Source: a virus
Taxonomy: Duplodnaviria; Caudoviricetes
IMG/VR virus record: IMGVR_UViG_3300031758_000088
Location: 1 to 58,443 of that record
Length of the DNA stretch: 58,443 bases
Reading direction: 5' to 3' (one strand)
Part shown: positions 1 through 58,443 of the stretch, piece by piece
Position numbering within the stretch: the first letter of the stretch is position 1
Layout: every line of letters starts with the position of its first letter
The notes under the pieces: generated by a model
The model's database searches: none
Told to the model about the DNA's origin: nothing
The model's input: only the letters and a program-made list of their open reading frames with translations
Made by a program: the position numbers and the translations under genes

Positions 1-1
1 A

Positions 2-3000
2 GACCGCCGGGTCTCCGTGAGCTGCCAGAGGAGCCAGAGAGGCAATCAGTCCCTTGACCTTGGTGTCGATGGTGGTGACGCCGTTGCGCAGGACTGGGAT
101 GCCGCCGTTGCGATCACCCATACCCATGGCAGAGGCTGCGATACCCGCTCCAAGGTCAGACATCAGGGCCGCAGATTCTGCGCTCTGGTCTGCGAGGAGG
201 GCTGCACCGCCCATCTGCTCGGCCCTCTTCTTGTCGTAGACCGACATCTGGTTGTAGCGGTTGAGGTAACGCTGACGGAAGCTGGCTGCGCTCTGAGGAG
301 AGATGGCAGAAACCATGCGCTCAACAAAGCCTTTCTCTTGTCGTTTAAACGTTGTCTCACCGATACGGTCGCTGATGTTCGTTGGGATGTTTGGCAGGCT
401 GTATTTGGCCTTGCTGCTCATCCGGGTGAACTTCTCCATCGCCTTCTGTTTGTTGGCATAGGAGAGAGGCTCCACCTCTGCGATCATCAGCACCGATGAC
501 ACTGCGTCATCGTATTGGGCAGTCAACGCCTTGACTGGAATGGACTTTGCATCTTCGGACCGCAAGTGAATGTAAACGGGAACTTCACGGTAGCCGTCCG
601 CGTGCAGCGCCAGCATGCGGTGACGGCCTTCGTGCCCAGTAATTTTCCAGTCTCCATTTTTTTCCGACACAGATAGAAATGGAACTTGGTCGTAAGCCTT
701 CAGCCTCTCGACATCAAGCGGCTCCTGCTCTCGGCGCAGTCTGTCATACGTGTCGGACGATGCCGTGGCGTTAACAAATTCAATCGGGTTAACAAGTGCA
801 AGGTAACCCTTGGTCTTGTTCTCTGCGTCACTCTGGGTGTACATGGATTCATTCCACAACTTCTCAAAGCGATCATCAGAGTAGCGCACCTTCTTCAAGC
901 TGTAGCGCATGTCCTTGGACTCGCGGCTGAATTCACCAATGTTGCCCGTGACGGACTTAACCTGCTCTGCTTTAAACACAGCAAGGTTCTTGTTGCCGTA
1001 CTCCTGCACGTAGAACGAATCAAAGCCAAACGACTTCAATGCGTCCTGAACAATCGGGTCTTCAATCGTTGACCACAAACCATTTGAGATGTCCTTTTTA
1101 AAGGTGCTGGCTTTGGAGCTGGACTTTTTAAGGCGGACAACGGGGTCAGAGCCGCTCAGCTTTTGGTCGGCAATAATTTTCTCCGCAACCATGGCGGCGT
1201 GTTCGCTGTTCTCGTAGTCGAATGGCGTCTCTGCGCGAACCCACAAGGGGTAGATTCGCATCTCGTCAGTGGACTTGCCCTCATCCTTTGCGCGGTCCTC
1301 TGCAAACTGCTCAGCAAAGTCAGGATCGGGGCTGACGAAGATTGGCTTGCTCTCAAGGAACGTGGTGAACTCGGATGCGGAGCCGTGGTACATGACTTGC
1401 GGACGACCCTCGTCCATGATCTGGCTGCCACCAAAGAAGAGTTTGAACTCCTTGGTCGATGGAGGGGCCTTGTCATATGCGGCATCTTCCGCCTCTTTTG
1501 CGGAGGGGAAGCTGGTGCGGAGACTGAACTTCCCAGTCTTCACGGAATGCTTGCCAATCAAAACTGCGTAGTCTTGTGATGCGGCTTGGTTTTTGACCAA
1601 GTAGCCATCAAAGCCAGCCCTCTTAACATTGCGCTCCCAATTGCTTGCGCGTTCTGCGGACGAGTCGCCCTTGGCGTTCTTGATGATTTCAAGAGGGTCT
1701 GTTTTGGTGTCGTACAGATTTTTCAACCTGATGACGTGAGGAGTGCCGCCAACACCAGCCTCGGGCCGGACTCCCTTGCCGTTGTCAACGTAGAAATAAA
1801 TTCGGCCACGAATGTCCGAGTTTTCTTTTTCGTTTAAACGCTCACTCTCCATTCCGCGCAGACCGGTGCCGTGGAACTCGGAGATGAGTGTTGGGCGTCT
1901 CTCTTTGCTGAAGTGGACGCCGACAGCGCTTACCGATCCTCGCGTTGGCGTTCCGTATTCTTCTGTTGGCTGGCCGAAGTCAACCGCATTACCGCGCTCT
2001 CGACCTCCGAGGCGAGCAGCTCCTCTGGCGTCAATCCATTTGTCTCTGAGCGAGATTGCTTCTTCGGAAATGGCCTGAAGACGGCGACTCCCTTGCCCCC
2101 GAACATCTGCCCCGGCTTCTCCTTGAATCTTTCCACTGTCGCCATATCGTGTTTCCTTTAAGTAGTCGCTTCTTGTGTCGGGCCAAACGAGTGAACTGTG
2201 GAATGTCTCCGGGTCGGAGACACGAATCTTTCCATCGTAAGGGAATGATTCGACAGCATCGATGATGGCCTCATGGTATTGAGCATCGGTAAGGGTGTCA
2301 ACGTTGTCGTTGTATGCAGAGAAGTTGCCGTACAGCAAGGCCCCATCACGCAACGTATCACCATCCGCCTGTGGGACGTTCTGCGCAATGTGTTGACGCA
2401 ACTCGCTTAATTGATCCGCAGTCATGCCCTCTGGGACAACAACCTTCACAAACCCAGCCTGATCGCCAGAGCTCTTGTTGTCCTCATCAAAAGCAACCAT
2501 TGCCTTTTGGTCGAGCACATAACCAAGCACCCGGGCAAGCTCGTCAAGCTCTTGCTCTGTGGCCTCGTCTGGGGCTTGAACAATGATGTTGGGGTTGACC
2601 TCGCCCTCGTAGGTGCCCGTAGAGAACTCGTACTTGTAACCCTTGAGTTCGAGCTCAGAGAACACAGAGGACACCACCCTGTTGGCAACGGCCTTGGTTG
2701 CGTTTAGACGCTCCGAAGGCGTCATCTGCCTCCACTTCTCTGCCGAGATGTGGTCAGGGTTCGGCGCTACCTCTGCGACTACTCCTTTGCGGAGGGAGAA
2801 CTTTTCTCCATCGAGTCCACGAGCTTCATCAGAAACTGCGATCTCCGTTCCGGGCTCATCCCTGCCGTCAGGTTTTTGATCGAAGACCACACTTGGTCTT
2901 GCTCGTCCAGAACCCTGATTGGCTTGGGCGATGATTGCTTCTTCGTATCCGATGTCATCTGCTTTTCTCCCGCTCAGTTTTTCATAAAGGCGTTTCTCAT

Positions 3001-6000
3001 AGTACCAAAGGGCGGCCTGAATGTCAGCCAGACTGAGGTTGATTCCTTCTCCACGCAGCAAAGCTTGAGCCTTGCGTGCTGCGTCGTACATGAACTTTCT
3101 GTCGGTGGCTGTAAACGGAGCCTCCTCCAGCATCTCAAACTCGTTCTTGTAGATGGTGTTTGCCATCTTCTCAAGGTTGTGTTCAAACAGCAACTGCTCG
3201 TAGGCATCACCAGCCTTCTCTTCGGCAGCTTTAAACCAATTTTCTTTTGCGGCCTTTTTGGATGGCTCCTTCGCCCCCGCCAAATGCTCAAGCTCGGTTG
3301 TCCAACCGTACTCCTCATACTTGTTTCGCAAAGGAATGGTGGCGGCAGTAACTTCATCCCGAGTGGCATCGGGCTGTTCCATCATGTCTCGGAACTTGTT
3401 GATGGAGGCTTCTGTGGCCTTGGGGATGAGCAAGCCGCGCATGCGATTGATGGAACGAGTCCACCACAAATCCATGGTCAGGTAGCCCTCTGAGCCGGAA
3501 AGGTTGGCGTAGAACGCGCCAAGCTTAGGTCCAAAGTAAACCGCTGCCGCTGGCACAACAGTGTTGGCGAGATAGCTGCCATCCGTCTCTTCGCCCATTT
3601 CTCGTAAACGGGCGTTCATTTCTTTGACGGTAATTTCTTTGAGCAACACCTTCTCAAAGTCTTGACCATACTTGCTCAACAAGTCTTGGATGACTTTCAA
3701 GTTGTTTTGGAGCGCGGTTGGACGACGATTGCCCATGGCAACCAATCGCTTGCCGTTACGAAGCTTGCCATACAGCTTGATGGCGTTGTCGATGTTCTTT
3801 GCAACTCGCTCCCCGTTGGATGTAACGGCAACCAAAGCCGAGAACACCGAACGGGCATGCTTGTTTGTTCCAAGCTCCGGGAATCGCTTGGCAAGACGCT
3901 TAACAGCATTGGGGTAGTTGTTGGAATACCAACCCAAACCAGTGCCAGTCTTGGTTGATGTCTGCAACTGATGCGCCACCTCATCGGCGATGGCTTCAGC
4001 AATCCGAGTTGACTCGTCTTGAGTCAGTTTGTTGCGGTCCATTGCACCAAGCTGGTCAAGTGTCTGCTGGTTAAGCGCCTTGGCAATGTCTCGCACGTTG
4101 TTAAAGCGACCGCGAACCGCATCAGTGTTTAAACCAAGCTCTTGCTGCGAAACAGCAGTCTGCTTCTCCATCAACTTGCGGGTTGACATGGGTATGCCTT
4201 CGCCAGCAAGGCTGTACTTTGGCTTTTCTTTTTTCTCGGTAGAGGGTTTGGCCTTCGGTTCCTTTTCCTCTTCGGCCTTCTCTTCTGGCTTGGCTTTTGG
4301 CTCTTCCTTCGGAGCAGTCTTCTCTTTTGGCTTGCGGGACTTCAACTCACCACGCTCAACGCGCTGGAACACATCATCCGCAGACTCAAAGCCAGCACCA
4401 CGCAGGGCTTGACCAAAGTTCATGAAGAAGTTCTTCAGCTTCTTGAACAGCGCAGCAATCATGCCGGGAGGCGGTGTGGCTCCACGGTCGTAAGCACCAA
4501 ACGCATCAGCGATGGCTTCTTCAATGATCTCTTCTTGAGTCAGGCCAATCTTCTTGTAGGCATCCAGACGGCTCATCGTCACAGGCTTGCCGTCCACCTC
4601 GATCTCGGAGGTCTGGTCTTGGAGGTACTCCTTGATCCACCTCTTGTTGGCTTGCTCAGTCAGGGCCTTCCATTGCTGCGGGGTGAAGAACTCCAAGTCC
4701 TTCAGCGCATGCAGGGACTCATGGCGCATGGTTTGGATGGGGTTGGCCTCATCCAGAGAGACCTGAATCAGCTTGTCGAGGTAAGCACCACCCGCGTTGT
4801 TCTTGATCTGCTCAACAACGTTTACACCCACATCGCCAAGGTTGAACTTGGCCAGCATAGGCTTGAGCTTTGACTCAAGCTCCTGCGTGCGGGCAGCAAC
4901 TTCAGCTTGTTTAAACACCTGAGGATCGCGCTCGCGCAGCGTGGCTTCGGCCTGCTCCAGAGTTGGGAATACCCCAATTGGCTCAGCACCACGGTTAACG
5001 GTGAACTCGTTCTGCACGTCAGTGCGGGAACCGATGGGGGTAAAGCTCAAGGGGGCGGAGTAGCTGGCAATCTTGTCGTTGATGTCCTGAATCTTTAAGG
5101 CGGCCTCCTCCTCCTTTTGGGAGAGAAGGGCCTTGGCTTGGACGTACTCATCGGTGTCAGTCTGGCCCGTGGCCTCCATGACCTCAAGCTTACGCTGCTC
5201 ATCCTGAATGGACTTGCTGATCTTGTCAGACTCAGCCAAGAGACGGGCTTGCTCCTCCTGACGAATCTCGGTCAGGGACTGAATCTTCCTCTCCACCTCT
5301 TCTTGGGAGGCAACGGAGGTCAGAGGCTTGTCTGAACCTTCGGCAAAGATGCCAAACGACTCAGGTACGTCTCGGCGGGAGATTTCTCTGCGGGTGGCTG
5401 TGTAGCCACCGGGGAACTCTGTTGGGGGCTCTACGGGAGCTTTCTCTGGGGCTTCAGCAGAAGGCGCGACAGGCTCGGCTTGACCGAAGCCTTTGCGGAA
5501 CTCTTCCTTCTCCTTCTCAAAGGCATCCACAGCCTCAGGAGGCTTGGCCTCAGGACGCACCATCGCGGCAATGGGGGCAGCGCCCAGAGCGCCTGTGAGC
5601 GCTTCTTGGGTCGCAGCACCTGCCACGCCTTTAAACGTGTCTACGTCGTACCCCGCACGCTGCAATGCAACGTTCTCAGCGACCTTCTCTTGACCGCCTT
5701 GAGCAGCCTCTGGGACAGATTCCTTGAGAACTGATTCGCCAACCCTGCGAGCCATGCCGGGGGCTGCTCCTGCTCGGCCAGCCTTGGAGAACAACTCTTC
5801 AACACCCTTGGAGCCAGCAACATAACCAAGACCGGCACCGAGGGCGATCTGGTCAAAGTTTCCACCGAAGTACGACTGGGCTGCGTCAGCCTTTTGCTTG
5901 GCAACCTCTGGGTCTACGCCAGCCTCAATCTCGGCCTTCAGCACGCCGTCATAGATGGAGCCTTTGACAGCGCCAGCACCTTGGGCGGTACCAATAACCT

Positions 6001-6538
6001 TGGGGGCTTGTTGAGCAACGGACCGGATGGCAGCTTGAGAGCCAGCGGTTAAACGCATGGCAGCAGCCGCAGGGGCTGCAAACAAGGTGGGCAGGTACGG
6101 AACAAACGAGCCAATGGCCTGCGCGGCAGACTGGAGAGGAGCTTCAGCAACGTTTAAAGCACCAGCCTTGATCTCTTCCCATGTGCTGCCAGACTCTTCG
6201 GCAGCCTTCATCCGGGCGGCCTGACGCTGCATCTCAGCTTGACGCTCTGGGGTCATGCTCTGCTGAAGACTCTCCACGCCCTTGCCAAGCTTGGAGGAGA
6301 TGAAGTTGTCAGCGCCAGCCACATCGGTGAGCGCCTTGGCGCTTCCCGCAGCACCAACACCAAAGGACTTGGCTATGTCTCCAAGGGAGAACCCAGCGTC
6401 TTTGGCTGGGGCTGTTGGCATGACGTCCGACTCGATTGCAGAGCCGCCGTATTTCCGGGCCAGATCATCAAATTTTGATGCGCCGGGTTGAACTTGGCTT
6501 CCGCCGTATTTTTTTGCCAGCTCATCAAGGTTCATCAT
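2..6538 (-). CDS. Large polyvalent virion/ejection protein (>2,179 aa, C-terminus beyond window): zincin, HhH-glycosylase-like, unknown domain, two ADP-ribosyltransferase-like domains, ParB/Srx-like domain, LPD38-like region
   Basis: Not in ORF track. ATG at 6538 overlaps the upstream stop (ATGA); the N-terminus and the 4.9 kb-to-base-2 stretch translate by hand in one frame, and I saw no stop. Motifs: HESLH..EEAIADAF (~4720-4500); GWY..GPKLGAFYANL..TMDLWWTR..QAALWYYEKRLY (~3940-2985); VHFS..YFYV..GFDGY (~1920-1600); MYHGS..F..F..FVS..GFDS..VFKAEQVKS..N.G.F (~1393-920); GHEGRHR (617-637). Confidence 0.88.
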   Translation of the reverse strand, partial: MMNLDELAKKYGGSQVQPGASKFDDLARKYGGSAIESDVMPTAPAKDAGFSLGDIAKSFGVGAAGSAKALTDVAGADNFISSKLGKGVESLQQSMTPERQAEMQRQAARMKAAEESGSTWEEIKAGALNVAEAPLQSAAQAIGSFVPYLPTLFAAPAAAAMRLTAGSQAAIRSVAQQAPKVIGTAQGAGAVKGSIYDGVLKAEIEAGVDPEVAKQKADAAQSYFGGNFDQIALGAGLGYVAGSKGVEELFSKAGRAGAAPGMARRVGESVLKESVPEAAQGGQEKVAENVALQRAGYDVDTFKGVAGAATQEALTGALGAAPIAAMVRPEAKPPEAVDAFEKEKEEFRKGFGQAEPVAPSAEAPEKAPVEPPTEFPGGYTATRREISRRDVPESFGIFAEGSDKPLTSVASQEEVERKIQSLTEIRQEEQARLLAESDKISKSIQDEQRKLEVMEATGQTDTDEYVQAKALLSQKEEEAALKIQDINDKIASYSAPLSFTPIGSRTDVQNEFTVNRGAEPIGVFPTLEQAEATLRERDPQVFKQAEVAARTQELESKLKPMLAKFNLGDVGVNVVEQIKNNAGGAYLDKLIQVSLDEANPIQTMRHESLHALKDLEFFTPQQWKALTEQANKRWIKEYLQDQTSEIEVDGKPVTMSRLDAYKKIGLTQEEIIEEAIADAFGAYDRGATPPPGMIAALFKKLKNFFMNFGQALRGAGFESADDVFQRVERGELKSRKPKEKTAPKEEPKAKPEEKAEEEKEPKAKPSTEKKEKPKYSLAGEGIPMSTRKLMEKQTAVSQQELGLNTDAVRGRFNNVRDIAKALNQQTLDQLGAMDRNKLTQDESTRIAEAIADEVAHQLQTSTKTGTGLGWYSNNYPNAVKRLAKRFPELGTNKHARSVFSALVAVTSNGERVAKNIDNAIKLYGKLRNGKRLVAMGNRRPTALQNNLKVIQDLLSKYGQDFEKVLLKEITVKEMNARLREMGEETDGSYLANTVVPAAAVYFGPKLGAFYANLSGSEGYLTMDLWWTRSINRMRGLLIPKATEASINKFRDMMEQPDATRDEVTAATIPLRNKYEEYGWTTELEHLAGAKEPSKKAAKENWFKAAEEKAGDAYEQLLFEHNLEKMANTIYKNEFEMLEEAPFTATDRKFMYDAARKAQALLRGEGINLSLADIQAALWYYEKRLYEKLSGRKADDIGYEEAIIAQANQGSGRARPSVVFDQKPDGRDEPGTEIAVSDEARGLDGEKFSLRKGVVAEVAPNPDHISAEKWRQMTPSERLNATKAVANRVVSSVFSELELKGYKYEFSTGTYEGEVNPNIIVQAPDEATEQELDELARVLGYVLDQKAMVAFDEDNKSSGDQAGFVKVVVPEGMTADQLSELRQHIAQNVPQADGDTLRDGALLYGNFSAYNDNVDTLTDAQYHEAIIDAVESFPYDGKIRVSDPETFHSSLVWPDTRSDYLKETRYGDSGKIQGEAGADVRGQGSRRLQAISEEAISLRDKWIDARGAARLGGRERGNAVDFGQPTEEYGTPTRGSVSAVGVHFSKERRPTLISEFHGTGLRGMESERLNEKENSDIRGRIYFYVDNGKGVRPEAGVGGTPHVIRLKNLYDTKTDPLEIIKNAKGDSSAERASNWERNVKRAGFDGYLVKNQAASQDYAVLIGKHSVKTGKFSLRTSFPSAKEAEDAAYDKAPPSTKEFKLFFGGSQIMDEGRPQVMYHGSASEFTTFLESKPIFVSPDPDFAEQFAEDRAKDEGKSTDEMRIYPLWVRAETPFDYENSEHAAMVAEKIIADQKLSGSDPVVRLKKSSSKASTFKKDISNGLWSTIEDPIVQDALKSFGFDSFYVQEYGNKNLAVFKAEQVKSVTGNIGEFSRESKDMRYSLKKVRYSDDRFEKLWNESMYTQSDAENKTKGYLALVNPIEFVNATASSDTYDRLRREQEPLDVERLKAYDQVPFLSVSEKNGDWKITGHEGRHRMLALHADGYREVPVYIHLRSEDAKSIPVKALTAQYDDAVSSVLMIAEVEPLSYANKQKAMEKFTRMSSKAKYSLPNIPTNISDRIGETTFKRQEKGFVERMVSAISPQSAASFRQRYLNRYNQMSVYDKKRAEQMGGAALLADQSAESAALMSDLGAGIAASAMGMGDRNGGIPVLRNGVTTIDTKVKGLIASLAPLAAHGDPAV
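1930..2145 (-). CDS. Putative overprinted small protein (71 aa) nested in +1 frame of polyvalent gene
   Basis: AAGGA SD 8 nt before ATG; G/C-ending codons typical of the genome, while the host frame becomes an R/G-rich linker with atypical codons. Confidence 0.5.
   Translation of the reverse strand: MATVERFKEKPGQMFGGKGVAVFRPFPKKQSRSETNGLTPEELLASEVESAVMRLTSASQQKNTERQREDR
2779..2958 (-). CDS. Putative overprinted small protein (59 aa, MTSDTKKQSSPKPIRVLDEQDQVWSSIKNL...) nested in +1 frame of polyvalent gene
   Basis: GGGAGA SD 7 nt before ATG; typical codon usage; lies in the linker after the HhH-like domain. Confidence 0.5.
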   Translation of the reverse strand: MTSDTKKQSSPKPIRVLDEQDQVWSSIKNLTAGMSPERRSQFLMKLVDSMEKSSPSAKE

Positions 6539-8244
6539 TGCACTCCGGCTTCTGCCTTAAATTTGTCTGCGGCTTCTTTTGTCGGGAAGTCGTATGTCTT
6601 GCCGCCAGCCGTAACTGTAAACGAACCTCCGCCGCCGCCCTTGATTTTTTGCTCCAGAAGCTTGAGGCCAGCCATCCGTTCATCACGAAGCTTACCCGGT
6701 GGCAGTTGTAGCGCAGAGCCAAGTTGCTCAGCATATTGCTTAGCCATGGCGGACTCAAGCGGGTCTGGCTTTGGCTCTCCACGTTTAAAGAGTGAGAAGC
6801 TTTCGAGCAGGGCGGCAGCCTCTTTTGGCTTTCCTTCTGCCTTGAGTGCCAGATACTGCGCAAGGTACTTCATGTCACCGCTGCCAGCATCTGCCGCACG
6901 AATCTTGGCAATCTCCATTTGGCTCAAGCGGTCCAGCTCGGACTGAATGCGGCGCTCATCCACATTCGCAAGCTGAGCCAAGGTCTCTGCACGGGACTTC
7001 AGGCGCTCTTGGTAAGAGCGGTTGGCAGCGTCCATGGACTTGGCTCGAGCACCATAAATCTCCTTGGCACCCTCGTATTCTTGGGTGTCTGCGGCTGTGT
7101 AGAGCTCGTTCATGCGCTTCTCAAGAGCCATCTCTTCTGCGCGTTTGCGGTCTTGGTTGGCTGTGTAAGCGGGAGCCAAGCCAGTGCCTCCCTTGTATTG
7201 AGCGGCCTGACCCCAGACACGGATCAAGTCATCCAAGCCGGATGGACGCGTCTTCTCAAAGGTTGCACGTTCCTGATCTGCACGGGCCTTGCGCTCTTCA
7301 TAGCGCTTGCGCATGTTCTCCTCCAGCATGGCTTGAGGAGACAGAGCGTTTTGCTCAGCAATGATGCTCTGAGGCGTTGGCTTGACGTTGGGCTCATTCA
7401 AGGCTGCGTCTGCTTGCGCAAAGTAAGGGCTGCGGCTTGCTGCGGCAGGTAGGCCTGTTTGTGCTGGTTGTGCAGCAGGACGAGGTGCAGCCTCAGGCCG
7501 AGGCGCTGGTCGCTCAACCCGGCGAGGAGGAACGGCTGCTTGCGGTCCTGCCATGGCTGTGGCTTGAGCCTCAGAAACGGAGGCTGGGCGCTGTGGTGGC
7601 AGTTGTCGAGCGGGGGCTTCAGGTGCTGGCATGCCTCCTGATGTCTTGAGTTGCTCAAGTTGTGCGCGTGCCGCCTCGGCTTGAGGCGCTCCAGCGCGAG
7701 TCAGAAATTCCACTTTGCGCTCAAGCTCCTGTATTGCTCTTTCCCTTCTCTCTTTGTCGCGGCCAAGTTCAGCAGCCTGACTTGACAACTCTTGCTCCTC
7801 GGCACTTGCTGTGCCCATGGTGTCCCCGCCATTGCTGTAGCCGACGATGCCACCGGGTTTAAACGCAAAGCGCACAGGCACGGAAGTTAAACCTCCGCGA
7901 GCCATCATTGCTGGCGCTTCGGGTTGATCTTCGGGCTGGGGAATGCCAGCGGGAACTGGTCCGGGACGCTGCGCCATAGCCATCTGTTGCTGCTGTTGCT
8001 GCTGCTGCATGTTGTTTGCAGCCATCAAGCCAGCCTTCTGCTCGATCTGCTCTTTGACGCTGGGCTGCTCACCCTGAGCGCCACCCATCATGTTCTGCAT
8101 GCGCTTGTTTAAATCCATCTTGGCCTGCAACGTACCGGTCGCAATCCAAGGTGGAATGATCCGTGGATCAAAACCATCGGCGTACTTCTTCAACTCTGTG
8201 ATTGGCAAATCGTTTGCCAGAGCTTGTGCTTTAACGAGGTTCAT
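6535..8244 (-). CDS. Internal virion/ejection protein
   Basis: 569 aa; Q/A/P-rich plus coiled coil; MARGG/FKPGG/YSNGG motifs; position in ejection-protein block. Confidence 0.7.
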   Translation of the reverse strand: MNLVKAQALANDLPITELKKYADGFDPRIIPPWIATGTLQAKMDLNKRMQNMMGGAQGEQPSVKEQIEQKAGLMAANNMQQQQQQQQMAMAQRPGPVPAGIPQPEDQPEAPAMMARGGLTSVPVRFAFKPGGIVGYSNGGDTMGTASAEEQELSSQAAELGRDKERRERAIQELERKVEFLTRAGAPQAEAARAQLEQLKTSGGMPAPEAPARQLPPQRPASVSEAQATAMAGPQAAVPPRRVERPAPRPEAAPRPAAQPAQTGLPAAASRSPYFAQADAALNEPNVKPTPQSIIAEQNALSPQAMLEENMRKRYEERKARADQERATFEKTRPSGLDDLIRVWGQAAQYKGGTGLAPAYTANQDRKRAEEMALEKRMNELYTAADTQEYEGAKEIYGARAKSMDAANRSYQERLKSRAETLAQLANVDERRIQSELDRLSQMEIAKIRAADAGSGDMKYLAQYLALKAEGKPKEAAALLESFSLFKRGEPKPDPLESAMAKQYAEQLGSALQLPPGKLRDERMAGLKLLEQKIKGGGGGSFTVTAGGKTYDFPTKEAADKFKAEAGVQ

Positions 8245-8253
8245 GTTCCGACC

Positions 8254-10110
8254 TTATTTTGTAGTGGCAGGAGTGGTAGGAGCGGCGGGAGCGGTAGGAG
8301 TTTGACCAAGGTCTTTGAGGGCTCCCTCAATCGTTTTGTAGTTGGTAGCCAAACCAGCAAATTGCGATTGCAGCCTGCTCATGGCATCTTGATCCACAGC
8401 AGTAGTATTTGCACCGATTGGCAGGCCAGACAACAAGCCCAACTGGTACTTTGGCATACCGTAAGCAAAGTCACGCTGCTCCTCGAACTGCGCCTTGTCT
8501 GCTGCGATACCTTCGGATGTAATGCCACGCTCTTGAGCGCCCAAATTCGCCAACTGATCGATGGACTTGAGGCCAAAGTTTGCGCCAAACTGACGCGATG
8601 CCTCTTGTGCCTCGCGTTCTTTGTTGAACTGGCCCAGACCTGTGTCGTAGGCAGTCTTGTAGCCCTGACCCAAAACATCTTGCTGTTTGTCCAACAGATT
8701 GCGGCGACCTTCGGATTCCATGATGGCCTGACGGCTACCGCCGTAAGCACCGGCTTTTGTCAGTCGTCCAGCATCAGCCAGACGGGCAATGTCAGAAGAC
8801 CGTTGCAATTCGCGCAACTGCGGGTCCAGTGAGGCTTGCAGGTACGGGTTCATGTACTGCTGGGCGGTCTGGGCATTGAAGCCGCCAGTGAACTGCGTGG
8901 GGGTGTATCCGGCTTGAGCCATCTCACCTGCGCCAGCAAAGGCTTGCTGCTGAAGGCCCGAGGCTCCAGCGGTCAGTGGGCCTTGGTAGGCTTGGTACGG
9001 GGCGTTTGCCAGAGCAGCGCCCTGCCCCAAGGCGTTGGTCACGTAGTCGCCAACCCAAGGAGAGAGGGTGGATGTTCGGGAAACATCTTGAGGTACGCCG
9101 CCAGCGCCTGTTGCTGTTGGGTTTGCGGTGCTGGGTGTGCCGCCAGTGTTGAATCTTTGGACTTCGCCACCACCAGCGTAGGCGGCAGCCAAGCCGCCAG
9201 CGGCTGCAATGAACTTGTCAGGGTCAATCTCTTTGCCCTGTTCTTTGGTTCCGGTGCGAGCCACGCGAATGCGGTCCATCATTTCGTAGAGCTTCTCAGC
9301 TCCAGCCTCGGAGTTGCCGTTACCGAGGTGAGACACCACATCCGCAGGGATTACAAACTCCCCATGGCTGAGAAGAGCTGGCTGCTCTTCATCAATGCTG
9401 GTCTCAATCTCGTCGGCCATGCCGTCCGTCTTGCCACGCAGGTAACGCCCTGCGTCTGCGATACCGCCTTGTGCCATAGGAATACCGCCTCGTGCGGTGA
9501 GTTGTGTTGGAATTTCAGGAAGGCCACCAGCTTGAGCGGGGGCTTGTGTTGGACGGCTGTAGGCCAAGTTCATCTTGCCAGCGTAAGGGTTGGGGGCTGG
9601 AGCGGGACGAGGCTGGTATGCAGCCTGAATGCCGGAGGCCTGACCAGCAGAAGCAGTCTTTGCGGCAGCCAAAGCCTCTGCGTCACCTTGAGCGGCGTAA
9701 CGGGGGTCTGTGAAGTACTGACGGCCAGCCTCGCCGGGACGTCGGTTGGGATCGTTGTACTGAATCTGCTCACGCACCATGTCCATCTTGGGGACTGGCT
9801 TGTTGTAGCCGCCTTGCTTGTCTTGGTTCATTAGACTGTACGCGCCAATGCCAAGAGCGCCAAGTTTCGCCAAATCGTATTTGCCGTCTTTGTCTTTCAG
9901 CATGCTCAGCGCTTTGCTGCCAAACCTCTCAACCAAATTTAGCCACTGGGGATTGCCGGTCAGGGCATCTTCAATTTGGTCATTGGACGGAGAGCTCCAG
10001 TTTTCCATTGTGGTGTCTGGATCAATACCAATTGACTCCCAAAAATCATACGAGTCACCACTCAAAGAATCATCTTCGTAGATGTTGCCCAATTCGTCCG
10101 TGTAAGCCAT
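8254..10110 (-). CDS. Internal virion/DNA-transfer protein with tape-measure-like xxGG..GEFV motif
   Basis: 618 aa; MAQGG..G.TDG.AD.I....LSHGEFVIPADVV; YMNPY..GAYGGSRQ region typical of podovirus ejection proteins. Confidence 0.75.
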   Translation of the reverse strand: MAYTDELGNIYEDDSLSGDSYDFWESIGIDPDTTMENWSSPSNDQIEDALTGNPQWLNLVERFGSKALSMLKDKDGKYDLAKLGALGIGAYSLMNQDKQGGYNKPVPKMDMVREQIQYNDPNRRPGEAGRQYFTDPRYAAQGDAEALAAAKTASAGQASGIQAAYQPRPAPAPNPYAGKMNLAYSRPTQAPAQAGGLPEIPTQLTARGGIPMAQGGIADAGRYLRGKTDGMADEIETSIDEEQPALLSHGEFVIPADVVSHLGNGNSEAGAEKLYEMMDRIRVARTGTKEQGKEIDPDKFIAAAGGLAAAYAGGGEVQRFNTGGTPSTANPTATGAGGVPQDVSRTSTLSPWVGDYVTNALGQGAALANAPYQAYQGPLTAGASGLQQQAFAGAGEMAQAGYTPTQFTGGFNAQTAQQYMNPYLQASLDPQLRELQRSSDIARLADAGRLTKAGAYGGSRQAIMESEGRRNLLDKQQDVLGQGYKTAYDTGLGQFNKEREAQEASRQFGANFGLKSIDQLANLGAQERGITSEGIAADKAQFEEQRDFAYGMPKYQLGLLSGLPIGANTTAVDQDAMSRLQSQFAGLATNYKTIEGALKDLGQTPTAPAAPTTPATTK

Positions 10111-10121
10111 CTTGATTTCCT

Positions 10122-13100
10122 TTAGCGTAAGAGGTTCAGCAGGTCATCTGCCGTGATGTTCTCCGCCAGCAGGTCATCAATGTACCCACCTGAGGCGATT
10201 TTAGTTTTTTCTGCTGGGTTTGTCGAAGAAGCCATTTTGAGCTTCTGCGTCCCGAATGGGTCTCCGAACGGGTCACCGAACGGATCGAAGTATTCCATTG
10301 CGCCATATAGCGGGGTGCTGACCTGCTGGGATTGCTGGAATGCCTGCGGCAATTGCTGGGCCAAGGATTGGGCACTTTGCTGCCCCTGCGCCACAACCCC
10401 GCGCACATTTGCGATCTTGCCCTGACGAGCAGCTTCTTCTGCTGCCAGTCTTTGGCGCTCGGCTTCTGCTTTTTTGGCCTCTTCTTCCCGGGCCAGTTGC
10501 GCCTTCAGGTCCGCCTGACGCTGAGCTTCGTTGGTTGCCAGTTGGCCGTACAGACCAGTGGGCCCAAAGGCGGAGCCGACCGGAGCACGCCAGTCTGTGT
10601 TTACACCGCTGACCACCTGAGTCAGGAAGTCGATGTCTGCCTGAGTGATTTGCTTGTCGCCAGTCACGTCGTAGGTCAGGTCCATGCTCCGCTGACCGCC
10701 GAGCATCTGGTTGAGCGCGTCGATGTCCGCTTGAGTGGCTTGCCGTCCCTGAGTGCCAACCAAGCCCTGAAGCTGCTGGTTCTGGGTGTTGAGCTCGCCG
10801 ATAGCTTTCTGCGTGGCCTCTTGGTAGGTATCACCCTGCTTCACCAACTCATCAATTCGAGCATCTACCTGTTCGCCAAGGCCAGTGATTTGCTCTTGCG
10901 TCTGCTTAGCGGCCAAGTCAATGGCTGACGCAAAGTCCAAACCCATATCCGCCATGGCGTCAGCAAGGTCCTTTTGACCCTCTGTGAGTGCGTTGTACTT
11001 GTCTTGTACGTCCTTGGACAGCGTGTCAATTGCGCCAGTGGTTTCTTTTTGTGAAGACTCCAGCGTCTTGTAGATTCCAGTCGCTTCTTTCGCCTCATTG
11101 ATGTTCAGTGTTGCTGGGTCATCCTTGACAGAGGGAGCACCGACAAGGCCCGTCAATTCTTTTTGAACAGACGCAGCAGCATCCTCACCTCGCGCTGCCG
11201 CATCGTCGGCTGCTTTGTACAAGCCTGTTGCAGGAGTGGTTTTGGTGGCTGGGCTGCCAATCACCCCCAAGATTTGAGTGTCCGTCAGACCCATGGCCTC
11301 AAGCTGACCGATGATGCCGGTAGCCTCGGCATCTGCCCCACCGGGAGAGCCAATCAGCTTCTCCAGAGCATCGACATCCGTTTGCACAGCACCAACCTGC
11401 TCCGTCGTCGCCAAGTCTTTGGTGGCAGCGGAGATGGCTGTATCCAAGTCCGCTGGGGTAAGGCCGGGATTTGCCGTCATGTAGTCGGTGATGGACTTTG
11501 TGACGTCTGCTGCGGACAGGCCGGGGTTGGCCGTCATGTAATCCGTGATGGACTTGGTGACATCCTCTTTGGTGATGCCTGCTGGGAACTTGATGTTTGA
11601 GATCGCCTTCTCAATGTCCTTCTTGGTGGCGAAGTCCTTCGTCGCCGTAGAGATGGCGGTGCTCAGATCGGTCTTGGTCAGACCGGGATTGGCCTTCATG
11701 TAGGTGGATATGGCGGTTTCCACATCGGTCTTTGACAGTCCGGGATTGGCCTTCATGTAGTCAGAGATCGCAGTCGTTACATCTGCCGGAGTGACGTTAG
11801 TAATGGAGCCAAGCTGGTCAATGATGGAGTTGTACCGTGCGGCATCCAAGTTCTCTGTGGCCTTGCCAGTCAAGCCAGTCTGGTCGTACTGACCAACCAA
11901 CTTGTCAATGTCAGCCTTTGTGGGATTTTTCAGGCCAAGCGCAGCGTAAGCGTCTTTGGCTTCCTGCTCTGTCACCGTGCGTGCGTTTGCATACGTTCCA
12001 ACTTCGGACTTAACGGCGTCCTGCTTGATGTTTGCGCCTTGGCGCACAAACTGATCCAGCTCTTCTTTGTTTGGCTTGTATCCAACGTCTTTGAAAAACT
12101 GCTCAGCTTCTGCGCGTGTCACTTGGCGGGGCGCAATGTAGTCTTCGATCTTTTTCTTTGCGTCCGCCTCTTTAATTTTTCCAGCAAGGGATTTGGCTTC
12201 GTCGGCGGTGAGGTTGGTGTACCCCAAGTCGCGCATCATTTGCGCGGCCTCTTCCGCAGTGGTAGCCAGCGGGTCGTATTGCGCCTCCAGTGCTTTTAAG
12301 GTTGATACCTCGTCTTTTTGTCCAACAAACGAATCAATCTCTTGCTTTGTTGGGTTGACGTACCCAATATCAATAAGCGCCTGCCGAACCTCATCCTCCG
12401 CAACCACACGGGGGTCCATGTATTTTTGGATTTCTGAAGCCAACGCCGGGTTTAGCAGCTCAGCCTTTCCGCCAGTCACGGCAGAAATGTCGGCGGCACT
12501 GGCCTTGAATCCAGAGTCGGCAAACATTTTGCTTGCGGCCAAGTACTCCGCTGGCGTTGTTTCGTCCAAACCCTGCTGCCGAATGGCGTCCCCACTGAGT
12601 GCGCCTTTTGCGTCTTTGCCAAGCACAAAAGCGGTAGAAACTGCGGACCCGCCAAGGCCACCCTTCAAACCGGCATCAATAAACCTGTCCAGATTTTGCT
12701 TGGTGAAGAAGTCTTTGTTTTCCGCAAGAAAAGATTCAGCCGCAGCGCTGCTCATCTCTTGGAGAATTTCGGTCCCGCCTTCTTTTACAAAAGCGCTTCC
12801 AGCCTCTTTGGCGGCATTTTTATACCAAGCCCCAATCACCTGCTCGACCGGAATCTTCGACAAATTTAATCGGTCTACGATGGCCGACGGAAGAACGGAG
12901 TCAAGCGCCGCATTAAACCCGCCAACGACGGTTGATATTGCCAAGTCCTTCAAATCCACCTTGCCGCTTTTTGCGTCATAGACGTTCTTGAAAACTTCAG
13001 GGACGTTCTGTGAGGCGCTTGCAGCCAAGATGGCTGGTGTCGTAAATTTTGCAGCCACCGCCAAACCGGCAGTGCTTGCAGCAGCTTGCGCCGCTGCAAT

Positions 13101-15467
13101 TGCTTCAGCCCCAAAAACTCCTTTGGATGCTTGTACTGCCAATTCCTTTTTGATGGCTGCGTCCATTGCCGCTTTTGCCGAAGCGCGAGCAGCCACGCCA
13201 GCAGCCCCACCCATGAGCAAAGAAGGCGCAGTTGTCACCACGCCCTCCATTACGGATTCCAAAACGTAGGTGGCAGCACTGCTTAGGTCGTTGACGTTTT
13301 TGTACGACGCAACACGAGCAGGGTACTTTATGTTGATCTGCTTCATTGTGGCCTGAGCTTCGGCCATTTGCTTCTTGAAGTAATCTTCGTTCCCTACCGC
13401 CTTTGCGGCCATGGCTGGCAAGACATCGGCAAGCAGTGAGGCAGTCTGGGAAGAGGACCGCATGATGCTGTCCGACGCAGCAGACAGGTAGTAATCCAAG
13501 CCCCGCCCAACGACATTGCCGTTTTTGTCATATTTGAACTGGTCGGTTAAGCTTTTGATGAGCTCGTCGTTTTCGTCATAAAGCTGGATAAGGCCCTTGT
13601 CCTTGTTCCACATGAGCGTGTAACCGCTGTCATCTCTCGAGTGTTCCCATCCGGGGTCTTTTTTACCCGTAATGACAATTTCACCCAAATCATTTTCATA
13701 CGCCCAGTCAATTGGCCTATTGTCTGCGGCGTCTTCAATGGTTAGCTTGCCAGAGCCAACCAAGCTAAGAGCTTCTTGTTTTTGGCTTTCGCTCAAAGTT
13801 GATACGGAGTCTTTTAGCTTGGTTGTTAATTCGCCAGCCTTGGTTTCGGGTAGCCCAATTATCTGTCGCAATTGCTGTTCAGTGGCCGACTCTCCAAGGC
13901 CTGCGTCATCCCATATATTTTTTGCCTCCGACTCTGATGTGTAGAGGCTGTCAACGTATTTCAATGGGTCGGTGGACGAGACAATTGCCTCAGCGGCACT
14001 CGGGGTCAGACTGCCGAACAGACGCTCGTATTCTTTTCCGGCGTCAAGCAAAGCCATGGCTGTTGCTTGGTTTTCTTTTGTCTCGGCAGGGATGTTGTTT
14101 GCTGGGCGCTCTGGTGGTTTGCTGAATTCCGAGCCCAAGTCAGAGTACAGGCCATCCCAGTAGCTCTTCTTGTTGGATGGCGCGACAGGAGCCTGCGGAA
14201 CATTTTCTGCGGCGGCGGGTAGTTTTCCGTTTTTTACCGCCTCCATCAACAATTGGCTTTGTGATTTTGGTGTGCTTGTTCCAAGACTTATTCCAAAAAC
14301 TTTCCTTTCAGGGGGATTCTCGGCACGCGAGACAGCATCGGCAATTGCAGCCGCACCTGCTGGTGTGCTGATTCCTGCGGACGCATTTCCTGAAACACCA
14401 ATCCCAGAAGACGCAATCGCAGATGAAAGTGAGCTTGTTACGCCGTTGACAGCCTGCCCAATCGCACTTTGATTTACTGAGTTTGCAATACTTGCTGGCA
14501 TGCCGCTAAGGCTTGCCATGGTCCCCAACGCCATGCCCCCTAGTGGCCCAGCAGACATCGACTGAGCAGCAGCGCCAACAACCGCGCCAGTGACGGCGTT
14601 TGCAACAGCCCCACCCAAGTTACCACTCAACGCTGCGGTTACTGTATTAACACTCAAGCCAGTAGCTTGCGCAACCTGACCGATTGCCAACCCCATTGCT
14701 GCCTGACCGATTTGGCCGTTGGCAATTGCGCTTACCGTATTGGCGCTGATGGCTACACCAGTTGCATTCGACAACGCAGTGCCAACGATGGAGGCCGCTA
14801 TCTGTCCCACAACAGATGAGACAGAGTGGCCTTGTGCAATAGCGTTTGCGGCAGTGGCAATTGCGCCAATCGCGGGGCCTCCAATGGCCCCCATGATTTG
14901 TCCAATGTTGTTGTTCAACCCAGAGTGAACCGCCATGGAAGCAAGAGCTTGGTTGACGGTTTGATTTGACGAAATATCTGCATTCCCGAGACCATTTGCC
15001 GCCATAAGAGACAGTTCGGCCATGGTCATGCCGTTGGTGGCTACGTTGCTTCCTGTTGCGTTTGACTGCCCCATCATTGCAGCTTCGGCAGGGGAAATAC
15101 CAAGCTCGGCCTGTAAGCTGGCAAGCGCCGTTTGCGCAGGGTCTGTTTCTGAGGTGGAAAACCCAGAGTCGCCACTGATGCCCGGATCACCCGGCCCCGC
15201 AGGAGTCCCACCAGCACCCGGCGAAGCAGCCCCAACCTCGCCAACACCAACACCAACGTCACCAATGCCGGGGGCCGAGTCTCCAGTTCCATTGCCAGTA
15301 CCAGCAGCACCCGCTCCCGAAGAGTCACCCGTAGCGGAAGAAGCGGCACCCGTTCCGCCGTCACCAGAATCACCAACGCTGCCACCATCATCAAATTGCA
15401 TGATTGGCTGATCACGATCCTCAACAAGACCCTGTCTTTTCAGCATGTCTATAACTTCTGGCGTCAT
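10122..15467 (-). CDS. Very large internal virion protein with internal repeats
   Basis: 1781 aa; G/A-rich hydrophobic N-region, DYMxANPGL repeats, EF-hand/dockerin-like DVTGDKQITQAD near C-terminus. Confidence 0.7.
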   Translation of the reverse strand: MTPEVIDMLKRQGLVEDRDQPIMQFDDGGSVGDSGDGGTGAASSATGDSSGAGAAGTGNGTGDSAPGIGDVGVGVGEVGAASPGAGGTPAGPGDPGISGDSGFSTSETDPAQTALASLQAELGISPAEAAMMGQSNATGSNVATNGMTMAELSLMAANGLGNADISSNQTVNQALASMAVHSGLNNNIGQIMGAIGGPAIGAIATAANAIAQGHSVSSVVGQIAASIVGTALSNATGVAISANTVSAIANGQIGQAAMGLAIGQVAQATGLSVNTVTAALSGNLGGAVANAVTGAVVGAAAQSMSAGPLGGMALGTMASLSGMPASIANSVNQSAIGQAVNGVTSSLSSAIASSGIGVSGNASAGISTPAGAAAIADAVSRAENPPERKVFGISLGTSTPKSQSQLLMEAVKNGKLPAAAENVPQAPVAPSNKKSYWDGLYSDLGSEFSKPPERPANNIPAETKENQATAMALLDAGKEYERLFGSLTPSAAEAIVSSTDPLKYVDSLYTSESEAKNIWDDAGLGESATEQQLRQIIGLPETKAGELTTKLKDSVSTLSESQKQEALSLVGSGKLTIEDAADNRPIDWAYENDLGEIVITGKKDPGWEHSRDDSGYTLMWNKDKGLIQLYDENDELIKSLTDQFKYDKNGNVVGRGLDYYLSAASDSIMRSSSQTASLLADVLPAMAAKAVGNEDYFKKQMAEAQATMKQINIKYPARVASYKNVNDLSSAATYVLESVMEGVVTTAPSLLMGGAAGVAARASAKAAMDAAIKKELAVQASKGVFGAEAIAAAQAAASTAGLAVAAKFTTPAILAASASQNVPEVFKNVYDAKSGKVDLKDLAISTVVGGFNAALDSVLPSAIVDRLNLSKIPVEQVIGAWYKNAAKEAGSAFVKEGGTEILQEMSSAAAESFLAENKDFFTKQNLDRFIDAGLKGGLGGSAVSTAFVLGKDAKGALSGDAIRQQGLDETTPAEYLAASKMFADSGFKASAADISAVTGGKAELLNPALASEIQKYMDPRVVAEDEVRQALIDIGYVNPTKQEIDSFVGQKDEVSTLKALEAQYDPLATTAEEAAQMMRDLGYTNLTADEAKSLAGKIKEADAKKKIEDYIAPRQVTRAEAEQFFKDVGYKPNKEELDQFVRQGANIKQDAVKSEVGTYANARTVTEQEAKDAYAALGLKNPTKADIDKLVGQYDQTGLTGKATENLDAARYNSIIDQLGSITNVTPADVTTAISDYMKANPGLSKTDVETAISTYMKANPGLTKTDLSTAISTATKDFATKKDIEKAISNIKFPAGITKEDVTKSITDYMTANPGLSAADVTKSITDYMTANPGLTPADLDTAISAATKDLATTEQVGAVQTDVDALEKLIGSPGGADAEATGIIGQLEAMGLTDTQILGVIGSPATKTTPATGLYKAADDAAARGEDAAASVQKELTGLVGAPSVKDDPATLNINEAKEATGIYKTLESSQKETTGAIDTLSKDVQDKYNALTEGQKDLADAMADMGLDFASAIDLAAKQTQEQITGLGEQVDARIDELVKQGDTYQEATQKAIGELNTQNQQLQGLVGTQGRQATQADIDALNQMLGGQRSMDLTYDVTGDKQITQADIDFLTQVVSGVNTDWRAPVGSAFGPTGLYGQLATNEAQRQADLKAQLAREEEAKKAEAERQRLAAEEAARQGKIANVRGVVAQGQQSAQSLAQQLPQAFQQSQQVSTPLYGAMEYFDPFGDPFGDPFGTQKLKMASSTNPAEKTKIASGGYIDDLLAENITADDLLNLLR

Positions 15468-15476
15468 GTCTTGTCC

Positions 15477-16115
15477 TTACGGGGCAATTGGGAGGATGTC
15501 GGGCAGCGGTGCCACGAAGTTTACCGTCATAACCGAGGACGGGATACCCGGATGAGGGGCTGATGCGGTCTCGGCTGCAAGCTGCACCGTTGCGTCAGAC
15601 GCAGATACCATCAACTCTAAGTACTGCCCCACCTGCATGTCGATATCAAACGAGTACGCGATGGGGGCATAGGTCCCAGAACCCGAAAGGCTGTACGCCC
15701 GGGTGGAGATTCCAATGTCCGTGCCGTTCCTGCGAATCCACAGGAACACGTTCTTGGAGCTGTTGTTGGTGCTCTCAAGCTGGCCGGTGTACTGGAAGTT
15801 GTAGATGCCGCCAATGGTAATCAGAATCCGGCTGGTGGTGCTCAAGCTGACCGCATTGTTCAAGTACGTCTGGTTGTACACCACGGGATACGCAGTGTTC
15901 GCCACAGGGATGGTCTGGTCTGCGGTGTTGAAGAACAAGCCGTTGGGGCAGTCCACGTACTGACCGCCGTTTACACCGATGATTGCGTTGAGCACATCCG
16001 ACACGCGGCTAAAGTACAGACGCAGCACCTTGAGGAGCTGGTCGATGTACGTGGGTGTGTACGAAGGCACTGCGTAAGGCAGTGCTGGTGGTGGAGCTTT
16101 TTGAAGGCGTGACAT
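15477..16115 (-). CDS. Tail-associated virion protein
   Basis: 212 aa; N-terminal helix plus beta-rich C1q/BclA-like C-domain; directly follows tail nozzle gene. Confidence 0.55.
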   Translation of the reverse strand: MSRLQKAPPPALPYAVPSYTPTYIDQLLKVLRLYFSRVSDVLNAIIGVNGGQYVDCPNGLFFNTADQTIPVANTAYPVVYNQTYLNNAVSLSTTSRILITIGGIYNFQYTGQLESTNNSSKNVFLWIRRNGTDIGISTRAYSLSGSGTYAPIAYSFDIDMQVGQYLELMVSASDATVQLAAETASAPHPGIPSSVMTVNFVAPLPDILPIAP

Positions 16116-17999
16116 TTACCGTGATCCGTCAGCTCTGATGTCGAGGCGAGGAGCGCCCAACTGCCAAGCCACACCCAGCGCAGTGCTGGAGATTCGCATA
16201 GCCATCTGGCGAGCCCGGATGCGCGTGTAAACCTGACCCGTGAACTGCTCCACCGGCAAGTTGACCGTGCGCGTGACAGAGGCGCTGTTGGAGCCGCCCA
16301 CCGAGGCTGGGGTTGTGTAGCCCGAGCCGGAGTTCTTGAGCGGCAGCAGCGACATCACGATGGCTGGGTTCTCTGCGCTTGAGCCACGGAACGTCACGTC
16401 CGGCAGCATCCTCCAGATAAAGGAGAACTTGTGGCCGTCGTCCAAGTCAAATTCAGCGGAGGTGATGAACGACTCCATGGCAACAGGGGTGCCTTCCATG
16501 TTGTCATCGTTTCCGACTTCATGGCTGACCAAGTTGTTGACGTAGGTGGCAGCCACAGGGCCATCCTCCAAGCCGGAGTCCAGCCAAGCCGTGCGGCCCA
16601 TGTTGCCGTAGTACCAGATGTCTTCCAAGTAGTTGTAGATGGCGTACCGATCCAGCACCACAGAGTTGGCCGAGCAGTAGAACCACCACACCTCATTGAA
16701 GCCTTCGTTTGTGCCGCAGACCACCTGCTCCATCTGCGCGGTGTTGATGTCGCTGAAGATGTATTGGCGCAAATCGCAGCGCAGTGTCTGGGTGCGACCG
16801 TCGTACTTGTAGAACTTGTCCACGCCCATCCAGTAAGAGATGCCCGAGGCAAGGGCCACCGAGTTCGGACCTGCGATGGAGATGTTCTCGCCCACCAGCT
16901 TTGCACCCCAGCCCTCAGGAGCGCCCAAGTACTGAAGCGAGTACAGGGCTGCATCCGTCCAGACCAGCAATTCTTCTCGAGACTGAATCTTGGAGACGAT
17001 CTCGGAGCCCTGCGACAGGCGCAGGCTGCCCGCTTGGTTGAGCGCCGAGGGGGTCCAGTCCACCACGCTCTCCTGATCGGACCAACGAATCAGCATGGGG
17101 TCCAGCACAGCCGAGCTGAGATCGGTGCAGCCGAAGGCGAACACAAAGCGGCTGATGTCAGACACGTAGGTGATGTTGACCTTGGTCGGAACATCCGAGG
17201 CCCCAGCCATGCTGGTCACGTTTACACCACGGTTGCCAGACACCCCGCCGGAGGCATCCCAGTAATACAAACCACCGCCGCGAGGGCAGTACACCAAGTC
17301 TTCACCGAAGTTGCTCTGGCTCCAGATACGCAGAGAGTCGGTCGATGCGCTTCCCACACCCCATGCGCCAGTGCCCCAAGCACCTGCGCCCCAGCCGGTC
17401 AAGGGAACGACCACAGCGGGGCCGACGTTGAGCTGGTAAGCCGCAGTGACGGTTCCGCCGCCAGTGGCCGTAGACGAGGCATTGCTCGAAGCGGTGATGC
17501 TGTACTCACCGGACGTGTTGGTGGTAATCTGGTACTCGCCGTTCAGGTCCAAGCCGCCCACGGCAGTGGCCCCACTGAAAGTCACGAAGTCACCGTCCGT
17601 GTAGCCTCCTGCTGCGTCATTCACCACCACAAGGGGAGAGCCGGAGGTGGTCTCAAACGGATTGGTCAGGGTCTCTGTGTCGCGCAGCGGGGTGATGTCA
17701 TAGTAGCTACCGCCTTGGTTCACGTAGAACTTCAGGTTGGTGCCCACGCCCAGCAGCTTGTTGCCACCCAGCGTCACCCAGTTGTTCAGAGACCGACAGA
17801 TGCCAAGGTAGTAGCTGGTGGAGTACGGTGCCCAGCCACCCAATTTTTCAGCCGAGCCGGAGCGAAAGCGAATCTTGTCGCAGTCGTACCAACCCGCAGC
17901 ATACGAGCCGTTTACACCCGTTGGGCCGACGTTCTCGGACAGGTATCTGGTGTTTTCCCGGGCAACTCCGGGACGGATCAGTATTTTCTTGAGTGGCAC
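16116..17999 (-). CDS. Tail nozzle / DNA stabilisation protein (P22 gp10 / T7 gp12-like)
   Basis: 627 aa beta-rich; IRWSDQE..W, NEVWWFY motifs; position. Confidence 0.75.
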   Translation of the reverse strand: MPLKKILIRPGVARENTRYLSENVGPTGVNGSYAAGWYDCDKIRFRSGSAEKLGGWAPYSTSYYLGICRSLNNWVTLGGNKLLGVGTNLKFYVNQGGSYYDITPLRDTETLTNPFETTSGSPLVVVNDAAGGYTDGDFVTFSGATAVGGLDLNGEYQITTNTSGEYSITASSNASSTATGGGTVTAAYQLNVGPAVVVPLTGWGAGAWGTGAWGVGSASTDSLRIWSQSNFGEDLVYCPRGGGLYYWDASGGVSGNRGVNVTSMAGASDVPTKVNITYVSDISRFVFAFGCTDLSSAVLDPMLIRWSDQESVVDWTPSALNQAGSLRLSQGSEIVSKIQSREELLVWTDAALYSLQYLGAPEGWGAKLVGENISIAGPNSVALASGISYWMGVDKFYKYDGRTQTLRCDLRQYIFSDINTAQMEQVVCGTNEGFNEVWWFYCSANSVVLDRYAIYNYLEDIWYYGNMGRTAWLDSGLEDGPVAATYVNNLVSHEVGNDDNMEGTPVAMESFITSAEFDLDDGHKFSFIWRMLPDVTFRGSSAENPAIVMSLLPLKNSGSGYTTPASVGGSNSASVTRTVNLPVEQFTGQVYTRIRARQMAMRISSTALGVAWQLGAPRLDIRADGSR

Positions 18000-18007
18000 G
18001 GTTTACC

Positions 18008-18520
18008 TCATGCGGTCATGGATGAGGCGGTATTTTGCACTTCCGCCACGCGGCGGCCCCAGCCCTTACCGAATGTACCCCAATGAGGCAAATCCATCAA
18101 GAAGGACAGGCGGCGCTTGGCGTAGTCCTCCACCAGCTCTTTGGGGTCGAATGCAGCCACGGCAGCCAACGTCTTGGGGCCGATACCGCCGTCAGGCTCA
18201 ACACCTACGCAGGCTTGGAGCCACTTGGCAGCACGCCCGGGGCCGGAGTTCACAGCAGCGTCGAAGACGGCGTAATCCACGCCTTCAGGCAGGTCGTCGC
18301 CCTTGATCTTGTCCCAGTATTTGGCCTTGTACATCGGGCCCACCAGCTCGGGTGTCAGCGCACGCATGGCCTTTTCGTCCACCTCGTGGCCTACCCACTC
18401 CTCCCAGACCTTCTTGGTCACGCCCAGATTGGTCATGCCGCCCGGGTCGGATGGGTGATTTACAAAGCCGCCCTCATGGTGGAGGATGGCCTTCAGTGCT
18501 GCGTCAAAGTTCTGTTTCAT
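18008..18520 (-). CDS. Endolysin, glycoside hydrolase family 108 with peptidoglycan-binding domain
   Basis: HEGGFVNHPSDPGGMTNLGVT, FDAAVNSG, DGGIGPKT, FGKGWGRR; start MKQNF overlaps holin stop. Confidence 0.92.
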   Translation of the reverse strand: MKQNFDAALKAILHHEGGFVNHPSDPGGMTNLGVTKKVWEEWVGHEVDEKAMRALTPELVGPMYKAKYWDKIKGDDLPEGVDYAVFDAAVNSGPGRAAKWLQACVGVEPDGGIGPKTLAAVAAFDPKELVEDYAKRRLSFLMDLPHWGTFGKGWGRRVAEVQNTASSMTA

Positions 18521-19014
18521 TTCACTGGTCCTGCTTTTGAGAGTAAGTCGGTTTTGGCCTGCGATCCTGCGCTGGAGCCGAAGTAGTAGGCGATGATGCC
18601 GGTCCAAGCCGTGCCAAGGCTACCAAGCATCATCAGGATGGCCGGATTGTTGCTGTCAATCTGGTTAAAGAACATCATGACCATGATGCCAAAGAAGCCG
18701 ATGGTCACAGCGCCAGCCAAGATAGGAGGCATCATTGACCGGGTAGTGGCTTGCATCTCTCGTGCTGACTTCCTGTCCTCGACCTCCAGCTTGGCAAAGT
18801 TCAGGCCCAGCTCTTGGGCTTGCTTCTGGAGCTCGATCTCTGCGATCTTGACCTGTGCGATCTGCTCAGCAGACAGCTTGTTGTTGGCAATCATGTCCTG
18901 AACTTGGTCAGGCTCTACGCCAACTGCCTTTGAGATGGCTGAGACTGCCATGCCTGCCAGTGGGCCACCAAGAGCCGTGGCGATGGTGGGTGCAATTTGT
19001 TTAAGCCAATCCAT
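18517..19014 (-). CDS. Holin-like membrane protein
   Basis: DRKSAREMQ then two TM helices and YYFGSS; directly upstream of endolysin. Confidence 0.75.
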   Translation of the reverse strand: MDWLKQIAPTIATALGGPLAGMAVSAISKAVGVEPDQVQDMIANNKLSAEQIAQVKIAEIELQKQAQELGLNFAKLEVEDRKSAREMQATTRSMMPPILAGAVTIGFFGIMVMMFFNQIDSNNPAILMMLGSLGTAWTGIIAYYFGSSAGSQAKTDLLSKAGPVK

Positions 19015-19632
19015 TCAATTTCCCCTTTTGGTTAACATGGCGCTGGCGATCTCCAGCATGAATTTGGTTTGCTGTAAGTCTTCCGGGGGCTGTGTCCAGC
19101 CAACCGTAATCTGACCCACAAACCTCGGACTGTCTGGCGGAACACTGACTCGGCAGGTGAAGGTCACACCCTTCTCGATGTACCACAGCCCCACCTCAGA
19201 CTGTGCGTAGCGGTACTCAGAGCACGGAATCTCGTTGGTCATCAGCTTGACCACGTCTGCGTTGTTGGCTGAGTTCTGGCTGAACAGGCCCACGTCAATG
19301 TCCTCGATGCTCTTATCCCTTCCGTCCTTGGTGTACGCTTTGTACAGCACCCGGGAGTTGAACAGCGGGTTGACCTTGAAGATTGCCACCACGGCTGCAC
19401 CAGTCTGCTTGAACAGCATGGCGCTGGCATCGTCCGTGCGGGACGTGTTGATCTCCGGCAGCTTCTTGGACTCCTTGTAAGCGTCCCTCATGAAGTCTTG
19501 GTTCTGCCACAGGAAGTACCCGGCAAAGGCCACGATGCCCATGATGAGGATGGCAAACAGCTTGAACGGCGAGTCCACATACCCGAGCACCTTGTCGAGG
19601 GTGGAGTTGGCGTTGAGTTTTTCGTCGCTCAT
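19015..19632 (-). CDS. Membrane-anchored protein with GAF-like soluble domain (antiholin-like?)
   Basis: One N-terminal TM helix; position in lysis block. Confidence 0.45.
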   Translation of the reverse strand: MSDEKLNANSTLDKVLGYVDSPFKLFAILIMGIVAFAGYFLWQNQDFMRDAYKESKKLPEINTSRTDDASAMLFKQTGAAVVAIFKVNPLFNSRVLYKAYTKDGRDKSIEDIDVGLFSQNSANNADVVKLMTNEIPCSEYRYAQSEVGLWYIEKGVTFTCRVSVPPDSPRFVGQITVGWTQPPEDLQQTKFMLEIASAMLTKRGN

Positions 19633-20075
19633 CGGATGTACTTGATGTAGATGACAAGTCCGTAAATCAGCAGTCCAGCCAAGATCACGGAGGCCATGCC
19701 AATGGCAATGTACTCGGTCAACTGGGCTGCTCGCTCTGCCCTGCGAATCCTCTCGCGCTTGGCTGCTTCTTGCGCCTCACGCCTGCGCCGGGCTGCGGCT
19801 GCTTGGAAATTCACCCAGTCGTTCCACATGCCCGGACGGCCAGCGTAGACCATGCGCTCTCGGAGTTCTTCTTCCTGCTGCTTGAGCTGCTCAAGCGCCA
19901 TGAACTCCTCAAGATCGGAGCCACCACCCTTCTGGGTGGCTTTTTCCTGAATCTTGGCTTTGTTGTCGAAGTAGTCAAAGACCCGGCTACCAAGCTGGTG
20001 CAGCTCCTTGCCGTTGGCCAGAGCGCCCTTGATAACTGCGAAGGCTGCATTTGCTGCCGCAATCTCTGCCAACAT
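19629..20075 (-). CDS. Coiled-coil protein with C-terminal TM helix
   Basis: 148 aa; ATGA overlap with next gene. Confidence 0.6.
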   Translation of the reverse strand: MLAEIAAANAAFAVIKGALANGKELHQLGSRVFDYFDNKAKIQEKATQKGGGSDLEEFMALEQLKQQEEELRERMVYAGRPGMWNDWVNFQAAAARRRREAQEAAKRERIRRAERAAQLTEYIAIGMASVILAGLLIYGLVIYIKYIR

Positions 20076-20078
20076 ATT

Positions 20079-20171
20079 TCAAATCCAATAAAAAAGGGTT
20101 GCCCTGACTAGCAAGACAACCCCTGACACAAGGGCCGCTGCCGCTATGAACGACAACAGCCAGTCTCGCAT
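20079..20171 (-). CDS. 30-aa single-TM peptide (MRDWLLSFIAAAALVSGVVLLVRATLFYWI)
   Basis: Hand-translated; fills the gap between neighbours almost exactly. Confidence 0.5.
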   Translation of the reverse strand: MRDWLLSFIAAAALVSGVVLLVRATLFYWI

Positions 20172-20172
20172 C

Positions 20173-20355
20173 TTAGTCCGTGCCGCCTGCGGCAGCTTCT
20201 TCAGGCATGGCCTCCTTGGGTACTTGCACCTGCGGGATGGCTTGCTCCTGAATGGCTTGGATCAAACTGGTGACCTCTGCGTAAGGGCGGGTGCCCAAGT
20301 ATTGCAGAATGCCGTTGACCAAACCCAAGGACAGGGAAATGTTTTGCTCGTTCAT
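20173..20355 (-). CDS. Hypothetical protein (tail fibre accessory)
   Basis: GGAG SD before MNEQNISL. Confidence 0.65.
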   Translation of the reverse strand: MNEQNISLSLGLVNGILQYLGTRPYAEVTSLIQAIQEQAIPQVQVPKEAMPEEAAAGGTD

Positions 20356-20409
20356 TTGTTTCTCCAAAGCAGTGCGGTAAAGGGGCCGCACGAAACCCCA
20401 TGAACGTGA

Positions 20410-20715
20410 TTATGCCGCAGGTGCCCATGGCACGCCAGTGGCGGTCACGGGGTTTTTCTGCAAGGCAATGTTCTGAGCCAGAGCAGCTTCTGTAGCGTCC
20501 TTGTCCACACCAGATGTCCAGCACCAGTCCAGCACTTCTGCCTCGGTGACATCAGCGTAGGGAATGGTGGGAGTGCCAGCTTGCCATGAGCAGGTGGAGT
20601 AAATCGGTTGCGCGGTGTAGTCGCCATCAGTTGCACTGGCAGTCCAGTGTGCTGTGGTGATGAAGTCGTCCGAGGTCAGACGGTCGCATTGTGTGATTGT
20701 CCAAGTGATGTTCAT
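20410..20715 (-). CDS. Tail-fibre-associated small protein
   Basis: WTI..CD..IPYADVTEAEVLDW..GVPW pattern typical downstream of tail fibres. Confidence 0.7.
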   Translation of the reverse strand: MNITWTITQCDRLTSDDFITTAHWTASATDGDYTAQPIYSTCSWQAGTPTIPYADVTEAEVLDWCWTSGVDKDATEAALAQNIALQKNPVTATGVPWAPAA

Positions 20716-20718
20716 AAT

Positions 20719-20967
20719 TTACTCCTGTGTTTGTGCTGCTTGGTATGCGGCGATGACTTCGGCGGTGTGGGTGGCGGCGCAGATGGCCTGAACGCGAGCG
20801 TCCTCTTGGCTGTAATCCTGCCCCGGTGTTACCACATGGCGATGATACGAGGTGGACAGAACGCTGCCGTCCTCCACGATGCGTGTTGCAGTGCGAATTT
20901 GCACTGAGCCGTTTTCGATCACTTCGATCTTGTCAACGACGGTTTGTTTTTCGAGAGACATTTTCAT
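20719..20967 (-). CDS. Tail fibre chaperone-like protein
   Basis: VDKIEV..NG.VQ.R..YHRHV..PG.DYS.ED.RV; immediately after fibre. Confidence 0.7.
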   Translation of the reverse strand: MKMSLEKQTVVDKIEVIENGSVQIRTATRIVEDGSVLSTSYHRHVVTPGQDYSQEDARVQAICAATHTAEVIAAYQAAQTQE

Positions 20968-20983
20968 TTCCTTTCAAGGTCAG

Positions 20984-21003
20984 CCCCGGCAATCCAGCCG
21001 GGG
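20984..21003 (-). terminator. GC hairpin after tail fibre gene
   Basis: CCCCGGC-AATCCA-GCCGGGG; no strong U-tract. Confidence 0.35.
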
Positions 21004-21010
21004 TAATTGA

Positions 21011-24000
21011 TTAAACTTCGTAGTGTCCTGAGACGTAGACAGTCGCCGCCGTGTCAATGGCAAGCGAAGTTAGCGCACCAGCAGATGCAAATGTTGCCAT
21101 AGATGCTGTCGTGGCGTTTACATCAACAAACGCCGTCAACTGAGACGTGTATGTCAAGTTGTTCGCTCCAACCGCTAAAAAGTTAAAGCCGCTAGCCGTA
21201 TTTACTGACGTAAACGGTAGACCTGAAATCTTCATGTTTCCAGTTCCCGTGTGGGCAGACCAAGTAATCGCCACAGAGAAATAAACCCTGTTGCCAATCT
21301 TCGTGTATCTGCCAACTTGAGACGAATATGTCCCCGTCCCAGCCGTTGTCGTGCCAATAATCGTTGGAGTAAACGTCCCCTCCTCGTAGTCATCCAGCGC
21401 ATTTGCTGCGGCGGTGTCAGTACCAAACAGAATACCTGTGCTGGCTCGGATTTGACCAGACACATCTAGCTTTACGGCAGGAGAATTCGTCCCAATACCC
21501 AAATTCCCACTCGCATCCAGCGTCATCGCCTGAGTGAAGGTGATAGCGTTACCTGCTGTGCCGGAGGGGGCGGTGTACCAGATATGTTGACCGTTCAACT
21601 GCGTGTATTCGGTTGCAAAGCTGGAAGCGATGTATTTGCGTGCAGAGCCGTCAAAGAAGTAGTTGTACCCAAGGTACGCCGCTGCACTGGTTGCCCAGAA
21701 TGATGCGTTGCGGTTTTGCAGGGCTGTACTTGTAGACCCCCAAGCACTCGGAGTAACTCCCAAGCCGAGGTTGCCGGAGGAGTCAATGCGCATGCGTTCT
21801 ACGCCTGTCGCACTGGTGCTGTCTGATGTCGCAAAGGTCAGGCCAACCAAATTTCCAGCAGAATTCTCAATCACGCTGACAATCTTTGCCTTCGCGCCTG
21901 TACCGTTGGCAGAGGGATCGTTGGCGTAGAAGTCAATTTCACCGATGACGTTCCCGGTCGTCAGCGCCGTGTTGGAGTTTTCAAGCGTCAAGACCGCGCC
22001 AGTAGAGCCAGAGCCGCTTGGGTTAAGCAATGAGCGTGGCGAACTCGTCCCAATACCGAGGTTGCCGGAGGCGTCAAGGCGCATGCGCTCTGTGTCAGAA
22101 ACACCAAACGCCAACGGACGTGCTCCGTTAAAGAACTGTGTTGTGCCGTTGTCTTCAATGTAACCTGTACCAATAGAGACTGTTCCGCGAGTGCTACCAA
22201 CCTCCAGATGTGGGCCGTGAGTAACGACAGTTGGAATGACGCCAATACCCACGTTGCCGGAGGAGTCGATACGCATCCGTTCGGTGGGTGTTGCCGAGTT
22301 TGTTCCGTTGCCGAAGATAAGGTTGCCGCTACCATCGTTGTAGATTCGGCTGTCAAGGCCACCAGAGGGCACAGAGAGCAACAACTCAGGCGCAGCAGCC
22401 GTTACCAATAAGCGACCTTGGGCTTGGATGTCACCAACCACGTCAAGCGCGTAAGTAGGTGTAGTGATCCCAATACCCACGTTGCCTGCGCTGGTGATGC
22501 GGAGCTTCTCGGTTGCTGCTGCACCTGCTGCCGCTGTCCAGAAAGCCAACGCTCCGCTTGTCGCGGCAGATGCTGTGTCGGCAACAGACCGAATGCGGCT
22601 TACTGCTTGCGCCCCAACACCGCTGGTGTCGTTTGAGTAAAAGTCCAATGTTGCAACAATATCGCCAGCAGCCCATGACACCTTACTTTGTGTGTCCCGA
22701 ATGTTGAGGGTTGGAGTAGTGCCAGCCACATCAAGGTTGCCAACAGGCGAACTCGTCCCAATACCCACGTTGCCTGCGCTCGTGATGCGCATGGCTTCGG
22801 CGCTGGTGGGTGAAAACGTAAAGTAAGAACTGCCTGCGGTCGAAATAAAGTCTGTTCGGTTGGCGCTAGCTGCTCCATCCCCATAGTTGCGGATGTAAAA
22901 GTTATTACCCTGCCCTTGCAGATAAAGAGACGCAATCGAATTCGCTCCGGTGTTTTGGTTGCTTACTCGCAAACTTACTTCACTGTCAGCACTTTCCACT
23001 ACATCCAGCCTATAAGCGGGCGAACTCGTCCCAATGCCCACGTTACCGCCCGTGATGCGCATGGCTTCCGTAAACGTGGAGGAGCCGTAAGCCGCGTTTG
23101 TGTTGCTACCAAACCGTAACGGCCCAAAAGCAGAAAACCTAACCCCGGAACTGCTGCTAGGGTCATAATCAATAAACCCGTAACTGCCTGTATTGCTAAA
23201 CATCAAGCCAGTAGTTGCTCCAGAACCACCAGACGAATGTACAGAATAACCAGCTTTGGTTGTAGATACAGAAGTATTTACGGAGGCGTTAAGTGAAGTA
23301 CTCGTCCCAATACCCACGTCACCAGCAAAATAGTTCTGCGCTGTCCCGCTGGCGTAGATGTTCCACTTGTTCGTGCCGGAGGAGACAAGGCTGGTGATGC
23401 CGTAGTTGTTTGTGCCTTGGGTCTGGTCTTCAACGACCAAACCATACAAATTAGTGATGGTGCTGCCAGCGCCTTTTGTTGCATTAGCAGCTCTAATTGC
23501 GGCAACTGTCCCGGCAGTAAACGACGAAGCCGCTGTTGCTGGCCCAGACCAAATACCATTGATCTGATTAGTCCCATTTCCCACAGGAGCAGCAGCAATC
23601 CCGTACTGTATATTTCCAGTGGAAATTGTATTTGTGAGGTAAAGACCCACGTTGCTTGTGGCAGCACCACCCACCCCCATATACCCGTTCACTTGCACAG
23701 TGTCGGTAGAGGCGTCGCCGAGAACTGCATTGCCCGTGATGTTTAAACCACCAGCGCCAGCGTCTGTTGTGGTGCCGATGGACAAGCCGCCAGCGGATGA
23801 GATTCGCATGCGTTCTGCCCATGTTGCTGATCCAGTTCGCTGCCCGATCACAATGGCAGGTGCAAACTGACCACCAACGCTTACAGAGCCGATATAAGCG
23901 TGTTGCGTAACTCCAGTCGATGAAGTCGGCGACAGTTGAAGCATCGCCATCGTGCCGCTGGTGTTACTTGAGTTTCTGACAAATAAAGTAACGGCATCAT

Positions 24001-25078
24001 CAATTGGAGATGTAGTGCTTCCAGAGCCTGTATAAACAGTTGTGTTGCTTCCGTAAATGTTGAACAAAGACAAAGGCGAACTCGTCCCAACACCCAAATT
24101 CGTCCCATCAAACGTCAGCGCACTCCCCGTGGTCAGGACTTTGGAGCCGTTGAGGTAGGCCACGCCGTTGGCTGTGCCGCCGGACATGACTGGGTTGGCA
24201 GTGAAAGACACCACACCAGTGGAATCTGCAATCTGCATCCCGGCTGTGCCGTCCTTGGCCTTGATGTTGGTCACTTCAAGGTTGGTTAGGTCAAGAGAGC
24301 CGGTCAAAACGATGTTGCCGCCCACAGTGGCATTACCCGCCAAGAACAGGTTACGGGGCCGTGTAGCACCCGATGCGCCAATGTCGTAGGTGTTATCCGT
24401 GAAGATCAGGTTGGATGTGACGGTGCCGTTTACGGTGATGTTGTCCGCCGCTGCGTCACCCAGAGTCACTGCGCCCGAGAAGGTGGCTGCCGCTGCCGCG
24501 AGGGTCCCGGTCAGGGTGGGCGAAGCCGACAGGACGTTGTTGCCTGTACCGGTGTTTGTCACACTCACCACTTCTTTGCTGGAGTTCAGCGCCAGAGCGG
24601 TCGATGCAGTCAGGCCGGACAGCGTGGTCGTGCCGGAGATGGTGACGTTGGTGAACGAGCCGCCACCGCCAGTGTTGCTGATCTTGATGAAGTCAGAGCC
24701 GTTCCATGCAACAACAGCAGATTCGCCCTTGATGATGGTCACACCGGTTGTTGGGCCTGCGCCACGGAACACGATGGACTGTGTGCCGCCCGAGGCGTTG
24801 ATGACGGTGTAAATCTTGGACCGCGCAGGAGCCGTGATGTTGCGAGTCACTGTGCCCGATGCCGGGTTCCACAGGATGATGGCCTGACGCGCTTCGTTGG
24901 CTACGCCGTCCGTGGTGGTCAGCGTGACATCCGCATCGGTCGTCAGGGAGGTTGTGCCCGAGATGGCTGCGTCGATCAACGACGTTCCGGAGTCGTTCCA
25001 TATGTCACCCCAGTTTCCTGACAATTCGCCAGTTACTGGGAGCACGAGGCCGAGAAGAGAGGTGTATGAGCTTGCCAT
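21011..25078 (-). CDS. Tail fibre with about ten E(R/A)MRIxSxGNVGIGTxxP modules
   Basis: Repeated module separated by variable inserts; C-terminal LDDYEEGTFTP..GRYTKIGNRV domain; likely start MASSYTSLLG. Confidence 0.9.
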   Translation of the reverse strand: MASSYTSLLGLVLPVTGELSGNWGDIWNDSGTSLIDAAISGTTSLTTDADVTLTTTDGVANEARQAIILWNPASGTVTRNITAPARSKIYTVINASGGTQSIVFRGAGPTTGVTIIKGESAVVAWNGSDFIKISNTGGGGSFTNVTISGTTTLSGLTASTALALNSSKEVVSVTNTGTGNNVLSASPTLTGTLAAAAATFSGAVTLGDAAADNITVNGTVTSNLIFTDNTYDIGASGATRPRNLFLAGNATVGGNIVLTGSLDLTNLEVTNIKAKDGTAGMQIADSTGVVSFTANPVMSGGTANGVAYLNGSKVLTTGSALTFDGTNLGVGTSSPLSLFNIYGSNTTVYTGSGSTTSPIDDAVTLFVRNSSNTSGTMAMLQLSPTSSTGVTQHAYIGSVSVGGQFAPAIVIGQRTGSATWAERMRISSAGGLSIGTTTDAGAGGLNITGNAVLGDASTDTVQVNGYMGVGGAATSNVGLYLTNTISTGNIQYGIAAAPVGNGTNQINGIWSGPATAASSFTAGTVAAIRAANATKGAGSTITNLYGLVVEDQTQGTNNYGITSLVSSGTNKWNIYASGTAQNYFAGDVGIGTSTSLNASVNTSVSTTKAGYSVHSSGGSGATTGLMFSNTGSYGFIDYDPSSSSGVRFSAFGPLRFGSNTNAAYGSSTFTEAMRITGGNVGIGTSSPAYRLDVVESADSEVSLRVSNQNTGANSIASLYLQGQGNNFYIRNYGDGAASANRTDFISTAGSSYFTFSPTSAEAMRITSAGNVGIGTSSPVGNLDVAGTTPTLNIRDTQSKVSWAAGDIVATLDFYSNDTSGVGAQAVSRIRSVADTASAATSGALAFWTAAAGAAATEKLRITSAGNVGIGITTPTYALDVVGDIQAQGRLLVTAAAPELLLSVPSGGLDSRIYNDGSGNLIFGNGTNSATPTERMRIDSSGNVGIGVIPTVVTHGPHLEVGSTRGTVSIGTGYIEDNGTTQFFNGARPLAFGVSDTERMRLDASGNLGIGTSSPRSLLNPSGSGSTGAVLTLENSNTALTTGNVIGEIDFYANDPSANGTGAKAKIVSVIENSAGNLVGLTFATSDSTSATGVERMRIDSSGNLGLGVTPSAWGSTSTALQNRNASFWATSAAAYLGYNYFFDGSARKYIASSFATEYTQLNGQHIWYTAPSGTAGNAITFTQAMTLDASGNLGIGTNSPAVKLDVSGQIRASTGILFGTDTAAANALDDYEEGTFTPTIIGTTTAGTGTYSSQVGRYTKIGNRVYFSVAITWSAHTGTGNMKISGLPFTSVNTASGFNFLAVGANNLTYTSQLTAFVDVNATTASMATFASAGALTSLAIDTAATVYVSGHYEV

Positions 25079-25086
25079 GATTTTCC

Positions 25087-26055
25087 TTACGCAGCGATCT
25101 GCTGCCAATCCGGAGATTGCGTTGTCCCGACCTGCGCCCAGCCGGGTGATTGAGCGTCATTCACATTTTGCCAGTTTGGAGACTGGGTGTCACTGATTGT
25201 TGTCCAGTTGGCTGTTTGGGTGTCGCCAATCACGCCCCAGTCGGCGTCTTGGATGTCGTTGATCAGGCCCCAGACGTTCACCGAGCCCACGTAGCCCACA
25301 GCGTACACGCCTGTGACCAGCACTGTTGCACCACCAACCACCGCTACGCTGCCAATCTGGCCTTCTGCCTGCACCCCAGTGACGGGGACAATGATGGACA
25401 GGAGAATCGTGACGGTGCCGATCTCCCCGGTGGCCTCTACGCCCGTGACGTCAATGACGCCCGTGCCGGTTACCGTGACTGTGCCGATCTGACCCGTGGC
25501 CTGAACGCCAGACACCACCGCAGTGGCTCCGGCGGCAACCGTAACTGTGCCGACAGCTCCAGTGGCTTCTACGCCCGTAACCGGGACGTTGGCGTCAGCA
25601 CTGACCGTGGCTGTGCCGATTTGGCCTGTGGCTTGAACTCCAGTGGGGAATACGTTGGCGGTGCCCGTGACGGTGACTGTGCCTGTCTGACCGGTAGCTT
25701 GGACGCCTGTGACCTGCACAACCGCGCTGGCTGCAACGGTAACGGTGCCGACTTCGCCCGTGGCCTGTACGCCCGTGGGGAATACATTGGCTGTGCCGGT
25801 TACCGTGACGGTTCCGACTTCTCCGGTAGCCTGTACCCCGGTCGGGAAGACGTTGGCCGAAGCAACAACCGAAACAGTGCCGACTGCGCCGGTTGCCTGA
25901 ACGCCCGTAACAGAAACTGTCGCCCCGGCAGTAACCGTGACAGAGCCAACCGCACCAGTGGCGGTTACGTCTGTGTGACCAACACCCCAGCCTTGGGAGC
26001 CCCAGCCTACGCCGGAAGCACCCCATCCTTCAAAGGCTACGATTGCATTGGCCAC
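25087..26055 (-). CDS. Tail protein with ~20-aa tandem repeats (VTGVQATGxVGTVTV)
   Basis: About 12 repeats plus C-terminal W-x-x-I-x-D-x-Q repeats. Confidence 0.8.
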   Translation of the reverse strand: MANAIVAFEGWGASGVGWGSQGWGVGHTDVTATGAVGSVTVTAGATVSVTGVQATGAVGTVSVVASANVFPTGVQATGEVGTVTVTGTANVFPTGVQATGEVGTVTVAASAVVQVTGVQATGQTGTVTVTGTANVFPTGVQATGQIGTATVSADANVPVTGVEATGAVGTVTVAAGATAVVSGVQATGQIGTVTVTGTGVIDVTGVEATGEIGTVTILLSIIVPVTGVQAEGQIGSVAVVGGATVLVTGVYAVGYVGSVNVWGLINDIQDADWGVIGDTQTANWTTISDTQSPNWQNVNDAQSPGWAQVGTTQSPDWQQIAA

Positions 26056-26065
26056 CTACGCACCG

Positions 26066-26482
26066 TCAAGCAATCCGCACGATTGCCGAGGAGGCGTCGT
26101 TGGTTGGGAACTGGACCGTAAAGTCACCGGCAGTGGACGTTTTGTCAGCGCCGAAGTCCAGAACCGCAATGGCCTTGTTGGACTTGCTGCTGTTGTACAT
26201 CAACGCGCCGCGAGCAGTAATGGTCGCAGTTGACCATGTGGTGTCCGAGAAGTCCACGTAGGCGGTCGTGCCGGACAGGGAGACTGTTGCCCCGGTCAGC
26301 GTGTTGCCACCTGCGGTGTAGCCAGTGCCCACCACCTCGTCGGAAGTGGAATAGGCTGTTGTGGCCGCGCTCAAAGTGGCTGCACTGGTGTACAGGGCCA
26401 ACTTGATGACGTCCGTGTCGAGATCGTGCTCGCCCAGCAGAATCTGCTGTTTGAACGAGGAACAAAGAGCTTGTGTGATCAT
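26066..26482 (-). CDS. Virion structural protein
   Basis: SFK..L..H..D..KLALYT..GY.AGG..L..DF.D..W..TARGA..Y..DFG.DK. Confidence 0.75.
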   Translation of the reverse strand: MITQALCSSFKQQILLGEHDLDTDVIKLALYTSAATLSAATTAYSTSDEVVGTGYTAGGNTLTGATVSLSGTTAYVDFSDTTWSTATITARGALMYNSSKSNKAIAVLDFGADKTSTAGDFTVQFPTNDASSAIVRIA

Positions 26483-26486
26483 GTGT

Positions 26487-27239
26487 TTATCCTACGTAAG
26501 AAAATTTTAGACCCTTAACGGAAGGGTACTCACCGCCGCAAACCCGTTGGATTGATCTTTGAGAAATTCCGGTTTGTTTGGCAGCCTCAGTTCTGCAAGA
26601 GTACACAACTCCTGTTGTGTCGCATTGAATTTTTCTCTTTTTGGATTCGGCCATTCTGGAAATAATTTCCTGCCCATAACGCCGACCCATGCACGCAGCA
26701 CTCAGCTTTGCCTTGGATTCTTCCGACCATACTCTATTTCTGGCGGAGTCGCCAACAGCCTTCTTGCGTTTTTCTTCGTCTATCAGCAATCGGGCTTCCG
26801 CTAACTGTTTTGCAGCAACTGCTTTTTGCTCTGGGTTTTTTGCAAACCACTCCAGCTTTTGCTGCCTATTTCTTTCCCGCTGCTCAGCAGTTCGTTTTTT
26901 CCCAATGTTACTTAAGCGAATCTGCTCTTTCGTGGCGTCATCGTACTTTCGGCCAAAAGTAACCTCGCCCCCGTTGGTCTGGTTGTATGCTGGCGCAAGC
27001 TGCAAGATGATGTCTTTTTCCAATTGCGCCAAGACTTCTTTTTTGACTGCGCTGGCATACTCCTCCACACAAAATGTGGACGCTCCGTATTTTGCAATTG
27101 CTCTGTGAAAGTGTGTTTTTGGCGAACGAGAGTAAGTCACATGATTTGCCCAGCGCCGTGCAACACCAACCGTAGTAAGGCCAACATACTGCTTGCCCGT
27201 TTCGGTGTTTGTTGCTACATAAATGACGCCGTGCTTCAC
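26487..27239 (-). mobile_element. Free-standing GIY-YIG homing endonuclease with NUMOD3-like repeats and C-terminal HTH
   Basis: GVIY..TN..TGKQYVGLT..RW..H; LEK..I..YNQTNGG; more AT-rich than flanks. Confidence 0.88.
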
Positions 27240-27250
27240 GTAGCCTCCTG

Positions 27251-27904
27251 TTAATTGACTTGGATGCGCACTTGCCCATCCCGGTACGCGTCTCCGCGCT
27301 GTTTGCCGTCACCCAAGTTCTTGAGCAGTGCAATCGACTGAAGATACATATCTTGGTACAGCTTGACCATCTGCTCTTCACCCTTCATGTACCGGATTGC
27401 TTCGACCAAAGCACCGTTGAGCAGCGCGGAGTCAAAGTTCTCACCCAGCCACGTATCACCCGCAGTCACGATGGACTCCGGCACATAGTAGTAATGAAGT
27501 TCTACATTGTAAGCAGCATTTGGTGTTGGGCCAAGGATGAAGCTCAGCTCGTTCACATCGTCCGAGCGTGGCCCGAAGATGGCGTAGTGCTTTGGCTTGC
27601 CTGTGGTCGCCGGATTGGGGTACGCCTGACGGATGAAGTTGACATCCTTGTTCAGCAAGAACTCATACGCACCACCGGCCACCGGGTACACGGCCAGCGA
27701 GTACACCGACAGGAAGTCCGAGGGGGCTTGCAAATACTGGTTTGACGCAGTGATCGACCCGGTGACGTTCTTGCGCAAGTTGGCAAGCTGCACCGTGTTG
27801 TAGATGCGCTGCTCCGCCTGCTTCGTGAAGAGCGCGTACTCCTCCTCTGTGAACTCGTTTTCACAGATTCGAGCGATGTTTTCTTGAAGCTCGACGTAGT
27901 TCAT
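27251..27904 (-). CDS. Head-tail adaptor protein
   Basis: AEQRIY..L..G.P.HYA..GPTP..Y.VELHYY..LL.GALVEA. Confidence 0.75.
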   Translation of the reverse strand: MNYVELQENIARICENEFTEEEYALFTKQAEQRIYNTVQLANLRKNVTGSITASNQYLQAPSDFLSVYSLAVYPVAGGAYEFLLNKDVNFIRQAYPNPATTGKPKHYAIFGPRSDDVNELSFILGPTPNAAYNVELHYYYVPESIVTAGDTWLGENFDSALLNGALVEAIRYMKGEEQMVKLYQDMYLQSIALLKNLGDGKQRGDAYRDGQVRIQVN

Positions 27905-27907
27905 GTC

Positions 27908-28177
27908 TTATGCCATTGGGCCTCGGGCCATGGTGCCTTTGGTGGCTGCGCCAGTACCACGGATTTTGATGCCGCTGGTCTTGGTGGGCTTGCCGTCAGG
28001 CTTGTTGCTGAACGTGCCAACGCTCATGTCCACGGTGTCCACACGGCTGTGGTTTGGCTCTTTGCCGGGGTTGGTTTGGGCCTTCACAACCTTGCCCGAC
28101 ATGGTGTGGGGCTTGGCATAAACGCTGGCGGAGCCAACTTCTTTGCCCATCATCTTTTTGCTGAATGTAGCCATCAT
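27908..28177 (-). CDS. Small basic protein
   Basis: K-rich; C-terminal IRGTGAATKG. Confidence 0.65.
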   Translation of the reverse strand: MMATFSKKMMGKEVGSASVYAKPHTMSGKVVKAQTNPGKEPNHSRVDTVDMSVGTFSNKPDGKPTKTSGIKIRGTGAATKGTMARGPMA

Positions 28178-28184
28178 GGGCTCC

Positions 28185-28574
28185 TTATGTCGTTTGAACT
28201 GTAACTGTACCAACAAACCCTGCTGCCACCAAGTCGTTTGGCGTCAGCGCGTCATCAAACAAGCGTGAACCGCCTACGGGTGCCCAGCCCCACTGGATGT
28301 CCCGAGACCCCCCAGAGACATTCCCATTGACGTTCAAGCCAGACACAAAATACGTTGTGTCGCGCCGTGAGTTACGCAGGGCCTGTGGGTCATCCACCGG
28401 GAACGTGCCGAGCATCAACTGAGGATGATCCGGGTCCCAGCACTCTGGACACACCAGCAACTCATACCTGCGCTGCTTGATGATCTCCGTGCGCAACTTC
28501 TTAAGCTGGTACTGCTGACCACACCTGTCGCACTCGGCAATCGCTATGCGGCCTGAAGCAAACCGGTTGGGCAT
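28185..28574 (-). CDS. Zinc-finger protein (CDRC..CPEC)
   Basis: Likely start MPNRFASG adjoining upstream stop; two CxxC. Confidence 0.7.
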   Translation of the reverse strand: MPNRFASGRIAIAECDRCGQQYQLKKLRTEIIKQRRYELLVCPECWDPDHPQLMLGTFPVDDPQALRNSRRDTTYFVSGLNVNGNVSGGSRDIQWGWAPVGGSRLFDDALTPNDLVAAGFVGTVTVQTT

Positions 28575-29269
28575 CAGTACCCCCCGATGAACATTCGACG
28601 AGGCACGAAGCGTGCGGCAGCCTTCTCTCGGTCTTCTGTAGAGGCAAGCTCCCAAGCCTCGTCGTACTGCTGCTTGAGGATCGGCAATCTGTCCATGGAG
28701 TTTGGCAGCTTCAGCGCCAAGTGATAAGCCAATCCAGCCGTCATAGCTTCGTAGAAGCGGAATGGCATGTCCATGGTGTTTACACCTGTGCCTGCGTCTT
28801 GAATTCGACGAAGACGCCAGTACACGAAGGTGTAAGGCTGTGTGTCGTCCGGGACGGGCCACACAGTGATTCTTGGTGTGTCCAAGCGCTCGATCCAAAC
28901 TTGGATTGGGCGAGCTTGGGTCAACTTGTTGGGGATTGTGGCGTAGGTTGAGACACTGATCCGGGTAATGGTCAGGTCCGCCTGAGTGGACACACTTCCC
29001 GCGCCAGTGCGGATGACGTGCTCCAAAAGGTCTACCGTGTCAGCCGGAAGGTTATAGGTTGCAGTTCCAGCCACGAGAGGGATTGAGCCCTGCTCGTAGG
29101 TGAACATGTTTAAACCCTTGTTGGCCCACTGGGAGAACATCAGGTTCAAAGATCGACTGGCCGTGCGCAAGTCATAACCGGTACGCAACTCACCTCCGGC
29201 GCGTTCAAACGCTTCCTCTACGATTTCCGTGAGGTCCATGTTGAAAGCTGTGGTGCCGGAAGTGGTCAT
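28574..29269 (-). CDS. Head completion/adaptor protein (tail tubular A-like)
   Basis: IVEEAFER.G..A.RSLNLM..W.N.G..YNLP..WPVPD. Confidence 0.75.
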   Translation of the reverse strand: MTTSGTTAFNMDLTEIVEEAFERAGGELRTGYDLRTASRSLNLMFSQWANKGLNMFTYEQGSIPLVAGTATYNLPADTVDLLEHVIRTGAGSVSTQADLTITRISVSTYATIPNKLTQARPIQVWIERLDTPRITVWPVPDDTQPYTFVYWRLRRIQDAGTGVNTMDMPFRFYEAMTAGLAYHLALKLPNSMDRLPILKQQYDEAWELASTEDREKAAARFVPRRMFIGGY

Positions 29270-29272
29270 GGT

Positions 29273-29518
29273 TTACTTTGCTGTTTTGGCTGATTGGCGG
29301 AACGCTTGCGCAGTTGGAGCGCCAGCAGAACCGGGCTTGCGCATTTTCTCACCAGAACCAGCGGCAATGCGCTTTTTCTTGGCGTGAATGTTGGCGTACA
29401 AACCTACCGGCCCACCTTCAGCGTACTGCGTGAAGTCGGTGTCATCCCGGCGAGCTTTACGCTTGCCTTTGGGCATCTTGGAGGGGGCAATGGCCCCCAT
29501 TCCGCGACTGGCTAACAT
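29273..29518 (-). CDS. Small basic protein
   Basis: YAEGG; GLYANIHAKKKRI..GEKMRKPG. Confidence 0.65.
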   Translation of the reverse strand: MLASRGMGAIAPSKMPKGKRKARRDDTDFTQYAEGGPVGLYANIHAKKKRIAAGSGEKMRKPGSAGAPTAQAFRQSAKTAK

Positions 29519-29519
29519 G

Positions 29520-29747
29520 TCAGCACATCCCGCCACCGGCCATTTTGATCATCTTGCCCTTGGTGTGGGCTTTGGTGATGCAACCGTCGGCGCGAGTAAC
29601 ACTGCCACCCTTGGCATACTTCTTTGGCTTTTTGGGCTTGGGGGCGGAGCCACCATCGATGTCCTGTGGAGGAGGGAGGCCGGAGTCTTCTGTGTAAACA
29701 CCATCTTCAAGTCCACGAGGTTTTCTCTTCATCATCATGTCGTTCAT
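29520..29747 (-). CDS. Small basic protein
   Basis: YAKGGSVTRADG..TKG..MAGGG. Confidence 0.65.
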   Translation of the reverse strand: MNDMMMKRKPRGLEDGVYTEDSGLPPPQDIDGGSAPKPKKPKKYAKGGSVTRADGCITKAHTKGKMIKMAGGGMC

Positions 29748-29756
29748 GTCAGCTCC

Positions 29757-30830
29757 TTAGCAAATTTTGCAACGTGTTTTACCGCGAGTGGCGATGCCAT
29801 CTGCGCGTTTTGAGGCTGGTGATGTTGATCCACCAGAAGACATCTTCATTGACTTGACCTTGCCGCCCTTCTTGAAGGCAAAGTCCTTACCGCCCAGCTC
29901 TTTGCGGACAGCACCGGATGCGGCTTCGTAGCCGGGAGCTTTGGGGTCAAGGCCATAGTTCTTGGCGTTCTCGTCCAACATCTCGTCACGGCGCTTGGAA
30001 GCACGGTCTGCGCGTCGCTTTGCAATCGCTCCAGCCTTGTCATAGGCAAGGCGTTTGGTTGGCGATGGAAGAGCTTTCTGGGCTGGCCCCGGCAACGCTG
30101 GTTGGTCGTAGGTTTTAAGCTTGGAAGTCTTGCCTGCCGCAAGCTTTTTGGCGGCAGCAGACAAAGTTTTCAGGCCAGCACCCGGCAACATTGCATTCTC
30201 CAGACCTTTTTGGGTCTGCTCTTCGGTTGGCTTGATGGAGTCGATCTCTCGCTCAAGCTGCTGCTTCTTGCTCATTTCCTTGCCGCGACCCTCATTCGAG
30301 TAGTTCGGGTTGGAGGCTGGAGCAACTCTGGGTGAGGATGCGCGATCTTCGGCAGATGCGCCACCTGTGCGGCGGTAGCTTTGCTCTTGCATGGCAGGAG
30401 CTTTTGAGGCGGCAGGTTTTGTTGGTGCAGCCACGCTAACAGACGGTTTGCCGCCCGGTCTTGGTTGCTGAGCAACAACTGGCTTGGTGCGGGGGCCTTG
30501 ATACATCTCGGCAACGCTTGCATCACCTGACGACTGGCGTTTGCCAGCCTCGGCTCCTGCCGCCAACATGCTGGACATATCTTCGGATACTGGCTTTGCG
30601 GACTCTCGGATTACGGGAGTTGGAGTGCGATCCTCTACTGGAGCCGGAGACTGTACAGACTTGCCACGGCCAGCGCCAAAACGACGATACGCTTCAGAGC
30701 CCTCGTCATCGATGTTGCCCATGCGTAGGCGCTCAAAGAAGCCAACCTTGTCATCTTTCGAGGCCTCCAGACCGCGTTCTTTGTCAGACATTCCGCCCTC
30801 TTGAAAGCGTTTGATCTTCTTTGTCGCCAT
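29757..30830 (-). CDS. Low-complexity basic protein
   Basis: 357 aa; FQEGG, FKKGG, MSSGG; C-terminal RADGIATRGKT. Confidence 0.7.
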   Translation of the reverse strand: MATKKIKRFQEGGMSDKERGLEASKDDKVGFFERLRMGNIDDEGSEAYRRFGAGRGKSVQSPAPVEDRTPTPVIRESAKPVSEDMSSMLAAGAEAGKRQSSGDASVAEMYQGPRTKPVVAQQPRPGGKPSVSVAAPTKPAASKAPAMQEQSYRRTGGASAEDRASSPRVAPASNPNYSNEGRGKEMSKKQQLEREIDSIKPTEEQTQKGLENAMLPGAGLKTLSAAAKKLAAGKTSKLKTYDQPALPGPAQKALPSPTKRLAYDKAGAIAKRRADRASKRRDEMLDENAKNYGLDPKAPGYEAASGAVRKELGGKDFAFKKGGKVKSMKMSSGGSTSPASKRADGIATRGKTRCKIC

Positions 30831-30840
30831 GATTCACTCC

Positions 30841-31299
30841 TTAGCAGGCTTTGCCACCACGGGCCATCTTGACCATGGTGCCTTTGGTTTTGCCTTTGGA
30901 GGCAATACCGTTCATGCTGGGGGCTGCGGTTTTGACTGCGCCCATCTTGGTAGTGCCCACCGAGCCACCGGCCTTCAGGCCTTTGTGAGCCTTGGAAGCT
31001 GGCATTGAGGCATGCTTAGCCAGAGACATACCGCCTTTGGCGAAGGGCTTGCCCTTGGCCTCGGCCATCTCATGCTTAACCATGGACTTGGGAGCACCGG
31101 CCTTCTTCATAAAACCAATCTCTTTCTTCACCATTGCTTTGGACTCTTTCATATCGCCACCTTTTGAAAATTTGCGGCCCTTGTCCGCGTTGGAGAACTC
31201 TTTGCCCACGGACTGTGGGACACCTGTTTTCTTGGCAAAGGCTGGATTATTCGCCACTGCCGCCATGAAATTATGCTGCTTCTTGCTAGTTGAGGGCAC
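30841..31299 (-). CDS. Small K/M-rich basic protein
   Basis: MPSTSKKQHNFM; four xxxGG motifs; GIASKGKTKG. Confidence 0.7.
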   Translation of the reverse strand: MPSTSKKQHNFMAAVANNPAFAKKTGVPQSVGKEFSNADKGRKFSKGGDMKESKAMVKKEIGFMKKAGAPKSMVKHEMAEAKGKPFAKGGMSLAKHASMPASKAHKGLKAGGSVGTTKMGAVKTAAPSMNGIASKGKTKGTMVKMARGGKAC

Positions 31300-31534
31300 T
31301 GCGCTGCTCCTTCATGAATTCATCAAGTTTCGCATCCAGTCGGTCAAGCCGCTGAATCACTCGGTTCATGTCATTGTGCATGTCCATCTTCGCAACAAAC
31401 TTCTCGGCATTCTCTTCTCGAGTCTTGCTCAGCAAGATAGAAAGACGCTTGACCTCGTCATGCGAGACCTTCACCCAAAGCAGCAACGCCGCAGAGGCAA
31501 ACGACAGTACGGTATTCCAAACTGGCAAGTCCAT
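31286..31534 (-). CDS. TM plus coiled-coil small protein
   Basis: N-terminal hydrophobic helix; RLDRLDAKLD. Confidence 0.65.
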   Translation of the reverse strand: MDLPVWNTVLSFASAALLLWVKVSHDEVKRLSILLSKTREENAEKFVAKMDMHNDMNRVIQRLDRLDAKLDEFMKEQRSALN

Positions 31535-31535
31535 G

Positions 31536-31805
31536 TCAGCACTTCCATCTCTTCAAAGCCGCAGCTTTGCGGGTAGGTTGACCTTTTTCGTCCTTCATTG
31601 GACCGGGCATGCCCGACATCCGTGCGCAGAAAGAATCCTTGCGAGGGCCGCCCTGAGGCTGTGGGGCCTTGAGGTTGCTGCCTGTCGCTGCGTTGTACTT
31701 TGCGCGGCCTTTGGCAGTCAGCCCTGCACCTTTGGAGACAGGCAGCTTCTCGCCGCGCCCCACCGCCAAGGATGGGCCTTTCTTCTTTGGTGCTGCTTTA
31801 GCCAT
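31536..31805 (-). CDS. Small basic phage protein
   Basis: GLTAKGRAKYN..GSNLKAP..RKDSFCARM..LKRWKC. Confidence 0.7.
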   Translation of the reverse strand: MAKAAPKKKGPSLAVGRGEKLPVSKGAGLTAKGRAKYNAATGSNLKAPQPQGGPRKDSFCARMSGMPGPMKDEKGQPTRKAAALKRWKC

Positions 31806-32547
31806 TTGCCACCTTCAGCTTTGGGGTGCAGTACTGCTCGATCAAAGGCATCAGCACAGACTCTTTGAAGCTGCGGTGATACTCCTGAGAGCCGACGTGC
31901 GGCAGGGTGATTTCTGGATCAATGAAGACCGTGAACCCATCTGCGCGAGCACGCTTGCAGAAGGTGTAGTCCTCGCCAATGTACTGGCCGTTCGACAACT
32001 CAAAGTCAAACAAGCAAAACTCGTCACGGTTGTAGACGTCGTTGAAATACTTCCACTCAGGGTGGTTCTGGATCATCTTCTCGATTACATGGCGCTGGAT
32101 CATCATGAAGCCAGTTGCCACATTCTCAACGCGCAGCATCCCGTGAGCATCAAACTCAAGGGTGTTGTTCTGGTCGATGTAGATGTCCAAGAAGAACTTG
32201 CGGTCCTCTGCCCTGCGCGTGTACATGCCAGCAGTGATGTCCTTGCCGGTGCTCAGCGCCAGTAGGCGCAAGACAGACTCAGCGTCCACCACGATGTCGG
32301 CATCCACAAACAGCATGTCCGTGCAATCCGACTCAAGGAAGTTTGCTACCAAGATGTTCCGGGCCTTGGTGATAAGAGAGCAGCCCGACAGGTGCGATAG
32401 CTGAACCTGAACGCCAAACTTCGATGCCTTGACCACGAGATCGGCCAAAGCAAAGGAGGTCTTGATGTTCAGTTTGCCATCATACGCAGGGATCGCAATC
32501 ATCAGTTTGCGACCTGCAATGTCCATCGGGCGTGCTTCTTCAGGCAT
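31798..32547 (-). CDS. GT-A fold glycosyltransferase
   Basis: IAIP, ARN, FVDAD (DxD), TGFM, GEDY.FC, L.HVG. Confidence 0.85.
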   Translation of the reverse strand: MPEEARPMDIAGRKLMIAIPAYDGKLNIKTSFALADLVVKASKFGVQVQLSHLSGCSLITKARNILVANFLESDCTDMLFVDADIVVDAESVLRLLALSTGKDITAGMYTRRAEDRKFFLDIYIDQNNTLEFDAHGMLRVENVATGFMMIQRHVIEKMIQNHPEWKYFNDVYNRDEFCLFDFELSNGQYIGEDYTFCKRARADGFTVFIDPEITLPHVGSQEYHRSFKESVLMPLIEQYCTPKLKVANG

Positions 32548-32824
32548 AAAACACCGTCACTTTTGCGTTTGACAGAGTGGCGTAGGCACTGGTCAAGCAC
32601 AGCACACCTTCAGCCGGGATCAAGACATTGAATGTCTCGCCGTTGGCAGTTGTGTTGATGGTGAACAGTGTTGTGCCGCCAGAGCCGCCGTCTTTGAGGA
32701 TGACGCTTCCAGCAGATGCGCCGGGCTCGATCACCATACCGCGCACGCGCACGCGAGCGTCAGTGACAGCCCCGGAGGCTGCCAACGAAATAGCTTTTAC
32801 GTCGGTTTGCATTCCCATAATCAA
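32540..32824 (-). CDS. Small beta-rich virion protein
   Basis: 94 aa in head gene block. Confidence 0.65.
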   Translation of the reverse strand: MIMGMQTDVKAISLAASGAVTDARVRVRGMVIEPGASAGSVILKDGGSGGTTLFTINTTANGETFNVLIPAEGVLCLTSAYATLSNAKVTVFYA

Positions 32825-32836
32825 TCTCCTGTAAAG

Positions 32837-32854
32837 CGGGGGCCTAAGCCCCCG
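32837..32854 (-). terminator. Hairpin, weak intrinsic terminator
   Basis: CGGGGGC-TTAG-GCCCCCG followed by CTTT on minus strand. Confidence 0.45.
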
Positions 32855-32861
32855 AGATCAA

Positions 32862-33395
32862 TTAAGCGTCAGCAAAGGGAGTGGCAACAGTGCCGGAGCC
32901 CAGCAAAACGCCAGTGACCATGTACTTGTTGGCAGCCACGACAGTTACAGTGATGGTCGAGCCAGCAGCGCCACCAGTGGTGGTTCCATCCAAGTTGATC
33001 ACATCGTTGGAAGCGGCAGGTGCGTAGCCAGTTGTAGCGCCCGAGGCGTCGGTGGCAACCATCAGCAAGGAGCCAACAAACTTGTCAGTGCCGTCTGTCT
33101 TGATAGCCACAGCAGTGGCTGCGGTCTCGATGACGAATGTGTAGCTGGTGCCCACGTTGTTCAGGGTGTCGGGGTCTTGGCCGGGGCCAGATGTCACGGG
33201 GTTTGCCGAAGCATTGATGGCTGGCAGGGTGATGACCAAAGTCGCATCGTTGGTGCGAATGGTCTTGCCAGCGTAGTTGGCGACGTTCAAGGTGACGGTG
33301 TTGGTGCCGTTTGCCAAGTTGACAACGGAAGCGGGACCTTGAGTGTAAAAGCCAGCCAACGAGCGAACTGGGCCTTGAAAAGTGCTTTGAGCCAT
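32862..33395 (-). CDS. Capsid decoration/head fibre-like protein
   Basis: MAQSTFQGPVRS, T/A/G-rich, ends TPFAD; follows capsid gene. Confidence 0.65.
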   Translation of the reverse strand: MAQSTFQGPVRSLAGFYTQGPASVVNLANGTNTVTLNVANYAGKTIRTNDATLVITLPAINASANPVTSGPGQDPDTLNNVGTSYTFVIETAATAVAIKTDGTDKFVGSLLMVATDASGATTGYAPAASNDVINLDGTTTGGAAGSTITVTVVAANKYMVTGVLLGSGTVATPFADA

Positions 33396-33399
33396 GATT

Positions 33400-33478
33400 T
33401 TTTCCTCATGCGGTTAAGGCGTATCTGTCTGCATGACGTCGGCCCGGAGCCGTCAGATACACCGGAAAGTCCGGGGGT
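33400..33478 (-). ncRNA. Candidate structured 5' leader with pseudoknot next to the SD
   Basis: GTATCTG/CAGATAC stem, inner GGC/GCC hairpin, CATGC complementary to GCATG overlapping GAGG. Confidence 0.45.
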
Positions 33479-33484
33479 GGGTGC

Positions 33485-33513
33485 AATATATCACTGCGTT
33501 TAAACCAACGCAA
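33485..33513 (-). promoter_or_regulatory. Sigma70 promoter TTGCGT-17-TATATT with GTTTAAAC in spacer
   Basis: Hexamers at 33513-33508 and 33490-33485; TG extension. Confidence 0.65.
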
Positions 33514-33514
33514 T

Positions 33515-33545
33515 AAAAAAGGGGGCCGAAGCCCCCTCTTTTTTT
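33515..33545. terminator. Intrinsic terminator after major capsid gene (bidirectional)
   Basis: A6-GGGGGC-CGAA-GCCCCC-TCT7; UUCG loop on minus strand. Confidence 0.9.
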
Positions 33546-33552
33546 CCGACCA

Positions 33553-34461
33553 TCAGGCTCCGGGCGAACCGAAGATACCCAAAGGATCAGACACGCCGAA
33601 GCTATAACGCTCACGGGCTTTGTAGCGGACGTTGCCGGTGTCGAAGTCGCCGTCCATGCTGTTTTGCAGCGGGGTGCGGACGAAGTGCTTCAGACCGTTT
33701 GGCACATCAGTCAACAGGAACCAAGCGTTGGTGTCAGTCAAGAAGTTGTTGACTGTGTAACCACCGGGGATGGAGCCGTTGTTCTTGATGGCGTTGATGT
33801 CGTTGTCAGCAGTGCCAACACGCAGTTCAGTTTCCAGCAAGCGGGTTGCAACGAATTGCAGGCTTGGAGGAATGACCAGCTTCTTGGGCTTTGCTGCGAT
33901 CAACAGGCCACGTTCGTCTGTCCAAGCAGCGATCTGAATGACGGCGTTTTCCAACGAAGTCTCGTTCAGGTCGGCAGCAGTGGCTGGACGGTTGCTGTTG
34001 ACGCCACCGGACACCAGAGGGTGAGCTGTGGAGCACAGGGTAACGCCGTCACCGTAAGTCACGCCAGCGGTGAACGCATTGTTCAACACGTAGGCACCTT
34101 TGACTTGCTTGGTGTAAGCCATACCACGGGCCAAAGCCTTGGTGTAGCGGCTGGAGAGGCTGTCGTACAAGTTATCTTCCACTGCTTCCTCAGTGATGGA
34201 GAAGCCCATCGCGATTGTTTCGTGGTTGTAACGTGCAGTCCAAGCTTCCTGCGCATTGTCATAAGCAATGGCAGAACCTTCGTTCTTCACCGGAGCGGCG
34301 GAGAAGCCAGACAGCTTGGTTTCCTCTTCAAAGCTACGCTCCGAGGTTTCGGTTTCGTAGATTTCCTTGTGCTGCTCGCCATACTTGGCGTACTCAAGGC
34401 CGAACAAAGCGTTCAGACCGGGCAGCAATTCCTTGAGCAGTTGTGCGCGTGAAATAGCCAT
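33553..34461 (-). CDS. Major capsid protein
   Basis: MAISRAQLLKELLPGLNALFG, KNEG.AI.YD, DFDTGNVRYKARERYSFG; strong codon bias; terminator after. Confidence 0.9.
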   Translation of the reverse strand: MAISRAQLLKELLPGLNALFGLEYAKYGEQHKEIYETETSERSFEEETKLSGFSAAPVKNEGSAIAYDNAQEAWTARYNHETIAMGFSITEEAVEDNLYDSLSSRYTKALARGMAYTKQVKGAYVLNNAFTAGVTYGDGVTLCSTAHPLVSGGVNSNRPATAADLNETSLENAVIQIAAWTDERGLLIAAKPKKLVIPPSLQFVATRLLETELRVGTADNDINAIKNNGSIPGGYTVNNFLTDTNAWFLLTDVPNGLKHFVRTPLQNSMDGDFDTGNVRYKARERYSFGVSDPLGIFGSPGA

Positions 34462-34471
34462 GATTTACTCC

Positions 34472-35068
34472 TTAAACACCAGTGGTGTCGTTGTACTGGT
34501 GTGTGTTGATTTTCACTAACAGCTCGGTGTAAGTGTCAGCAGCGGTGGCTGTTTCTGGCACAACGTCGATCACACGGATTGGGATGGTGGCTGTAGTGCC
34601 AGCGCCAGTCAAAGTGACAGCGAAGGCAGAGTTGCCGGTGGAGGTGTTACCAGCGTTCAAGACGAGCGCCAAGTTAGAACCAACAACGGTACGACCAGCA
34701 GTACCCATGGTAGTGCCCGAAGTCACAACAGCGACTTTGAACAGAGCCATTGGATCATCCACAACGTAGGCGTAGGCCAAGTTGCTGGCGGTCGATTGAC
34801 CTGCGGGGATGTACTGAGCTTGAACGGTTTGGCCGCTCGAGTTCACGTACTGACCACCAACGCACACGCCAACGATGTCGCCGGAGTTGGTTGTGGTGGA
34901 CTTGACGAGATAACCATCGCTGTTGATGACCACGGTATCGCCATCAAAAATGGCGGTGCCGAAGCCAGCAGCTACGGGAATCTGACGGAATGCACCTGCG
35001 TATGGCATGCCATCAATACGATTGATGGGCTGAAGGCCATAGGGTGCCGAAACGGTGGGGTAAGCCAT
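34472..35068 (-). CDS. Head decoration/cement protein
   Basis: APYGL.P..IFDGD.V..V.DDP; upstream of capsid gene. Confidence 0.7.
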   Translation of the reverse strand: MAYPTVSAPYGLQPINRIDGMPYAGAFRQIPVAAGFGTAIFDGDTVVINSDGYLVKSTTTNSGDIVGVCVGGQYVNSSGQTVQAQYIPAGQSTASNLAYAYVVDDPMALFKVAVVTSGTTMGTAGRTVVGSNLALVLNAGNTSTGNSAFAVTLTGAGTTATIPIRVIDVVPETATAADTYTELLVKINTHQYNDTTGV

Positions 35069-35086
35069 GTTTGGACTCCAAAAAAG

Positions 35087-35548
35087 TTAAATACCTTTAC
35101 CGAAAGTAACCTTCGACGACCGCTCTTTGAAGAGAGGCATACGAGGATCGCTTTCACGCATGTAACTGCTATCCACTGATTGCATTTGCTGTTCGGACTG
35201 CTGTCCATAGTAGGCATTACGCTGATCAATGAACTCAGTAGGTGTTTTGCAAAGAAGTAGACCGCCAACCAAGACCGCATCTGGGAAGCGAGCATCCGGA
35301 GTGCTGCCAAACAGACGGATTTCAGGGTGGTCAGACGCCTTTACGGGTTCCCAGCCTTCGCGGAGTTTTGACGAAACGTTCAAGGGATCAGCGGCGTTCA
35401 AGGTGCTGACACGAATCCAGCGGTAAGCATATCCGGCCTCAGGTGTGGGGTCGGGTAGGAGCTGTGGCGGCATCCACTTCGCAGGGCGGGTAGATGTTGC
35501 ACGAGTGTCAAGTTCACGCTTTTCACGATTTTGTTCAGCCATTTTCAT
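35087..35548 (-). CDS. Conserved head-module protein
   Basis: YRWIR..D..N...KLREGWEPV..GGLLLCK. Confidence 0.7.
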   Translation of the reverse strand: MKMAEQNREKRELDTRATSTRPAKWMPPQLLPDPTPEAGYAYRWIRVSTLNAADPLNVSSKLREGWEPVKASDHPEIRLFGSTPDARFPDAVLVGGLLLCKTPTEFIDQRNAYYGQQSEQQMQSVDSSYMRESDPRMPLFKERSSKVTFGKGI

Positions 35549-36492
35549 TTCCTCATTTCTTCCGCAACCTTACGAGCATAGAGTTCCAAAGGAACACCCA
35601 GCCGCTTGGCGATTTCGACCTGCGATTTGGTAAGTACGACCTTTCGGGGAGCAGTACTACGCGTTGCCGGTGCGACAACATTCGATCTTTTCGGAGAAGA
35701 AGGAGCATCCTCCGGCTTATCAGACTCGAATACATCTGAAAATCTGTTCCTCATTTCTGCGTCGATTTCTTTGTAGTAATCGTCGCTTCCTGAGGTGTAG
35801 CCTTTTGCTACCAGCTCATCATGAAGACCTAGAGCATAGGCCGTCATTTTTTTATTGGGTCCAAACCACGTATTTTTCTCTGTCCAAGTACGTGTTTTTT
35901 CGTCCAATTGAGGAGCTGGCTGCGATTTGGGCAGTTGTAACTCAGTTTTTTCTTCCTGTAAAGGGGCAGGCCGAAAATTGTTTACACGCTCGGCCTTCAT
36001 CTTCACCATCGTCATCTCTTCTTGAGCTGCCGTCAGTGCGTCTGCGTCGCCGCTTTCGTATGCCTCTTTGAACTTGCGTTTGGCTTGTTCCATTTCATTG
36101 GCAACAACCTTCTTCGCTTGCTCGAGAAGAGCGCTTTGGCCTTGATGCAGGCTGCCTTTGAGTTTTTTGTTCTCTTCGACAATCTGCTGGGCCACCTTAA
36201 TGGCTTCTTCCTTCTCTCGGAGTGCGGCTTCTTTGGCTCTGCGCTCGTCGTGATAACCCCTGCCCAAGTGGGCCAAACGAGTTTTAAGGCGCTGGTCGGT
36301 GTACTTCTCCAGCTCCTCGTCGGTTACCTCTTTGGGAGGGTCTTGAGGTTTGCGGCCACGATCCTCTTCGGGAGTGTCGTCAACAATCTCGATGTCCGTG
36401 TCTTCAGTCTCTACAACCTTGCCGCCTTCGCGAGGGTTCTTGCTTTCCGCCTCGTCCGGAAACTCAAACTCGGTTTTTTCAAACTCTGCCAT
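35545..36492 (-). CDS. Scaffolding protein
   Basis: Acidic N-terminus, coiled coil, WF motif, C-terminal LT.SQ..IAKRLGV..E.YA. Confidence 0.75.
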   Translation of the reverse strand: MAEFEKTEFEFPDEAESKNPREGGKVVETEDTDIEIVDDTPEEDRGRKPQDPPKEVTDEELEKYTDQRLKTRLAHLGRGYHDERRAKEAALREKEEAIKVAQQIVEENKKLKGSLHQGQSALLEQAKKVVANEMEQAKRKFKEAYESGDADALTAAQEEMTMVKMKAERVNNFRPAPLQEEKTELQLPKSQPAPQLDEKTRTWTEKNTWFGPNKKMTAYALGLHDELVAKGYTSGSDDYYKEIDAEMRNRFSDVFESDKPEDAPSSPKRSNVVAPATRSTAPRKVVLTKSQVEIAKRLGVPLELYARKVAEEMRK

Positions 36493-36501
36493 GATTGCTC
36501 C

Positions 36502-36900
36502 TTATGGGCGTTGAATGCCGCGTGGGTCTTCCACCACGGCCTCAACTGAGTCATCGTTGATGAGTCGCCACTCAGTGCCGTGGATTTTCATCCGGGTGCC
36601 ACTGTTGGGTCGTACCAGAACAAAGTCACCAACCTTGCAACTTGGCCCGCTTGGGAAGCGTTTCTCGTCTTTAAATGCATCCGGTCCAATCTTGGCAACG
36701 AAGAGTACGGGCGACAGCAGTTCTTCAAACTGCATCGTCTGACTGGATTTGAGCAATCCACCCTCGTATTCTTCTTTCGCCTCTGGAAGCATGCACAGGA
36801 GGTGATAAGTCGCTGGATCGGGAATCTGTTTGGCTTTGTCTGCAACCGGCTGGTTGAGAATGCCAGACAGGTCCACGGCCTGCACGTTAAAGTCAGTCAT
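36502..36900 (-). CDS. GroES/Cpn10-like co-chaperonin
   Basis: P..Y.LL..GGL..V..GPDA..CKVGDFV...G......INDDSVEAVV. Confidence 0.8.
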   Translation of the reverse strand: MTDFNVQAVDLSGILNQPVADKAKQIPDPATYHLLCMLPEAKEEYEGGLLKSSQTMQFEELLSPVLFVAKIGPDAFKDEKRFPSGPSCKVGDFVLVRPNSGTRMKIHGTEWRLINDDSVEAVVEDPRGIQRP

Positions 36901-37087
36901 CGTTTACCTTTATTTTTCGGACGAGGTCTTCAATTTCAAACTGCGCGGTCTGAAGACCCCGAATAAAACCACACAGTTCTTTGTAGTGATCGAAGGACTT
37001 GCACCCTCCGTCACCCACAACTCTTGCAATCTCCACCTCACGCTCTCTCAGCTTTTTGCTGATGTGCTCAAGTATTTGGTGGTCCAT
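36893..37087 (-). CDS. Small conserved post-portal protein
   Basis: G...F..Y...CG.IRGL; overlaps neighbours. Confidence 0.7.
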   Translation of the reverse strand: MDHQILEHISKKLREREVEIARVVGDGGCKSFDHYKELCGFIRGLQTAQFEIEDLVRKIKVNDD

Positions 37088-39576
37088 TACTGCCCCTTAC
37101 CGCCCATTGGGGGCGTTGCTTGTTGAGCCATTTTTTGCTGAGCTTCTTGCTGCTGAAGCATCATCTGCTGTTGTTTGGCAGCCATCTCCATGGCGTGGAC
37201 TTCCTGCATCTGAGAGATTTCAGTCTGCAATCGCTGGTAGGCAAGTTCTGGGTCTTCGCCGACCTTTTGCGCAGCTTCCCGGGCCTTGAGGCCAAGCTCT
37301 TCTGATTTGAGTTGGAGGTCTCCGCGCACCTTCATGCCCTTGATCTGAGCCTCTTGCTCTTTGATCTTGAGCTCCTGCATCTGCATTTGGATGACGGGGT
37401 CCTGAGCTTGTTGTTGGGCCTGCTGTTGAGCAGCCTGACCCTTGCTCTGAGCCAGCACCTGCTGAGAGGCCATGGCAACCATCTTTGCCAGCATGACCTC
37501 TGCCTCTTCCGGCATCTCGGTGTTGGGAGCCGGAAGAGGAACACCCAACTGCTCCTCGATCTTCTTGCGGTAAGCAAAAGCCAAGTGCTCGGATACGTGG
37601 GCCATGATCTCGGCCTGCATCTTCTGAGCTTGAGGGCTCTGACCAATCTGCGCCATCAGCAAGGGGTCTTGCAACATAGATGTATGGACGGCAATGTGGG
37701 CATCGTGGTCTTGGTAGACAAAAGCCTTTGTGGGCTTTCCCGTCAAGAAGGCCATGTTCTCCGACACTGGGTCACGAGGTGTCATGTCATCTTCGATGGG
37801 CACAAGCTTGTCTGCGTTCTTGATACCCAGCACCTCAATCATCTGACGGTGCAACTGCGGCAGGTCGTAAATCTGAGGGGCTTGAGCCGACAACTGAATG
37901 ACGGCTTGGTACTGCATGATCCGCTGGGCCATCGTGGCGCTGTTTGGATCAGAGACTGGGATCACCTCAACGATGTCGTAGTCCTCCCGCTTGGCGGCAG
38001 GCTTACCACCCATGGGCATGTAGTCATACTCTGCGGGGGTGTTGTCTCGGATGATCTCTTTGAGGAGCTTGAACTCCTCCTTCATCGAGTTGTGGACCCG
38101 AGCCTGAACCGCGCTCATGGTCTTGAGCTGGCGCTCCAGAAGAGCCAGAGTCGTACCCACGGGTGCATTGGCACCCATGTCGCTGATCTTCATGTCTGCG
38201 ACTGATCCCAGACGGCGAGCTTCCTCTGTGATGCGCTCAAGCAACCCAGCCAGAACCTGTGAGGGCTCTTTGTAGGGCAGGGGCATGATGTTGTCACGCA
38301 TGGTCCCGGACGGAACGTCCACGTCGCGCCACTCACCGGGAGCAATTGGGGTGTCATCTCCCTTGATCCTGAGACCACGGGTCTTCACACCACCGGGCAG
38401 GTTAGCCAGAGTACCTGCGTCCACCAGTTGGCGGATGATGGAAGTACCGGCACGGGCATAGCCACCGATGACGTGGATTAGGCCCAGACCATAAACACCA
38501 AAACCGGGGATGTAGGTGTACTGAACGAAGTGCTGACGGCGCAGCTTGAGCTTGTCTTCTTCGTTCCAGTTGCGGCGGATCGACAGAACCTTTGTGGTGG
38601 CACGGTCGATGGTCACAACGTAGGGAAGGGCAATCTCATCCTCATCCTCGTACCCGGGCATATCGTAGTCAACGCACATCTCCAGAAGCTGGTAACGGTT
38701 GTCCTCGTTTAAATCGTAGCCCTGCTCTTCGGCTTTTTTCTTCTCAATGTCTGTGTTGAACATCTGGGGCTCACCCAGATCAACATCGCGGTAGAAGCCT
38801 GCGACTTGAAGCTTCTTGATCTCATTCTTTGTCTTGCGCATCACATGGGTTACACGCTCTGCGGTGCGGGCGTTGGATGCGCCGTAAGGAATGATCAGGT
38901 CTTCTGCGGGGATGAAGATGGCGACCTGCCTGCCCATGCTGGGGTCGAAGTAGATTTTCTTGAAGGCCGAACCGGCCAAACCCAAGTTGTAGAGCATGCG
39001 CTCATGCTCAGGGCGGTACTCGGGCATTTGCTCGGTCAGCTTGTAGTTCATGTCCTCCCGGACACGCTCGGCTGCGTCTTCTTTGAGTTTGTCGATTGCG
39101 CCAATGATCTGCGTCTTGACGGGGCCTTGAGCGGGGAAGGTCTCGATGATGGTCTCGGACTGGAACCGGATGGCAGCCTCTGTTAGGACTGTGGAGTAGA
39201 CCCCGCAGGCACCCTCCCAAGGTTCAGTGCGTTCTTCATACTTCATGCCGAGGACCTCAAGTCCTCGCACATACATGTCTGCCCATTCTTTGCGGGAGGA
39301 GACGTCGCTCTCGTACTCAGCGATCAGGTCTCCGGCCAGCTTGCCCAGCTCTCCCTCGTCCATGAACTCGGCGAGGTTGGCACCAAAATCTTCGGCGGTC
39401 TCCTCATCGGGCATGAGGTCGATGGTCATGCCGTCGAGGCCGATTTCGACATCATCCGGGTTGTCGATCATGATCTCGATTGCGGGGGTGTCGTCTTGCT
39501 GGATGTCGTCGATGCTTAGAGGGGGCATGCCCAAAGGGGCTCCACCAATGCCGGGGACCATATCTGATGCTGCCAT
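37087..39576 (-). CDS. Portal protein
   Basis: 829 aa after terL; SRKEW..PW.GA.GV..EA.IRFQ..YGLGLIH..RQLVDAGTL.NLP; Q-rich tail. Confidence 0.88.
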   Translation of the reverse strand: MAASDMVPGIGGAPLGMPPLSIDDIQQDDTPAIEIMIDNPDDVEIGLDGMTIDLMPDEETAEDFGANLAEFMDEGELGKLAGDLIAEYESDVSSRKEWADMYVRGLEVLGMKYEERTEPWEGACGVYSTVLTEAAIRFQSETIIETFPAQGPVKTQIIGAIDKLKEDAAERVREDMNYKLTEQMPEYRPEHERMLYNLGLAGSAFKKIYFDPSMGRQVAIFIPAEDLIIPYGASNARTAERVTHVMRKTKNEIKKLQVAGFYRDVDLGEPQMFNTDIEKKKAEEQGYDLNEDNRYQLLEMCVDYDMPGYEDEDEIALPYVVTIDRATTKVLSIRRNWNEEDKLKLRRQHFVQYTYIPGFGVYGLGLIHVIGGYARAGTSIIRQLVDAGTLANLPGGVKTRGLRIKGDDTPIAPGEWRDVDVPSGTMRDNIMPLPYKEPSQVLAGLLERITEEARRLGSVADMKISDMGANAPVGTTLALLERQLKTMSAVQARVHNSMKEEFKLLKEIIRDNTPAEYDYMPMGGKPAAKREDYDIVEVIPVSDPNSATMAQRIMQYQAVIQLSAQAPQIYDLPQLHRQMIEVLGIKNADKLVPIEDDMTPRDPVSENMAFLTGKPTKAFVYQDHDAHIAVHTSMLQDPLLMAQIGQSPQAQKMQAEIMAHVSEHLAFAYRKKIEEQLGVPLPAPNTEMPEEAEVMLAKMVAMASQQVLAQSKGQAAQQQAQQQAQDPVIQMQMQELKIKEQEAQIKGMKVRGDLQLKSEELGLKAREAAQKVGEDPELAYQRLQTEISQMQEVHAMEMAAKQQQMMLQQQEAQQKMAQQATPPMGGKGQ

Positions 39577-39585
39577 GTCAATTCC

Positions 39586-41082
39586 TTAATAGAAGGCGTT
39601 ACTCTTGCGGCGGAAATACCGCTGCTCTTCCGGCTCATCCGACTCGATTGGGATGAAGCCGCCCCTTCTAAACCGAAGCAGCGCTTGGCTTGAGGAGTCA
39701 ACAAGGTCGTCATGGTCCCCGTTAGGGAATGCCGCCAACTCTTCCATCAACTCATCTGCCCATCTTGTTTGTGGGCACCAAACAACTCCCGAGGCAAAAA
39801 GGTCCGAGATTGCGTTTACACGCGCAATCTTATCGCTTCCTTTGCCCGGTGTGTACTCTGAAAGCGGAATTCCCATCTGCCTGAGCTCATAGATCAAGGG
39901 AGCCCCTGCGGCTTTCTTTTCCACGATCAATGTGTCCGGCTCCCACTCTTTGTACATCTCAAGAGCCTTCTGTTTGAGCTCAGGGAACTCCATACGAGCC
40001 TTCACTGCGTCCAGACAGATGATGTTTGGCTTCAGATCGCCATGTTGGTTGGGGTGTTGAAAGACACCCCACGTTGTGCAAGCCGAATAGTCGGACCGGT
40101 TGGACTTCTCGAAGGCCGTGTCCCAACTTTGGATGATGTATTCACAAGCGGGAGCGACGTCCGACTCCCAAATCCGCCAGTGATCACGCTTGATGATCGC
40201 ATTTCCCTCGGATGTGGGGTTCTGTTGGTACTGCGCTTCCCATTTGGAGACGGGAATCTCGGCCTTAATGGCCTCGAGCTCCTCTTTCTTCCAAAATCCG
40301 GGCCAAAGAGGGTTGCCCGAGGGCAAAATTGCGGGGAATTCGATGACTTCCCACTCATTTACACCGTCTTTTTCGGAGTTTTTCAGTATTTGCCCGGTCA
40401 AATCTCTCTTTGACCAGCGTGTCATCACAATGATGATGGCTCCACCGGGCTGTAAACGCTGCCGAGGGCCGGATGTGTACCACTCATACACATTGTCAAA
40501 GACTGCGGGGTTGCCCTGCTTGGCTTCCTGCTCCGAATGGGGGTCGTCAATGATCAAAAGATCAGCGCCCTTACCTGTTACCGCGCCACCAACACCAATC
40601 GCGAAGTAGTCACCACCTTTGTCCGTGTTCCAGCGACCTGCGGCCTTTGAGTCAGAGGACAGTTTGGTGTCAAACGCCCGGGAGAAGGTCTCGGACGATA
40701 CGAGGTTCCTCACCTTGCGGCCAAAACCCACAGCCAGTTCTGCGGTGTGAGCAGTCTGGATGATCTTCTTCTCGGGGTACTTCCCCAAGAACCACGCCGG
40801 GAGAAGGTAGGAGGCAAACTCGGACTTGGTGTGCCGAGGAGGCATGTTGATGATGAGCCTCTTCAACTCACCTTTTGCAACACGCTCAAAAGCGTTGGCC
40901 ATGATCTGGTGATGTTTCCCGGAAATGAACCCGGGCCACATGTGGGAGGCGAAGTAAATGAACGACTCCCTGCACTTCTCCACCCTGTCGTATTCCAACA
41001 ACATCATGATCTTGGCTCTCTCATCATCTGCGACGAGAGGAATCAACTCACGGTACTTCTCCACCTCCTGACGAGTCATCAT
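39586..41082 (-). CDS. terL: Terminase large subunit
   Basis: PPRHTKS Walker A, LLIIDDP Walker B, TRW, SWDTA and HDDLVD nuclease motifs. Confidence 0.95.
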   Translation of the reverse strand: MMTRQEVEKYRELIPLVADDERAKIMMLLEYDRVEKCRESFIYFASHMWPGFISGKHHQIMANAFERVAKGELKRLIINMPPRHTKSEFASYLLPAWFLGKYPEKKIIQTAHTAELAVGFGRKVRNLVSSETFSRAFDTKLSSDSKAAGRWNTDKGGDYFAIGVGGAVTGKGADLLIIDDPHSEQEAKQGNPAVFDNVYEWYTSGPRQRLQPGGAIIIVMTRWSKRDLTGQILKNSEKDGVNEWEVIEFPAILPSGNPLWPGFWKKEELEAIKAEIPVSKWEAQYQQNPTSEGNAIIKRDHWRIWESDVAPACEYIIQSWDTAFEKSNRSDYSACTTWGVFQHPNQHGDLKPNIICLDAVKARMEFPELKQKALEMYKEWEPDTLIVEKKAAGAPLIYELRQMGIPLSEYTPGKGSDKIARVNAISDLFASGVVWCPQTRWADELMEELAAFPNGDHDDLVDSSSQALLRFRRGGFIPIESDEPEEQRYFRRKSNAFY

Positions 41083-41312
41083 AGAGAAGCTACCCCCTTC
41101 ACCGTCTTATCTAGAAGCTTGATCGAATTGAACTTGTGGGGCTTGATCACCAACAGTCCCTCATCCTGAAGGATGTGAATCACCCGGTGGATGTTCGACT
41201 TACTCTTCAATCCCAACCCCCGAGCAATCACGGAATACGACGGCGGGACGCCGTGTAAACGCACATACGCACGGATGAAGTCCAATACCAATTGATGCTT
41301 TTCATTCAACAT
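41079..41312 (-). CDS. Stand-alone LexA-type winged-helix DNA-binding protein (no peptidase domain)
   Basis: Q.VLDFI..Y...GVPPS...IA..LGLKSKSNIHR.I..L...G; ATGA overlap with terL. Confidence 0.85.
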   Translation of the reverse strand: MLNEKHQLVLDFIRAYVRLHGVPPSYSVIARGLGLKSKSNIHRVIHILQDEGLLVIKPHKFNSIKLLDKTVKGVASL

Positions 41313-41347
41313 GCCGAGAGTTTAAACGCACAAACGAACGTTCGCAA
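41313..41347 (-). promoter_or_regulatory. Leaderless promoter TTGCGA-17-TAAACT-6nt-ATG overlapped by CGAACGTTCG and GTTTAAAC
   Basis: Hexamers at 41347-41342 and 41324-41319; no SD before ATG 41312. Confidence 0.65.
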
Positions 41348-41544
41348 GGGTATTCCCGAAAATATATATACCCCCGGGGGGTGGGGATTTCCGATTGATG
41401 GGGGTATGTGTGGGAATGTGATGGGATGAGTGGATTAGAGCGTAAGCGGGAGCGGGGCCGTCGCTGCGCATTTTGGGGGGTGGGGCGTGGGTGGGGTCGC
41501 CATCCCAGCCGTTTACACGCTCCCCTGCTGATGACCGTTGCCCT

Positions 41545-42183
41545 CTACGCCTTCTTCGCCTTGAGTGGCTTGACGTTGTCCAAGAGCTTGAGGTGACCCG
41601 ACAGCTCCTTGCGCAACTGCTCTGCTGTGGGCTTCTCTGCCACTGCTTCAGTGGTCTGTTGGAACATTCCAGCCGCTCTGCCCATCAGTTCCAGTGCTTT
41701 CAACCGGGAGCCTTCCTGCTTGCCTCCCTTGCTGAGTGCCAACAGCTCCTTCAACACATATCGTTTCGTTGCCGCCACATCCTCTGCCAGCACTTCCACT
41801 GTCTCGCCCCATGCTTCATTCAGCATCTTCTGGATGCGTTCATCCCTGCTCAGTCTGTATGCGGCGCTGGTGATAACTTGGTCTGATCCCTTGGCGTTTG
41901 GGTATGCATCCCTGTAGGCTTGACGCATGGTTTTCCCAGCGATCATGCCTTTGGCGAACTCCATTGCTGATGGCGTGAGAGGTGGAACTCTCTTGTATTC
42001 CTCTGTTCCTCTTGGCTTTCCGTCTACCCTTATTACTGGAGGTTCTGCCTTAGCGGCTAACCGTTCCGCTTCGCTGAGTTCCGGGCCTTCATCGATGTAT
42101 TCATCCCCCGGCAGATGTGCCGCTTCCAGCGCCTCCAGCAGTTGGTCTTTCGTGGCCCTTCCGGGTCTTCCTGTCTCGCTCAT
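41545..42183 (-). CDS. terS: Terminase small subunit
   Basis: LT....FA.....G.....AYR.AY..A.RL..ALELMG pattern; upstream of terL. Confidence 0.8.
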   Translation of the reverse strand: MSETGRPGRATKDQLLEALEAAHLPGDEYIDEGPELSEAERLAAKAEPPVIRVDGKPRGTEEYKRVPPLTPSAMEFAKGMIAGKTMRQAYRDAYPNAKGSDQVITSAAYRLSRDERIQKMLNEAWGETVEVLAEDVAATKRYVLKELLALSKGGKQEGSRLKALELMGRAAGMFQQTTEAVAEKPTAEQLRKELSGHLKLLDNVKPLKAKKA

Positions 42184-42193
42184 GGTTTCGCTC

Positions 42194-42226
42194 CTGTGGT
42201 TTCATCCAGCCTGTCTGTTTAAACAG
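42194..42226. promoter_or_regulatory. Tandem E. coli-type LexA (SOS) boxes
   Basis: CTGTGGTTTCATCCAG (42194-42209) and CTGTCTGTTTAAACAG (42211-42226), both CTG-N10-CAG; near-box CTGTATAAACATACAT at 42386-42401. Confidence 0.6.
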
Positions 42227-42237
42227 CTTCGTTCGCA

Positions 42238-42332
42238 TTATCCACAGCCTGTGGATAACGTCAACTTGTCCACAACCACCTGTGGATACTGTGGATAACT
42301 CTGTCCACAGCTTATCCCCAGCTTTATCCACA
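42238..42332. promoter_or_regulatory. Cluster of eight DnaA boxes (oriC/datA-like)
   Basis: Perfect TTATCCACA or complement at 42238, 42250, 42290, 42324; 1-2 mismatch boxes at 42266, 42281, 42301, 42312. Confidence 0.9.
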
Positions 42333-42680
42333 CCCTCTCTTTTGTGTACCTCAGTGCTAATGTAATGCTCCAAAGTAAGCTAGTACTGTATAAACATACA
42401 TGGCTCTAAAATCGATTTAAACGGCCCTTCCAGCCACTTTGACCCTTACCCGCCACTACCCCCCTAGGAAGTCGTTTGACCCCTCTTCCTGATCGTTTTA
42501 ACGAATATCAGTACTTGCTTATACTTAACGAAAGTACTCACTTTCACATTAGTACTTTTTAGTCCAACTCACCAGAATGCACCCAACATATATAGATGCA
42601 GTGCATCTGGCACTGTCCCTGTAGACCCCCTGCAATCACCCCATCATCTGGAGTACCCACACAAATCACTCGGGTATTGT

Positions 42681-42711
42681 TTGACACCTGTTTACACGAT
42701 AGTGGTATCAT
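42681..42711 (+). promoter_or_regulatory. Early promoter TTGACA-19-TATCAT (extended -10) with GTTTACAC in spacer
   Basis: Hexamers at 42681 and 42706; TGn before -10. Confidence 0.6.
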
Positions 42712-42922
42712 TCGTCCATGCACTAGCAATAGTGCTGATGTGAACGGCCCACGATACGGTCGGTCTGAGGCGAAACCCGGAGGAAGTCCGGGAGCAAGTC
42801 AGACAGGGTTCAAGCCCTGTACCTGTCCACCGTGACGGTAGATAAAACATCCCCTATGAGATGCCAACGTGATGCCCATGCTGTGGGCATTGCAGTGCCA
42901 TCTTGCACTGATTGGAGACCCC

Positions 42923-43081
42923 ATGCAAAAACTCATTGACCGATACCGTGCCAACCCCACTGATGCCAACGCCCTCGCAGTGCTGGCCTATGACCGCAAG
43001 CACCCCTTCGCATCCATGTTGTTGTCGAAAGATGACACCCTTTTGGTTGCCCGTCTGATGGTTGCTGATTCCTACGCTTGA
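42923..43081 (+). CDS. Early hypothetical protein
   Basis: GGAG SD; MQKLIDRYR. Confidence 0.65.
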   Translation: MQKLIDRYRANPTDANALAVLAYDRKHPFASMLLSKDDTLLVARLMVADSYA

Positions 43082-43139
43082 TTTCAGCCTGAAGCCCTCT
43101 GGGCTTTGGAGTGCAATCCCGCACCCTTTGGAGACCATC

Positions 43140-43421
43140 ATGCAAATCACCCTGTCCTACGTTCAGTCCTTCGCCCTGTCTGCCCTCAAGACAGCCCAGC
43201 GTGAGTTCAACAAAAACCCATCCAGCACCAACTTCGAGGTGCTGACCCGTGCAATGGTCACCCACCAGCAAGCCCAGCACGTTGCCCGTGTCCTGCGCTC
43301 TCAAGACAACGTTGACCTGATGCTTGAGCAACTGTCTGCCCTGCCATTGGGTGACTGGCCTGACCTGATCGTCAAACGTGCCACTGGCCTGACCATCCGT
43401 GACGTACTGACCGCCGCCTGA
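43140..43421 (+). CDS. Early hypothetical protein
   Basis: GGAG SD; strong codon bias. Confidence 0.7.
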   Translation: MQITLSYVQSFALSALKTAQREFNKNPSSTNFEVLTRAMVTHQQAQHVARVLRSQDNVDLMLEQLSALPLGDWPDLIVKRATGLTIRDVLTAA

Positions 43422-43483
43422 TTTCAGCCTGATGCCCTGCCGGGCATTGGAGTGCAATCCGTTTAAACACCTGAAAGGAACCT

Positions 43484-43798
43484 ATGCCTACCATCACCCT
43501 GCGCCGCAAGGACGGCTCTGAAATCGAGACCGTCAAGTCACACCTGCTGGTCTGCCATGCTGGGTCTGTGACCCACACCCTCCACCTGCACCGGGACAAC
43601 CTCGGCTTCTGGGCTGTGTCTGACCCCCGCTCTGGCGGCAAGGTGCTTCACGTTGTCGGACAGTTCAAAGGGATGCCCGTTGCCAGCAAGGGCATGACCC
43701 TGCGTGAGATTCGTGGCCTCGCCCAGCAACAGATCGATGCCCTCATTGAGCGTGTCGGGTCTGATCGTTTCAACACCATCTTGACCCCTTCGGTTTAA
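43484..43798 (+). CDS. Early hypothetical protein
   Basis: AAGGA SD; W.VSDP.SG motif. Confidence 0.7.
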   Translation: MPTITLRRKDGSEIETVKSHLLVCHAGSVTHTLHLHRDNLGFWAVSDPRSGGKVLHVVGQFKGMPVASKGMTLREIRGLAQQQIDALIERVGSDRFNTILTPSV

Positions 43799-43810
43799 AC
43801 CCTTTACAAT
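43781..43810 (+). promoter_or_regulatory. Promoter TTGACC-18-TACAAT with GTTTAAAC in spacer
   Basis: Followed by CACTAGCA, also found after the 42681 promoter. Confidence 0.6.
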
Positions 43811-43831
43811 CACTAGCACAGGAGAATTGCA

Positions 43832-44410
43832 ATGACAATCAACAACCGTGAAGACTGGCTCTCTGCCGCCGTCTCTGAACTGCGCCCCTTCTTTGATGCG
43901 GTGTGCTCACCCTTGCCAACGAACGTTCGTGTTTCGTGCGGCTTCCCGTCCAACGCCAAACGCAGTGGGGCCATCGGTGAGTGCTGGGCAGACACCGCCT
44001 CTGCTGATGCAACCTTCGAGGTCTTGATCAGCCCTGTGCTGGATGACCCCCTGCGGGTGTTCGATGTGTTGGTGCATGAACTCTGCCACTCGACTGCCGG
44101 GGCCATGAACCACGGGGTCAACTTCCAGAGCATCGCCCAGAAGATGCATCTTGAGCCCTCTGCTGGCCCCAAGGGCTGGAAGGCCACTGGCCCTGCCGCC
44201 TCATTCGTCCCCACCTTCGGGGCAATCGTGGACTCGCTCGGCCCTTACCCTCACGCCGCCCTGACCATGAACACCAAGAAGGTGCAGACCACTCGCATGC
44301 TCAAGGCTGTGTGCCCCTCTTGTGGCTACACCGTGCGCCTGACTTCCAAATGGGCCGCTCTTGGCCTTCCCTCTTGCCCTGTGGACAGCGATGTCCTGAA
44401 CCTTGTTTAA
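43832..44410 (+). CDS. SprT-like zinc metalloprotease with C-terminal Zn ribbon
   Basis: LVHELCH..HG..F; CPSCGY..CP. Confidence 0.8.
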   Translation: MTINNREDWLSAAVSELRPFFDAVCSPLPTNVRVSCGFPSNAKRSGAIGECWADTASADATFEVLISPVLDDPLRVFDVLVHELCHSTAGAMNHGVNFQSIAQKMHLEPSAGPKGWKATGPAASFVPTFGAIVDSLGPYPHAALTMNTKKVQTTRMLKAVCPSCGYTVRLTSKWAALGLPSCPVDSDVLNLV

Positions 44411-44423
44411 ACGGAGAACTGCA

Positions 44424-45881
44424 ATGACTGACCTGCAAATCAAAATCGAAATCTTGAAGCTTCCCATTGGTGTGGTGTTGGGTGCTTACGCCCTGCGGGG
44501 TGGTGGCACTTTCCCCGGCACACCAGCCGAGCAGAAAAGCAAGGCCGCCGACTACCTTGTCAGTTGTGTCCGGGCCAACAGCCTGACCCTCGCCGACATC
44601 AAAGCCGCCACCCCTGTGGCTGTGTCTGCTGTTCAAGGCGCAGACACCGCCGCCGTGGATGCCGTGGGGTCTGTTGCAAACCGTGCAGAGGCCGCCGCCC
44701 TCAAGGCCATCGAGGCCGTCAAGAGGTTTCACCAGAAACTGTCCGATGAGTTGGCAGATGACCGCAATGCCCGGATTCAGGATGATGACACCCTGCGCAC
44801 CGAGATTCGGGACATTGCCAAGAAGCTTGGCGAGACCAAGATTGATGACCGTAAGGTAGAAGAGGCCGTCAACAAGGTTGTCGCTGATGCCTTCGCACCT
44901 TTCCGCAAAGCAGTCGAGGCCGCTGGTGCTCAGTCTGTGGTCGCAGACCTTTCCTCTGTTCATGTGGTGGGCAATGTGACCTGCTTGAAGCTTTTTGGTG
45001 TAGAGGTGCTGGATCGTAAGGGTGACCCCCTCAAGGTGGACATCTGGAATGACCCCTCTGCCCCGGCTGTTGATCCCAACTTCATCTGGACTGCCGACAT
45101 CCTCCAGCACCTGATCCTGTCTCAGGACTTGGGCGAGAACGTCTGGTTCGGTGGGCCAAAGGGCACTGGCAAGTCTGAGACCGCTCGACAGTTTGCCGCC
45201 ATGACAGGCCGTGCGTTTAAACGCATCAACTTCCACAAGTACACCTCTGCCGAGGATTACATCGGTGCAGTGGGTCTTGAGAATGGGCAGACCGTGTTCA
45301 AGCGTGGTGACTTCCTTGCCGCCTTCACACACCCTTCCACTGTGATCCTGTTGGATGAGGTGACCAACGCTGATCCCGGCGAACTGGCCCCTCTCAACGG
45401 GTTCCTTGAGCCCAACAGCGCCGTGTCCTTCGGTGGGTCTGTCCAGACCCGTGCCCCCGGTGTGCTGGTCTTTGCCGCCGACAACACGCTGGGCAACGGT
45501 GATGACTCGGGCCGCTACGCTGGCACACGCCAGATGAACAGCGCTCTGGTTGACCGCTTCGCCCGTGTGGTGCAGTTCGACTACCTCCCCATCATGTCCG
45601 AGGTGGACGCTGTGGTGCGCCACACTGGGTGCGACATCAAGCTTGCCGCCCACATCCTTGGTGCTGTGCGTGTGGCCCGTGAGAAGGTGCAGACAGGCGA
45701 GGTCATTGATGCCCCCTCCATTCGGTCTGTGATTGCGTTTGTCCGTGCCCTGCGGGTCTTGCCCGTGGACAAGGCGTGGGCATCCACCATTGCCGCCCGT
45801 CAACCAGTTGAGTCCCTCCCCGGTCTCACTGCCATCTACCTGTCTTGCATCAACGAGACAGAGATTCAAAAATACCTGTGA
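44424..45881 (+). CDS. MoxR/CbbQ/CobS-like AAA+ ATPase
   Basis: GPKGTGKS, ILLDEV, ADNT.G.G....Y.G..MN.ALVDRF, S.R. Confidence 0.9.
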   Translation: MTDLQIKIEILKLPIGVVLGAYALRGGGTFPGTPAEQKSKAADYLVSCVRANSLTLADIKAATPVAVSAVQGADTAAVDAVGSVANRAEAAALKAIEAVKRFHQKLSDELADDRNARIQDDDTLRTEIRDIAKKLGETKIDDRKVEEAVNKVVADAFAPFRKAVEAAGAQSVVADLSSVHVVGNVTCLKLFGVEVLDRKGDPLKVDIWNDPSAPAVDPNFIWTADILQHLILSQDLGENVWFGGPKGTGKSETARQFAAMTGRAFKRINFHKYTSAEDYIGAVGLENGQTVFKRGDFLAAFTHPSTVILLDEVTNADPGELAPLNGFLEPNSAVSFGGSVQTRAPGVLVFAADNTLGNGDDSGRYAGTRQMNSALVDRFARVVQFDYLPIMSEVDAVVRHTGCDIKLAAHILGAVRVAREKVQTGEVIDAPSIRSVIAFVRALRVLPVDKAWASTIAARQPVESLPGLTAIYLSCINETEIQKYL

Positions 45882-45888
45882 GGTTCAC

Positions 45889-47499
45889 ATGAACATCGAA
45901 ACCATTCTCTCTCGCCCCTCCGTGCGTGGCCTTGAGTTCCGTCTGGGTCTGGAGGCCTTCGCCCACAAGGTGGGCAACTCTCTGGGTCTGCGCCGTGTGT
46001 CTGTCTACTGGCGGCATGATGTCCAGACCGCTGGCATCAACTCGGATGGCAACCTGTACCTTGCTGGCATCCCTGATGACTCCACGGTGAGCCGTGCGCT
46101 GGTGGTCAAGTATGCGGGTTATGTGGTGCATGAACTGTTGCACCACAAGTACACCGACTTCCATGCAAGAGGTGATAACGACTACATCCGCACCCTGCAC
46201 AACGCCGTGGAAGATGGCTGGATCGAGAACACCGGGATTGCCTCTGGTCTGCTCGGCAACATCGGCCCCCTGCTGGGTGAGTTGATCGACACCATGACCC
46301 GTGAGGCATTGGCGACCGTCAAGGATTGGAACGATCCCCGCCAGTACCCCTACATCCTCGCAGTGGCTTGCCGTAAACACGCCACTGTCAAGGTTCCCTG
46401 CAACCCCCGCCTGACTGCCATCTTTAACATGGCGGCGGTGAAGTGCGAAAGCGCAACGTCCAGCACCGACACCTTGAAGATTGCTCTGTGGGTTTACGAA
46501 CAGATCAAGCAACAGAGTCAGAAGCCCGACAAGCCCAACGACAAGCCCGATGGTCGCCCCGGCAAGCCCAAGGATGGCCCTACAAATGGTCAGGATGGGC
46601 CTACAAGCCCCGATCAGGGTGAGGACAAGGGTAAGGGTGCGGAAGAGGGCAAAGAGGCTCCTGCGGCCCCTGATGCGCCCGTCCAATCCCCTGTTGATGT
46701 CGAGGCAAGGGAGGTCGAGCCCAAACTGCCCAGCGGTGGGGTGATGGGCAACTACACCTCCGAGCAAATCCGAAAGGGTAGCGGTTGCCTTCGGGACACC
46801 GAGCGGGATGGTCTGGAGACTGCCCCCATCCCTGCAAAGCTTCGCTATGAGGTCAAGCGCCTGTTCGACAACTCGGGTCTGACTGAGTTCAGCCGCAACC
46901 GCAAGGCTGGTGTGGTCAACGTCCATGCCCTGCCATCTGTGGCCACTGGTAACGACCGTGTGTTTAAACGCCGCCTCGATGTGGAGGGTGTGGACTCTGC
47001 GGTTGTGATCTTGCTGGACATCTCGGGTTCGATGTTCGACAACGACCACGGCAAGAAGCCTCGCATTGGCCCTGCTGTTGCAACGTGCCGTGCCCTGCTG
47101 GAGACGCTTGATGCGGCTGGGGTCAAGACTGCGGTTGTGGCCTTCGGGTCTGCCGTGTTTGAGATCAAGCCCTTCGGCATGAACCATCGCAAGGGCAACA
47201 CCCTGATCGGGCGTGTCAGCCCTGCTGGTGGGACAAACGACTACACCGCCCTGCGCTACTCACATGAGTTGCTGGCACGGCGCAATGAACACCGCAAGTT
47301 GGTCTTCGTGATCACTGACGGGTACGGCAACCCCGGTGGGGTTCGCCAACAAATCCAGTCCGGCAACGCGCTGGGTGTGACAACCATTGGTGTCGGCATC
47401 AAGGCCGATGTCTCTGGCATCTACGGCAACGCCGTGGCAGTGAATGACATCGCTGACATCGGTGCTGTTTCGTTTAAACAAATCAAGCTTGCCGCTTGA
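45889..47499 (+). CDS. CobT-like VWA protein with N-terminal HExxH domain
   Basis: HELLH..NAVEDGWIE; MIDAS DISGS, GGT, ITDG. Confidence 0.88.
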   Translation: MNIETILSRPSVRGLEFRLGLEAFAHKVGNSLGLRRVSVYWRHDVQTAGINSDGNLYLAGIPDDSTVSRALVVKYAGYVVHELLHHKYTDFHARGDNDYIRTLHNAVEDGWIENTGIASGLLGNIGPLLGELIDTMTREALATVKDWNDPRQYPYILAVACRKHATVKVPCNPRLTAIFNMAAVKCESATSSTDTLKIALWVYEQIKQQSQKPDKPNDKPDGRPGKPKDGPTNGQDGPTSPDQGEDKGKGAEEGKEAPAAPDAPVQSPVDVEAREVEPKLPSGGVMGNYTSEQIRKGSGCLRDTERDGLETAPIPAKLRYEVKRLFDNSGLTEFSRNRKAGVVNVHALPSVATGNDRVFKRRLDVEGVDSAVVILLDISGSMFDNDHGKKPRIGPAVATCRALLETLDAAGVKTAVVAFGSAVFEIKPFGMNHRKGNTLIGRVSPAGGTNDYTALRYSHELLARRNEHRKLVFVITDGYGNPGGVRQQIQSGNALGVTTIGVGIKADVSGIYGNAVAVNDIADIGAVSFKQIKLAA

Positions 47500-47510
47500 G
47501 GAGAAGCAAA

Positions 47511-47684
47511 ATGAGCAAATACAAAGTGCAGGTGGTGATGTCTTACTGGCAGACCATTGAGGTGGAGGCCGCAAGCAAAGAAGAGGCGGGGGCCACGGCC
47601 CTTGACTGGTTCGACCCAACCCGAGCCTGTGTGCAGGGTGAGGGCGAGGTTTACGACATTGAACTGATTGGAGAAACAGCATGA
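47511..47684 (+). CDS. DpnD/PcfM-like small protein
   Basis: Y.V.......IEVEA.S.EEA. Confidence 0.6.
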   Translation: MSKYKVQVVMSYWQTIEVEAASKEEAGATALDWFDPTRACVQGEGEVYDIELIGETA

Positions 47685-47899
47685 AAACTTACCAGATCGA
47701 ATTGAGGCGCACCTCCTACGTCAACCTGACCATCGAGGCCGAGAACATTGATGAGGCCGAGGAATTGGCTTGGCAAGAACTGGCATCAGACGGTTCGTAT
47801 GGCACAGAATCTGCCGATTGGGAGGTGGAGTCCATCGAACTGAACGAACCCGCAACTGACGAGACCCGCTCATATGGGCCACAAGGAGAGACAGCATGA
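47681..47899 (+). CDS. DpnD/PcfM-like small protein (paralogue)
   Basis: Y.I.......IEAEN.DEA. Confidence 0.6.
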   Translation: MKTYQIELRRTSYVNLTIEAENIDEAEELAWQELASDGSYGTESADWEVESIELNEPATDETRSYGPQGETA

Positions 47900-48021
47900 G
47901 ATACACAGGCCCAGCCAAGCCCATCCCCACGCACCGAGAGATCATCAGCGACCAAGCCGAACTGGTGATCTTTCTTTTGTTCGCCATTTTCATGGTGGCT
48001 TTTCTTTTTTGGGAGGCATGA
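47896..48021 (+). CDS. 41-aa single-TM peptide
   Basis: Hand-translated MRYTGPAKP..LVIFLLFAIFMVAFLFWEA; ATGA overlaps at both ends. Confidence 0.55.
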   Translation: MRYTGPAKPIPTHREIISDQAELVIFLLFAIFMVAFLFWEA

Positions 48022-48245
48022 TGACCGTTGATCAAGAAGAGATTGAACGCATCAATGATGCATACGAGCAAGTGTTTGATGTCTTTGACGCAAACAAACT
48101 GACACCCGAGATGGCCTTCGGACTGATGGTCAAGCTTGTGGTGCAGATTGCTGGGGATATGCCCAAGCCCGAGATGATGAACATCATCTCTGCCGCCCAT
48201 GACCTTGACCGATTTTTAAGACCCCGATCTGAGGAGATACATTGA
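48018..48245 (+). CDS. Hypothetical protein
   Basis: GGAGG SD; MMTVDQEE. Confidence 0.6.
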   Translation: MMTVDQEEIERINDAYEQVFDVFDANKLTPEMAFGLMVKLVVQIAGDMPKPEMMNIISAAHDLDRFLRPRSEEIH

Positions 48246-48475
48246 TGAAAGACCTGATCCAAAAACTGCGTGACGAGCATCTCAAGGTCACGATCCACGA
48301 CATCGGTGAGGACAAGGCCGTGTTTGCATTGGCTGTTGTCATTGATGAGCCAATCGACATCTGGTATGTGGCCTTCGTGATGGGGAGCGATGTCATACCC
48401 GTGATGATTGGCAAACTGCTGGTGTTCCCAAAACTGGTGGTTGACGTAAAGACCTACGACTTCATCTGTGCGTAA
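48245..48475 (+). CDS. Hypothetical protein
   Basis: GAGGAG SD; coupled to upstream stop. Confidence 0.6.
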   Translation: MKDLIQKLRDEHLKVTIHDIGEDKAVFALAVVIDEPIDIWYVAFVMGSDVIPVMIGKLLVFPKLVVDVKTYDFICA

Positions 48476-48719
48476 GGTCAAGACGCTGATTGATCCATGC
48501 CCTCACTTCATCAGACAGAGCACAAAGTATGCCCACTTGCTTGAACTGGTTCCAAACTCTCAAACTTCTGCAAACTCTCAGAAGTTTGGACGAGGTGAGC
48601 GGTACATCAAGTACAGCCCAGCCAAACAGTACTGGTGCGTTTACACGCACAGAGACACTCCCCAGATTTACGGGAGATACAACAACGTGATCAGCGCCGT
48701 GTTTTATGCGCTGAAGTGA
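48468..48719 (+). CDS. Hypothetical protein
   Basis: Ends at terminator; start uncertain. Confidence 0.45.
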   Translation: MRKVKTLIDPCPHFIRQSTKYAHLLELVPNSQTSANSQKFGRGERYIKYSPAKQYWCVYTHRDTPQIYGRYNNVISAVFYALK

Positions 48720-48757
48720 AAGGGGGGTGAAGCTTGGACTTCACCCCCCTTCTCTTT
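48720..48757. terminator. Terminator hairpin between convergent operons
   Basis: AAGGGGGGTGAAG-CTTGGA-CTTCACCCCCCTT 13-bp stem. Confidence 0.85.
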
Positions 48758-50450
48758 AAAACATATCCAGATTCTCTGAGTATGTCCCTGCCGTCTTGTT
48801 GAAGATCAGGGTTGTTTCCCCTTGAGTCCCTACCCATCGGTAGCGGCACTTCCAGACAGCCAACTCCGTGTAGTTGTCCTTCCTGTGGATCGTCAGTCCA
48901 CAGTCTGTCTTCGCCCACCACGCCATCGAACCACTGATCGACATCCCGTCTGGACGGGGCTGTTCGACACCAGAGCGATTGATCTTGCTTGGATGGGCGA
49001 CAAACCATGTGTGTACATCATGAGCCATGCAGAACTTCTTGACCTTCGTCAGGATGTCGCTGATGGCATTCGTCTCCGTCTTGTCTGACCCCGGCATTTC
49101 AATGTAGTTGTACGGGTCGATCACCAGACCACGCACCCCCATTCGCTTCACTGCCGCCTTCGCCCTTGTCAGGATCGACTCGAGGGTGCTGGGTTCTTCG
49201 CCGTTGGTGTCGATGAAAAGGAAGTGGTCATTGACCCATTTAAACGCATCCATCTTTGCGCTCTCGCTCATCCTGTCCCGGCCTTCGTAGAAGGATTGAA
49301 ACGTGTAAAGTTCCATGAGGCGGGTGATGTGAACCTCGGGCTGGTTCTCAAACGAGCATATCGCAAACTTCCAATCCGATGACCTTGCGAGATTGACCAT
49401 CAACTGGTCAACGAAATTCGACTTGCCACTGGACGGGTAACCCGTCACCACAGTCATCTGCCCCGGTGCGACTGTGTAGATGTTGTCCACCGACTGATAC
49501 CCTGTGCTGAACCCTCTGCCCGTGCCCTTGGTGTAGAGGTCGTTGATCTTGTCGATGAATGAGGTTGCTTCTGAAATGCCGTTGATGGGGTACGGCTCGG
49601 CGTCATTGATGATCTTGTTTAAACGCTCCACCGGCGTGTCGTCTGCCGTCGGGTCGTCGTCGAGCCATGCTTCGTTTAAATCCTTCCACCCGAACTTGGC
49701 GAGTCTGCATTTCTCTTTGCCGATGCGCCTTGCCAACTCTTCTGCCAGCGCTTGACCGGGAGGGTCTTGATCTGTAGCGAGAACAACGTAGGGTGCGGCA
49801 TCAATGATCTCTCGGGCATTCCAGACAAACCCAAACTTCTTGTCCTCTGTCGGTAGCACCTTGCCATCTGCGACCTTGACGGGAGCGCCACCGGGAACAC
49901 TGACCACGTTGGCGATACCCGCCTCGATGGCTGTCAGGCAATCCATCTCGCCTTCGACAATGATGAGGGGCTGGCCCTTCTCTACCTTATCGATGCCAAA
50001 GAAGTCATGCGCTCCACCTGCGTCTTGGGTGAAGTCCTTGGCCTCGATGCTTCGGTACTTCGCTGAGACCAGCGCCCCACTGCGGTAGTAAGGGAAGCCA
50101 ATGGCCTGTGTTGGTTTGCTGAGTCGGGAGAAGAACTTTTCCGCTGAGAACAGACGCATGGCATCTGCTGTGATCTCCGATATGCCCCGTGACTTGAGCC
50201 ACTGGTAATGTTGATGGGTGAGCCTGTTGTTGACGATTGTTGCGGCAGGGACTGCTGACAATTTGTTCTCCTTGGGTTGCACTGAACCCGATGCATAGCA
50301 GTGATGGCAGTGATAGACAACGGCCCCGTCACTCTTGCGGGTGAGGGTCATGTCCTTGACGTTTTGTTTTCTGCGGTCTGGAGTGCAGAAGGGGCAGATC
50401 ACCCGTGTCGAATCATTGAAGTATGTATCCGCTACGAGCGCTTCGATCAT
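48756..50450 (-). CDS. T7 gp4/Twinkle-like primase-helicase
   Basis: CPFC..CHHC zinc-binding domain, IVEGEMD TOPRIM, TDQD.PG, KDLNE, GYPSSGKS, VIDP, AHP, ISGS. Confidence 0.95.
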   Translation of the reverse strand: MIEALVADTYFNDSTRVICPFCTPDRRKQNVKDMTLTRKSDGAVVYHCHHCYASGSVQPKENKLSAVPAATIVNNRLTHQHYQWLKSRGISEITADAMRLFSAEKFFSRLSKPTQAIGFPYYRSGALVSAKYRSIEAKDFTQDAGGAHDFFGIDKVEKGQPLIIVEGEMDCLTAIEAGIANVVSVPGGAPVKVADGKVLPTEDKKFGFVWNAREIIDAAPYVVLATDQDPPGQALAEELARRIGKEKCRLAKFGWKDLNEAWLDDDPTADDTPVERLNKIINDAEPYPINGISEATSFIDKINDLYTKGTGRGFSTGYQSVDNIYTVAPGQMTVVTGYPSSGKSNFVDQLMVNLARSSDWKFAICSFENQPEVHITRLMELYTFQSFYEGRDRMSESAKMDAFKWVNDHFLFIDTNGEEPSTLESILTRAKAAVKRMGVRGLVIDPYNYIEMPGSDKTETNAISDILTKVKKFCMAHDVHTWFVAHPSKINRSGVEQPRPDGMSISGSMAWWAKTDCGLTIHRKDNYTELAVWKCRYRWVGTQGETTLIFNKTAGTYSENLDMF

Positions 50451-50695
50451 TTGATGGCCCCGGTGGATGTGCGTTTAAACGAGCGATTGGCCGATGCGGG
50501 CTTGGCCTTAAGGTTACTGCGGGCAGTTGTGCCGCCTTTACTGAGAGGGGTCATGTGATCGACATCCTTGCCGTCACCCTTCTTCACGATCCCTTCACGC
50601 TCCAGCATTCTTCGGGCTTTGTTTCTCTGCGCTCTCTTCTTCTTAACCTCGGGTGTGCCATCGTAGTTGGCGTATTCTTGTTTGTAGTCTCGCAT
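50447..50695 (-). CDS. HNH endonuclease-like protein
   Basis: GDGKDVDH..PLSKGG....NL......NR. Confidence 0.8.
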   Translation of the reverse strand: MRDYKQEYANYDGTPEVKKKRAQRNKARRMLEREGIVKKGDGKDVDHMTPLSKGGTTARSNLKAKPASANRSFKRTSTGAIK

Positions 50696-50721
50696 GTTGC
50701 TTCCTAAATGAGAGGGGCGAT

Positions 50722-50800
50722 GGTTGGGCCTACTCGCTGCACTGCAACCTTCATGGCTATGGGCCATGCGTCACCGCAGCATCCGCTTTCGGCCCGTCAA
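50722..50800 (-). ncRNA. Candidate structured RNA with loop-E (GAAA/GAGUA) motif
   Basis: GGGCC-GAAA-GC..GCUGC..GCAGU..GC-GAGUA-GGCCC with inner CAUGG/CCAUG hairpin; intergenic. Confidence 0.5.
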
Positions 50801-50950
50801 TCAATAGCAGTTGGTCGTGCAGTTGTTGCCGTAGCAGCAGGTCGAGCAATAAACGGTTCTGCCGTTTGCTGTAAACGAGCTGGTCGAGCAAGCCGCCCAA
50901 GTCAGGGTGGCTGTTGCGGCGAGGGTAAGGGCTACGATGATCTTCTTCAT
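50801..50950 (-). CDS. Secreted six-cysteine mini-protein
   Basis: GGAGAA SD; signal peptide MKKIIVALTLAATATLTWA plus ~30-aa mature part. Confidence 0.7.
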   Translation of the reverse strand: MKKIIVALTLAATATLTWAACSTSSFTANGRTVYCSTCCYGNNCTTNCY

Positions 50951-50951
50951 A

Positions 50952-51167
50952 TCAGTTCTCCAAGTTGAGTTCAGTTTGTTCTGGCGCACGGTAGCTTTCC
51001 ACCGTGACACCGCTGGTCAACGCAGAAACCAAGTCATCCTGACTTGCCTTGCGTACAACAAACGATGTGTGTGCGACATGCATCAAGGCCTGTTGCCGTG
51101 AAGATGCCCTGACCAGACGGATATTGTTATCCGATGTGCCGACAAAGTAAATGCGTTCTTCTCTCAT
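50952..51167 (-). CDS. Hypothetical protein
   Basis: RLVRA....AL.HVA....V..A pattern; ATGA overlap. Confidence 0.7.
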   Translation of the reverse strand: MREERIYFVGTSDNNIRLVRASSRQQALMHVAHTSFVVRKASQDDLVSALTSGVTVESYRAPEQTELNLEN

Positions 51168-51397
51168 AAAGTTTCCTTGGTTGGTTGGTTCTCTCTGCGG
51201 TTGATCTCTGTCACCTTTTTCTGTATCTCCCTGTAAATCGCTCGGAATTTGTTTTCATCAATTCCCCACTGCCTGTTTGCGGAGAGGAGCAATGAAGCCT
51301 CCTGTTTGGTTAGCCACAGGAGTGGCTTCCTCTTCCTGTAATCCAGATGCTCCCGCAACTCTTGCGCAACAGCCTTGTAGTATTCGATGCTTTCCAT
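51164..51397 (-). CDS. Hypothetical protein
   Basis: GGAGG SD before MESIEYY. Confidence 0.6.
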   Translation of the reverse strand: MESIEYYKAVAQELREHLDYRKRKPLLWLTKQEASLLLSANRQWGIDENKFRAIYREIQKKVTEINRRENQPTKETL

Positions 51398-51668
51398 CTC
51401 TCCTCCGCCGGATGGATAATTTCCACCCAAAGACCCCCTACCCCACGGGATGTGAGGAGAAGGGGAAGGTTCCACCCCTGCAAAGCAGGATCATCATGTT
51501 ACGGATTGTCCGTATACCCTCGGCTTGATGATGCGACCAGCCGCACGGATTCTTCGGGAACTGCCCCCTAGACCATAGGTCATACCGTGTCGCGGTTTTC
51601 TTCCGAGCGGCCCCACTTGCGGCCCCTGCTGTCGTGCGGAGTACGGCGGGGCGTGGAAAGTACAGACG

Positions 51669-51787
51669 AAAAAAAGCCGTTAGAAAAGACCCCGGTGGAA
51701 AAACATCCCCTTGTGGAGGACGCTACCCCATACGGGGTCGGAGTCTTATCTAACGGCTTTCACTTCGCTTGGTTTCCACACCTAGCA
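51669..51787 (-). ncRNA. C4-antisense/attenuator-like small RNA ending in a U7 terminator
   Basis: Stem 51673-51694/51739-51760 with two inner hairpins; unpaired UUUCCAC complementary to GUGGAA sites. Confidence 0.6.
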
Positions 51788-51793
51788 GGACAA

Positions 51794-51822
51794 ACTGTAT
51801 CACAGCTTATTGGAGCTTGCAA
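51794..51822 (-). promoter_or_regulatory. Promoter TTGCAA-17-TACAGT (extended -10) for replication operon
   Basis: Hexamers at 51822-51817 and 51799-51794; TTGCGAACGTTC at 51830-51841. Confidence 0.65.
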
Positions 51823-52005
51823 GAAGAGATTGCGAACGTTCTTAGGGATAAACCCTTAGAGCAAATCAACGTGCCCCAATGCGCCCCAATACAAATCAAC
51901 GCATGTTTAAACGCAGTAGCTCACGCGGTGAGCCTGCACGCACGCGGCCTGCATTTCGTTTACACTGGCGGCGCAGGGTTTCTCCCCCTTGCAGTTGCTT
52001 CTCCT

Positions 52006-52440
52006 TTAACCCCGGCCCTTGCGCTGGGGTTTCTTTTTGGGGGCGATCTCTTCGATCCTCTCTATAAGTATCTCTGCCCTTGGGTTCTCTGGGTCAAGCC
52101 CCCAGTACGCATGGCGCTCCTTGACCTGTCGGTCGTTCTCGTAGATCAGCCCCTGCATCAGATCGAGGATCAGGGACTCATCCAAGTCGGGTCTACGGCT
52201 TGCGTAGTAAATCCAGAGAGTAACTCTCAAGTCTCCCGTCATCAGGTATGGCAGGCGCTTGCACTGTTGTTTAAACATCTCCGAATAGTTCAGCGCCTTC
52301 TGGCTTTTGATGAGCCGGGACATTGACCCGAACTTCACAACCCTTCGGCTGTTGGCTTTTGATGCTGGCTCACCAAAAATAATTTGTGCAAGGGATTGCA
52401 ATTCTGTTGTATCATCACTATCATTGCAGATGTCAGTCAT
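52006..52440 (-). CDS. rusA: RusA-like Holliday junction resolvase
   Basis: PASKANSRR..RPDLD....LD...G.IY.NDRQV...D..NPR.EI; start uncertain. Confidence 0.85.
   Translation of the reverse strand: MTDICNDSDDTTELQSLAQIIFGEPASKANSRRVVKFGSMSRLIKSQKALNYSEMFKQQCKRLPYLMTGDLRVTLWIYYASRRPDLDESLILDLMQGLIYENDRQVKERHAYWGLDPENPRAEILIERIEEIAPKKKPQRKGRG
52396..52424 (+). promoter_or_regulatory. Promoter TTGCAA-17-TATCAT for recombination operon
   Basis: Hexamers at 52396 and 52419; TTACGAACGTTC at 52467-52478. Confidence 0.65.
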
Positions 52441-52459
52441 ACAAACCTCCGGAGTTAAG

Positions 52460-53326
52460 ATGCAAGTTACGAACGTTCACAATCTACCAGAACCTCTGGT
52501 AACCCTCGCAAAGCGGGAATACTACAGTAAGGGTGAGGCTCAGTACAGCGTCACCGAGATCATGTCTCCCCCCAAGATTCGCAGGATGCGGGAGAAGTAC
52601 AACGACCAGATCAAGCAAGACGTCAGCGACATGATGTGGACTCTCTTGGGGTCTGCCCTCCATGTGGTGATGGAGCGTGGCGAGACGCCGGGGTGGATCA
52701 AGGAGGAGCGCATCTTTGCCGAGGTGGCTGGAGTCACGATCAGCGGCGCAATCGATTTGCAAGAAGAGGCAGAGGGTGGAATCATCATCCACGACTACAA
52801 GTTCACCTCCGCATGGGCAGTCATGCAAGAGAAGGAAGAGTGGACTGAGCAACTCAACATTTACAAGTGGCTGGTCGAGACCGTCAAGCAACGCAAGGTT
52901 GTGGGCCTGAAGATTTGCGCATTGGTCAGGGACTTCAACAGGCATGACCGTAAGGAAGGCTACCCCGCCTCCCCCATCTGCGTGGTGGATGTCCCCATGT
53001 GGGACAGCGTGAAGACTGAGATGTATATCCGGGAGCGTCTTGAGATGCACCGTGAAGCAAAGATGCGAGCCGACTTTGAAGAGGAACTTCAGAACTGCTC
53101 CAACGAGGAACGCTGGATGTCGGAAACGACATTCGCTGTGAAGAGGGAAGGCAGGAAGACTGCCATCCGTGTGTTTAAAACCATCGAAGAAGCCACAGAG
53201 TTGGCAGAGAAGGAAAAAGGATATGTCGAAACAAGACTCGGAGAGCCCCGCCGCTGTGTCGGAAACTTCTGCGGAGTTGCCCAGTGGTGCTCCCAATACC
53301 AAGGAGAACTCAATGTCCCAGCTTGA
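52460..53326 (+). CDS. PD-(D/E)XK (Cas4/RecB-like) exonuclease
   Basis: GSALH, E.R, SGAID, DYK, QLNIY, C-terminal Cys cluster. Confidence 0.85.
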   Translation: MQVTNVHNLPEPLVTLAKREYYSKGEAQYSVTEIMSPPKIRRMREKYNDQIKQDVSDMMWTLLGSALHVVMERGETPGWIKEERIFAEVAGVTISGAIDLQEEAEGGIIIHDYKFTSAWAVMQEKEEWTEQLNIYKWLVETVKQRKVVGLKICALVRDFNRHDRKEGYPASPICVVDVPMWDSVKTEMYIRERLEMHREAKMRADFEEELQNCSNEERWMSETTFAVKREGRKTAIRVFKTIEEATELAEKEKGYVETRLGEPRRCVGNFCGVAQWCSQYQGELNVPA

Positions 53327-53963
53327 CCTGTTGAAGCTGAACGTCAACGACCACGTTGAGAAGAAGCAAAACCTGTCCTACCTGTCATGGGCATGGGCAT
53401 GGGCAGAAGCTTTGAAGGCCGACCCTGCCGCCACGTTTGAAGTGCAGACCTTTGACGGCAAGCCGTACATGGATGTAAACGGCACGGGCATGGTGTGGGT
53501 CACCGTCACCATGTTTGGCAAGCCAATGACATGCTTCCTCCCGGTGATGAACCACCGCAACCAACCGATCCAGAACCCTGACTCCTTTCAGGTCAACACC
53601 TCCATCATGCGATGCATGACCAAGGGCTTGGCGCTACACGGATTGGGCCTGTATATCTATGCGGGTGAGGATTTGCCAGAGGACAACGCAGTAGAGCCTG
53701 TAATCGTCAAGGCCGTGACTCCAGACGGCACTGCGATGGCAGATGTTCAGGTCAACACTGGACAGGCAGATGCAAACGCAGAGTTGTTTGCTGAAGGAAT
53801 GATGACATACACAAACCATTGCACTGACGTCAAAGGTTTAAACAGTTACTGGAAGGCCAATCAGGCTCAGCTTGATGGGCTCAAAGTAAGTCACCCCGAT
53901 CTTTACGACCGGGTTCGCAATCGCTTCGCAGAACTGAAGAAGCAACTTTCGGAGAATAAATAA
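53313..53963 (+). CDS. Single-strand annealing protein (Sak/DUF1071-like)
   Basis: YLSWAWAW, LPVMN.RN, MRCMTK..ALHGLGLYIYAGEDLP. Confidence 0.88.
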   Translation: MSQLDLLKLNVNDHVEKKQNLSYLSWAWAWAEALKADPAATFEVQTFDGKPYMDVNGTGMVWVTVTMFGKPMTCFLPVMNHRNQPIQNPDSFQVNTSIMRCMTKGLALHGLGLYIYAGEDLPEDNAVEPVIVKAVTPDGTAMADVQVNTGQADANAELFAEGMMTYTNHCTDVKGLNSYWKANQAQLDGLKVSHPDLYDRVRNRFAELKKQLSENK

Positions 53964-54280
53964 TGGCCTACCAACCAAAGACTGAATACAAGCCCTTCCC
54001 TGACTCGGGCTCCCTTCGTGCCTCGACCTCCAAGAAGGGGCCAAAGTCACCCGACTACTGGGGCAACATTGCCATCAACCTCAAGGACATGACCAACATC
54101 AAGAACGAGGACGGCCTGACGGTTGTCAAGCTCTCTGGTTGGAAGAAGGTGGACAAGCAGGGCAAGACATACCTGTCGATCTCTGTTGACCGCTTTGTCC
54201 CAGAGCAAAAGAGCGGCGGCTACACCCGCCAAGAGACCCGCCAAGAAGATGACTTTGGCGATGACGATGTCCCATTCTGA
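53963..54280 (+). CDS. Single-stranded DNA-binding protein-like
   Basis: SPDY.G..LSGWKK...G..YLSI; acidic tail DDDVPF. Confidence 0.8.
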   Translation: MAYQPKTEYKPFPDSGSLRASTSKKGPKSPDYWGNIAINLKDMTNIKNEDGLTVVKLSGWKKVDKQGKTYLSISVDRFVPEQKSGGYTRQETRQEDDFGDDDVPF

Positions 54281-54290
54281 GGAGAGCACC

Positions 54291-54722
54291 ATGTTAGATT
54301 TTTTGAAAACAATCCCAGCACCCGAAAAAACTGCCGAGTTGAACATCTCCGAAATCCCGCAGGAGAACAATTCAAATTTCTCGATCTCGCAAAAAATTCG
54401 CGACTACAAAACCGCAAACCCAAATGCTTCTGTGAAGGAGATCGCTGAGGCCGCTGGAACATCCAAGCCGTATGTCTACCAAGTCTTGGGGCCATCTCCA
54501 AAAAAGGAGAAGAAGCCAAAGGAAAAGAAACCAGAGGCGCTTCTTGTCCCCAAGAGCAAGACAGAGGGTTTTGCGGTGGGTGTTACCCAGCCCCACTACT
54601 GGGTCATCTCTGCGCTGGCATCGGGCAGAAAGACAACCCGCACCGCCGTCCTTCAAGGAATCATCGACCAGTACATCCGTGATGTATTGACCGAGGCAAA
54701 CCCAAATGGCACTTCAGTTTGA
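54291..54722 (+). CDS. HTH DNA-binding protein
   Basis: NPNASVKEIAEAAGTSKPYVYQVL; possible C-terminal ribbon-helix-helix. Confidence 0.65.
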   Translation: MLDFLKTIPAPEKTAELNISEIPQENNSNFSISQKIRDYKTANPNASVKEIAEAAGTSKPYVYQVLGPSPKKEKKPKEKKPEALLVPKSKTEGFAVGVTQPHYWVISALASGRKTTRTAVLQGIIDQYIRDVLTEANPNGTSV

Positions 54723-55098
54723 AGCACGAAAGGTGGCGTTGAAACAAGACCGCACAGGTTTTGTCTTGACGCTGGCAATCCACCCTGACGAGTGCCCAGA
54801 AGAGATTCTGCGTGACTTCGTTGGGGCGAGATACGGTTGTGCGCTGGTGCGGATTCAAGATGACGAGTCCGCTACCCCGTACAACAACAGGGTTCAGAAG
54901 GCAGGGATGCTCTGCAAAGAACCCAAGTTCCATGACTTCCTCGAGGTCAACACGGAAAACGAGGCAGCGGTAGAGCTGTGTAAACGATGCGGCGTCGAAA
55001 GCCGCACCGAGCTGCACGGCAATGAAGTGGCCAAGCAAATCTTTGACGATCTGGTCAAGGAATACGAAACATACAAATGGCCAGACGATCCGTTTTAA
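54706..55098 (+). CDS. Hypothetical protein
   Basis: AGMLC..P.F..FL..CGVESR.EL. Confidence 0.7.
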   Translation: MALQFEARKVALKQDRTGFVLTLAIHPDECPEEILRDFVGARYGCALVRIQDDESATPYNNRVQKAGMLCKEPKFHDFLEVNTENEAAVELCKRCGVESRTELHGNEVAKQIFDDLVKEYETYKWPDDPF

Positions 55099-55108
55099 GG
55101 GAAAGAAA

Positions 55109-55432
55109 ATGACATTCTCAACAAACTACAAACCATTCATGACATACCTTGAGCCCAAGGACATCGTCAGACTCAAGCGCTTTTCCAAGGCCCACAAGAT
55201 GCCGATGACTCAGATTGTGCGGGAGGGCATTGATGCTCGGCTGTCTTCTGGCAATCAGTACACCAGCGGTTTCAACGAGGGGCTTCTGAAGGCCATCAAG
55301 ATCGTTGGCGGTATCGAGGCGGCTCAGATGCGATTCCCCTCAGGGCTCTCCTTCTTTGAGTTGGTGGAACAAGAGGTCAGCAAGGGCCTGATGCGAGAGG
55401 GGGTTGATCATGAAGCTGACGGGCAATCGTAA
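55109..55432 (+). CDS. Ribbon-helix-helix-like protein
   Basis: YL......L...S......M.QIVREGID. Confidence 0.6.
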   Translation: MTFSTNYKPFMTYLEPKDIVRLKRFSKAHKMPMTQIVREGIDARLSSGNQYTSGFNEGLLKAIKIVGGIEAAQMRFPSGLSFFELVEQEVSKGLMREGVDHEADGQS

Positions 55433-55679
55433 TCAATGCCAAGCATGTAAACAGTACTTCAACAGCAACTCTGCGTTTGATATGCATCGCACAGGAGAGC
55501 ACGGCGTCAACCGCCGTTGCAGGACACCGGAAGAAATGACGGCTCTTGGGATGCTGGTCAATCACGCAGGATTTTGGATAACGGAGCAATATCATGGACA
55601 CATGGACAAGCGAGAAGTTGAGCAATCAGAATCCGACGATGGTGATTCCAACGAGGAGTATCACGAGCCCAAAATTTAA
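55410..55679 (+). CDS. FDxHR-type zinc-binding protein
   Basis: CQAC..F....AFDMHR.G....RRC. Confidence 0.75.
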   Translation: MKLTGNRNQCQACKQYFNSNSAFDMHRTGEHGVNRRCRTPEEMTALGMLVNHAGFWITEQYHGHMDKREVEQSESDDGDSNEEYHEPKI

Positions 55680-55800
55680 ATGGCTCGACGCATCGAAGAC
55701 GGACGTAACAAAAACATGGCGCAAGGCAAGACTGCTTATGCGTTTAAATGGAGCAGCGTATGAAGGCCGTACTCGAGTTCAACTATCCACAGGATACTGA
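55639..55800 (+). CDS. Small hypothetical protein
   Basis: FKW..A..TDV..TW.KAR motif. Confidence 0.5.
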   Translation: MVIPTRSITSPKFKWLDASKTDVTKTWRKARLLMRLNGAAYEGRTRVQLSTGY

Positions 55801-55966
55801 GAAGTGCCGTAGAGCAATCCACGCAGATGAAGCGTTTGACACACTGTGGCAGATAAAGCAACGTGTAAACAAACGCTTCACTCACAAATCTGATCTCGAA
55901 GATGTACTGCGGTATGTCCAACAGATTACTGATGACGCACTGAAGATTTCAGGAGAAGACGTATGA
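55760..55966 (+). CDS. Hypothetical protein
   Basis: GGAG SD; MKAVLEF..P.D. Confidence 0.65.
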   Translation: MKAVLEFNYPQDTEKCRRAIHADEAFDTLWQIKQRVNKRFTHKSDLEDVLRYVQQITDDALKISGEDV

Positions 55967-56391
55967 GCAAAGAAGCAATGAAGCTGGCGCTAGAGGCGTT
56001 GGAATCGTGTGGTGCGGCCCACATAACCGATGGAGGCCGCCAGTGGTATGACGAAAAACTAGTGGACACAGCCTACGCCGCCCTGCGAGAAGCACTGGCA
56101 GAGCAGCCAGCACAGCAGGAGCCGAAATGCGGGGCAATCATCGAAGTGTTCGGCAAGGACTGGCGGCTTGACTACATGTCGCTTCCAGTCGGCAAACACA
56201 AACTCTATACCCAGCAGTGCACCTACACCGCGCCAGCACAGCGCACATGGGTTGGGTTGAGTGATGAGGCCATTTGGCTGGAATACCAAAAGTTCTGGCC
56301 GTTTCATCCGGCAGAGGAGCCAACCTTGGCTAAGGATATTGCCAAGTTTGCCAAAGCCATCGAAGCCAAACTCAAAGAAAGGAACACATAA
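55963..56391 (+). CDS. Mosaic accessory protein
   Basis: ALEALE..QQEP..QRTWVGL..FA.AIEAKLKERNT modules. Confidence 0.7.
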   Translation: MSKEAMKLALEALESCGAAHITDGGRQWYDEKLVDTAYAALREALAEQPAQQEPKCGAIIEVFGKDWRLDYMSLPVGKHKLYTQQCTYTAPAQRTWVGLSDEAIWLEYQKFWPFHPAEEPTLAKDIAKFAKAIEAKLKERNT

Positions 56392-56825
56392 TGTTTTACG
56401 GACAATGTTGGAAATGCGGAGAGCGCTGGGAGCTTGGCACAGCATCAACTTGCCAGTGCCCTGAAGAGCTACCCACATACACATTCAAGCAGTCATCGGA
56501 ATTACCAATCACCCTACTTGAAATGAAGCCAAACTACAACATGACATTTCACCATGATGGAAAACAAATCGGTGTGCTGGACTTCAACGGGCCAGTGATG
56601 GTGTTCACTGGCGATGCAGACGAGAGTGCCAAGGTGTTCTTTGACTTCATTGCCGGATGGTTCAAAGGGCGGCTGGAGCAGGAGAGGGCTGACGAGCGTG
56701 AGGCGTGTGCGATGGTGTGTGATGACTTGCCCCTTCCACCGGATGTAGCGCGAAGCGACGCATCAATTTGGGAAGTCGCAACTCTTGATTGCGCCGAGGC
56801 CATCCGAGCAAGGAGCAACACATGA
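56391..56825 (+). CDS. Mosaic accessory protein
   Basis: CxxC N-terminus; EREACA..AIRAR C-module. Confidence 0.7.
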   Translation: MFYGQCWKCGERWELGTASTCQCPEELPTYTFKQSSELPITLLEMKPNYNMTFHHDGKQIGVLDFNGPVMVFTGDADESAKVFFDFIAGWFKGRLEQERADEREACAMVCDDLPLPPDVARSDASIWEVATLDCAEAIRARSNT

Positions 56826-57022
56826 AAAAGTTCAGCAGCGACTACATCGCCGTTGGTATTTCAAGTTACGAAGAAGGGTTAGGCCAAGGAGTGGTCGTCC
56901 GCATTGACAGCATGGGTCACTTTATTCTCAACGAGAACTTGGCCCGTAAATTGGCTGACGACATTTTGCGCAACGCCAATTACCTCTGGCCCGTAAACGA
57001 AGAAACGCAGGAGAGCGCATGA
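56822..57022 (+). CDS. Hypothetical protein
   Basis: AGGAG SD; ATGA overlaps. Confidence 0.6.
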   Translation: MKKFSSDYIAVGISSYEEGLGQGVVVRIDSMGHFILNENLARKLADDILRNANYLWPVNEETQESA

Positions 57023-57261
57023 ACACCAAAACATTTGAGGCCATCGAAAAACTCAAGGACGTTGAGCTTGAGTTGCACCGCTTGAAGAACGCGCTTGAGA
57101 TGGCGAACAAAGCGCTGGACGCACAGCGCACATGGGTTGGGCTGACTGATAAAGAGCGCAACAATCTGTGGCGAGAAATCATAGGGTGGGGCGACCCATC
57201 GCATGACGACGAAGATTTAATGAAAGCCATCGAAGACGCATCAAGGAGAAAGAACACATGA
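57019..57261 (+). CDS. Mosaic accessory protein
   Basis: QRTWVGLT..AIE module. Confidence 0.65.
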   Translation: MNTKTFEAIEKLKDVELELHRLKNALEMANKALDAQRTWVGLTDKERNNLWREIIGWGDPSHDDEDLMKAIEDASRRKNT

Positions 57262-57968
57262 CCACTCAACTTGTTCGTGACTCTATGAAGCTGATGGCTG
57301 ATGCTGGCGTGGACATTGTGGACATCAAATGGTTTGACCTGTCTGGTGCGTTCACTGACAAGCAACGCGCCAACCTTGAACCTGTGATGACGCATCGCCC
57401 ACCATTCGACAAATGTTTTGTCACTTGGAGGGGAAAGACTCGCAGCCACCCAAGCTATGAGGTTCTGATGCTCGTAGCAGGGACCGACCCTGATGAGGGC
57501 ATCACGGTGTCTATGTGGAAAGGCCCAAGCGGCACAAAGCTGCGCCCCATCCCTGCGATGTTCTACTTTATTGAGGATGACAACATCCGTTACGGCGCAG
57601 TCAGTGATGATGAGCCGATAGACAGGGAACTGGCTGAGATCATGCTGGCGCAGATTGGTGTTTGGTACAGCGCCATGGACCAGCGCATTGAGGCTTACAT
57701 CCCATCTATGCGGGACACCTTCACCAACCGCCGTAAGGTGCAGCAGGGCAAGCTGCCGACTTACGACTGGACGACGGTGTGGATTGAGCCATCCAAGCCC
57801 CGCCAAGACCCCAAAGGGGGTACACACGCATCACCCCGCCTGCATGAGCGCAGGGGCCATCTGAGGAGGCTAAAAACGGGAAAGAACGTCTGGGTCAAGT
57901 CCTGCAAGGTGGGTGACGCAAGCAAGGGGGCAATATTTCACGACTACGCAATTAAGGAGCAACAATGA
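57258..57968 (+). CDS. Hypothetical protein with PRxHxRRGHxR motif
   Basis: HASPRLHERRGHLRRL..G..VWV....VG. Confidence 0.75.
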   Translation: MTTQLVRDSMKLMADAGVDIVDIKWFDLSGAFTDKQRANLEPVMTHRPPFDKCFVTWRGKTRSHPSYEVLMLVAGTDPDEGITVSMWKGPSGTKLRPIPAMFYFIEDDNIRYGAVSDDEPIDRELAEIMLAQIGVWYSAMDQRIEAYIPSMRDTFTNRRKVQQGKLPTYDWTTVWIEPSKPRQDPKGGTHASPRLHERRGHLRRLKTGKNVWVKSCKVGDASKGAIFHDYAIKEQQ

Positions 57969-58034
57969 TCTACGCACTGATCGCCGTGCTGATTGCACAG
58001 GCTGTTTACACCTACGTTGTGGCTGGAGGTTCGC

Positions 58035-58283
58035 ATGAAAACAGTGATTGAGATGGCGCGTGAGGCTGGATTGTTGTATCACATTCCTTTTCCTAGCGAC
58101 AGCCACGTTGCTGTTGCGTTGCACCGCTTTGCCAATCTTGTCCGTGCTGACGAGCGTGAGGCGTGTGCGAAGGTGTTGGATGAAATGGCAGAAGATATGG
58201 AGCGAGAGATGGAGCCGAGCACCGCAATCGCATATGTTCGTAGTAAAGCCGCAACTATCCGAGCAAGAGGAGAAACTAAATGA
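58035..58283 (+). CDS. Mosaic accessory protein
   Basis: GGAGG SD; MAREAG..FA.LV.ADEREACA..IRARG. Confidence 0.65.
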   Translation: MKTVIEMAREAGLLYHIPFPSDSHVAVALHRFANLVRADEREACAKVLDEMAEDMEREMEPSTAIAYVRSKAATIRARGETK

Positions 58284-58443
58284 GCAAACTGAAATCACTG
58301 ACATTTGATGAGTACAAAGTAGCGGCCAAGGCCACACTGAACGAGGCCGCTGACGAGGAGCCTGATGCTGTCATTGTGCTGATGTTCCACCGGGGGACGG
58401 GGCAATTCAAAATCAAATGCTCCAAGGTCGAGAACCGACTTGA
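58280..58443 (+). CDS. Hypothetical protein (partial, runs off window)
   Basis: GAGGAG SD; MSKLKSLTFDEYK. Confidence 0.55.
   Translation, partial: MSKLKSLTFDEYKVAAKATLNEAADEEPDAVIVLMFHRGTGQFKIKCSKVENRL

Follow-up and report, generated by a model that had tools for sequence, protein, structure and literature searches.

In the stretch of DNA analysed here (the window, 58,443 nt), the structural operon ends with a gene for a late giant protein that is a chain of swappable modules, with the same short K/R-x-S-L peptide at each joint downstream of a zincin-like domain. The window is an entire IMG/VR contig, linear and 93% complete, and the genome is that of an uncultured aquatic podophage of roughly 62 kb. 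The protein is an additional polyvalent protein in the sense of Iyer, Burroughs, Anand, de Souza and Aravind (2017, J Bacteriol; PMC5512222), that is, one phage or plasmid polypeptide combining 2–15 unrelated effector-type domains, and it has a previously undescribed junction signal. Our preferred reading, which we put at a probability of roughly 45%, is that of a multi-effector ejection protein whose embedded metallopeptidase would cut at the [KR]-x-S-[LI] joints; packaging and ejection, peptidase activity and cleavage are all things that we infer. That zincins may process polyvalent proteins is an idea already published (PMC5512222), and the K/R-x-S-L joints supply exact, testable cut sites for this old notion of phage proteins split into effectors.

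The gene occupies 2..6538 on the minus strand, as do all features given below. Its frame, free of stops over 2,179 codons, continues past the contig end, which cuts the 3′ part, and it is absent from the ORF list because it is open at that end. An earlier note, made from the sequence, had reported an ORF of more than 2,179 aa missing from the list and had conceded that a stop codon in the part not fully translated would undo its proposal; frame translation confirmed that the frame is open throughout. The full-length protein is predicted to have ~2,894 aa. The gene lies behind those for three further large orphan proteins, and this last place in the operon, together with analogues detected in virions, makes it probable that the protein is carried in the virion and ejected. 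AlphaFold models show at least six separately folding blocks within the 2,179 aa, so that several unrelated domains share one phage polypeptide, and signature domains of the polyvalent class are present, PF18760 (ART-PolyVal) above its cut-off in the window and PF18857 (LPD38) in relatives.

The N-terminal unit (4907..6538; aa 1–544), Ala/Gly-rich (33%) over its first 340 aa, is free of the junction motif, and residues 60–327 weakly match phrog_2206 (E 1.4e-4), a PHROG for the N-terminal part of virion RNA polymerase of the N4 type. The zincin-like (gluzincin-type) domain that follows (4334..4906; aa 545–735) carries HESLH at residues 606–610 (nt 4709–4723) and, further on, the EE of EEAIADAF (nt 4517–4522). 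H606, E607 and H610 are conserved in 171/175 proteins, and E673 and E674 in 174/175, and we consider these almost invariant HExxH...EE residues to be putative metal ligands. A zincin fold has a three-stranded sheet, a helix at the N-terminus and a pair of them at the C-terminus. In the AF2 model, residues 590–720 reach pLDDT 83–96, with HESLH on one helix (606–614) and the EE pair (673–674) on a later one, as looked for in an MPTase; the stretch preceding HExxH has pLDDT of only 62–78, and helices are modelled at the place of the expected beta-sheet. The MPTase core layout given by Iyer et al. (PMC5512222) fits an HExxH with a downstream EE as seen here. Searches with the domain gave no peptidase family in Pfam at E<=1, nothing relevant in a PDB profile search, no match to the PDB with Foldseek at E<=0.001, and, in BFVD, solely fragments without a name from further giant proteins of phages; the best VIA-align match across 48,161 chains was a helicase-nuclease (Z 6.2), with no peptidase among the 50 matches listed. 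The domain's position in the Atlas is near the LPD23, LPD1 and MuF_C clusters. Because these fold searches found no peptidase, the zincin call is a motif-based one, and the zincin named in the earlier note stands as a conserved HESLH and not as a recognised peptidase fold. A Lys/Glu-rich linker (4220..4333; aa 736–773; 34% K+R, 29% D+E) follows, predicted to be disordered (pLDDT 33–39) and of differing length between relatives.

All five [KR][FY]SL motifs that had been listed beforehand were located, and all lie beyond this linker. The first, KYSL (4208..4219; aa 774–777), is disordered in the AF2 model, and its counterpart in relatives is K[YMLK]SL. In model B, which covers the others, the second, KFSL (2792..2803; aa 1246–1249; model residues 17–20), sits in or beside a stretch with pLDDT<50 (1–19); the third, KFSL (1520..1531; aa 1670–1673), is itself such a segment (441–444); the fourth, RYSL (896..907; aa 1878–1881), overlaps another (650–654); and the fifth, KYSL (395..406; aa 2045–2048), falls within a longer one (811–852). 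Composition alone predicts 0.09 such motifs, and none of 5,000 shuffles gave five (maximum, 2). The proposal that they mark domain borders rather than the interior of folds agrees with the models, since 5/5 lie in or against stretches with pLDDT<50, between predicted folded blocks, such residues making up 63/271 of the AF2 model and 191/950 of model B. As modelled, then, the junction peptide would lie in disordered linkers between modules.

These motifs delimit four cassettes. Cassette 2 (2804..4207; aa 778–1245) is the most conserved module (82% mean column identity over the 13 sequences of alignment A5) and is DUF7178-like, its Atlas neighbours being DUF7178 clusters; it had been called HhH-like (residues 774–1245), for which we obtained no supporting match, Pfam yielding none of the HhH families at E<=1 and a profile search no PDB relative. 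Cassette 3 (1532..2791; aa 1250–1669) comprises a tandem ferredoxin-like domain (about aa 1250–1447) and a beta-rich domain; for this cassette a second look with VIA gave AcrB porter subdomains (Z 9–10) and a phage SAM lyase (6znb; Z 8.7, 113 residues aligned). Cassette 4 (908..1519; aa 1674–1877) is an ART-PolyVal ADP-ribosyltransferase domain, with PF18760 matching residues 1709–1870 (nt 929–1414) at E 1.5e-15 and 58.6 bits, where the cut-off is 31.2, or 65.8 bits when the segment is searched alone. Its fold resembles 6kyf (Z 6.9) and also MbcT/RES toxins; H1718 is invariant and E1770 nearly so among 12 sequences, and we regard the two as candidate catalytic residues. The fourth motif closes the ART tail, GxF...DMRYSL, which is kept in relatives. 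Of the two ART-like domains originally proposed, this one is secure, whereas the second amounts to 38 residues of cassette 3 (1622–1659) that an iterated ART profile matched weakly (i-E ~0.009). Cassette 5 (407..895; aa 1882–2044), mostly at pLDDT 70–88 in model B, is possibly ParB/Srx-like. The GHEGRHR motif (nt 617–637; HEGRHR, residues 1969–1974), from which that label had been drawn, is present and kept in 9/9 sampled homologues, but family matches are weak (PFIN, PF22162, E 0.05 for the window protein and 0.011 for a relative; 2/41 scanned rows), and a PDB profile search gave none. This cassette occurs in 0/15 distinct related loci, yet in 66 collected proteins.

Beyond the fifth motif only the first 131 aa of a constant C-terminal unit (2..394) are present, the remainder, with LPD38, lying past the contig end. 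The unit is conserved in 15/15 distinct loci; in 107/175 relatives the part after the last junction is 844–853 aa long, and K[YF]SLP.IP stands ahead of the 849-aa unit in 107/175. In relatives it matches phrog_9854, phrog_18222 and phrog_14770 at their C-termini and bears LPD38 about 550 aa beyond the last junction; of the 120 relatives listed, most carry PF18857. The LPD38-like region that had been placed in the window has no counterpart there: Pfam gave no LPD38 match in residues 2045–2179 at E<=1, and in P0002, a close full-length relative, the domain is at residues 2601–2771, past the end of the window protein. Thus, among the folds first proposed for the segments between motifs, ART-PolyVal was recovered, HhH, a second ART and LPD38 were not, and ParB/Srx received weak support.

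Across relatives, where the generalised form is [KR]-x-S-[LI] rather than the [KR][FY]SL of the window copy, the motif is strongly enriched, with 339 strict occurrences against 13.8 expected in P0001 plus 120 family proteins (121), and 209 of [KR][FYLM]SL against 31.9 expected in 145 representatives, at <=50% identity, of more distant ART-bearing proteins. It also coincides with points where modules are exchanged, as a check of motif positions across the 120 relatives and the 145 distant proteins, suggested at the outset, made clear. Within 10 aa of a motif fall 40% of 38,596 internal alignment starts and 50% of 32,315 internal alignment ends, compared with 4.6% for random positions, and the breakpoint peaks are on the motif K and the motif L. 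The 945 occurrences join 90 left-flank to 97 right-flank clusters in 165 combinations. These comparisons support, at the level of sequence, a placement of [KR]-x-S-[LI] exactly where exchangeable modules meet.

Breakpoints exactly on the motif and 165 different pairings of flanks are also what would be seen if the motif were never cut and served as a structural or evolutionary joint, capping domain ends and marking exchange points so that frame and fold are preserved, and the ART tail ...DIR[FY]S is indeed general in ART-PolyVal proteins outside the family. We nonetheless consider this explanation unlikely. In 15 loci, 65 motifs are written in 54 different 12-nt words, drawing on serine codons of both families and on each of the six Leu codons (among the five copies in the window, too, the DNA sequence differs); with codon choice so free over twelve bases, the motif cannot guide homologous recombination, and it is the peptide rather than the DNA that is under selection. 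Disorder is predicted for the motif, which would belong to neither flanking fold, and a simple spacer would not retain K/R, S and L/I between unrelated flanks. Moreover, L follows the S of the ART tail in 71/121 family tails but in only 20/194 tails of other ART proteins, and R[FY]SL is missing from three standalone ART proteins that retain the tail. A short peptide shared by every border, lying in flexible linkers and kept in relatives, is the pattern of a polyprotein-type signal, and all three of these properties were found.

The distribution of the motif along the chain associates it with the zincin-like domain. In 175 proteins, with one zincin each, its density per 1,000 aa is 0.11 upstream and 2.20 downstream of that domain, supporting, as far as sequences go, a confinement to the region downstream of the single HExxH...EE domain, where it is ~20 times denser. 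This link is confounded by common descent because motif and zincin both mark one protein family; the second motif position tracks joint type more than lineage, so that co-variation between motif and zincin is anecdotal, limited to a KASL lineage (L008, L010 and L011). The same distribution speaks against a role as a repeated docking signal for procapsid packaging or for the chain's passage through portal and tail channel, or as a serine modification site, which would cover the translocation signal once envisaged. A peptide that is repeated, disordered and basic-hydrophobic, with an invariant serine, in a protein probably packaged and ejected, would suit such roles, but it is missing from the first 770 aa and from the operon's three other large proteins, which would have to make the same passage, and the available literature excerpts describe no packaging or ejection signal like it; we judge docking or modification very improbable.

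A cut made by another enzyme is a further alternative, whether by an unrecognised phage protease, by one whose gene falls in the 7% of the genome that is missing, or by a periplasmic or cytoplasmic protease of the host after ejection. It gains from the zincin fold having gone unconfirmed in Foldseek, VIA, PDB profile and BFVD searches, and from reports that MPTase-bearing proteins such as N4 vRNAP are unprocessed (PMC5512222). On the other hand, no prohead protease family was found in the head module, nor any protease family between the genes for portal and capsid. The capsid protein, which is short (302 aa), the portal, the candidate scaffold and the other large virion proteins of the window lack the motif, the window outside this ORF having five relaxed matches, of which one is strict and lies in a doubtful plus-strand ORF. 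With another protease at work, the strictly kept HExxH...EE within this protein would have nothing to cut, and we hold this alternative to be decidedly unlikely.

In the reading that we prefer, cleavage by the embedded metallopeptidase, the chain would run from a ~545-aa N-terminal unit through the zincin-like domain and the charged linker to variable cassettes (here DUF7178-like, ferredoxin-like plus beta-rich, ART-PolyVal and possibly ParB/Srx-like) and a constant C-terminal unit of ~849 aa with LPD38. The peptidase would recognise [KR]-x-S-[LI] as its processing sites, either inside the capsid or once the protein has been ejected, and would free the cassettes to act as individual enzymes, in the manner of a viral polyprotein, and the common joint would allow cassettes to be swapped by recombination with processing retained. 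The signal postulated in the earlier note survives as a selected peptide at module borders, in disordered linkers and after the zincin only, even though several of the domain labels fail and no search recognised the fold of the zincin-like domain as that of a peptidase.

Among known phage proteins, gp47 of podophage phi24B (2,811 aa; bioRxiv 10.64898/2026.04.10.717836) and the 'DarB-like' gp69 of Burkholderia podophage JC1 (4,515 aa; PMC9144972) both bear LPD38 and have been detected by mass spectrometry in purified virions. Like the window gene, whose LPD38 is seen in relatives, each is the largest gene and stands at the end of the virion module, and ejection has been proposed for both; processing and junction motifs are not treated in the available portions of either report. 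A tblastn search of 50,697 phage records gave no detectable similarity between either protein and the 2,179 aa of the window, and only six weak partial matches, to other phages. In T4 (gp21) and phiKZ (gp175), a prohead protease cuts internal head proteins at short motifs. The SPN3US gp245 system, in the excerpts available, likewise involves ejected internal head proteins cut at short motifs. In all three, the protease is a separate protein and sites also occur in capsid and scaffold proteins, whereas no protease of that kind was found here, where the motif is restricted to one protein. Closer in kind are phage P1 DdrB and N4 vRNAP, packaged proteins with a zincin-like domain, the latter with a PHROG weakly matched by the N-terminal part of the window protein. 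As far as the available text of Iyer et al. goes, DdrB bears an MPTase and is processed before packaging with one reported cut and no repeated motif, and N4 vRNAP, which is packaged uncut, is reported, along with ArdC and TraC1, as an MPTase-domain protein delivered unprocessed (PMC5512222). Eukaryotic RNA virus polyproteins, an analogy already drawn by Iyer et al. (PMC5512222), also combine several enzymes per chain, an embedded protease and a short conserved peptide at borders in flexible linkers, but they are unrelated and use another protease class, and in the present case relatives differ by shuffled cassettes, with cleavage being putative. The nearest likeness is to the polyvalent proteins themselves, which share with ours the giant late multidomain phage protein, ART-PolyVal, LPD-type modules (LPD38, in full-length relatives) and an HExxH...E domain (PMC5512222). 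Unlike these, for which the available portions of that article name no junction or cleavage motif, the protein described here has [KR]-x-S-[LI] at every post-zincin joint and an ordered architecture of fixed N-terminal unit, variable cassettes and fixed 849-aa C-terminal unit.

The late operon on the minus strand of the window, which is one entire linear IMG/VR viral contig of 58,443 bp with an estimated completeness of 93%, is of typical podophage type, running from small terminase, large terminase, portal and an HK97-type capsid protein (302 aa) through an SU10-type adaptor, a tail fibre (1,365 aa), an endolysin and a virion protein (627 aa) to four orphan proteins (212, 1,781, 618 and 569 aa), with the polyvalent frame last. 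This frame extends from nt 6538 down to nt 2 with zero stops in 2,179 codons and continues past the contig end, bearing out the earlier note's claim of an ORF of more than 2,179 aa; it is missing from the ORF list because open-ended frames are unlisted by default. Polyvalent relatives on longer contigs have 2,300–3,650 aa and, by sequence comparison, the protein of the window should measure about 2,894 aa at full length, with about 715 aa missing. The orphan ORFs (6535–16115, minus strand) occupy the interval from the virion protein gene to the polyvalent gene. None of them matches a Pfam or PHROG family at the thresholds applied, and by position they are candidate ejection (pre-ejectosome) proteins. 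Elsewhere in the operon, a homing-endonuclease-like ORF (26487–27239, minus strand; phrog_314, E 7e-27) lies within the tail/adaptor gene block and adjoins the SU10-type adaptor gene (27251–27904), and a mid-structural-module ORF (31798–32547, minus strand) strongly matches phrog_1574, a family of unknown function, and has weak glycosyltransferase-type Pfam matches (Anp1, E 8.7e-5; Glyco_transf_8, E 0.004). The window has no tRNA genes, and megablast of nt 1–7000 against 50,697 phage records gave zero matches. By terminase, phage DSL-LC04 and Pelagibacter phage HTVC027P are the closest relatives in culture, and neither gave a hit to the polyvalent protein.

The motif [KR][FY]SL occurs five times in the polyvalent protein, at residues 774, 1246, 1670, 1878 and 2045, in exact agreement with the linkers listed in the earlier note. 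Composition predicts 0.09 occurrences and the maximum across 5,000 shuffles was two, which rules out a chance origin. Elsewhere in the window the strict motif turns up once, in a plus-strand ORF that is itself doubtful, and relaxed forms four more times; the portal, the candidate scaffold and the three giant proteins next to the frame contain neither. A prohead-protease site common to capsid and scaffold proteins was likewise sought in this window and none was found. Codons differ among the five copies, and across 15 related loci 65 motifs show 54 distinct 12-nt spellings: serine is encoded by AGY in 53 and TCN in 12, and leucine by all six of its codons. Such free codon use rules out a DNA-level repeat or recombination site and, on this evidence, the junction signal is a peptide, not DNA.

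AlphaFold2 models of residues 520–790 (13-sequence alignment, mean pLDDT 72) and 1230–2179 (17-sequence alignment, mean pLDDT 71) predict where this peptide lies relative to folded blocks. In the first, the core at 590–720 is confident and the stretch 730–790, including KYSL-774, has pLDDT 33–39; in the second, stretches with pLDDT<50 include 1–19, 441–444, 650–654 and 811–852 (model numbering), and the motifs lie at 17–20, 441–444, 649–652 and 816–819. Since only 63/271 and 191/950 residues of the two models are of low confidence, finding all five motifs there is not expected by chance. The domain borders proposed in the earlier note thus appear in the models as flexible linkers between folded blocks. 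The model of 520–790 leaves the first linker undocked and disordered, a result uninformative either way. That the motif is a docking or modification signal is quite improbable.

Querying with the zincin region returned 351 proteins, 1,198–3,814 aa long. Among the family protein P0001 and the best 120 of these 351 (121 in total), the counts are 339 for the strict motif (13.8 expected) and 683 for a relaxed form (188 expected). When the ART cassette was queried, without a profile, against 1.84 billion representatives, 3,112 proteins matched; 145 of the 150 listed were new, and [KR][FYLM]SL occurs in 80 of these 145, 209 times in all against 31.9 expected. At aligned positions in relatives, joints read KLSL, KMSL, KKSL, KASL, RASL, KFSF or KPSI, from which we take the core to be [KR]-x-S-[LI]; across 754 distinct contexts, 71% have R, K or P as the following residue. 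Only one lineage, that with KASL in the related loci L008, L010 and L011, clearly shows the second motif position varying together with the zincin. Nearly all joints of this lineage are KASL or RASL, with Ala at the second place, and its zincin is the most divergent of the set (HMM scores of 196–220 versus 266–300); in L010 a single RYSL persists behind the ART cassette, which would fit a recent acquisition of that cassette.

Alignments point to exchange of modules exactly at the motif peptide. In an all-against-all BLAST, 40% of 38,596 internal HSP starts and 50% of 32,315 HSP ends fell within 10 residues of a motif, compared to 4.6% of random positions in either case, with the peaks coinciding with the motif K and the motif L. 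Clustering the flanks of 945 motif occurrences gave 90 left and 97 right clusters in 165 combinations, the ART-type tail alone being paired with 33 different right-hand neighbours, and in the related loci L012 and L013 a DUF7178-like cassette is followed directly by an ART cassette, and the latter in turn directly by the C-terminal unit, with a motif at each joint. RMSI, a frequent relaxed match, has a single partner on each side, as for an internal site and not a joint. The junction motif could also be a universal joint that is never cut, a rather unlikely reading. Against cleavage by the embedded domain stand the precedents for MPTase-bearing proteins (MPTase, the zincin-like metallopeptidase of polyvalent proteins) delivered uncut that are described in the text of Iyer et al. 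(PMC5512222). Cleavage is favoured by the enrichment of S followed by L behind the ART tails of the family, with leucine in 71/121 family tails versus 20/194 in other ART proteins, and by three standalone ART proteins that keep the tail and lack the motif. Tails of the I-R-K-S-L type were seen in a few distant representatives.

The HExxH domain is present in exactly one copy in each of 175 proteins, with a median start at residue 553, and the motif follows it: upstream its density is at chance level (0.11 per 1,000 aa; 11 in 102,744 aa), compared to 2.20 per 1,000 aa downstream (781 in 354,208 aa). In 107 of the 175, a unit of constant length, 844–853 aa (~849 aa), comes after the last joint, K[YF]SLP.IP. 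This unit carries LPD38 in relatives and matches three PHROGs of functionally uncharacterised giant proteins at their C-termini; LPD38, listed in the earlier note as an LPD38-like region of the frame, lies outside the window. Given these constant ends and the variable middle, we view the protein as a chassis, composed of an N unit with HExxH and the C unit, around a slot for exchangeable cassettes. Thirteen motif-bearing representatives seemingly lack a zincin, and since nine of them start inside known modules and have the C unit, these are taken to be N-terminally truncated gene calls of the same family. The extreme N-terminus of the window protein bears a tandem duplicated peptide, LDELAKKYGGS/FDDLARKYGGS (aa 3–33; about 6440–6532, minus strand), and the N-termini of relatives bear other duplicated peptides (EFSLEEALG twice; RNLSAELYG twice), then a conserved KDAGFSLGDIAKSFG. 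An Ala/Gly-rich N region (aa 60–327; 5558–6361, minus strand) weakly matches positions 124–417 of the N4-type virion RNA polymerase PHROG (E 1.4e-4), a similarity that hints at a common packaging or ejection module.

The domain at aa 545–735 is called zincin-like on motif evidence. Its HESLH (residues 606–610), reported in the earlier note as a zincin, is indeed present, and the putative metal ligands are conserved: of 175 proteins, 171 retain H606, E607 and H610 (the other four have gaps) and 174 retain E673 and E674, whereas D678 is retained in 161, with E in its place in 11 more. The EEAIADAF segment resembles the NEAISD motif of thermolysin. In the text of Iyer et al. (PMC5512222), the MPTase core of polyvalent proteins is described as a helix bearing HExxH, a variable insert and a subsequent helix that supplies a Glu. 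Fold and profile searches recognised no peptidase: Pfam gave no peptidase family at E<=1, a PDB profile search nothing relevant, Foldseek no PDB match at E<=0.001, VIA-align no peptidase among the 50 matches listed from 48,161 chains (best Z 6.2, AdnA), and BFVD only pieces of other giant phage proteins. Neighbours in a language-model Atlas were LPD23, LPD1 and MuF_C clusters, and ahead of HExxH the model is only moderately confident and lacks the sheet expected there. A motif read by some other protease is an unlikely explanation; the unrecognised fold counts against the zincin-like domain as the enzyme, and the finding of no other protease counts in its favour.

The cassettes themselves differ in how far they can be named. 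The earlier note's HhH-like label for residues 774–1245 is supported by no test; the cassette (aa 778–1245; 2804–4207, minus strand) is DUF7178-like and the most conserved, with 82% mean column identity over 13 sequences and 70–90% identity to the window copy, versus 30–65% for most relatives of the ART cassette. Conserved to this degree, it looks like the single payload that cannot be spared; when standalone forms were sought, most matches were fragments from short contigs. In the next cassette (aa 1250–1669), aa 1250–1447 (2198–2791, minus strand) are modelled as a tandem ferredoxin-like fold, resembling AcrB porter subdomains (Z 9–10) and the phage T3-type SAM lyase 6znb (Z 8.7, 113/125 residues aligned); the fold is common, so a role as an anti-restriction SAM lyase is no more than a lead. 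Of the two ART-like domains proposed in the earlier note, one is a solid ART-PolyVal match, and the other, in the second half of aa 1250–1669, amounts to similarity over 38 residues at best (i-E 0.009, iterated ART profile), an hhalign match of 15 columns there proving an artefact of overlapping rows. The model of the solid ART (aa 1690–1865; 923–1486, minus strand) resembles MbcT/RES toxins and 6kyf (Z 6.9), an entry titled only 'anti-CRISPR protein', and also chain B of the cyanophage A4 pre-ejectosome (9k3a_B, residues 944–1601; Z 6.9, 141 aligned). This A4 ejection protein may, by model comparison, hold an unnoticed ART-like domain; ADP-ribosylation goes unmentioned in the A4 paper (PMC12002296). 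The ParB/Srx identity proposed for residues 1882–2044 is a lead from sequence, the GHEGRHR being retained there (HEGRHR at 1969–1974) with only weak PFIN matches.

Taken together, we give a probability of roughly 45% to a polyprotein whose embedded metallopeptidase would cut at [KR]-x-S-[LI], freeing the cassettes in the head or after ejection. This reading is favoured by a signal that is selected as a peptide, disordered and present at every joint, and by its confinement downstream of the protease-like domain and absence from other virion proteins. Common descent confounds the association of motif and zincin, which disfavours it, and the cut itself is predicted. A bolder and very improbable extension would make phage polyvalent proteins true polyproteins with family-specific protease and site codes, the cut here falling between S and L. 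The motif would then read basic, hydrophobic, x and a cut before a hydrophobic residue, the pattern of anthrax-lethal-factor-type zincins, to which Iyer et al. reportedly linked phage MPTases. On this reading all freed effectors would start with Leu, a bacterial N-degron read by ClpS/ClpAP, and the host would destroy the burst of anti-host enzymes within minutes, a timer protecting later phage development.

The polyvalent class and the zincin-processing hypothesis were already known (Iyer et al., 2017; PMC5512222). The main text of that paper, as far as word look-ups go, names no junction or cleavage motif, and none in polyvalent proteins was found in the literature searched by full text; as far as these searches reach, the named candidate cut site is new. 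Hundreds of proteins carry the four-residue signal, one at every joint, which clearly predicts the fragment ends and makes the old processing idea testable. For the evolution of polyvalent proteins, the analysis shows a fixed chassis, with the 849-aa C unit and the protease-bearing N unit, and effector exchange at a common joint; this helps in reading phage counter-defence repertoires from metagenomes and in delimiting effector domains yet to be characterised, the highly conserved DUF7178-like cassette among them. Packaging and ejection of the polyvalent protein would be expected from its gene position and from analogues. In cyanophage A4, four ejection proteins are packed as a pre-ejectosome (PMC12002296), and phi24B gp47 and JC1 gp69, giant proteins with LPD38 that close the virion modules of their podophages, were both detected in virions by mass spectrometry (bioRxiv 10.64898/2026.04.10.717836 and PMC9144972 respectively).

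Follow-up and report, generated by a model that had tools for sequence, protein, structure and literature searches.

A +1 open reading frame overprinted on a spacer of a phage polyvalent virion-protein gene is very probably a small gene kept by selection

A 58,443-nucleotide stretch of viral DNA (Caudoviricetes; IMG/VR record IMGVR_UViG_3300031758_000088), hereafter the window, carries a giant gene inside which a short reading frame with its own start is overprinted. Is this short frame a gene and, if so, what might its product do? A preliminary description had placed here 59 codons in the +1 frame, headed by a GGGAGA Shine-Dalgarno (SD) sequence and an ATG, starting a few codons from the end of a domain and stopping just past the linker motif KFSL. 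All of this was borne out when the coordinates were mapped (minus strand, 2958..2779; Table 1). The frame is +1 relative to the host frame 6538..2. Its ATG falls at host codon 1194, four to five codons after the upstream module's final confidently modelled helix (model residues 391-410, host residues 1170-1189; AF2 pLDDT is below 50 from host residue 1193 on), and its stop lies four codons beyond KFSL (host residues 1246-1249).

Table 1. Coordinates of the host gene, the overprinted small gene and the features around them (window positions).
Feature	Position	Strand	Remarks
Host polyvalent virion-protein gene	2..6538	minus	>2179 codons; runs off the record end
Upstream module, host residues 778-1189	2972..4207	minus	All-alpha; AF2 pLDDT 65.4
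Shine-Dalgarno-like GGGAGA	2966..2971	minus	7 nt 5' of the small-gene ATG; host residues S-G-R-K encode GGGAGA
Host-frame tail and spacer overprinted by the small gene, residues 1193-1245	2804..2962	minus	pLDDT 23-45
Overprinted small gene	2779..2958	minus	ATG at 2958, TAG at 2781..2779; 59 codons plus stop
KFSL junction motif	2792..2803	minus	Related loci carry different modules downstream of KFSL

The host gene lies on the same strand as, and downstream of, genes for terminase, portal, virion proteins and tail fibre. Its protein consists of at least five modules delimited by K/R-[FYL]-S-L motifs, which stand at five module borders (residues 774, 1246, 1670, 1878 and 2045), and Pfam recognises an ART-PolyVal domain at residues 1709-1870 (E 1.5e-15). 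HExxH (HESLH) and ParB-like (GHEGRHR) motifs were seen in the protein by eye only, with no Pfam match. As a giant multi-domain protein with ART-PolyVal, encoded in a late/virion block and with a proposed processing into units, it fits the polyvalent proteins of phages and conjugative elements as the main text of Iyer et al. 2017 (PMC5512222) describes them; the terms 'overlapping', 'linker', 'frameshift', 'small protein' and 'glycosylase' occur 0 times in that main text, which describes neither embedded genes nor the module.

The module upstream of the small frame had been called HhH-like, or glycosylase-like. This is backed, tentatively, at the level of the fold, at middling Z only: 22 of the top 23 wide rows of the VIA alignment are HhH-GPD-fold glycosylases or relatives (Z 7.7-5.4, rmsd 3.5-5.2, 163-215 residues aligned, on a model of pLDDT 65). 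It does not extend to sequence matches, as Pfam and PDB-sequence searches of the module gave none, and Foldseek returned nothing at E≤0.001. Among related sequences, the module contains the invariant stretch GPKLGAFYANLSGSEGYLTMDLWWTR, which resembles, as a putative match, the HhH-GPD motif, a hairpin followed by the catalytic Asp. In the host-frame tail behind it, a conserved first half (ADDIGYEEAIIAQ...RPSVVF) gives way to a variable spacer of low complexity in the second half, which together with the pLDDT values in Table 1 agrees with the low-complexity linker described before. Over the small gene, the host frame is predicted to be disordered, and as a spacer it accepts nearly any residue.

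The openness of the small frame means little in itself, and the earlier caveat that this frame is often open in the host gene holds. In the window alone, the small ORF is ordinary, the seventh longest of seven ATG-initiated ORFs of at least 59 aa in the +1 frame of the host gene. The 1,000 synonymous-codon shuffles contained 5.07 ± 1.61 such ORFs, and the small-gene stretch was stop-free in 67% of them. Its codons had been called genome-typical, which is roughly right (GC3 is 0.70 for the ORF and 0.62 for the host gene, against 0.42 for the host frame across the overlap). What signal there is beyond chance comes from related sequences only. Other +1 ORFs of the host gene were rejected as genes and put down to chance: those of 68 and 109 aa are broken in homologues and have a +1 pN/pS of about 1.2, and those of 95 and 131 aa, upstream of residue 1185, lie in windows with +1 pN/pS of at least 0.81.

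Conservation of the SD, the ATG and the open frame in homologues had been proposed as a check, and all three are conserved. The ATG stands at the aligned codon in 44 of the 49 related loci that cover the site, and all 44 are open through codon 51 (37 distinct sequences); these loci are kin, hence their counts are not independent events, with host identity among them as low as 47%. An SD-like tetramer lies 5-16 nt upstream of the ATG in 42 of the 44, and a strict GGAG, GAGG or AGGA in 37. The embedded ORFs are 51-127 aa long, and 55 codons of the alternative frame are free of indels across 21 sequences. In the five loci that lack the ATG, the aligned codon is ACG (L057 and L058) or another codon (L063-L065); because all five have an in-frame ATG nine codons upstream, the start of the small gene is not fixed. 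The small gene accompanies the glycosylase-like module whatever module comes next, and 13 of 20 loci cease to match the query at residues 461-517, near the KFSL junction, and then carry other domains. Linkage between gene and module says little about function, because physical overlap forces it.

Frame-specific pN/pS in relatives, which answers the proposed check by dN/dS, points to purifying selection in the +1 frame and to suppression of synonymous change in the host frame. Host-frame pS was 0.69 in the 100 codons upstream versus 0.25 across ORF codons 1-26. In the spacer (ORF codons 27-53), pN/pS was 1.62 in the host frame, where it climbed to 2.0, and 0.54 in the +1 frame. Windows inside the ORF had a +1 pN/pS of 0.40-0.62 versus 0.81-2.81 in all 107 upstream control windows, and a host pS of 0.16-0.25 versus 0.57-0.82 in the 107. 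Synonymous-codon identity rose from 0.40-0.57 to 0.78-0.87 at host residues 1189-1240 and was about 0.5 again from residue 1242, and a scan of the whole gene showed the same peak over the small ORF. The most variable codon position shifted from host position 3 (0.46) to position 3 of the alternative frame, equal to host position 1 (0.53). Variation followed +1 codon periodicity, with conservative amino-acid changes in that frame, and with a +1 pS of 0.63 in the spacer, the DNA as such still varies. Conservation of the host protein is at its lowest precisely where that of the +1 peptide peaks. By these comparisons of related sequences, the small ORF is very probably a genuine protein-coding gene kept by selection.

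Relatives of the product were sought with a peptide profile built from the embedded copies only (A1). It found 41 proteins at E≤1e-3, of which 33 are small (44-168 aa) and match over the whole core (E 6e-22 to 5e-4). The core of the family (P0003-P0042) reads R-V-x-D-x-x-D-P-x-W-S-S...L-T-x-G-M-x-P-x-E-R. Eight large matches (P0006, P0007, P0021, P0031, P0033, P0036, P0041 and P0043) were rejected on inspection as repeat proteins with many weak matching stretches, leaving no fused form among the matches. Pfam, PHROGs, NCBIfam and PADLOC gave no match for the small protein or its relatives, the ESM Atlas search with P0011 gave no usable match, and no Foldseek or VIA match to the 59-aa model exceeded Z 3.7; P0010 had no relative among viral contigs, and the region had no blastn match in GenBank phages. 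RNA-library contigs from two studies contain relatives of 2856/2879..3034 only, followed by unlike sequence; being contigs, they tell nothing about transcription start, strand or translation.

The family is also present as ordinary stand-alone genes on integrative bacterial mobile islands. These begin at the equivalent methionine, each with its own SD, and have no long ORF in the other same-strand frames. In L072-L076, pN/pS is 0.23 in the gene's own frame, against 1.09 and 1.48 in the remaining two frames; in L079, L082 and L083 it is 0.26 for the small gene and 1.08 for the former host frame, which contains stops and recognisable remnants. A match to the glycosylase-like module was found in 0 of 12 stand-alone loci; the small protein can therefore work without the module in cis. 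Within the islands, the stand-alone copies occupy the part concerned with regulation or maintenance, near integrase, AlpA and Mob_Pre genes, and divergent from a conserved gene of ~115 aa in L072, L073, L076 and L078; orphan copies adjoin restriction genes. A second overprinted small gene is found at 2145..1930 in the same host gene, and L079 retains relatives of both small genes of the window and of neither module. The preliminary description had suggested that toxin-immunity pairs were absorbed in-frame. The stand-alone relatives do provide the link between fused and unfused layouts that this idea implies, but the direction fails for L079, L082 and L083, where the decayed remnants of the polyvalent frame show export from a polyvalent gene, not absorption. 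For the family in general, the direction could be either.

In the AF2 model of the 59-aa protein (P0002; pLDDT 74.3), a disordered basic N-terminus (residues 1-21) is followed by helices at 22-30 and 36-52; the protein contains no Cys, no hydrophobic segment and no hydrophobic N-terminus. The best explanation overall, to which we give a probability of about 85%, is a genuine embedded +1 gene; that its product is a partner of the glycosylase-like module is much less certain. The small protein would be made by internal initiation at its own SD and ATG on the late mRNA, and should, judging from the model, be small and helical, with a tail of basic residues. It may bind the glycosylase-like module whose end the small gene overlaps, as a neutraliser or an escort, and islands may keep orphan copies for the same binding activity. 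This role of binding partner or neutraliser of the adjoining module is itself our best guess, a candidate that we put forward tentatively and hold to be less likely than not. We count in its favour that the small gene travels with the module, that orphans lie beside restriction genes, and the pair retained in L079; a complex prediction for the small protein and the upstream module (score 0.01, mark 0.32) counts neither way on binding.

It is also possible, though we would not bet on it, that the gene is real and its product independent of the module, either a small dimeric DNA-binding regulator or antitoxin-like protein (ribbon-helix-helix-like, or RHH-like) or an anti-defence or takeover factor of phage and island. 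RHH-like proteins run through a short strand, a helix, a G-x-S/T turn and a second helix. The location of the stand-alone copies, facing the ~115-aa gene, would agree with a regulator, and the basic tail at the N-terminus would be apt for contacts with nucleic acids. The order R-V-x-D, helix, G-M-S/T-P, helix in the family recalls RHH proteins, but with E allowed up to 10 the 33 family members still match no Pfam model, RHH or other, and RHH chains reached only Z 2.8-2.9 in the fold search, tied with unrelated helical hairpins. Nor is it evident why a regulator should be bound up with a single effector module.

Programmed +1 frameshifting from the host frame, yielding a shortened module with an alternative helical C-terminus, is improbable. 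The overlap is indeed same-strand and +1, and in 20 of 43 sequences no stop interrupts the +1 frame over the 23-39 codons before the ATG; in 23 of the 43, however, a +1-frame stop lies just 2-5 codons before the ATG, and neither the conserved ATG and SD nor the start of stand-alone homologues at the equivalent methionine agrees with such a product.

Very improbable, too, is a conserved nucleic-acid element, be it an RNA structure, an internal promoter or a recombination junction for module shuffling. The region is a border where modules are exchanged, and a sigma-70-like match lies at 3027..2999 (two found versus 0.3 expected). Yet the synonymous sites beneath this match vary normally, without conservation, and we rejected it as an element; the RNA around the small-gene start folds worse than shuffles (z +1.82; 195 of 200 shuffles at least as good), and the +1 codon periodicity, the +1 pS in the spacer and the pN/pS of 0.23-0.26 in stand-alone copies argue the same way. 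A chance ORF, its openness and similarity due to host-protein conservation and codon bias, is scarcely credible: the ORF is ordinary in the window alone and the 68- and 109-aa +1 ORFs are chance, but 107 of 107 control windows differ from the ORF windows, stand-alone homologues exist, and host and +1 conservation run opposite to each other.

An embedded +1 gene has parallels in known phage systems. Rz1, which carries a signal sequence and a lipobox Cys, is a lipoprotein of the outer membrane, and spanin families exist in embedded and separate layouts. As in the spanin genes Rz/Rz1 of lambda, for which an embedded gene in the +1 frame is reported (PMC5295617), the small gene here sits wholly in the +1 frame of a larger phage gene on the same strand, has its own start, is selected jointly with its host gene, and belongs to a family with embedded and separate layouts. 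Unlike Rz1, P0002 has neither Cys nor hydrophobic N-terminus and so does not class as an Rz1-type o-spanin, and its host frame encodes no functional partner domain but a disordered spacer within a multi-effector virion protein. The ShiLan element is reported (PMC11855218) to be a hidden out-of-frame HNH gene inside phage DNA methylase genes; here as there, an out-of-frame gene lies inside a stop-free host frame and is translated by the host as an insert or linker. Compared with that account of ShiLan, a homing endonuclease gene and mobile insertion, the product here is a 55-127-aa helical protein without nuclease motif, and its gene is always at the end of one module family.

Polymorphic toxin systems contain toxin-immunity pairs and orphan immunity genes, and Ugi and p56 are small phage inhibitors of DNA glycosylases; inhibitors that mimic DNA are acidic. 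By analogy, a small gene at an effector module with orphan copies in other mobile loci may resemble a toxin-immunity pair, and its product, of glycosylase-inhibitor size, may resemble Ugi and p56. Unlike DNA-mimic inhibitors, P0002 is not acidic (10 K+R versus 8 D+E), and unlike the genes of toxin-immunity pairs, the small gene overlaps the effector gene rather than following it. Overprinted small genes in the spacers of polyvalent proteins were not described in the literature searched.

Gene callers do not report genes nested within genes, so phage annotation misses this small-protein family despite its conservation in dozens of phages and on bacterial islands. What looks like a low-complexity spacer in a polyvalent protein can be a constrained gene read out of frame, and spacers, and the shuffling of modules at spacers, are to be read differently in the light of the overprinted gene. 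A concrete pair is now defined, a glycosylase-like injected module and a 59-aa protein. As a speculation that we regard as rather unlikely, polyvalent inter-module spacers might generally carry overprinted genes for binders or neutralisers of the individual modules, at least two of them in the window, which defence islands capture as orphan 'immunity' against injected effectors. If spacers do encode neutralisers, they would form a hidden layer in the arms race between phage and host: polyvalent 'linkers' would be out-of-frame readings of real genes, and the island orphans would be immunity against an injected DNA-glycosylase-like module.

The small open reading frame overprinted on the polyvalent virion-protein gene of this phage (the host gene) is as the preliminary description had it: an ATG, 59 codons and a TAG in the +1 frame, with GGGAGA 7 nt upstream, starting at host codon 1194 and stopping four codons beyond the KFSL junction motif. 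Within the window alone, this ORF is no more than chance. The +1 frame of the host gene has just 58 stops over 2178 codons and seven ATG-ORFs of at least 59 aa, the small gene being the shortest, versus 5.07 ± 1.61 in 1000 shuffles preserving host protein and host codon usage; the small-gene stretch was free of stops in 67% of these shuffles, and the earlier caution that openness alone means little was right. Around the start of the small gene, the RNA has less structure than shuffled sequences (z +1.82). A sigma-70-like match lies ~40 nt 5' of the ATG, within the invariant host motif LADIQAALWYYEK, and the synonymous sites under it show normal variation.

Coordinates of the features in the window and of the island gene on related loci
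Feature	Position	Strand	Description
Host polyvalent gene	6538..2	-	>2179 codons, truncated by record end
Small gene (P0002)	2958..2779	-	ATG, 59 codons, TAG; +1 to host frame
Second +1-frame gene candidate (P0066)	1930-2145	-	71 aa, host residues 1465-1535
K/R-[FYL]-S-L motifs	4208-4219, 2792-2803, 1520-1531, 896-907, 395-406	-	module borders; residues 774, 1246, 1670, 1878, 2045
Sigma-70-like match	2999-3027	-	CTGACA, 17 nt, TACTAT, with TG
Synonymous-identity rise inside module	3125-3184	-	host residues 1119-1138
~115-aa island gene, L072	2673-3023	-	also in L076 and L078
~115-aa island gene, L073	3598-3942	-	
~115-aa island gene, L079	4564-4641		weak match

The site is covered by 49 loci (the window, two viral-contig scans and one metagenome-contig scan). 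The ATG is present at the aligned codon in 44 of them, which comprise 37 distinct sequences with host-module identity down to 47%; an SD-like tetramer lies 5-16 nt upstream in 42 of the 44, and the +1 frame is open through codon 51 in all. The start signals and open frame first seen in the window are thus kept in homologues. The five exceptions, L057 and L058 (ACG) and L063-L065 (host identity 34-38%), still have an open +1 frame; in each, an ATG in that frame lies 9 codons upstream and precedes a peptide containing a comparable ...M-S-P-K-E... helix. Alignment of the +1 peptides needs no gap over 55 residues. In the host frame, the second half of the small gene reads as a variable low-complexity spacer.

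Selection was measured by Nei-Gojobori counts on 17 distinct sequences. In the 100 host codons upstream, host pS was 0.69 and pN/pS 0.18 (host frame) and 1.18 (+1 frame). Host pS fell to 0.25 over ORF codons 1-26, while over codons 27-53 host pN/pS was 1.62, +1 pS 0.63 and +1 pN/pS 0.54. Sliding 27-codon windows across the module served as control: in the 107 windows upstream, +1 pN/pS ranged from 0.81 to 2.81 versus 0.40-0.62 inside the ORF, a difference that bears out the frame-specific selection expected of an overprinted gene; host pS was 0.57-0.82 versus 0.16-0.25, and host pN/pS 0.02-0.52 versus up to 2.0. The most variable codon position shifts from host position 3 upstream (0.46) to host position 1, which is position 3 of the alternative frame, in the spacer (0.53). 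Synonymous-codon identity is 0.40-0.57 over residues 781-1188, 0.78-0.87 over 1189-1240 and ~0.5 from 1242; a whole-gene scan of six sequences gave only two sustained peaks, the small gene and residues 1455-1533. Two overlapping coding constraints thus act at this site, where the small gene is provided with a conserved start and ribosome-binding site of its own. We put the probability that it is a real gene at about 0.9.

At the second peak, P0066 has AAGGA 8 nt 5' of its ATG, which is present in all six sequences, the ORF being open for 66-72 aa in each. Host pS there is 0.41 (~0.70 elsewhere), +1 pN/pS 0.66 and synonymous identity up to 0.94. Relatives occur as embedded genes in L087 and L088 and, on the opposite strand, as a stand-alone gene in L079; the K-P-G-x-x-F-G-G-K-G motif at the P0066 N-terminus also begins P0024, a member of the small-gene family.

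The window, a 58,443-base IMG/VR record, belongs to a tailed phage, and the host gene closes a block of terminase, portal, virion-protein and tail-fibre genes, all on the minus strand. Its product, with a Pfam ART-PolyVal domain (E 1.5e-15), counts as a polyvalent protein as Iyer et al. 2017 (PMC5512222) use the term. The borders between its modules carry five K/R-[FYL]-S-L motifs, which may be processing sites; downstream modules are swapped among related loci at the second. HESLH (HExxH-like, ~residues 612-620) and GHEGRHR (ParB-like, ~residues 1985-1995) were spotted by eye and matched by no Pfam model. The module upstream of the small gene (residues 778-1189) is predicted by AF2 to be all-alpha, its final confident helix ending at residue 1189. 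Because pLDDT is below 50 from residue 1193 to 1253, the small gene lies wholly on a tail and spacer predicted to be disordered. Pfam, PDB-sequence and Foldseek searches gave no match to the module. In an exhaustive VIA search, HhH-GPD-fold DNA glycosylases or relatives occupied 22 of the top 23 rows, including endonuclease III, MutY, AlkA, OGG, a queuine-salvage enzyme and a phage thymidine-hypermodification enzyme; since the Z values (7.7-5.4, 163-215 residues aligned) are middling for helical models, the glycosylase-like fold is a lead, not membership. A solo form of the module, P0072 (438 aa, 36% identity, 92% coverage), has an acidic C-terminal tail ending ~60 residues beyond its WYYEK motif. 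Inside the module, synonymous-codon identity rises to 0.67-0.71 at residues 1119-1138 (baseline 0.40-0.57), where no +1-frame constraint was found (+1 pN/pS 0.81 or more).

A profile of the 17 embedded peptides, searched against 1.84 billion representatives, matched 41 proteins at E<=1e-3, of which 33, each 44-168 aa long, share the core of the embedded peptides and vary at the N-terminus. The eight large matches were rejected on inspection as repeat proteins matching in many weak stretches. Named members, one from Roseateles violae, are all annotated 'hypothetical protein'. Some carry added C-terminal modules, such as Y-D-P-I-E...L-T-R-E-K-A-L-E-M-A-K-x-F-G-F, with which the embedded ORF reaches 88-89 aa in L013-L017, L046 and L051-L053. 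Long members (including P0010, P0011, P0014 and P0015) end in the short modules F-D-L-x-N-L-P-F-D-P and Y-D-P-I-E..., and in some phages the embedded ORF extends into the next host module, encoding these. For P0002, AF2 with a 17-row alignment predicts a disordered basic N-terminus and helices at 22-30 and 36-52 (pLDDT 84-92 there).

The metagenome scan yielded 17 loci (L072-L088) in three groups. In L072-L078 the gene is present with other same-strand frames open for at most 32 codons; the L078 copy is broken after 37 codons, that of L077 has a different C-terminus, and the five intact full-length copies have pN/pS 0.23 versus 1.09 and 1.48 in the other frames. In L079, L082 and L083 an intact 88-aa gene (pN/pS 0.26) lies across a former host frame with pN/pS 1.08, one to four stops and polyvalent-protein remnants (RP.VVF, RSYRGRNE), a naturally occurring host-frame knock-out that spares the small gene; L081 has a similar partial host-frame stretch of 112 codons. 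In L080 and L084-L088 the gene is embedded in open frames of at least 1531 codons. The same module is directly upstream in all six embedded loci and in none of 12 stand-alone loci.

The stand-alone copies are located on mobile islands. Neighbours are an integrase, a Mob_Pre relaxase and type I R and S subunits (L072), AlpA (L073), an HNH restriction-like enzyme (L079), a type I R subunit and a P4-type integrase beside mnmE (L089, Roseateles violae) and a large serine recombinase (L092). A conserved ~115-aa gene with the motif G-P-R-T-x-E-G-K-Q-R-I-A-Q-A-Q is divergent to the stand-alone gene; it had no Pfam, NCBIfam or PADLOC match and no relative in the window.

In the phage, the small protein would be made by internal initiation on the late mRNA. 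In 23 of 43 sequences a +1 stop precedes the ATG by 2-5 codons, which argues against frameshifting into this frame from upstream. The small protein might, as the preliminary description imagined for a cognate inhibitor, serve the glycosylase-like module as partner, neutraliser or escort, the copies on defence-carrying islands then being orphans. This tentative reading fits its position and the island contexts, and L079 retains relatives of both window small genes without their modules; however, the linkage of gene and module is forced by physical overlap. About as probable is a role independent of the module, as a small regulatory or DNA-binding protein of the RHH-like kind. The ~115-aa gene lying divergently beside it in four island loci would suit this, but no profile or fold match supports it. 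The remaining probability falls to some other function.

Genes embedded in the +1 frame of phage genes are known, as with Rz1 in Rz (PMC5295617), and the ShiLan element supplies another embedded phage gene, a hidden HNH (PMC11855218). Small genes overprinted on polyvalent-protein spacers were not found described in the literature searched, including the main text of PMC5512222. Unlike those two cases, as far as the cited accounts portray them, the host here is a polyvalent effector, the overprinted segment is an inter-module spacer, and the product belongs to an unannotated small-protein family that also occurs on bacterial islands.

Follow-up and report, generated by a model that had tools for sequence, protein, structure and literature searches.

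Organisation of the locus

The window, i.e. the whole 58,443-nucleotide stretch of phage DNA analysed here, carries a giant gene downstream of the terminase, portal and tail-fibre genes and on the same strand as these (Table 1). Its product, P0001, is assigned to the polyvalent proteins, as it exceeds 2179 aa, comprises at least five linker-separated units and contains an ART-PolyVal domain (Pfam, aa 1709-1870, E = 1.5e-15, 58.6 bits against a cut-off of 31.2). With regard to a metallopeptidase domain for self-processing, an HESLH motif occurs at aa 606, and Pfam gives no peptidase match. Motifs of the type [KR][FY]SL are found at aa 774, 1246, 1670, 1878 and 2045 and thus at none of the positions between the two domains X and Y, the border which the original prediction had singled out for the lack of such a linker.

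Neither domain X nor domain Y belongs to a known family. The best structural match of domain X (VIA wide; Z = 8.3, rmsd 2.9, 80 aligned residues) is to generic ferredoxin-like folds and indicates a common arrangement only. Between both domains, the structure model shows low-confidence coil at model residues 204-212, a helix at 213-245, a low-confidence part at 241-255 and then coil; in the alignments, the helix part proves conserved when read in the host frame. X-linker-Y has no match by sequence in the PDB and none at E <= 0.001 with Foldseek, and since the 420-residue model exceeds the size advised for VIA wide, a fold may have been missed there. Pfam, run over all 10 members at E <= 5, returns a single stray match in one of them.

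Table 1. Features of the giant gene and of the reading frames nested in it; positions refer to the window.
Feature	Position	Strand	Description
Giant phage polyvalent protein P0001	2..6538	-	2179 aa seen, C-terminus past the contig end
Second nested gene P0003	2779..2958	-	59 aa, +1 frame over the linker ahead of domain X
Domain X (aa 1265-1465)	2144..2746	-	no known family; second half ferredoxin-like
Shine-Dalgarno-like AAGGAA	2153..2158	-	7 nt ahead of the nested ATG (2143-2145)
Nested gene P0002	1930..2145	-	71 codons + TAA, +1 frame of the giant gene
Host-frame reading over P0002 (aa 1465-1537)	1930..2145	-	R/G-rich X-Y linker; structure model and alignments
Nested codons 7-26	2068..2127	-	near-invariant motif FKEKPGQMFGGKGVAVFRPF; alignments; host third-position diversity 0.20 vs 0.55 in the flanks; bulk of the interface to domain X in the model
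Nested codons ~40-60	1966..2028	-	predicted amphipathic helix; structure prediction; residues 38-57 and 59-60 on domain Y in the model
Domain Y (aa 1526-1669)	1532..1963	-	no known family; structure model and alignments

The linker region can be read in a second frame. An ORF for a small protein, P0002, lies wholly within the giant ORF and on the same strand; the Shine-Dalgarno sequence and start codon announced for a 71-aa ORF are both in place, and the +1-frame codons TTC AAG GAG AAG CCG GGG CAG ATG TTC read as they had been quoted. P0002 starts with the near-invariant motif (residues 1-26), which is followed by a variable spacer rich in S, P and T, the amphipathic helix (~40-60) and a variable tail. 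It matches none of the Pfam (E <= 0.1) or PHROGs (E <= 0.01) families, and the protein atlas offers no usable lead, with a stored model of pLDDT 0.47. Taken together, the searches of families and folds (Pfam, PHROGs, PDB, Foldseek, VIA wide, protein atlas) assign no function to X, Y or P0002.

Base composition sets this stretch apart. Host codon positions 1/2/3 have a GC content of 0.60/0.42/0.62 in the gene as a whole, but 0.71/0.57/0.44 in the P0002 ORF, where the nested frame has a GC3 of 0.71. Within the host gene, a GC3 as low as this is reached by only 2.1% of 72-codon windows, and a difference between GC1 and GC3 as large by 0.6%. The most extreme non-overlapping windows of the entire giant gene are 2971-2756 and 2152-1937 and coincide with the two nested ORFs. 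The GC3 frame switch is hence found when computed, and the description of the main frame as turning A/T-ending and R/G-rich at this point holds.

The open length as such is ordinary. From stop to stop it comprises 75 codons, while the +1 frame of the giant gene also has open stretches of 135, 108, 85 and 82 codons, as would suit a chance open stretch without function in a GC-rich gene. A 109-aa +1 ORF at 1156-1485, which serves as a control within the same gene, is not kept in related genes. Every comparative test reported below speaks against a chance ORF, and we consider this explanation barely credible.

Conservation of the nested frame in related giant genes

For comparison, we use ten giant-gene loci, namely the window and L009, L010, L011, L012, L013, L014, L024, L026 and L030, where all comparison sequences are uncultured metagenome contigs. 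These contigs are far from clonal, as host third positions differ at approximately 55% of the flank sites. Contigs of three RNA runs each hold 0.04 of the sampled words.

The P0002 ORF is intact and has the same ATG in all ten loci, with lengths of 67-73 aa, and it invariably occupies the exact border of X and Y and no other place. None of the nine homologous giant genes has a stop inside the ORF, so frequent +1-frame stops, which would have counted against the original prediction, are not encountered. Across five aligned genes, the longest +1 stretch that is free of stops in all of them is the P0002 ORF (71 columns), followed by the second nested ORF (60), while a shared open stretch in the +2 frame comprises 33 columns at most. 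A ribosome-site core, AGGA or GGGA, is found at the same spacing to the ATG in 11 out of 11 loci when the free-standing copy described below (L015) is included, and the host-frame residues over this site vary (KE, EG, KG).

The fixed start bears on a ribosomal +1 frameshift, which would turn the host-frame product into a shortened protein that contains X and ends in a different C-terminus, with no independent initiation. The frame is indeed +1 to the host gene, a G-run occurs early in the overlap, and in P0012, a database protein of 113 aa, the nested frame and domain Y are read as one continuous frame. This protein stems from just one contig of 607 nt, so that an assembly indel is as likely as a frameshift, and we do not use P0012 as evidence. 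A frameshift would leave the ATG and the ribosome site at fixed spacing in all 11 loci, the free-standing one among them, without explanation, and seven of the ten giant genes have a stop in the nested frame four codons ahead of the ATG. Moreover, the 301-nt region around the start folds worse than 99 of 100 shuffled sequences (z = +2.24) and thus shows no stable RNA structure, there is no match in Rfam, and a canonical slippery site was not seen by eye. We therefore rate a frameshift as very improbable.

Over both nested ORFs, the host frame shows fewer synonymous changes than expected. Among identical residues of five genes (about 1,230 aligned codons), identical codons are used 1.25-1.62-fold above expectation at 2209-2029 and 1.27-1.72-fold at 3025-2845, with a lesser rise (1.30-1.36) at 3205-3169; the other windows printed range from 0.66 to 1.20, the sparsely filled end of the alignment excepted. 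In ten sequences, the pairwise diversity at host positions 1/2/3 is 0.24/0.17/0.55 and 0.30/0.23/0.56 in the two flanks, compared to 0.28/0.16/0.20 over nested codons 1-26 and 0.31/0.21/0.38 over codons 27-71. That the third position is less diverse than the first in codons 1-26 fits selection on the nested frame. A third-position diversity no higher than that of the first position is found in 45 out of 1064 windows of 30 codons, and all 45 are located inside 2950-2774 or 2164-1967. Seen from the nested frames, variation over these ORFs peaks at nested position 3, with nested position 1 the least variable.

The second nested ORF, P0003, exhibits the same signatures, i.e. synonymous conservation and the reversal of codon positions. 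It is conserved in six of the eight loci examined; the other two have a different upstream domain. P0003 repeats the layout of P0002 at the preceding domain border, which lends support to the recurring design of a domain with a nested partner that had been proposed from the letters of the window, as does the predicted complex presented below.

Relatives of the nested protein outside the giant gene

A free-standing homologue is encoded at 5001-5441 of contig L015, the one free-standing context read. The first 66 residues of this 146-aa protein are 70% identical to P0002. The copy has the same ribosome site, no giant ORF runs across it and its host-frame reading is broken by a stop. Its N-terminal module is fused to an unrelated, duplicated domain, and neither X nor Y is found within the 10.2 kb of L015 covered here. 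L015 also holds a fragment resembling the region of the second nested ORF, so that pieces of both linker regions stand side by side; it may thus be left over from a rearranged giant gene instead of being an independent ancestral gene.

The comparison with this copy helps to weigh conservation at the nucleotide level, in which case the open frame would be a by-product of a recombination joint for module shuffling, a regulatory site or an RNA element at borders of domains. Several observations suit such an element. The domain content near the linkers varies among relatives, with a different domain upstream of X in L010 and L013 and differing domains downstream of Y. A block of 35 nt is identical to the letter in three other contigs, and in one of four DNA runs whose contigs were aligned to the window a piece over 1902-2167 has 4 other letters in 266 nt versus 52 in 385 nt for a piece of like depth over 2138-2522. 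The adjoining pieces of both linker regions in L015 point the same way. However, a nucleotide element would lower the diversity of all three codon positions and keep the host pattern, whereas the observed pattern reverses. Frame, start and length are kept even in nested copies that share only 57-62% of their nucleotides with L015, and a comparison of L015 with the ten nested copies gives pN/pS values of 0.32-0.69 for the nested frame, the only one that we count as below 1, against a range of 0.79-1.16 for the host-frame reading. The missing Rfam match and the folding weaker than that of shuffled sequences argue against an RNA element as well. Altogether, an explanation at the nucleotide level appears improbable to us.

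From the conserved frame, start and ribosome site, the suppressed synonymous change in the host frame, the reversal of codon positions and the free-standing homologue, we infer that the P0002 ORF is a selected coding frame, nested at +1 in a giant late gene of a tailed phage, with a probability of about 0.9. The second gene claimed at this border is thus supported as a nested gene. Ribosomes would start at the internal AAGGAA-N7-ATG on the mRNA of the giant gene and produce a protein of 71 residues.

P0002 has eight protein relatives of 63-74 aa with 48-90% identity. A profile search yields 17 family representatives at E <= 1e-3, eight of them at E <= 1e-10, and one member of a family cluster occurs on 87 contigs. 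Some members carry the N-terminal module on other C-termini, which, like the lack of X and Y near the L015 gene, suggests possible partners besides X-Y or a possible action on its own.

Among cultured phages, neither a DNA search with 1,201 nt nor tblastn with P0002 and the divergent member P0043 gives a match. Bacterial species genomes scanned with P0043 and alignment A2 contain no relative, and viral contigs scanned with P0043, P0023 and a second motif pattern contain nothing related; three motif-pattern matches in viral contigs turned out to be primase-like genes and not family members. Phage zth2-2, the closest record with a name, was considered as a carrier, since its X-Y pair is 31% identical and a +1 ORF of 96 aa comes with AAGGAG, its ATG lying over the equivalent Y-G codons. 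The comparison of this ORF with the family profile is non-significant (E = 0.23), and we leave it uncounted.

Predicted complex with the flanking domains

When P0002 is modelled alone, its first 39 residues form a low-confidence coil, followed by a helix at residues 40-70 with a pLDDT of about 85 at 41-60. The low-confidence coil fits a motif that folds on its partner. We predicted the complex of P0002 with X-linker-Y (420 aa) from two shallow alignments, one of 10 rows for X-linker-Y and one of 14 rows for the nested protein. The complex scores 0.80 (0.82, 0.79 and 0.80 in single runs) compared to 0.00 for the best of three controls. The score mark is reached by 58 out of 80 solved complexes and by 2 out of 110 mismatched pairs, and it is only a rough guide here because we used our own alignments. 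The runs share at least 90% of their contacts, with a partner pLDDT of at least 68. Residues 1-9, 11-12, 14-26, 38-57 and 59-60 of P0002 make up the predicted interface. These are its conserved segments, while the variable spacer and tail stay outside. In the model, the N-terminal motif and the C-terminal helix are thus predicted to sit on the two flanking domains, X and Y.

A nested gene could also encode a product independent of X-Y, e.g., a small effector for taking over the host or countering its defences, the conserved motif of which would dock on a host protein, with the linker DNA merely saving space and riding on late transcription. All evidence for coding selection applies equally to such an effector. 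In addition, the N-terminal module is combined with various C-terminal parts and has neither X nor Y near it in L015, and the most conserved part is predicted to be disordered alone, as is a short docking motif. On the other hand, an independent effector would not call for a position exactly at the X/Y border in every giant gene, it would leave the modelled interface and its contrast to the controls unaccounted for, and we cannot name a host target. We therefore hold an independent effector to be rather unlikely, albeit worth keeping in mind.

We lean, with some reserve, towards P0002 being a partner subunit of the X-Y module which would strap both domains. The N-terminal motif of P0002 would extend the sheets of X by further strands, and the helix would pack on Y. 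As the small protein would be translated from the same message as the giant one, both would be made at the same time and place. P0002 may then act in assembling or holding this module of P0001, a member of a protein class presumed to undergo packaging and delivery into the host. In the host frame, the same DNA encodes the flexible R/G-rich linker between X and Y.

Comparison with known systems

The closest analogue is the embedded gene pair Rz/Rz1 of phage lambda. There, Rz1 is embedded inside Rz in the +1 frame, on the same strand and with its own start. The Rz and Rz1 products act in one complex (PMC5295617). P0002 likewise is a small gene wholly inside a larger one, on the same strand, at +1 and with its own start, whereas a complex is only predicted here. 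Unlike Rz1, P0002 has neither a signal peptide nor a lipobox cysteine, as it contains no Cys at all and no hydrophobic N-terminus, and there is no sequence similarity. Its host gene encodes a virion or effector polyvalent protein and is not a lysis gene as Rz is. Moreover, P0002 overlies an inter-domain linker, and there are two nested genes in one host gene.

Overlapping, or overprinted, viral genes are known from phiX174 and from further viruses treated in the reviews PMC8227390 and PMC7017920. The nested region resembles them in that one DNA stretch encodes two proteins, synonymous change is suppressed in the host frame and one of the readings is compositionally odd and probably disordered. 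Unlike in usual overprinting, the odd, disordered-looking reading belongs here to the long host gene with its low GC3 and R/G-rich linker. Together with the free-standing relatives of the short ORF, this means that the usual assumption of the short ORF as the newcomer may be reversed.

The processing of polyvalent proteins of phages and conjugative elements into units has been proposed by Iyer et al. 2017 (PMC5512222). P0001 shares with this class the ART-PolyVal domain, the many domains in one giant polypeptide and the place among late virion genes, and its repeated K[FY]SL linkers may fit the unit processing proposed there. In the main text of PMC5512222, the word 'overlapping' occurs 0 times and 'nested' is used just for a hairpin fold, and that text describes no out-of-frame genes inside polyvalent genes.

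Possible origin of the arrangement

The term 'overprinted' stands insofar as a second coding frame is concerned, but may mislead in the sense of the small frame as the newcomer. The GC3 values of the two frames and the free-standing relatives instead fit a host linker that would be younger than the nested frame. In a broader and speculative picture, giant polyvalent genes may expand by taking up small genes of partner proteins. X, the small partner and Y would once have been three genes, until one frame came to run through the small gene; the partner's DNA would double as a linker, and translation of the partner would still begin at a start of its own. Both nested proteins would then act as dedicated straps or safety catches, which hold injected effector modules packaged or inactive until delivery, and might represent a general, overlooked layer of small proteins encoded in the linkers of phage and plasmid polyvalent genes. 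We put this forward tentatively, as it is doubtful at present.

Biological meaning

Gene callers miss same-strand genes that are nested in long ORFs, and such small proteins are therefore absent from phage annotation. The P0002 family represents a new, unannotated family of small proteins with at least 17 representative clusters. Two nested genes are located at domain borders of one polyvalent protein, and for one of them, the predicted binding partners of the product are precisely the two domains joined by its DNA. Such binding, if true, would couple production of the small subunit to that of its giant partner, both temporally and spatially. The nested start can be silenced by a single change that leaves the host protein unaltered. 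From an evolutionary point of view, the arrangement may illustrate how separate genes could be joined to give multidomain conflict proteins.

The giant host gene and its nested reading frame

The viral contig (58,443 nt) is rated 93% complete. Its minus-strand genes encode a terminase, a portal, a virion structural protein and tail fibres, followed by several very large ORFs, the last of which encodes the giant protein P0001. Pfam places an ART-PolyVal domain at aa 1709-1870 (E 1.5e-15), which makes P0001 a polyvalent protein of phages as PMC5512222 uses the term. The motif K/R-F/Y-S-L occurs five times (aa 774, 1246, 1670, 1878 and 2045), each time at an apparent domain border, and K-[FYL]-S-[LI] is found at matching places in relatives; these motifs look like protease processing sites. 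P0001 also contains an HESLH motif (aa 606; 4709-4723), and no peptidase family match was obtained for it.

Features discussed in the text, with positions in the window unless a locus is named
Feature	Position	Strand	Description
Giant host gene (P0001)	6538 down to 2	minus	2179 aa as seen; runs off the contig; last of the very large ORFs
Nested ORF (P0002)	1930-2145	minus	71 codons, ATG start, frame +1 of the giant gene
Second nested ORF (P0003)	2779-2958	minus	59 aa, frame +1, over the linker before domain X
K/R-F/Y-S-L motifs	4208-4219, 2792-2803, 1520-1531, 896-907, 395-406	minus	P0001 sequence
Free-standing homologue	L015 5001-5441		146 aa; residues 1-66 70% identical to P0002

The nested ORF overlaps P0001 residues 1465-1537, at the border between the two host domains X and Y. 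This border carries none of the five motifs, as the original prediction had noted. The Shine-Dalgarno sequence claimed there is present as AAGGAA seven bases 5' of the nested ATG, and the proposed GC3 frame switch is real when computed: GC at host codon positions 1/2/3 is 0.60/0.42/0.62 for the whole giant gene versus 0.71/0.57/0.44 over the nested ORF. The two most extreme 72-codon windows for GC1 minus GC3 in the giant gene, 2971-2756 and 2152-1937, correspond to the two nested ORFs of the original prediction. Open length by itself is unremarkable, as other +1 stretches in the giant gene reach 135, 108, 85 and 82 codons. A 109-aa ATG ORF in the +1 frame (1156-1485, minus), which overlaps the start of the ART-PolyVal domain and served as negative control, was rejected as a chance ORF with stops in two related genes (L024 and L026).

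Conservation of the open frame

Nine further giant genes with the X-Y region were collected from viral contigs (L009, L010, L011, L012, L024, L026, L030) and metagenome contigs (L013, L014); L002-L004 are duplicate contigs of L009, L011 and L010. The set is diverse, with host third positions differing at about 55% of flank sites and, for L010 versus L014, 294 differences in 1644 aligned positions. The +1 ORF is intact in all ten genes, with 67-73 aa, an identical ATG position and no internal stop. Among five aligned genes (approximately 1,230 codons), the nested ORF forms the longest shared stop-free +1 stretch, with 71 columns, followed by the second ORF with 60, compared with only 33 in the +2 frame. 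Identical-codon use among identical residues in these five shows exactly two peaks, reaching 1.25-1.62 times expectation at 2209-2029 and 1.27-1.72 times at 3025-2845. A lesser rise (1.30-1.36 times) was observed at 3169-3205 (minus), within the domain that precedes the second nested ORF, where no conserved alternative ORF was seen.

Reading of the nested frame by frameshifting is a less likely alternative. Both the ribosome site and the ATG are conserved, and a nested-frame stop lies four codons 5' of the ATG in seven of the ten giant genes; both observations favour independent initiation.

The decisive result for a nested coding frame is the pattern of variation by codon position. Mean pairwise diversity at host positions 1/2/3 across the ten sequences is 0.24/0.17/0.55 in the upstream flank, 0.28/0.16/0.20 over nested codons 1-26, 0.31/0.21/0.38 over codons 27-71 and 0.30/0.23/0.56 in the downstream flank. 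Because host position 1 corresponds to position 3 of the nested frame, codons 1-26 vary by the nested-frame pattern. Third-position diversity is at or below first-position diversity in 45 of 1064 evaluated 30-codon windows (1306 possible), all of them within 2950-2774 or 2164-1967. A nucleotide-level element or recent recombination would lower all codon positions alike and not reverse their order as seen. An RNA element was tested as a rival reading: no Rfam family was found at the nested ORF (a single row, far below threshold), and its RNA folds more weakly than 99 of 100 shuffles. At strain level, the contigs of a single run provide two pieces of similar depth: the one covering 1902-2167 shows 4 differences in 266 nt, the one covering 2138-2522 shows 52 in 385 nt. 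By our own mapping of the listed places, three of the four differences, a small sample, fall on nested third positions.

Judged from the aligned sequences, the burden of constraint is divided between both frames. The motif FKEKPGQMFGGKGVAVFRPF of the nested protein is near-invariant where host residues change, and the host stretch near AISEEAI-LRD-WIDARGAAR is near-invariant where the nested spacer changes.

The second nested ORF

The suggestion that the layout recurs at the second ORF holds. Its ATG is conserved, and it is open in six of the eight loci that extend to this region; L010 and L013, which lack it, have a different upstream domain. It coincides with a synonymous-conservation peak, and host position 1/2/3 diversity is 0.31/0.26/0.28 versus 0.21/0.19/0.54 and 0.25/0.18/0.58 in the flanks. 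P0003 has three matching database proteins. Open frame, position reversal and homologues together indicate that the nested design recurs.

A family of small proteins

Database search yielded eight proteins close to P0002, and a profile search extended this to 17 representatives (E<=1e-3). The majority have a length of about 70 aa; in some, the N-terminal 35-45 residues are joined to other C-termini, e.g., P0022 (182 aa) and P0023 and P0024 (94 aa). One cluster member occurs on 87 contigs, and one is source-labelled Polynucleobacter sp. In P0012 (113 aa, from one 607-nt contig), the nested-frame protein reads through, without a change of frame, into the beginning of domain Y. Either the assembly contains an indel, or the giant gene occurs there in a naturally split form whose downstream half is headed by the nested start.

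A free-standing context was verified in one metagenome contig, L015, where genes for VRR-NUC, ADP-ribosylglycohydrolase and DUF3293 are among the neighbours. The homologue has the same AAAGGAAC-N6-ATG as the nested copies and is not covered by a giant ORF; read in the host frame, the DNA runs into a stop after 26 codons. Comparison with the ten nested copies gives pN/pS values of 0.32-0.69 when the nested frame is read and 0.79-1.16 for the host-frame reading. The last 80 residues of the homologue are a duplicate of the gene directly upstream. The region 4653-6330 is a mosaic of short modules, with this 80-aa domain in two tandem copies, one on its own and the other following the nested-protein module. 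The next gene (5665-6330) opens with L-D-P-T-N-L-P-F-D-P, which also follows the N-module in the proteins P0017, P0023 and P0026. Since a piece similar to the region of the second nested ORF is present at 5480-5560, L015 may itself derive from a rearranged giant gene.

Predicted complex with the host protein

On its own, P0002 is predicted to form a helix (40-70) preceded by an N-terminal coil of low confidence. In the modelled host segment X-linker-Y (420 aa), X and Y are predicted alpha/beta domains with no match in Pfam or PDB; the second half of X has a ferredoxin-like shape (Z 8.3, rmsd 2.9, 80 residues aligned), which reflects no more than a common arrangement. The linker is poorly defined, with one long helix. 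The complex with P0002 scored 0.80 in three runs (best of three controls 0.00). Of 80 solved complexes, 58 attain this mark, as do 2 of 110 mismatched pairs; this calibration applies only roughly here because own alignments were used. Contact agreement between runs was at least 90%, and partner pLDDT at least 68. In the model, residues 1-9 of P0002 pair with positions 173-177 of the host segment, its residues 14-26 lie against X (53-58 and 80-90), and the helix lies on Y (278-395), while the host-frame linker is untouched. This predicted interface falls on P0002's conserved segments. As a prediction, the model supports binding of P0002 to the X-Y segment.

A distant X-Y pair (31% identity) was found in phage zth2-2 (OL791268.1, L036 318-608). 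It has a 96-aa +1 ORF with AAGGAG and the ATG on equivalent Tyr-Gly codons; this ORF shows no significant similarity to the P0002 family (hhalign E 0.23). Limnohabitans phage DC33 (PQ492659.1) has a CDS (22242-31619) with a Y-like domain (41% identity) and a different upstream domain; the 39-kb record's taxonomy line, Inoviridae, looks odd for such a genome.

Analogues and age of the two frames

In layout and logic, the closest analogue is lambda Rz/Rz1. P0002 has neither a lipoprotein signal nor a cysteine and is therefore not a spanin. Out-of-frame nested genes are already known in phages. Full-text literature searches listed no description of them inside polyvalent-protein genes, and the main text of the founding polyvalent paper does not contain the word "overlapping" (PMC5512222).

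We lean toward the host linker as the younger reading, with the small gene engulfed through gene fusion, because nested GC3 (0.71) is genome-like or higher where host GC3 is atypical, the host reading there is an R/G-rich, poorly ordered linker, and the small family occurs outside giant genes. The nested gene is accompanied by a new small-protein family.

What the first reader, a model, noticed from the sequence alone, without database searches (positions are those of the whole stretch)
343..58011. Highly iterated octamer GTTTAMAC across the genome
Seen (hand count): 21 exact GTTTAAAC (343, 1832, 4127, 4909, 7857, 23741, 29108, 33498, 41320, 42217, 43461, 43793, 44405, 45215, 46962, 47472, 49617, 50473, 51905, 52269, 53836). 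There are also about 18 GTTTACAC/GTGTAAAC (e.g. 4820, 10599, 15969, 17220, 17910, 28778, 35980, 39814, 41253, 41511, 42690, 48639, 51958, 58004) and many 1-mismatch copies. Assuming ~55% GC, only about 2 in total are expected by chance. Thirteen of the 21 palindromes lie in 41.3-53.9 kb. In genes the motif forces disfavoured TTA/TTT/AAA codons, so selection appears to act on the DNA. Inference: sites for a protein that coats, marks or protects the genome, or a HIP1-like methylation-linked palindrome. I do not recognise it as a described element.
Basis: partly seen in the sequence, partly recalled or inferred. Interest (0 to 1): 0.8.

Follow-up and report, generated by a model that had tools for sequence, protein, structure and literature searches.

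The report
Phage DNA word tied to SprT-like protein
This phage writes one eight-letter DNA word about 50 times into its genome, and the same word turns up in unrelated phages that share one zinc-protease-like gene, so it is most likely that protein's docking site on phage DNA.

Summary
There are 21 GTTTAAAC and 18 GTTTACAC/GTGTAAAC at the stated places, against about 0.5 and 0.9 expected. The excess survives a synonymous-codon null.

The word is really directional, R-T-K-T-A-A-A-C. It has 49 sites here. One sub-clade has re-spelled it to ...AAAT.

It is not a host bias. Limnohabitans has about 5 copies per 3 Mb, as its composition predicts. None of about 700 Burkholderiales genomes sampled comes near phage density.

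No DNA methyltransferase was found. Sites show no orientation rule relative to genes and no promoter partner.

The word tracks one gene, the SprT-like zinc-metalloprotease homologue at 43832-44410.
- 6 of 8 unrelated cultured phages with this gene have the same word as their top 8-mer. 0 of 6 phages without the gene do.
- The two word-less carriers have a decayed C-terminal zinc ribbon.
- In 43 of 53 further viral contigs, a copy lies within 150 nt upstream of the gene.

Physical binding and protease function are inferred, not shown. Earlier reports of this scan found the same word and the same gene link on other phage genomes. I re-tested that link here. I found no paper describing it.

The parts
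343..350 (.). GTTTAAAC site inside the polyvalent-protein gene (frame xxG TTT AAA C)
1832..1839 (.). GTTTAAAC site inside the polyvalent-protein gene (frame xGT TTA AAC)
4127..4134 (.). GTTTAAAC site inside the polyvalent-protein gene
4909..4916 (.). GTTTAAAC site inside the polyvalent-protein gene
7857..7864 (.). GTTTAAAC site inside gene 6535-8244
23741..23748 (.). GTTTAAAC site inside gene 21011-25108
29108..29115 (.). GTTTAAAC site inside gene 28574-29269
33498..33505 (.). GTTTAAAC site between the major capsid gene and the next gene. By my reading of the sequence it lies in the spacer of a TTGCGT-17-TATATT promoter-like stretch on the minus strand. Exact in 11 of 20 aligned relatives.
41320..41327 (.). 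GTTTAAAC site 7 nt upstream of the LexA-domain gene. It supplies the TAAACT -10 of the TTGCGA-17-TAAACT promoter-like stretch. Exact in 27 of 43 aligned relatives.
42217..42224 (.). GTTTAAAC site in the 5' leader of the small-terminase gene, beside the DnaA-box cluster
43461..43468 (.). GTTTAAAC site 15 nt upstream of the start of gene 43484-43798. Exact in 10 of 11 aligned relatives.
43793..43800 (.). GTTTAAAC site in the spacer of the TTGACC-18-TACAAT promoter-like stretch, 39 nt upstream of the SprT-like gene. Its TAA is the stop codon of gene 43484-43798.
44405..44412 (.). GTTTAAAC site. Its TAA is the stop codon of the SprT-like gene. It lies 11 nt before an ATG of the CobS-like gene.
45215..45222 (.). 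GTTTAAAC site inside the CobS-like gene. Exact in 10 of 20 aligned relatives.
46962..46969 (.). GTTTAAAC site inside the CobT-like gene. Exact in 11 of 13 aligned relatives.
47472..47479 (.). GTTTAAAC site at the 3' end of the CobT-like gene
49617..49624 (.). GTTTAAAC site inside the primase-helicase gene. Exact in 8 of 10 aligned relatives.
50473..50480 (.). GTTTAAAC site 22 nt upstream of the primase-helicase start (minus strand)
51905..51912 (.). GTTTAAAC site in the divergent control region. An alignment block with relative G001 starts exactly here.
52269..52276 (.). GTTTAAAC site 30 nt upstream of the exonuclease gene
53836..53843 (.). GTTTAAAC site upstream of gene 53963-54280
4820..4827 (-). 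GTGTAAAC variant site
10599..10606 (-). GTGTAAAC variant site
15969..15976 (-). GTGTAAAC variant site
16225..16232 (+). GTGTAAAC variant site
17220..17227 (-). GTGTAAAC variant site
17910..17917 (-). GTGTAAAC variant site
28778..28785 (-). GTGTAAAC variant site
29692..29699 (+). GTGTAAAC variant site
35980..35987 (-). GTGTAAAC variant site
39814..39821 (-). GTGTAAAC variant site
41253..41260 (+). GTGTAAAC variant site inside the LexA-domain gene
41511..41518 (-). GTGTAAAC variant site downstream of the small-terminase gene
42690..42697 (-). GTGTAAAC variant site in the spacer of the TTGACA-19-TATCAT early promoter-like stretch
48639..48646 (-). GTGTAAAC variant site
51958..51965 (-). GTGTAAAC variant site
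54978..54985 (+). GTGTAAAC variant site
55863..55870 (+). GTGTAAAC variant site
58004..58011 (-). GTGTAAAC variant site
8107..8114 (-). ATTTAAAC weaker variant site (this spelling is about 4-fold enriched)
38707..38714 (-). ATTTAAAC weaker variant site
42415..42422 (+). ATTTAAAC weaker variant site
49238..49245 (+). ATTTAAAC weaker variant site
49674..49681 (-). ATTTAAAC weaker variant site
55742..55749 (-). ATTTAAAC weaker variant site
43781..43810 (+). Sigma-70-like promoter stretch TTGACC-18-TACAAT (10 of 12) in front of the SprT-like gene, with the word in its spacer. The orthologous stretch in relative G001 carries ATTTAAAC at the same offset.
43832..44410 (+). Gene of the proposed reader. 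It encodes a 192-aa SprT-like zincin (HELCH at residues 82-86, plus H94) with a C-terminal zinc ribbon (CPSCGYTVRLTSKW...CP).

Best explanation
The octamer is a directional 8-bp word, R-T-K-T-A-A-A-C. GTTTAAAC is simply its self-complementary spelling. I propose it is the cognate DNA site of the phage's own SprT-like protein (43832-44410), an N-terminal HExxH zincin domain followed by a C-terminal zinc ribbon.

Proposed working:
- The zinc ribbon reads the word.
- One copy sits in the promoter or leader of the protein's own gene, here in the spacer of TTGACC-18-TACAAT, giving feedback on its own synthesis.
- Copies in the spacer or -10 of three further promoter-like stretches (33498, 41320, 42690) would let the bound protein shut those promoters too.
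- In this clade the word has been multiplied to about 49 sites, one per 1.2 kb. They lie in genes, at gene ends and between genes, in either orientation.
- This would hold the protein on the phage chromosome and not on the host's, which in a candidate host has about 5 copies per 3 Mb.
- The zincin domain would then act on proteins sitting on phage DNA. This is by analogy with DNA-dependent proteases of the Spartan/Wss1 kind, where DNA binding switches the enzyme on.

Shown here: the enrichment, selection on the DNA, a concerted re-spelling in one sub-clade, absence from the sampled host genomes, cross-phylum co-occurrence with the gene, cis-linkage to the gene, and decay of the zinc ribbon in the two carriers that lack the word.

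Inferred: physical binding, which residues read the word, any protease activity, and its target.
For: Enrichment and selection:
- 21 GTTTAAAC and 18 GTTTACAC stand against 0.5 and 0.9 expected. The RTKTAAAC family gives 70 oriented matches, 49 sites, against 3.2.
- 13 copies lie in genes against 0.96 under synonymous-codon shuffles.
- Sites are kept exactly in 100 of 193 aligned cases, against 91,547 of 454,039 (20%) for other 8-mers in the same alignments.

Clade-wide feature:
- 80 loci with TerL 80-99% identical hold 415 copies against 9 expected.
- Five 90-100% complete relatives hold 23-49 copies.

Directional word and concerted switch:
- Left-half preference is GTTT > GTGT > ATTT in all groups.
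- The right half is AAAC in groups A and C, and AAAT in group B. GTGTAAAT is 13-fold enriched in B against 1.2-fold in A and 0.1-fold in C.
- G316 has 26+19 against a control of 3+2.

Gene link, tested here after a lead from earlier scan notes:
- The 192-aa protein matches phrog_6361 (E 3.7e-38). It has 32-44% identical homologues annotated 'SprT-like protease' in 164 cultured phages of Arthrobacter, Microbacterium, Streptomyces, Bordetella, Pseudomonas and others.
- Of 8 such phages fetched, 6 have GTTTACAC or GTTTAAAC as their most enriched 8-mer. Whole-record oriented counts, with reversed-word controls all 0, are UNTPL 39, R5C 34, Yang 20, Floof 18 and Persinger 8. KA2-1 has 15 against a control of 5.
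- Six phages without a phrog_6361 match (one has a marginal E 0.0048) have 0-6 oriented matches, about equal to their controls. By my own arithmetic, 6 of 8 against 0 of 6 gives a hypergeometric p of about 0.009.
- Of five window proteins tested, only the SprT-like one is shared with these 8 phages. The LexA-domain, RHH-like, primase and exonuclease proteins are not.
- The two carriers without the word (Dismas, LK3) have lost the cysteines and the GYTVRxTxKW segment of the zinc ribbon. All 11 word-bearing sequences in the alignment keep it.

Further viral contigs and fold:
- 53 further IMG/VR loci with homologues hold 230 family sites in 736 kb, against 25.5 expected and 24 for the reversed-word control. 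43 of the 53 have a site within 150 nt upstream of the gene, mostly 15-28 nt.
- The fold model is confident (pLDDT 90.7). Its best PDB neighbour is the minimal zincin abylysin, 4jiu (probability 0.97, E 0.045). Zinc-ribbon hits to MCM N-terminal domains follow.
Against: - No binding experiment exists, and co-occurrence is not contact.
- Two carriers of the gene lack the word (Dismas 0, LK3 1).
- Two unrelated viral records with mild excess have no phrog_6361 match: G310 with 11 copies in 48 kb and G311 with 6 in 34.5 kb.
- Both were picked from a scan that required two close copies, so their excess is partly ascertainment.
- Many of the 53 IMG/VR loci are near-duplicates. By my reading of the table they represent at least about 25 distinct protein variants, not 53 independent cases.
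- In the Pseudomonas-type contigs there are only 1-5 copies per 20 kb, so there the word behaves as a local operator rather than an array.
- Within the window's own clade, only the window and G001 have a site within 160 nt upstream of the gene. G004, G315 and G316 do not. G003 was read on the wrong strand by my script and is not evaluated.
- The window protein scores 17.1 bits on Pfam SprT-like, below the 25.6 cut-off. A sequence profile finds no solved structure, and no fold match reaches E 0.001.
- Other core DNA-binding proteins of this clade cannot be excluded as readers inside this clade: the LexA-domain protein and the RHH-like protein.
- Why a protease-like protein would need about 50 sites is unexplained.
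Confidence: 0.6

Rival explanations
1. The word is read by another core DNA-binding protein of this clade. One candidate is the 77-aa LexA-domain-only protein (41079-41312). The other is the 107-aa ribbon-helix-helix-like protein (55109-55432). On this reading the sites form a genome-wide operator array, and the SprT-like gene is only one regulated target.
For: - The LexA_DNA_bind domain is confirmed (E 2e-10). The gene is present in 90 clade loci, and the word lies 0-7 nt before its ATG in about 35 of 64 distinct upstream contexts. Two copies bracket its promoter about 31 bp apart in G001 and G315.
- Every group-B copy has S/T/A where the A and C copies have K/R in the wing (9 against 69 sequences, my reading).
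- It is absent from the non-enriched DSL-LC04 and 023Pt_psg01.
- The RHH-like protein has atlas look-alikes at 0.98 and 0.96 in clusters where 18% and 44% of members carry RHH_3. Its homodimer model scores 0.57 against a best control of 0.00. That mark was reached by 20 of 30 proteins solved as pairs and 1 of 23 solved as single chains. The runs agree in at least 93% of contacts and the partner pLDDT is at least 74. The interface includes residues 6-16.
- From general knowledge, RHH dimers read 7-8 bp sub-sites.
Against: - Neither protein occurs in the 8 unrelated cultured phages, 6 of which carry the word. Neither is found in the cultured-phage collection beyond two 40%-identical LexA-domain hits. 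One of those phages, Ssp-JY39, shows no iterated word.
- The predicted beta strand of the RHH-like protein, KPFMTYL, is identical in groups A, B and C despite the re-spelling.
- A separate palindrome, GAACGTTC, overlaps the -35 of three promoters and is unchanged in group B. It resembles known LexA-type half-sites and is the more natural target of the LexA-domain protein (the half-site likeness is recalled).
- The wing change is a single evolutionary event.
Confidence: 0.12
2. A HIP1-like highly iterated palindrome. The word would be generated or maintained through a methyltransferase or repair bias acting on a restriction-type palindrome (GTTTAAAC is the PmeI site, recalled).
For: - It is an exact 8-bp palindrome, dispersed in genes and spacers, with no flanking conservation and random spacing (CV 0.9-1.2).
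- In the L046-L049 loci the perfect palindrome is absent (0 in 49 kb) while one-letter variants abound.
Against: - Palindromy is not what is selected. In group B the asymmetric GTTTAAAT (15-fold) exceeds the palindrome ATTTAAAT (9.5-fold).
- The non-palindromic GTGTAAAC changed to GTGTAAAT as well, which restriction avoidance would not require.
- Actinobacterial phages use only the non-palindromic GTTTACAC.
- No N6_N4, D12 or C5 methyltransferase family matches in six-frame searches of the window, three complete relatives and G316.
- The transition variants expected from decay are not enriched.
- The sampled host genomes lack the word.
Confidence: 0.05
3. A host-derived signal. Either it mirrors a host-wide oligonucleotide bias (uptake-sequence-like or Chi-like), or the sites recruit a host DNA-binding protein.
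For: - Two unrelated viral records without the SprT-like gene show mild excess (G310, G311).
- Tetranucleotide usage of the phage correlates 0.81 with a Limnohabitans sample.
Against: - Five Limnohabitans genomes have 4-12 copies per 3-4.9 Mb. In one of them, 5 observed matches the 8-10 expected from Markov models.
- Among 301 genomes of that family and 401 of the order, the densest has about one copy per 17-24 kb, against one per 1.2-2.8 kb in the phages.
- The same word occurs in phages of Actinobacteria, Alpha-, Beta- and Gammaproteobacteria, which no single host factor explains.
- The host of this phage is not known, so absence was shown only in the groups sampled.
Confidence: 0.07
4. A transcription signal: a stand-alone promoter element for a phage sigma factor (T4-late-promoter style), or an orientation-dependent roadblock of the stoperator kind.
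For: - Relative G001 encodes a protein with a Sigma70_r4 domain (E 1.9e-16).
- About 36% of sites lie within 40 nt upstream of an ORF start, against 19% for random positions.
- The word forms the -10 (TAAACT) of the LexA-domain gene's promoter.
- 4 of 23 strong promoter-like stretches hold a site, against 0.75 expected. These are two orthologous pairs.
Against: - No conserved partner element lies within 45 nt, and there is no excess of -35 hexamers (15% against 11%).
- The asymmetric group-B word is 21 sense to 24 antisense relative to genes.
- About two thirds of sites are deep inside genes.
- The sigma-like gene is found only in G001. It is not found in the complete, strongly enriched G003 and G004, nor in the window.
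Confidence: 0.05
5. A replication or recombination signal: a recognition word for the phage primase-helicase, or a hotspot or module boundary for phage-phage recombination.
For: - The primase-helicase has a Cys4 zinc-binding domain.
- Density is about one per 1-1.5 kb on either strand, with no orientation rule.
- Alignment-block ends lie within 20 nt of a site in 13 of 157 clusters, against 4.9 expected.
Against: - The structural module has gaps of up to 5.8-6.3 kb.
- A primer copied from the word would start with U, whereas known primases start with a purine (recalled).
- The primase is not shared with the other word-bearing phages.
- The excess of block ends is small and expected where sites and variable spacers coincide.
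Confidence: 0.04

Closest known systems
Stoperator/operator arrays of Cluster A mycobacteriophages (L5 gp71, about 24-30 sites; recalled, and cited in PMC11447400, passages read)
   Same: There are dozens of copies of one short word spread over a phage genome, inside and between genes. They are read (here: presumably) by one phage protein. One or more copies overlap the promoter region of a regulator gene.
   Different: Stoperators are 13-bp asymmetric sites oriented with transcription and bound by an HTH repressor of a temperate phage. Here the word is 8 bp and orientation-free. It is shared by phages of several bacterial phyla. The associated protein is a zincin-plus-zinc-ribbon protein, not a classical repressor.
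HIP1 (GCGATCGC), the highly iterated palindrome of cyanobacteria (recalled)
   Same: It is an exact 8-bp palindrome at about one per 1-3 kb, written into coding sequence against codon preference, with no flanking repeat.
   Different: HIP1 is a chromosomal feature of the host and is linked by hypothesis to methyltransferases. Here the word is absent from the sampled host genomes, no methyltransferase was found, and non-palindromic spellings work equally well.
Spartan/SPRTN and Wss1, DNA-dependent metalloproteases (SPRTN paper PMC5127644 seen only in a search listing; properties as summarised in the Cluster AZ preprint, passages read)
   Same: It has an HExxH zincin domain joined to a small DNA-binding module, and DNA binding is thought to place or activate the protease. 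The phage homologues are annotated SprT-like by their depositors.
   Different: The eukaryotic enzymes are not known to read a specific DNA word or to have site arrays. The window protein falls below Pfam's cut-off for the family (17.1 against 25.6 bits). No activity is known for any phage member.
CapP / IrrE-type DNA-activated zinc metallopeptidases that cleave a repressor (Thauera CapP, PDB 7t5t; function recalled)
   Same: It is the second-best fold neighbour of the model (probability 0.77). It is a small zincin whose action is triggered by DNA and aimed at a DNA-bound regulator.
   Different: The match is weak (E 0.05, TM 0.28/0.21). CapP is activated by single-stranded DNA without a known word, and it belongs to bacterial defence operons.
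Intergenic 21-nt repeats of phage TLS and T1-like phages (PMC11447400, abstract and passages read)
   Same: It is an unexplained iterated word of a virulent phage, with about 20 copies, noticed by k-mer and repeat tools.
   Different: The TLS repeats are 21 nt, intergenic (18 of 21), oriented with transcription, and lie about 76 nt upstream of start codons.

Membership tests
SprT-like / Spartan-type zincins (Pfam PF10263; PHROG 6361) | HExxH zinc-binding motif with a third ligand downstream | tested here: met
   HELCH at residues 82-86. H82, E83, H86 and H94 are invariant in 13 and in 17 aligned homologues.
SprT-like / Spartan-type zincins (Pfam PF10263; PHROG 6361) | Profile match above the curated family threshold | tested here: inconclusive
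   The window protein scores 17.1 bits, E 0.005, against a cut-off of 25.6. 9 of 13 homologues match at E <= 0.01, best 6e-6. The phrog_6361 match is strong (E 3.7e-38), but that family has no assigned function.
SprT-like / Spartan-type zincins (Pfam PF10263; PHROG 6361) | Zincin fold plus a small C-terminal nucleic-acid-binding zinc module | tested here: inconclusive
   The model is confident (pLDDT 90.7). The best PDB neighbour is abylysin 4jiu (probability 0.97, E 0.045, TM 0.58 on the target), with zinc-ribbon hits to MCM N-terminal domains. No hit reaches E <= 0.001, and Spartan itself is not among those listed. A sequence profile finds no PDB chain.
SprT-like / Spartan-type zincins (Pfam PF10263; PHROG 6361) | DNA-dependent protease activity | not testable with these tools
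No paper in the library reports activity for a phage member.
HIP1-type highly iterated palindromes | Palindromy itself is the selected property | tested here: not met
   The left half tolerates GTTT, GTGT and ATTT, while the right half is fixed. In group B the asymmetric spelling exceeds the palindromic one. Actinobacterial phages use only GTTTACAC.
HIP1-type highly iterated palindromes | Abundant throughout the cellular (host) chromosome | tested here: not met
   There are 4-12 copies per Limnohabitans genome. No phage-like density occurs in the 301 and 401 sampled genomes. The true host is unknown.
HIP1-type highly iterated palindromes | Cognate DNA methyltransferase | tested here: not met
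   PF01555, PF02086 and PF00145 are absent from 5 of 5 records searched in six frames. Host enzymes and other methyltransferase families were not tested.
Stoperator-type repressor site arrays | Asymmetric sites oriented with the direction of transcription | tested here: not met
   The group-B asymmetric word is 21 sense to 24 antisense. After dereplication, intragenic GTGTAAAC is 30 to 29. Intergenic sites lean 28 to 8.
Stoperator-type repressor site arrays | Many dispersed copies read by one phage-encoded protein, including sites at promoters | tested here: inconclusive
The array and the promoter-overlapping copies are shown.
Chi / uptake-sequence type genome signatures | Over-representation in the host genome that supplies the reading machinery | tested here: not met
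   within the sampled Burkholderiales only.
Stand-alone phage promoter words (T4 late-promoter type) | Placement upstream of genes in the sense orientation, with a cognate sigma factor in every member | tested here: not met
   There is no orientation rule. Two thirds of sites are intragenic. The sigma-like gene is found only in G001.

The most novel reading that the evidence does not exclude
A sequence-addressed protease. Phages of at least four bacterial classes would carry a two-part system: an 8-bp DNA 'address' (GTTTAMAC and local re-spellings) and a SprT-like zinc protease whose zinc ribbon reads it. Binding to the address would place or activate the protease on the phage's own chromosome. 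There it would remove host proteins from phage DNA, such as silencers, repressors, roadblocks, covalent adducts or defence factors. A copy at its own promoter would keep its level in check. Lineages such as this one would have expanded the address into a genome-wide array. Single residues next to the ribbon would re-program the word: the residue after Q152 is T/S, G or P in the three word types.
Probability: 0.3. Interest if true: 0.9.

Novelty: new variant of a known kind. Interest (0 to 1): 0.78.

Why it matters
If the link holds, a protein annotated only by fold likeness in hundreds of cultured phages gains a concrete, testable DNA target. The word can be read off the genome, and natural specificity variants are already in hand: AAAC against AAAT, GTTTACAC-only, and possibly CTTTACAG.

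It would also be a case where selection on a DNA word, not on proteins, shapes codon choice, stop-codon choice and gene junctions across a whole virus genome.

It would provide a simple marker that separates phage DNA from host DNA, about one site per kb against one per 0.5 Mb.

Finally, it would offer cultivable, harmless model systems (Arthrobacter and Microbacterium phages) for a feature first seen in uncultured freshwater phages.

Tried and rejected
**Readings tested and set aside**
- Host-wide bias: rejected for the sampled groups. The depletion relative to the reversed word that I first noticed in Limnohabitans is compositional. Markov models predict 8-10 copies where 5 are seen. It is therefore not evidence of restriction avoidance.
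- Repeat element or MITE: rejected, because there is no flank conservation beyond one base.
- Sigma-70 promoters: rejected as a general explanation.
- Orientation with transcription: the raw tally looked biased (148 to 41). The bias vanished inside genes after dereplication (30 to 29) and in group B (21 to 24).
- Regular spacing: not seen (CV about 1).
- Mosaic-boundary association: weak.
- Sigma-like protein as reader: rejected, because it is present only in G001.
- RHH-like protein: the AlphaFold monomer model was poor (pLDDT 51.5), so no fold search was made with it.

**Other negative or unusable results**
- The LexA-domain homologue in Synechococcus phage Ssp-JY39 is not accompanied by any iterated word.
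- My regular expression for the 'reader segment' was too strict. The split it printed (18 against 24 loci) is meaningless and I do not use it.
- In the same call, the G003 upstream region was extracted on the wrong strand.
- Sequencing runs: 20 holders were listed, all kept as contigs, and no RNA holder was listed. Read ends, nicks and transcript starts could not be examined, and read laying was not used.
- A near-identity DNA search of the cultured-phage collection found nothing.

**Literature**
- Searches: 'GTTTAAAC'+'phage'+'palindrome' gave 2 irrelevant papers. 'GTTTACAC'/'GTGTAAAC'/'phage' gave 2 irrelevant papers. 'SprT-like'+'phage'+'motif' gave 11 papers. 'overrepresented ... octamer' gave nothing relevant. 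'stoperator' gave 2 papers. 'DSL-LC04' gave 1 paper (listing only).
- Of the 11 papers, I read passages of the Cluster AZ preprint. In those passages it describes the protein but no word.
- Supplementary files were not opened. The Cluster AZ preprint mentions 'repeat sequences (data not shown)' near the gene, which may bear on this.

**Unpublished genomes**
The tallies include 1 and 4 unpublished genomes (G155; G344, G519, G607, G690), each with 1-15 copies. The conclusion does not depend on them.

Full report
**What the window is.** The window is a whole IMG/VR virus record of 58,443 bp, judged 93% complete. It is about 55% G+C.
- It is a tailed phage. It encodes a large terminase, portal, SU10-type adaptor, capsid protein, small terminase, a T7-gp4-like primase-helicase, a RecB-family exonuclease and a CobS/CobT-like pair. 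It also encodes a polyvalent protein of more than 2,179 aa that carries an ART domain.
- Its nearest cultured or named relatives share only 46-58% TerL identity. These are DSL-LC04, pelagiphages HTVC027P and HTVC023P, 023Pt_psg01 and MinM2.
- IMG/VR holds hundreds of close relatives, and public runs that hold it are freshwater, river and lake metagenomes.

**The observation.**
- GTTTAAAC is the most over-represented 8-mer of the window, 17.6-fold over a third-order Markov model.
- Flanks carry no information beyond a weak C...G at positions -1 and +8, so this is not a longer repeat.
- In my crude gene models, 13 copies lie inside genes, against 0.96 (largest 5 of 1000) when synonymous codons are shuffled within each gene. 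One model was out of frame in that script.
In the forbidden frame the TAA of the word serves as the stop codon of the upstream gene (43793, 44405).
- Eight of 21 copies lie outside genes or at gene junctions.

**It is a clade feature under selection.**
- Eighty loci with TerL 80-99% identical hold 415 copies in 835 kb, against 9 expected.
- Five 90-100% complete relatives hold 23-49 copies, against 0-2 for the reversed-word control.
- Relatives at 46-58% TerL identity have 0-3 copies.
- In alignments of 68-90% identity, the word is kept exactly in 100 of 193 cases and stays in the word family in 136. Other 8-mers are kept in 20% of cases (one search gives the figures site by site).

**The word is directional, and one sub-clade re-spelled it.**
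- Of the twelve one-letter variants, only GTTTACAC (about 10-fold) and GTTTAAAT (about 4-fold) are enriched.
- Split by TerL group, the left half is preferred in the order GTTT > GTGT > ATTT everywhere. The right half is AAAC in groups A and C.
- In group B (L045-L053, G315, G316) the right half is AAAT. GTTTAAAT is 15-fold enriched, GTGTAAAT 13-fold and ATTTAAAT 9.5-fold, while double variants are not enriched in A or C.
- G316 has 26+19 RTKTAAAT against a control of 3+2.
- At the orthologous promoter of the LexA-domain gene, the two flanking copies are of the B type in group B.
- GTGTAAAC, which is no restriction palindrome, also changed. The switch therefore looks like a change in what reads the word, not mere avoidance of a PmeI-type site.
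- Counted as RTKTAAAC, the window has 49 sites (70 oriented matches) against 3.2 expected.

**Readings that failed.**
- *Host bias.* A recalled FISH probe gave me Limnohabitans genomes.
  - Five of them have 4-12 copies each.
  - In one, the 5 observed agree with the 8-10 expected from Markov models built on 400 kb.
  - Among 301 genomes of the family and 401 of the order, the densest reach one copy per 17-24 kb.
  - The host itself remains unknown.
- *Methylation.* Three methyltransferase families are absent from the window and from four relatives in six-frame searches.
- *Promoter.* There is no partner element and no -35 excess. The asymmetric group-B word is 21 sense to 24 antisense.
- *Spacing.* It is random.

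Sites are nevertheless about twice as likely as random positions to lie within 40 nt upstream of an ORF start. A few overlap promoter-like stretches. These are the spacer of TTGACA-19-TATCAT at 42681, the spacer of TTGACC-18-TACAAT at 43781, and the -10 TAAACT at 41320.

**Candidate readers inside the clade.**
- *LexA-domain protein.* A 77-aa protein with only a LexA DNA-binding domain lies just upstream of terL in 90 clade loci, often with the word 0-7 nt before its ATG. A second palindrome, GAACGTTC, overlaps the -35 of the same promoter and of two others. It is unchanged in group B and seems the likelier target of that protein.
- *RHH-like protein.* A 107-aa protein resembles ribbon-helix-helix proteins by language-model features. 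It is predicted to form a homodimer, scoring 0.57 against a best control of 0.00. That mark was reached by 20 of 30 known pairs and 1 of 23 single chains. The runs agree in at least 93% of contacts and pLDDT is at least 74. Its predicted DNA-reading strand is identical in all three groups.
- *Sigma-like protein.* It occurs only in G001.

**The gene link.**
- *The lead.* Only after this work did I query the scan's earlier notes by words. Several reports on other phage genomes describe the same GTTTAAAC arrays, and two tie them to a SprT-like protein. I treated this as a lead and tested it on material of my own choosing.
- *The protein.* The window encodes such a protein at 43832-44410.
  - It matches phrog_6361 (E 3.7e-38).
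  - It has an HELCH motif and a C-terminal zinc ribbon.
  - Its Pfam SprT-like match is weak, 17.1 bits, below the cut-off.
  - It is core to groups A, B and C.
  - It is absent from the non-enriched DSL-LC04, 023Pt_psg01, HTVC027P, MinM2 and Ssp-JY39. HTVC023P has only a marginal hit.
- *Cultured phages.* The protein has 32-44% identical homologues in 164 cultured phages of unrelated hosts. I fetched eight of them.
  - In six the top 8-mer is the same word. It is GTTTACAC in Floof, Yang and UNTPL, and GTTTAAAC in Persinger, KA2-1 and R5C.
  - Whole-record oriented counts are 39, 34, 20, 18, 15 and 8, with reversed-word controls of 0, or 5 for KA2-1.
  - The six phages without the gene have 0-6, like their controls.
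  - The other two carriers, Dismas and LK3, have no word. They are exactly the two whose C-terminal ribbon has lost its cysteines and the GYTVRxTxKW segment.
- *Shared genes.* None of the other candidate readers, nor the primase or exonuclease, is shared with these phages.
- *Further viral contigs.* In 53 more IMG/VR loci found with the Persinger and R5C proteins, the word family is 9-fold enriched overall (230 against 25.5, control 24). A copy lies within 150 nt upstream of the gene in 43 of the 53, usually 15-28 nt before the start.
- *Own promoter.* In the window and in G001 the copy sits in the promoter spacer, 39 nt upstream.
- *Fold.* A 17-sequence alignment gives a confident model (pLDDT 90.7). 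Its best PDB neighbours are the minimal zincin abylysin (4jiu) and, more weakly, the DNA-activated peptidase CapP, plus zinc-ribbon modules of MCM proteins. No match is strong, and a sequence profile finds no solved relative.

**Reading.**
- The simplest account of all this is that the word is the DNA site of the SprT-like protein's zinc ribbon.
- The ancestral arrangement would be one or two copies at the gene's own promoter, as in the Pseudomonas-type contigs.
- Several lineages, this one among them, then multiplied the word across the genome.
- What the array is for is open. The zincin domain and the likeness to DNA-dependent proteases suggest an enzyme held or switched on along phage DNA only. 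A purely regulatory role, with promoter occlusion and the intragenic sites acting as a reservoir, is equally compatible.
- The residue after Q152 differs with the word type: T/S with GTTTAAAC, G in the GTTTACAC-only actinophages, and P in group B. It is an obvious first target for mutagenesis. This correlation rests on few independent lineages.

**Limits.**
- There is no binding or activity evidence.
- The sets compared are small and partly redundant.
- Two mildly enriched records lack the gene (G310, G311).
- Within this clade, not every member has a copy next to the gene.
- The host is unknown.
- Gene models were my own crude calls.

**In print.** I found no paper that links the word to the protein, or that reports the word in phages. 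The Cluster AZ preprint describes the protein and suspects a role in lysogeny. In the passages I read it does not mention a DNA word.

Noticed in passing
window 41336-41343, 51834-51841, 52471-52478, 43921-43928: The palindrome GAACGTTC (often TTGC-GAACGTTC-G) overlaps the -35 of the LexA-domain gene's promoter and recurs at two other control regions. It is conserved and unchanged in groups A, B and C. It is probably the operator of the 77-aa LexA-domain protein.
   Followed up: partly
window 41079-41312 (-): A 77-aa protein consists only of a LexA DNA-binding domain (Pfam E 2e-10) and is the first gene of the terL operon. All group-B copies have S/T/A where the other 69 sequences have K/R in the wing segment NSI[KR]L.
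   Followed up: partly
window 55109-55432 (+): A 107-aa protein has ribbon-helix-helix look-alikes (atlas score 0.98) and a predicted homodimer. It has no homologue in 50,697 cultured-phage records. Its real start is 29 codons inside the longest ORF.
   Followed up: partly
window 42238-42332; G004 around 24.4 kb: A cluster of DnaA boxes lies between the early leftward and rightward operons, next to word copy 42217. A four-box cluster lies at the same place in G004. No DNA polymerase gene was found in the window or in the part of G001 that the window lacks.
   Followed up: partly
window, all 21 GTTTAAAC copies: T never follows the word on the plus strand, and A precedes it only once, at 41320. 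So only 1 of 42 oriented copies would form a TAAACT -10 hexamer. That one is the copy used as the -10 of the LexA-domain gene. In G004 many copies are followed by T, so the rule is not general.
   Followed up: no
L367 (IMG/VR contig with a SprT-like homologue): This locus has no GTTTAMAC at all, but CTTTACAG occurs 10 times (29-fold). It may be a re-spelled word going with a divergent C-terminal domain.
   Followed up: no
G310:C1:1886-1909 and G311: G310 is an unrelated 48-kb viral record with three GTTTAAAC in direct tandem plus 8 dispersed copies. G311 is a 34.5-kb record with 6 copies plus variants. Neither has a phrog_6361 or LexA-domain match.
   Followed up: partly
window 33515, 41245, 42214, 42690, 43785, 43805, 51905: Ends of alignment blocks with relatives fall within 10 nt of a word copy in 7 of 157 clusters (3.0 expected), and within 20 nt in 13 (4.9 expected). 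The words may mark mosaic boundaries, or may simply sit in variable spacers.
   Followed up: partly
G003 (L093-L096), about 1-3.4 kb and 59.3-62.7 kb: The same sequences appear at both ends of this 63.4-kb record: the RHH-like gene at 3060 and 62368, and an identical GAACGTTC context at 260 and 59568. This indicates a terminal overlap of about 4 kb, so its word count is slightly inflated.
   Followed up: no
L086:3077-3859 (-) in relative G001, in the part missing from the window: A 260-aa protein has a Sigma70_r4 domain (E 1.9e-16). It was found only in G001 among the genomes compared. It is marginally similar to the sigma-like 'DNA binding protein' next to the SprT-like gene of Microbacterium phage Dismas (28% over 70 aa).
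   Followed up: partly
window 2-6538 (-): A polyvalent virion protein of more than 2,179 aa has an ART-PolyVal domain (E 1.5e-15) and runs off the window. It holds 4 word copies here and 7-8 in relatives.
   Followed up: no
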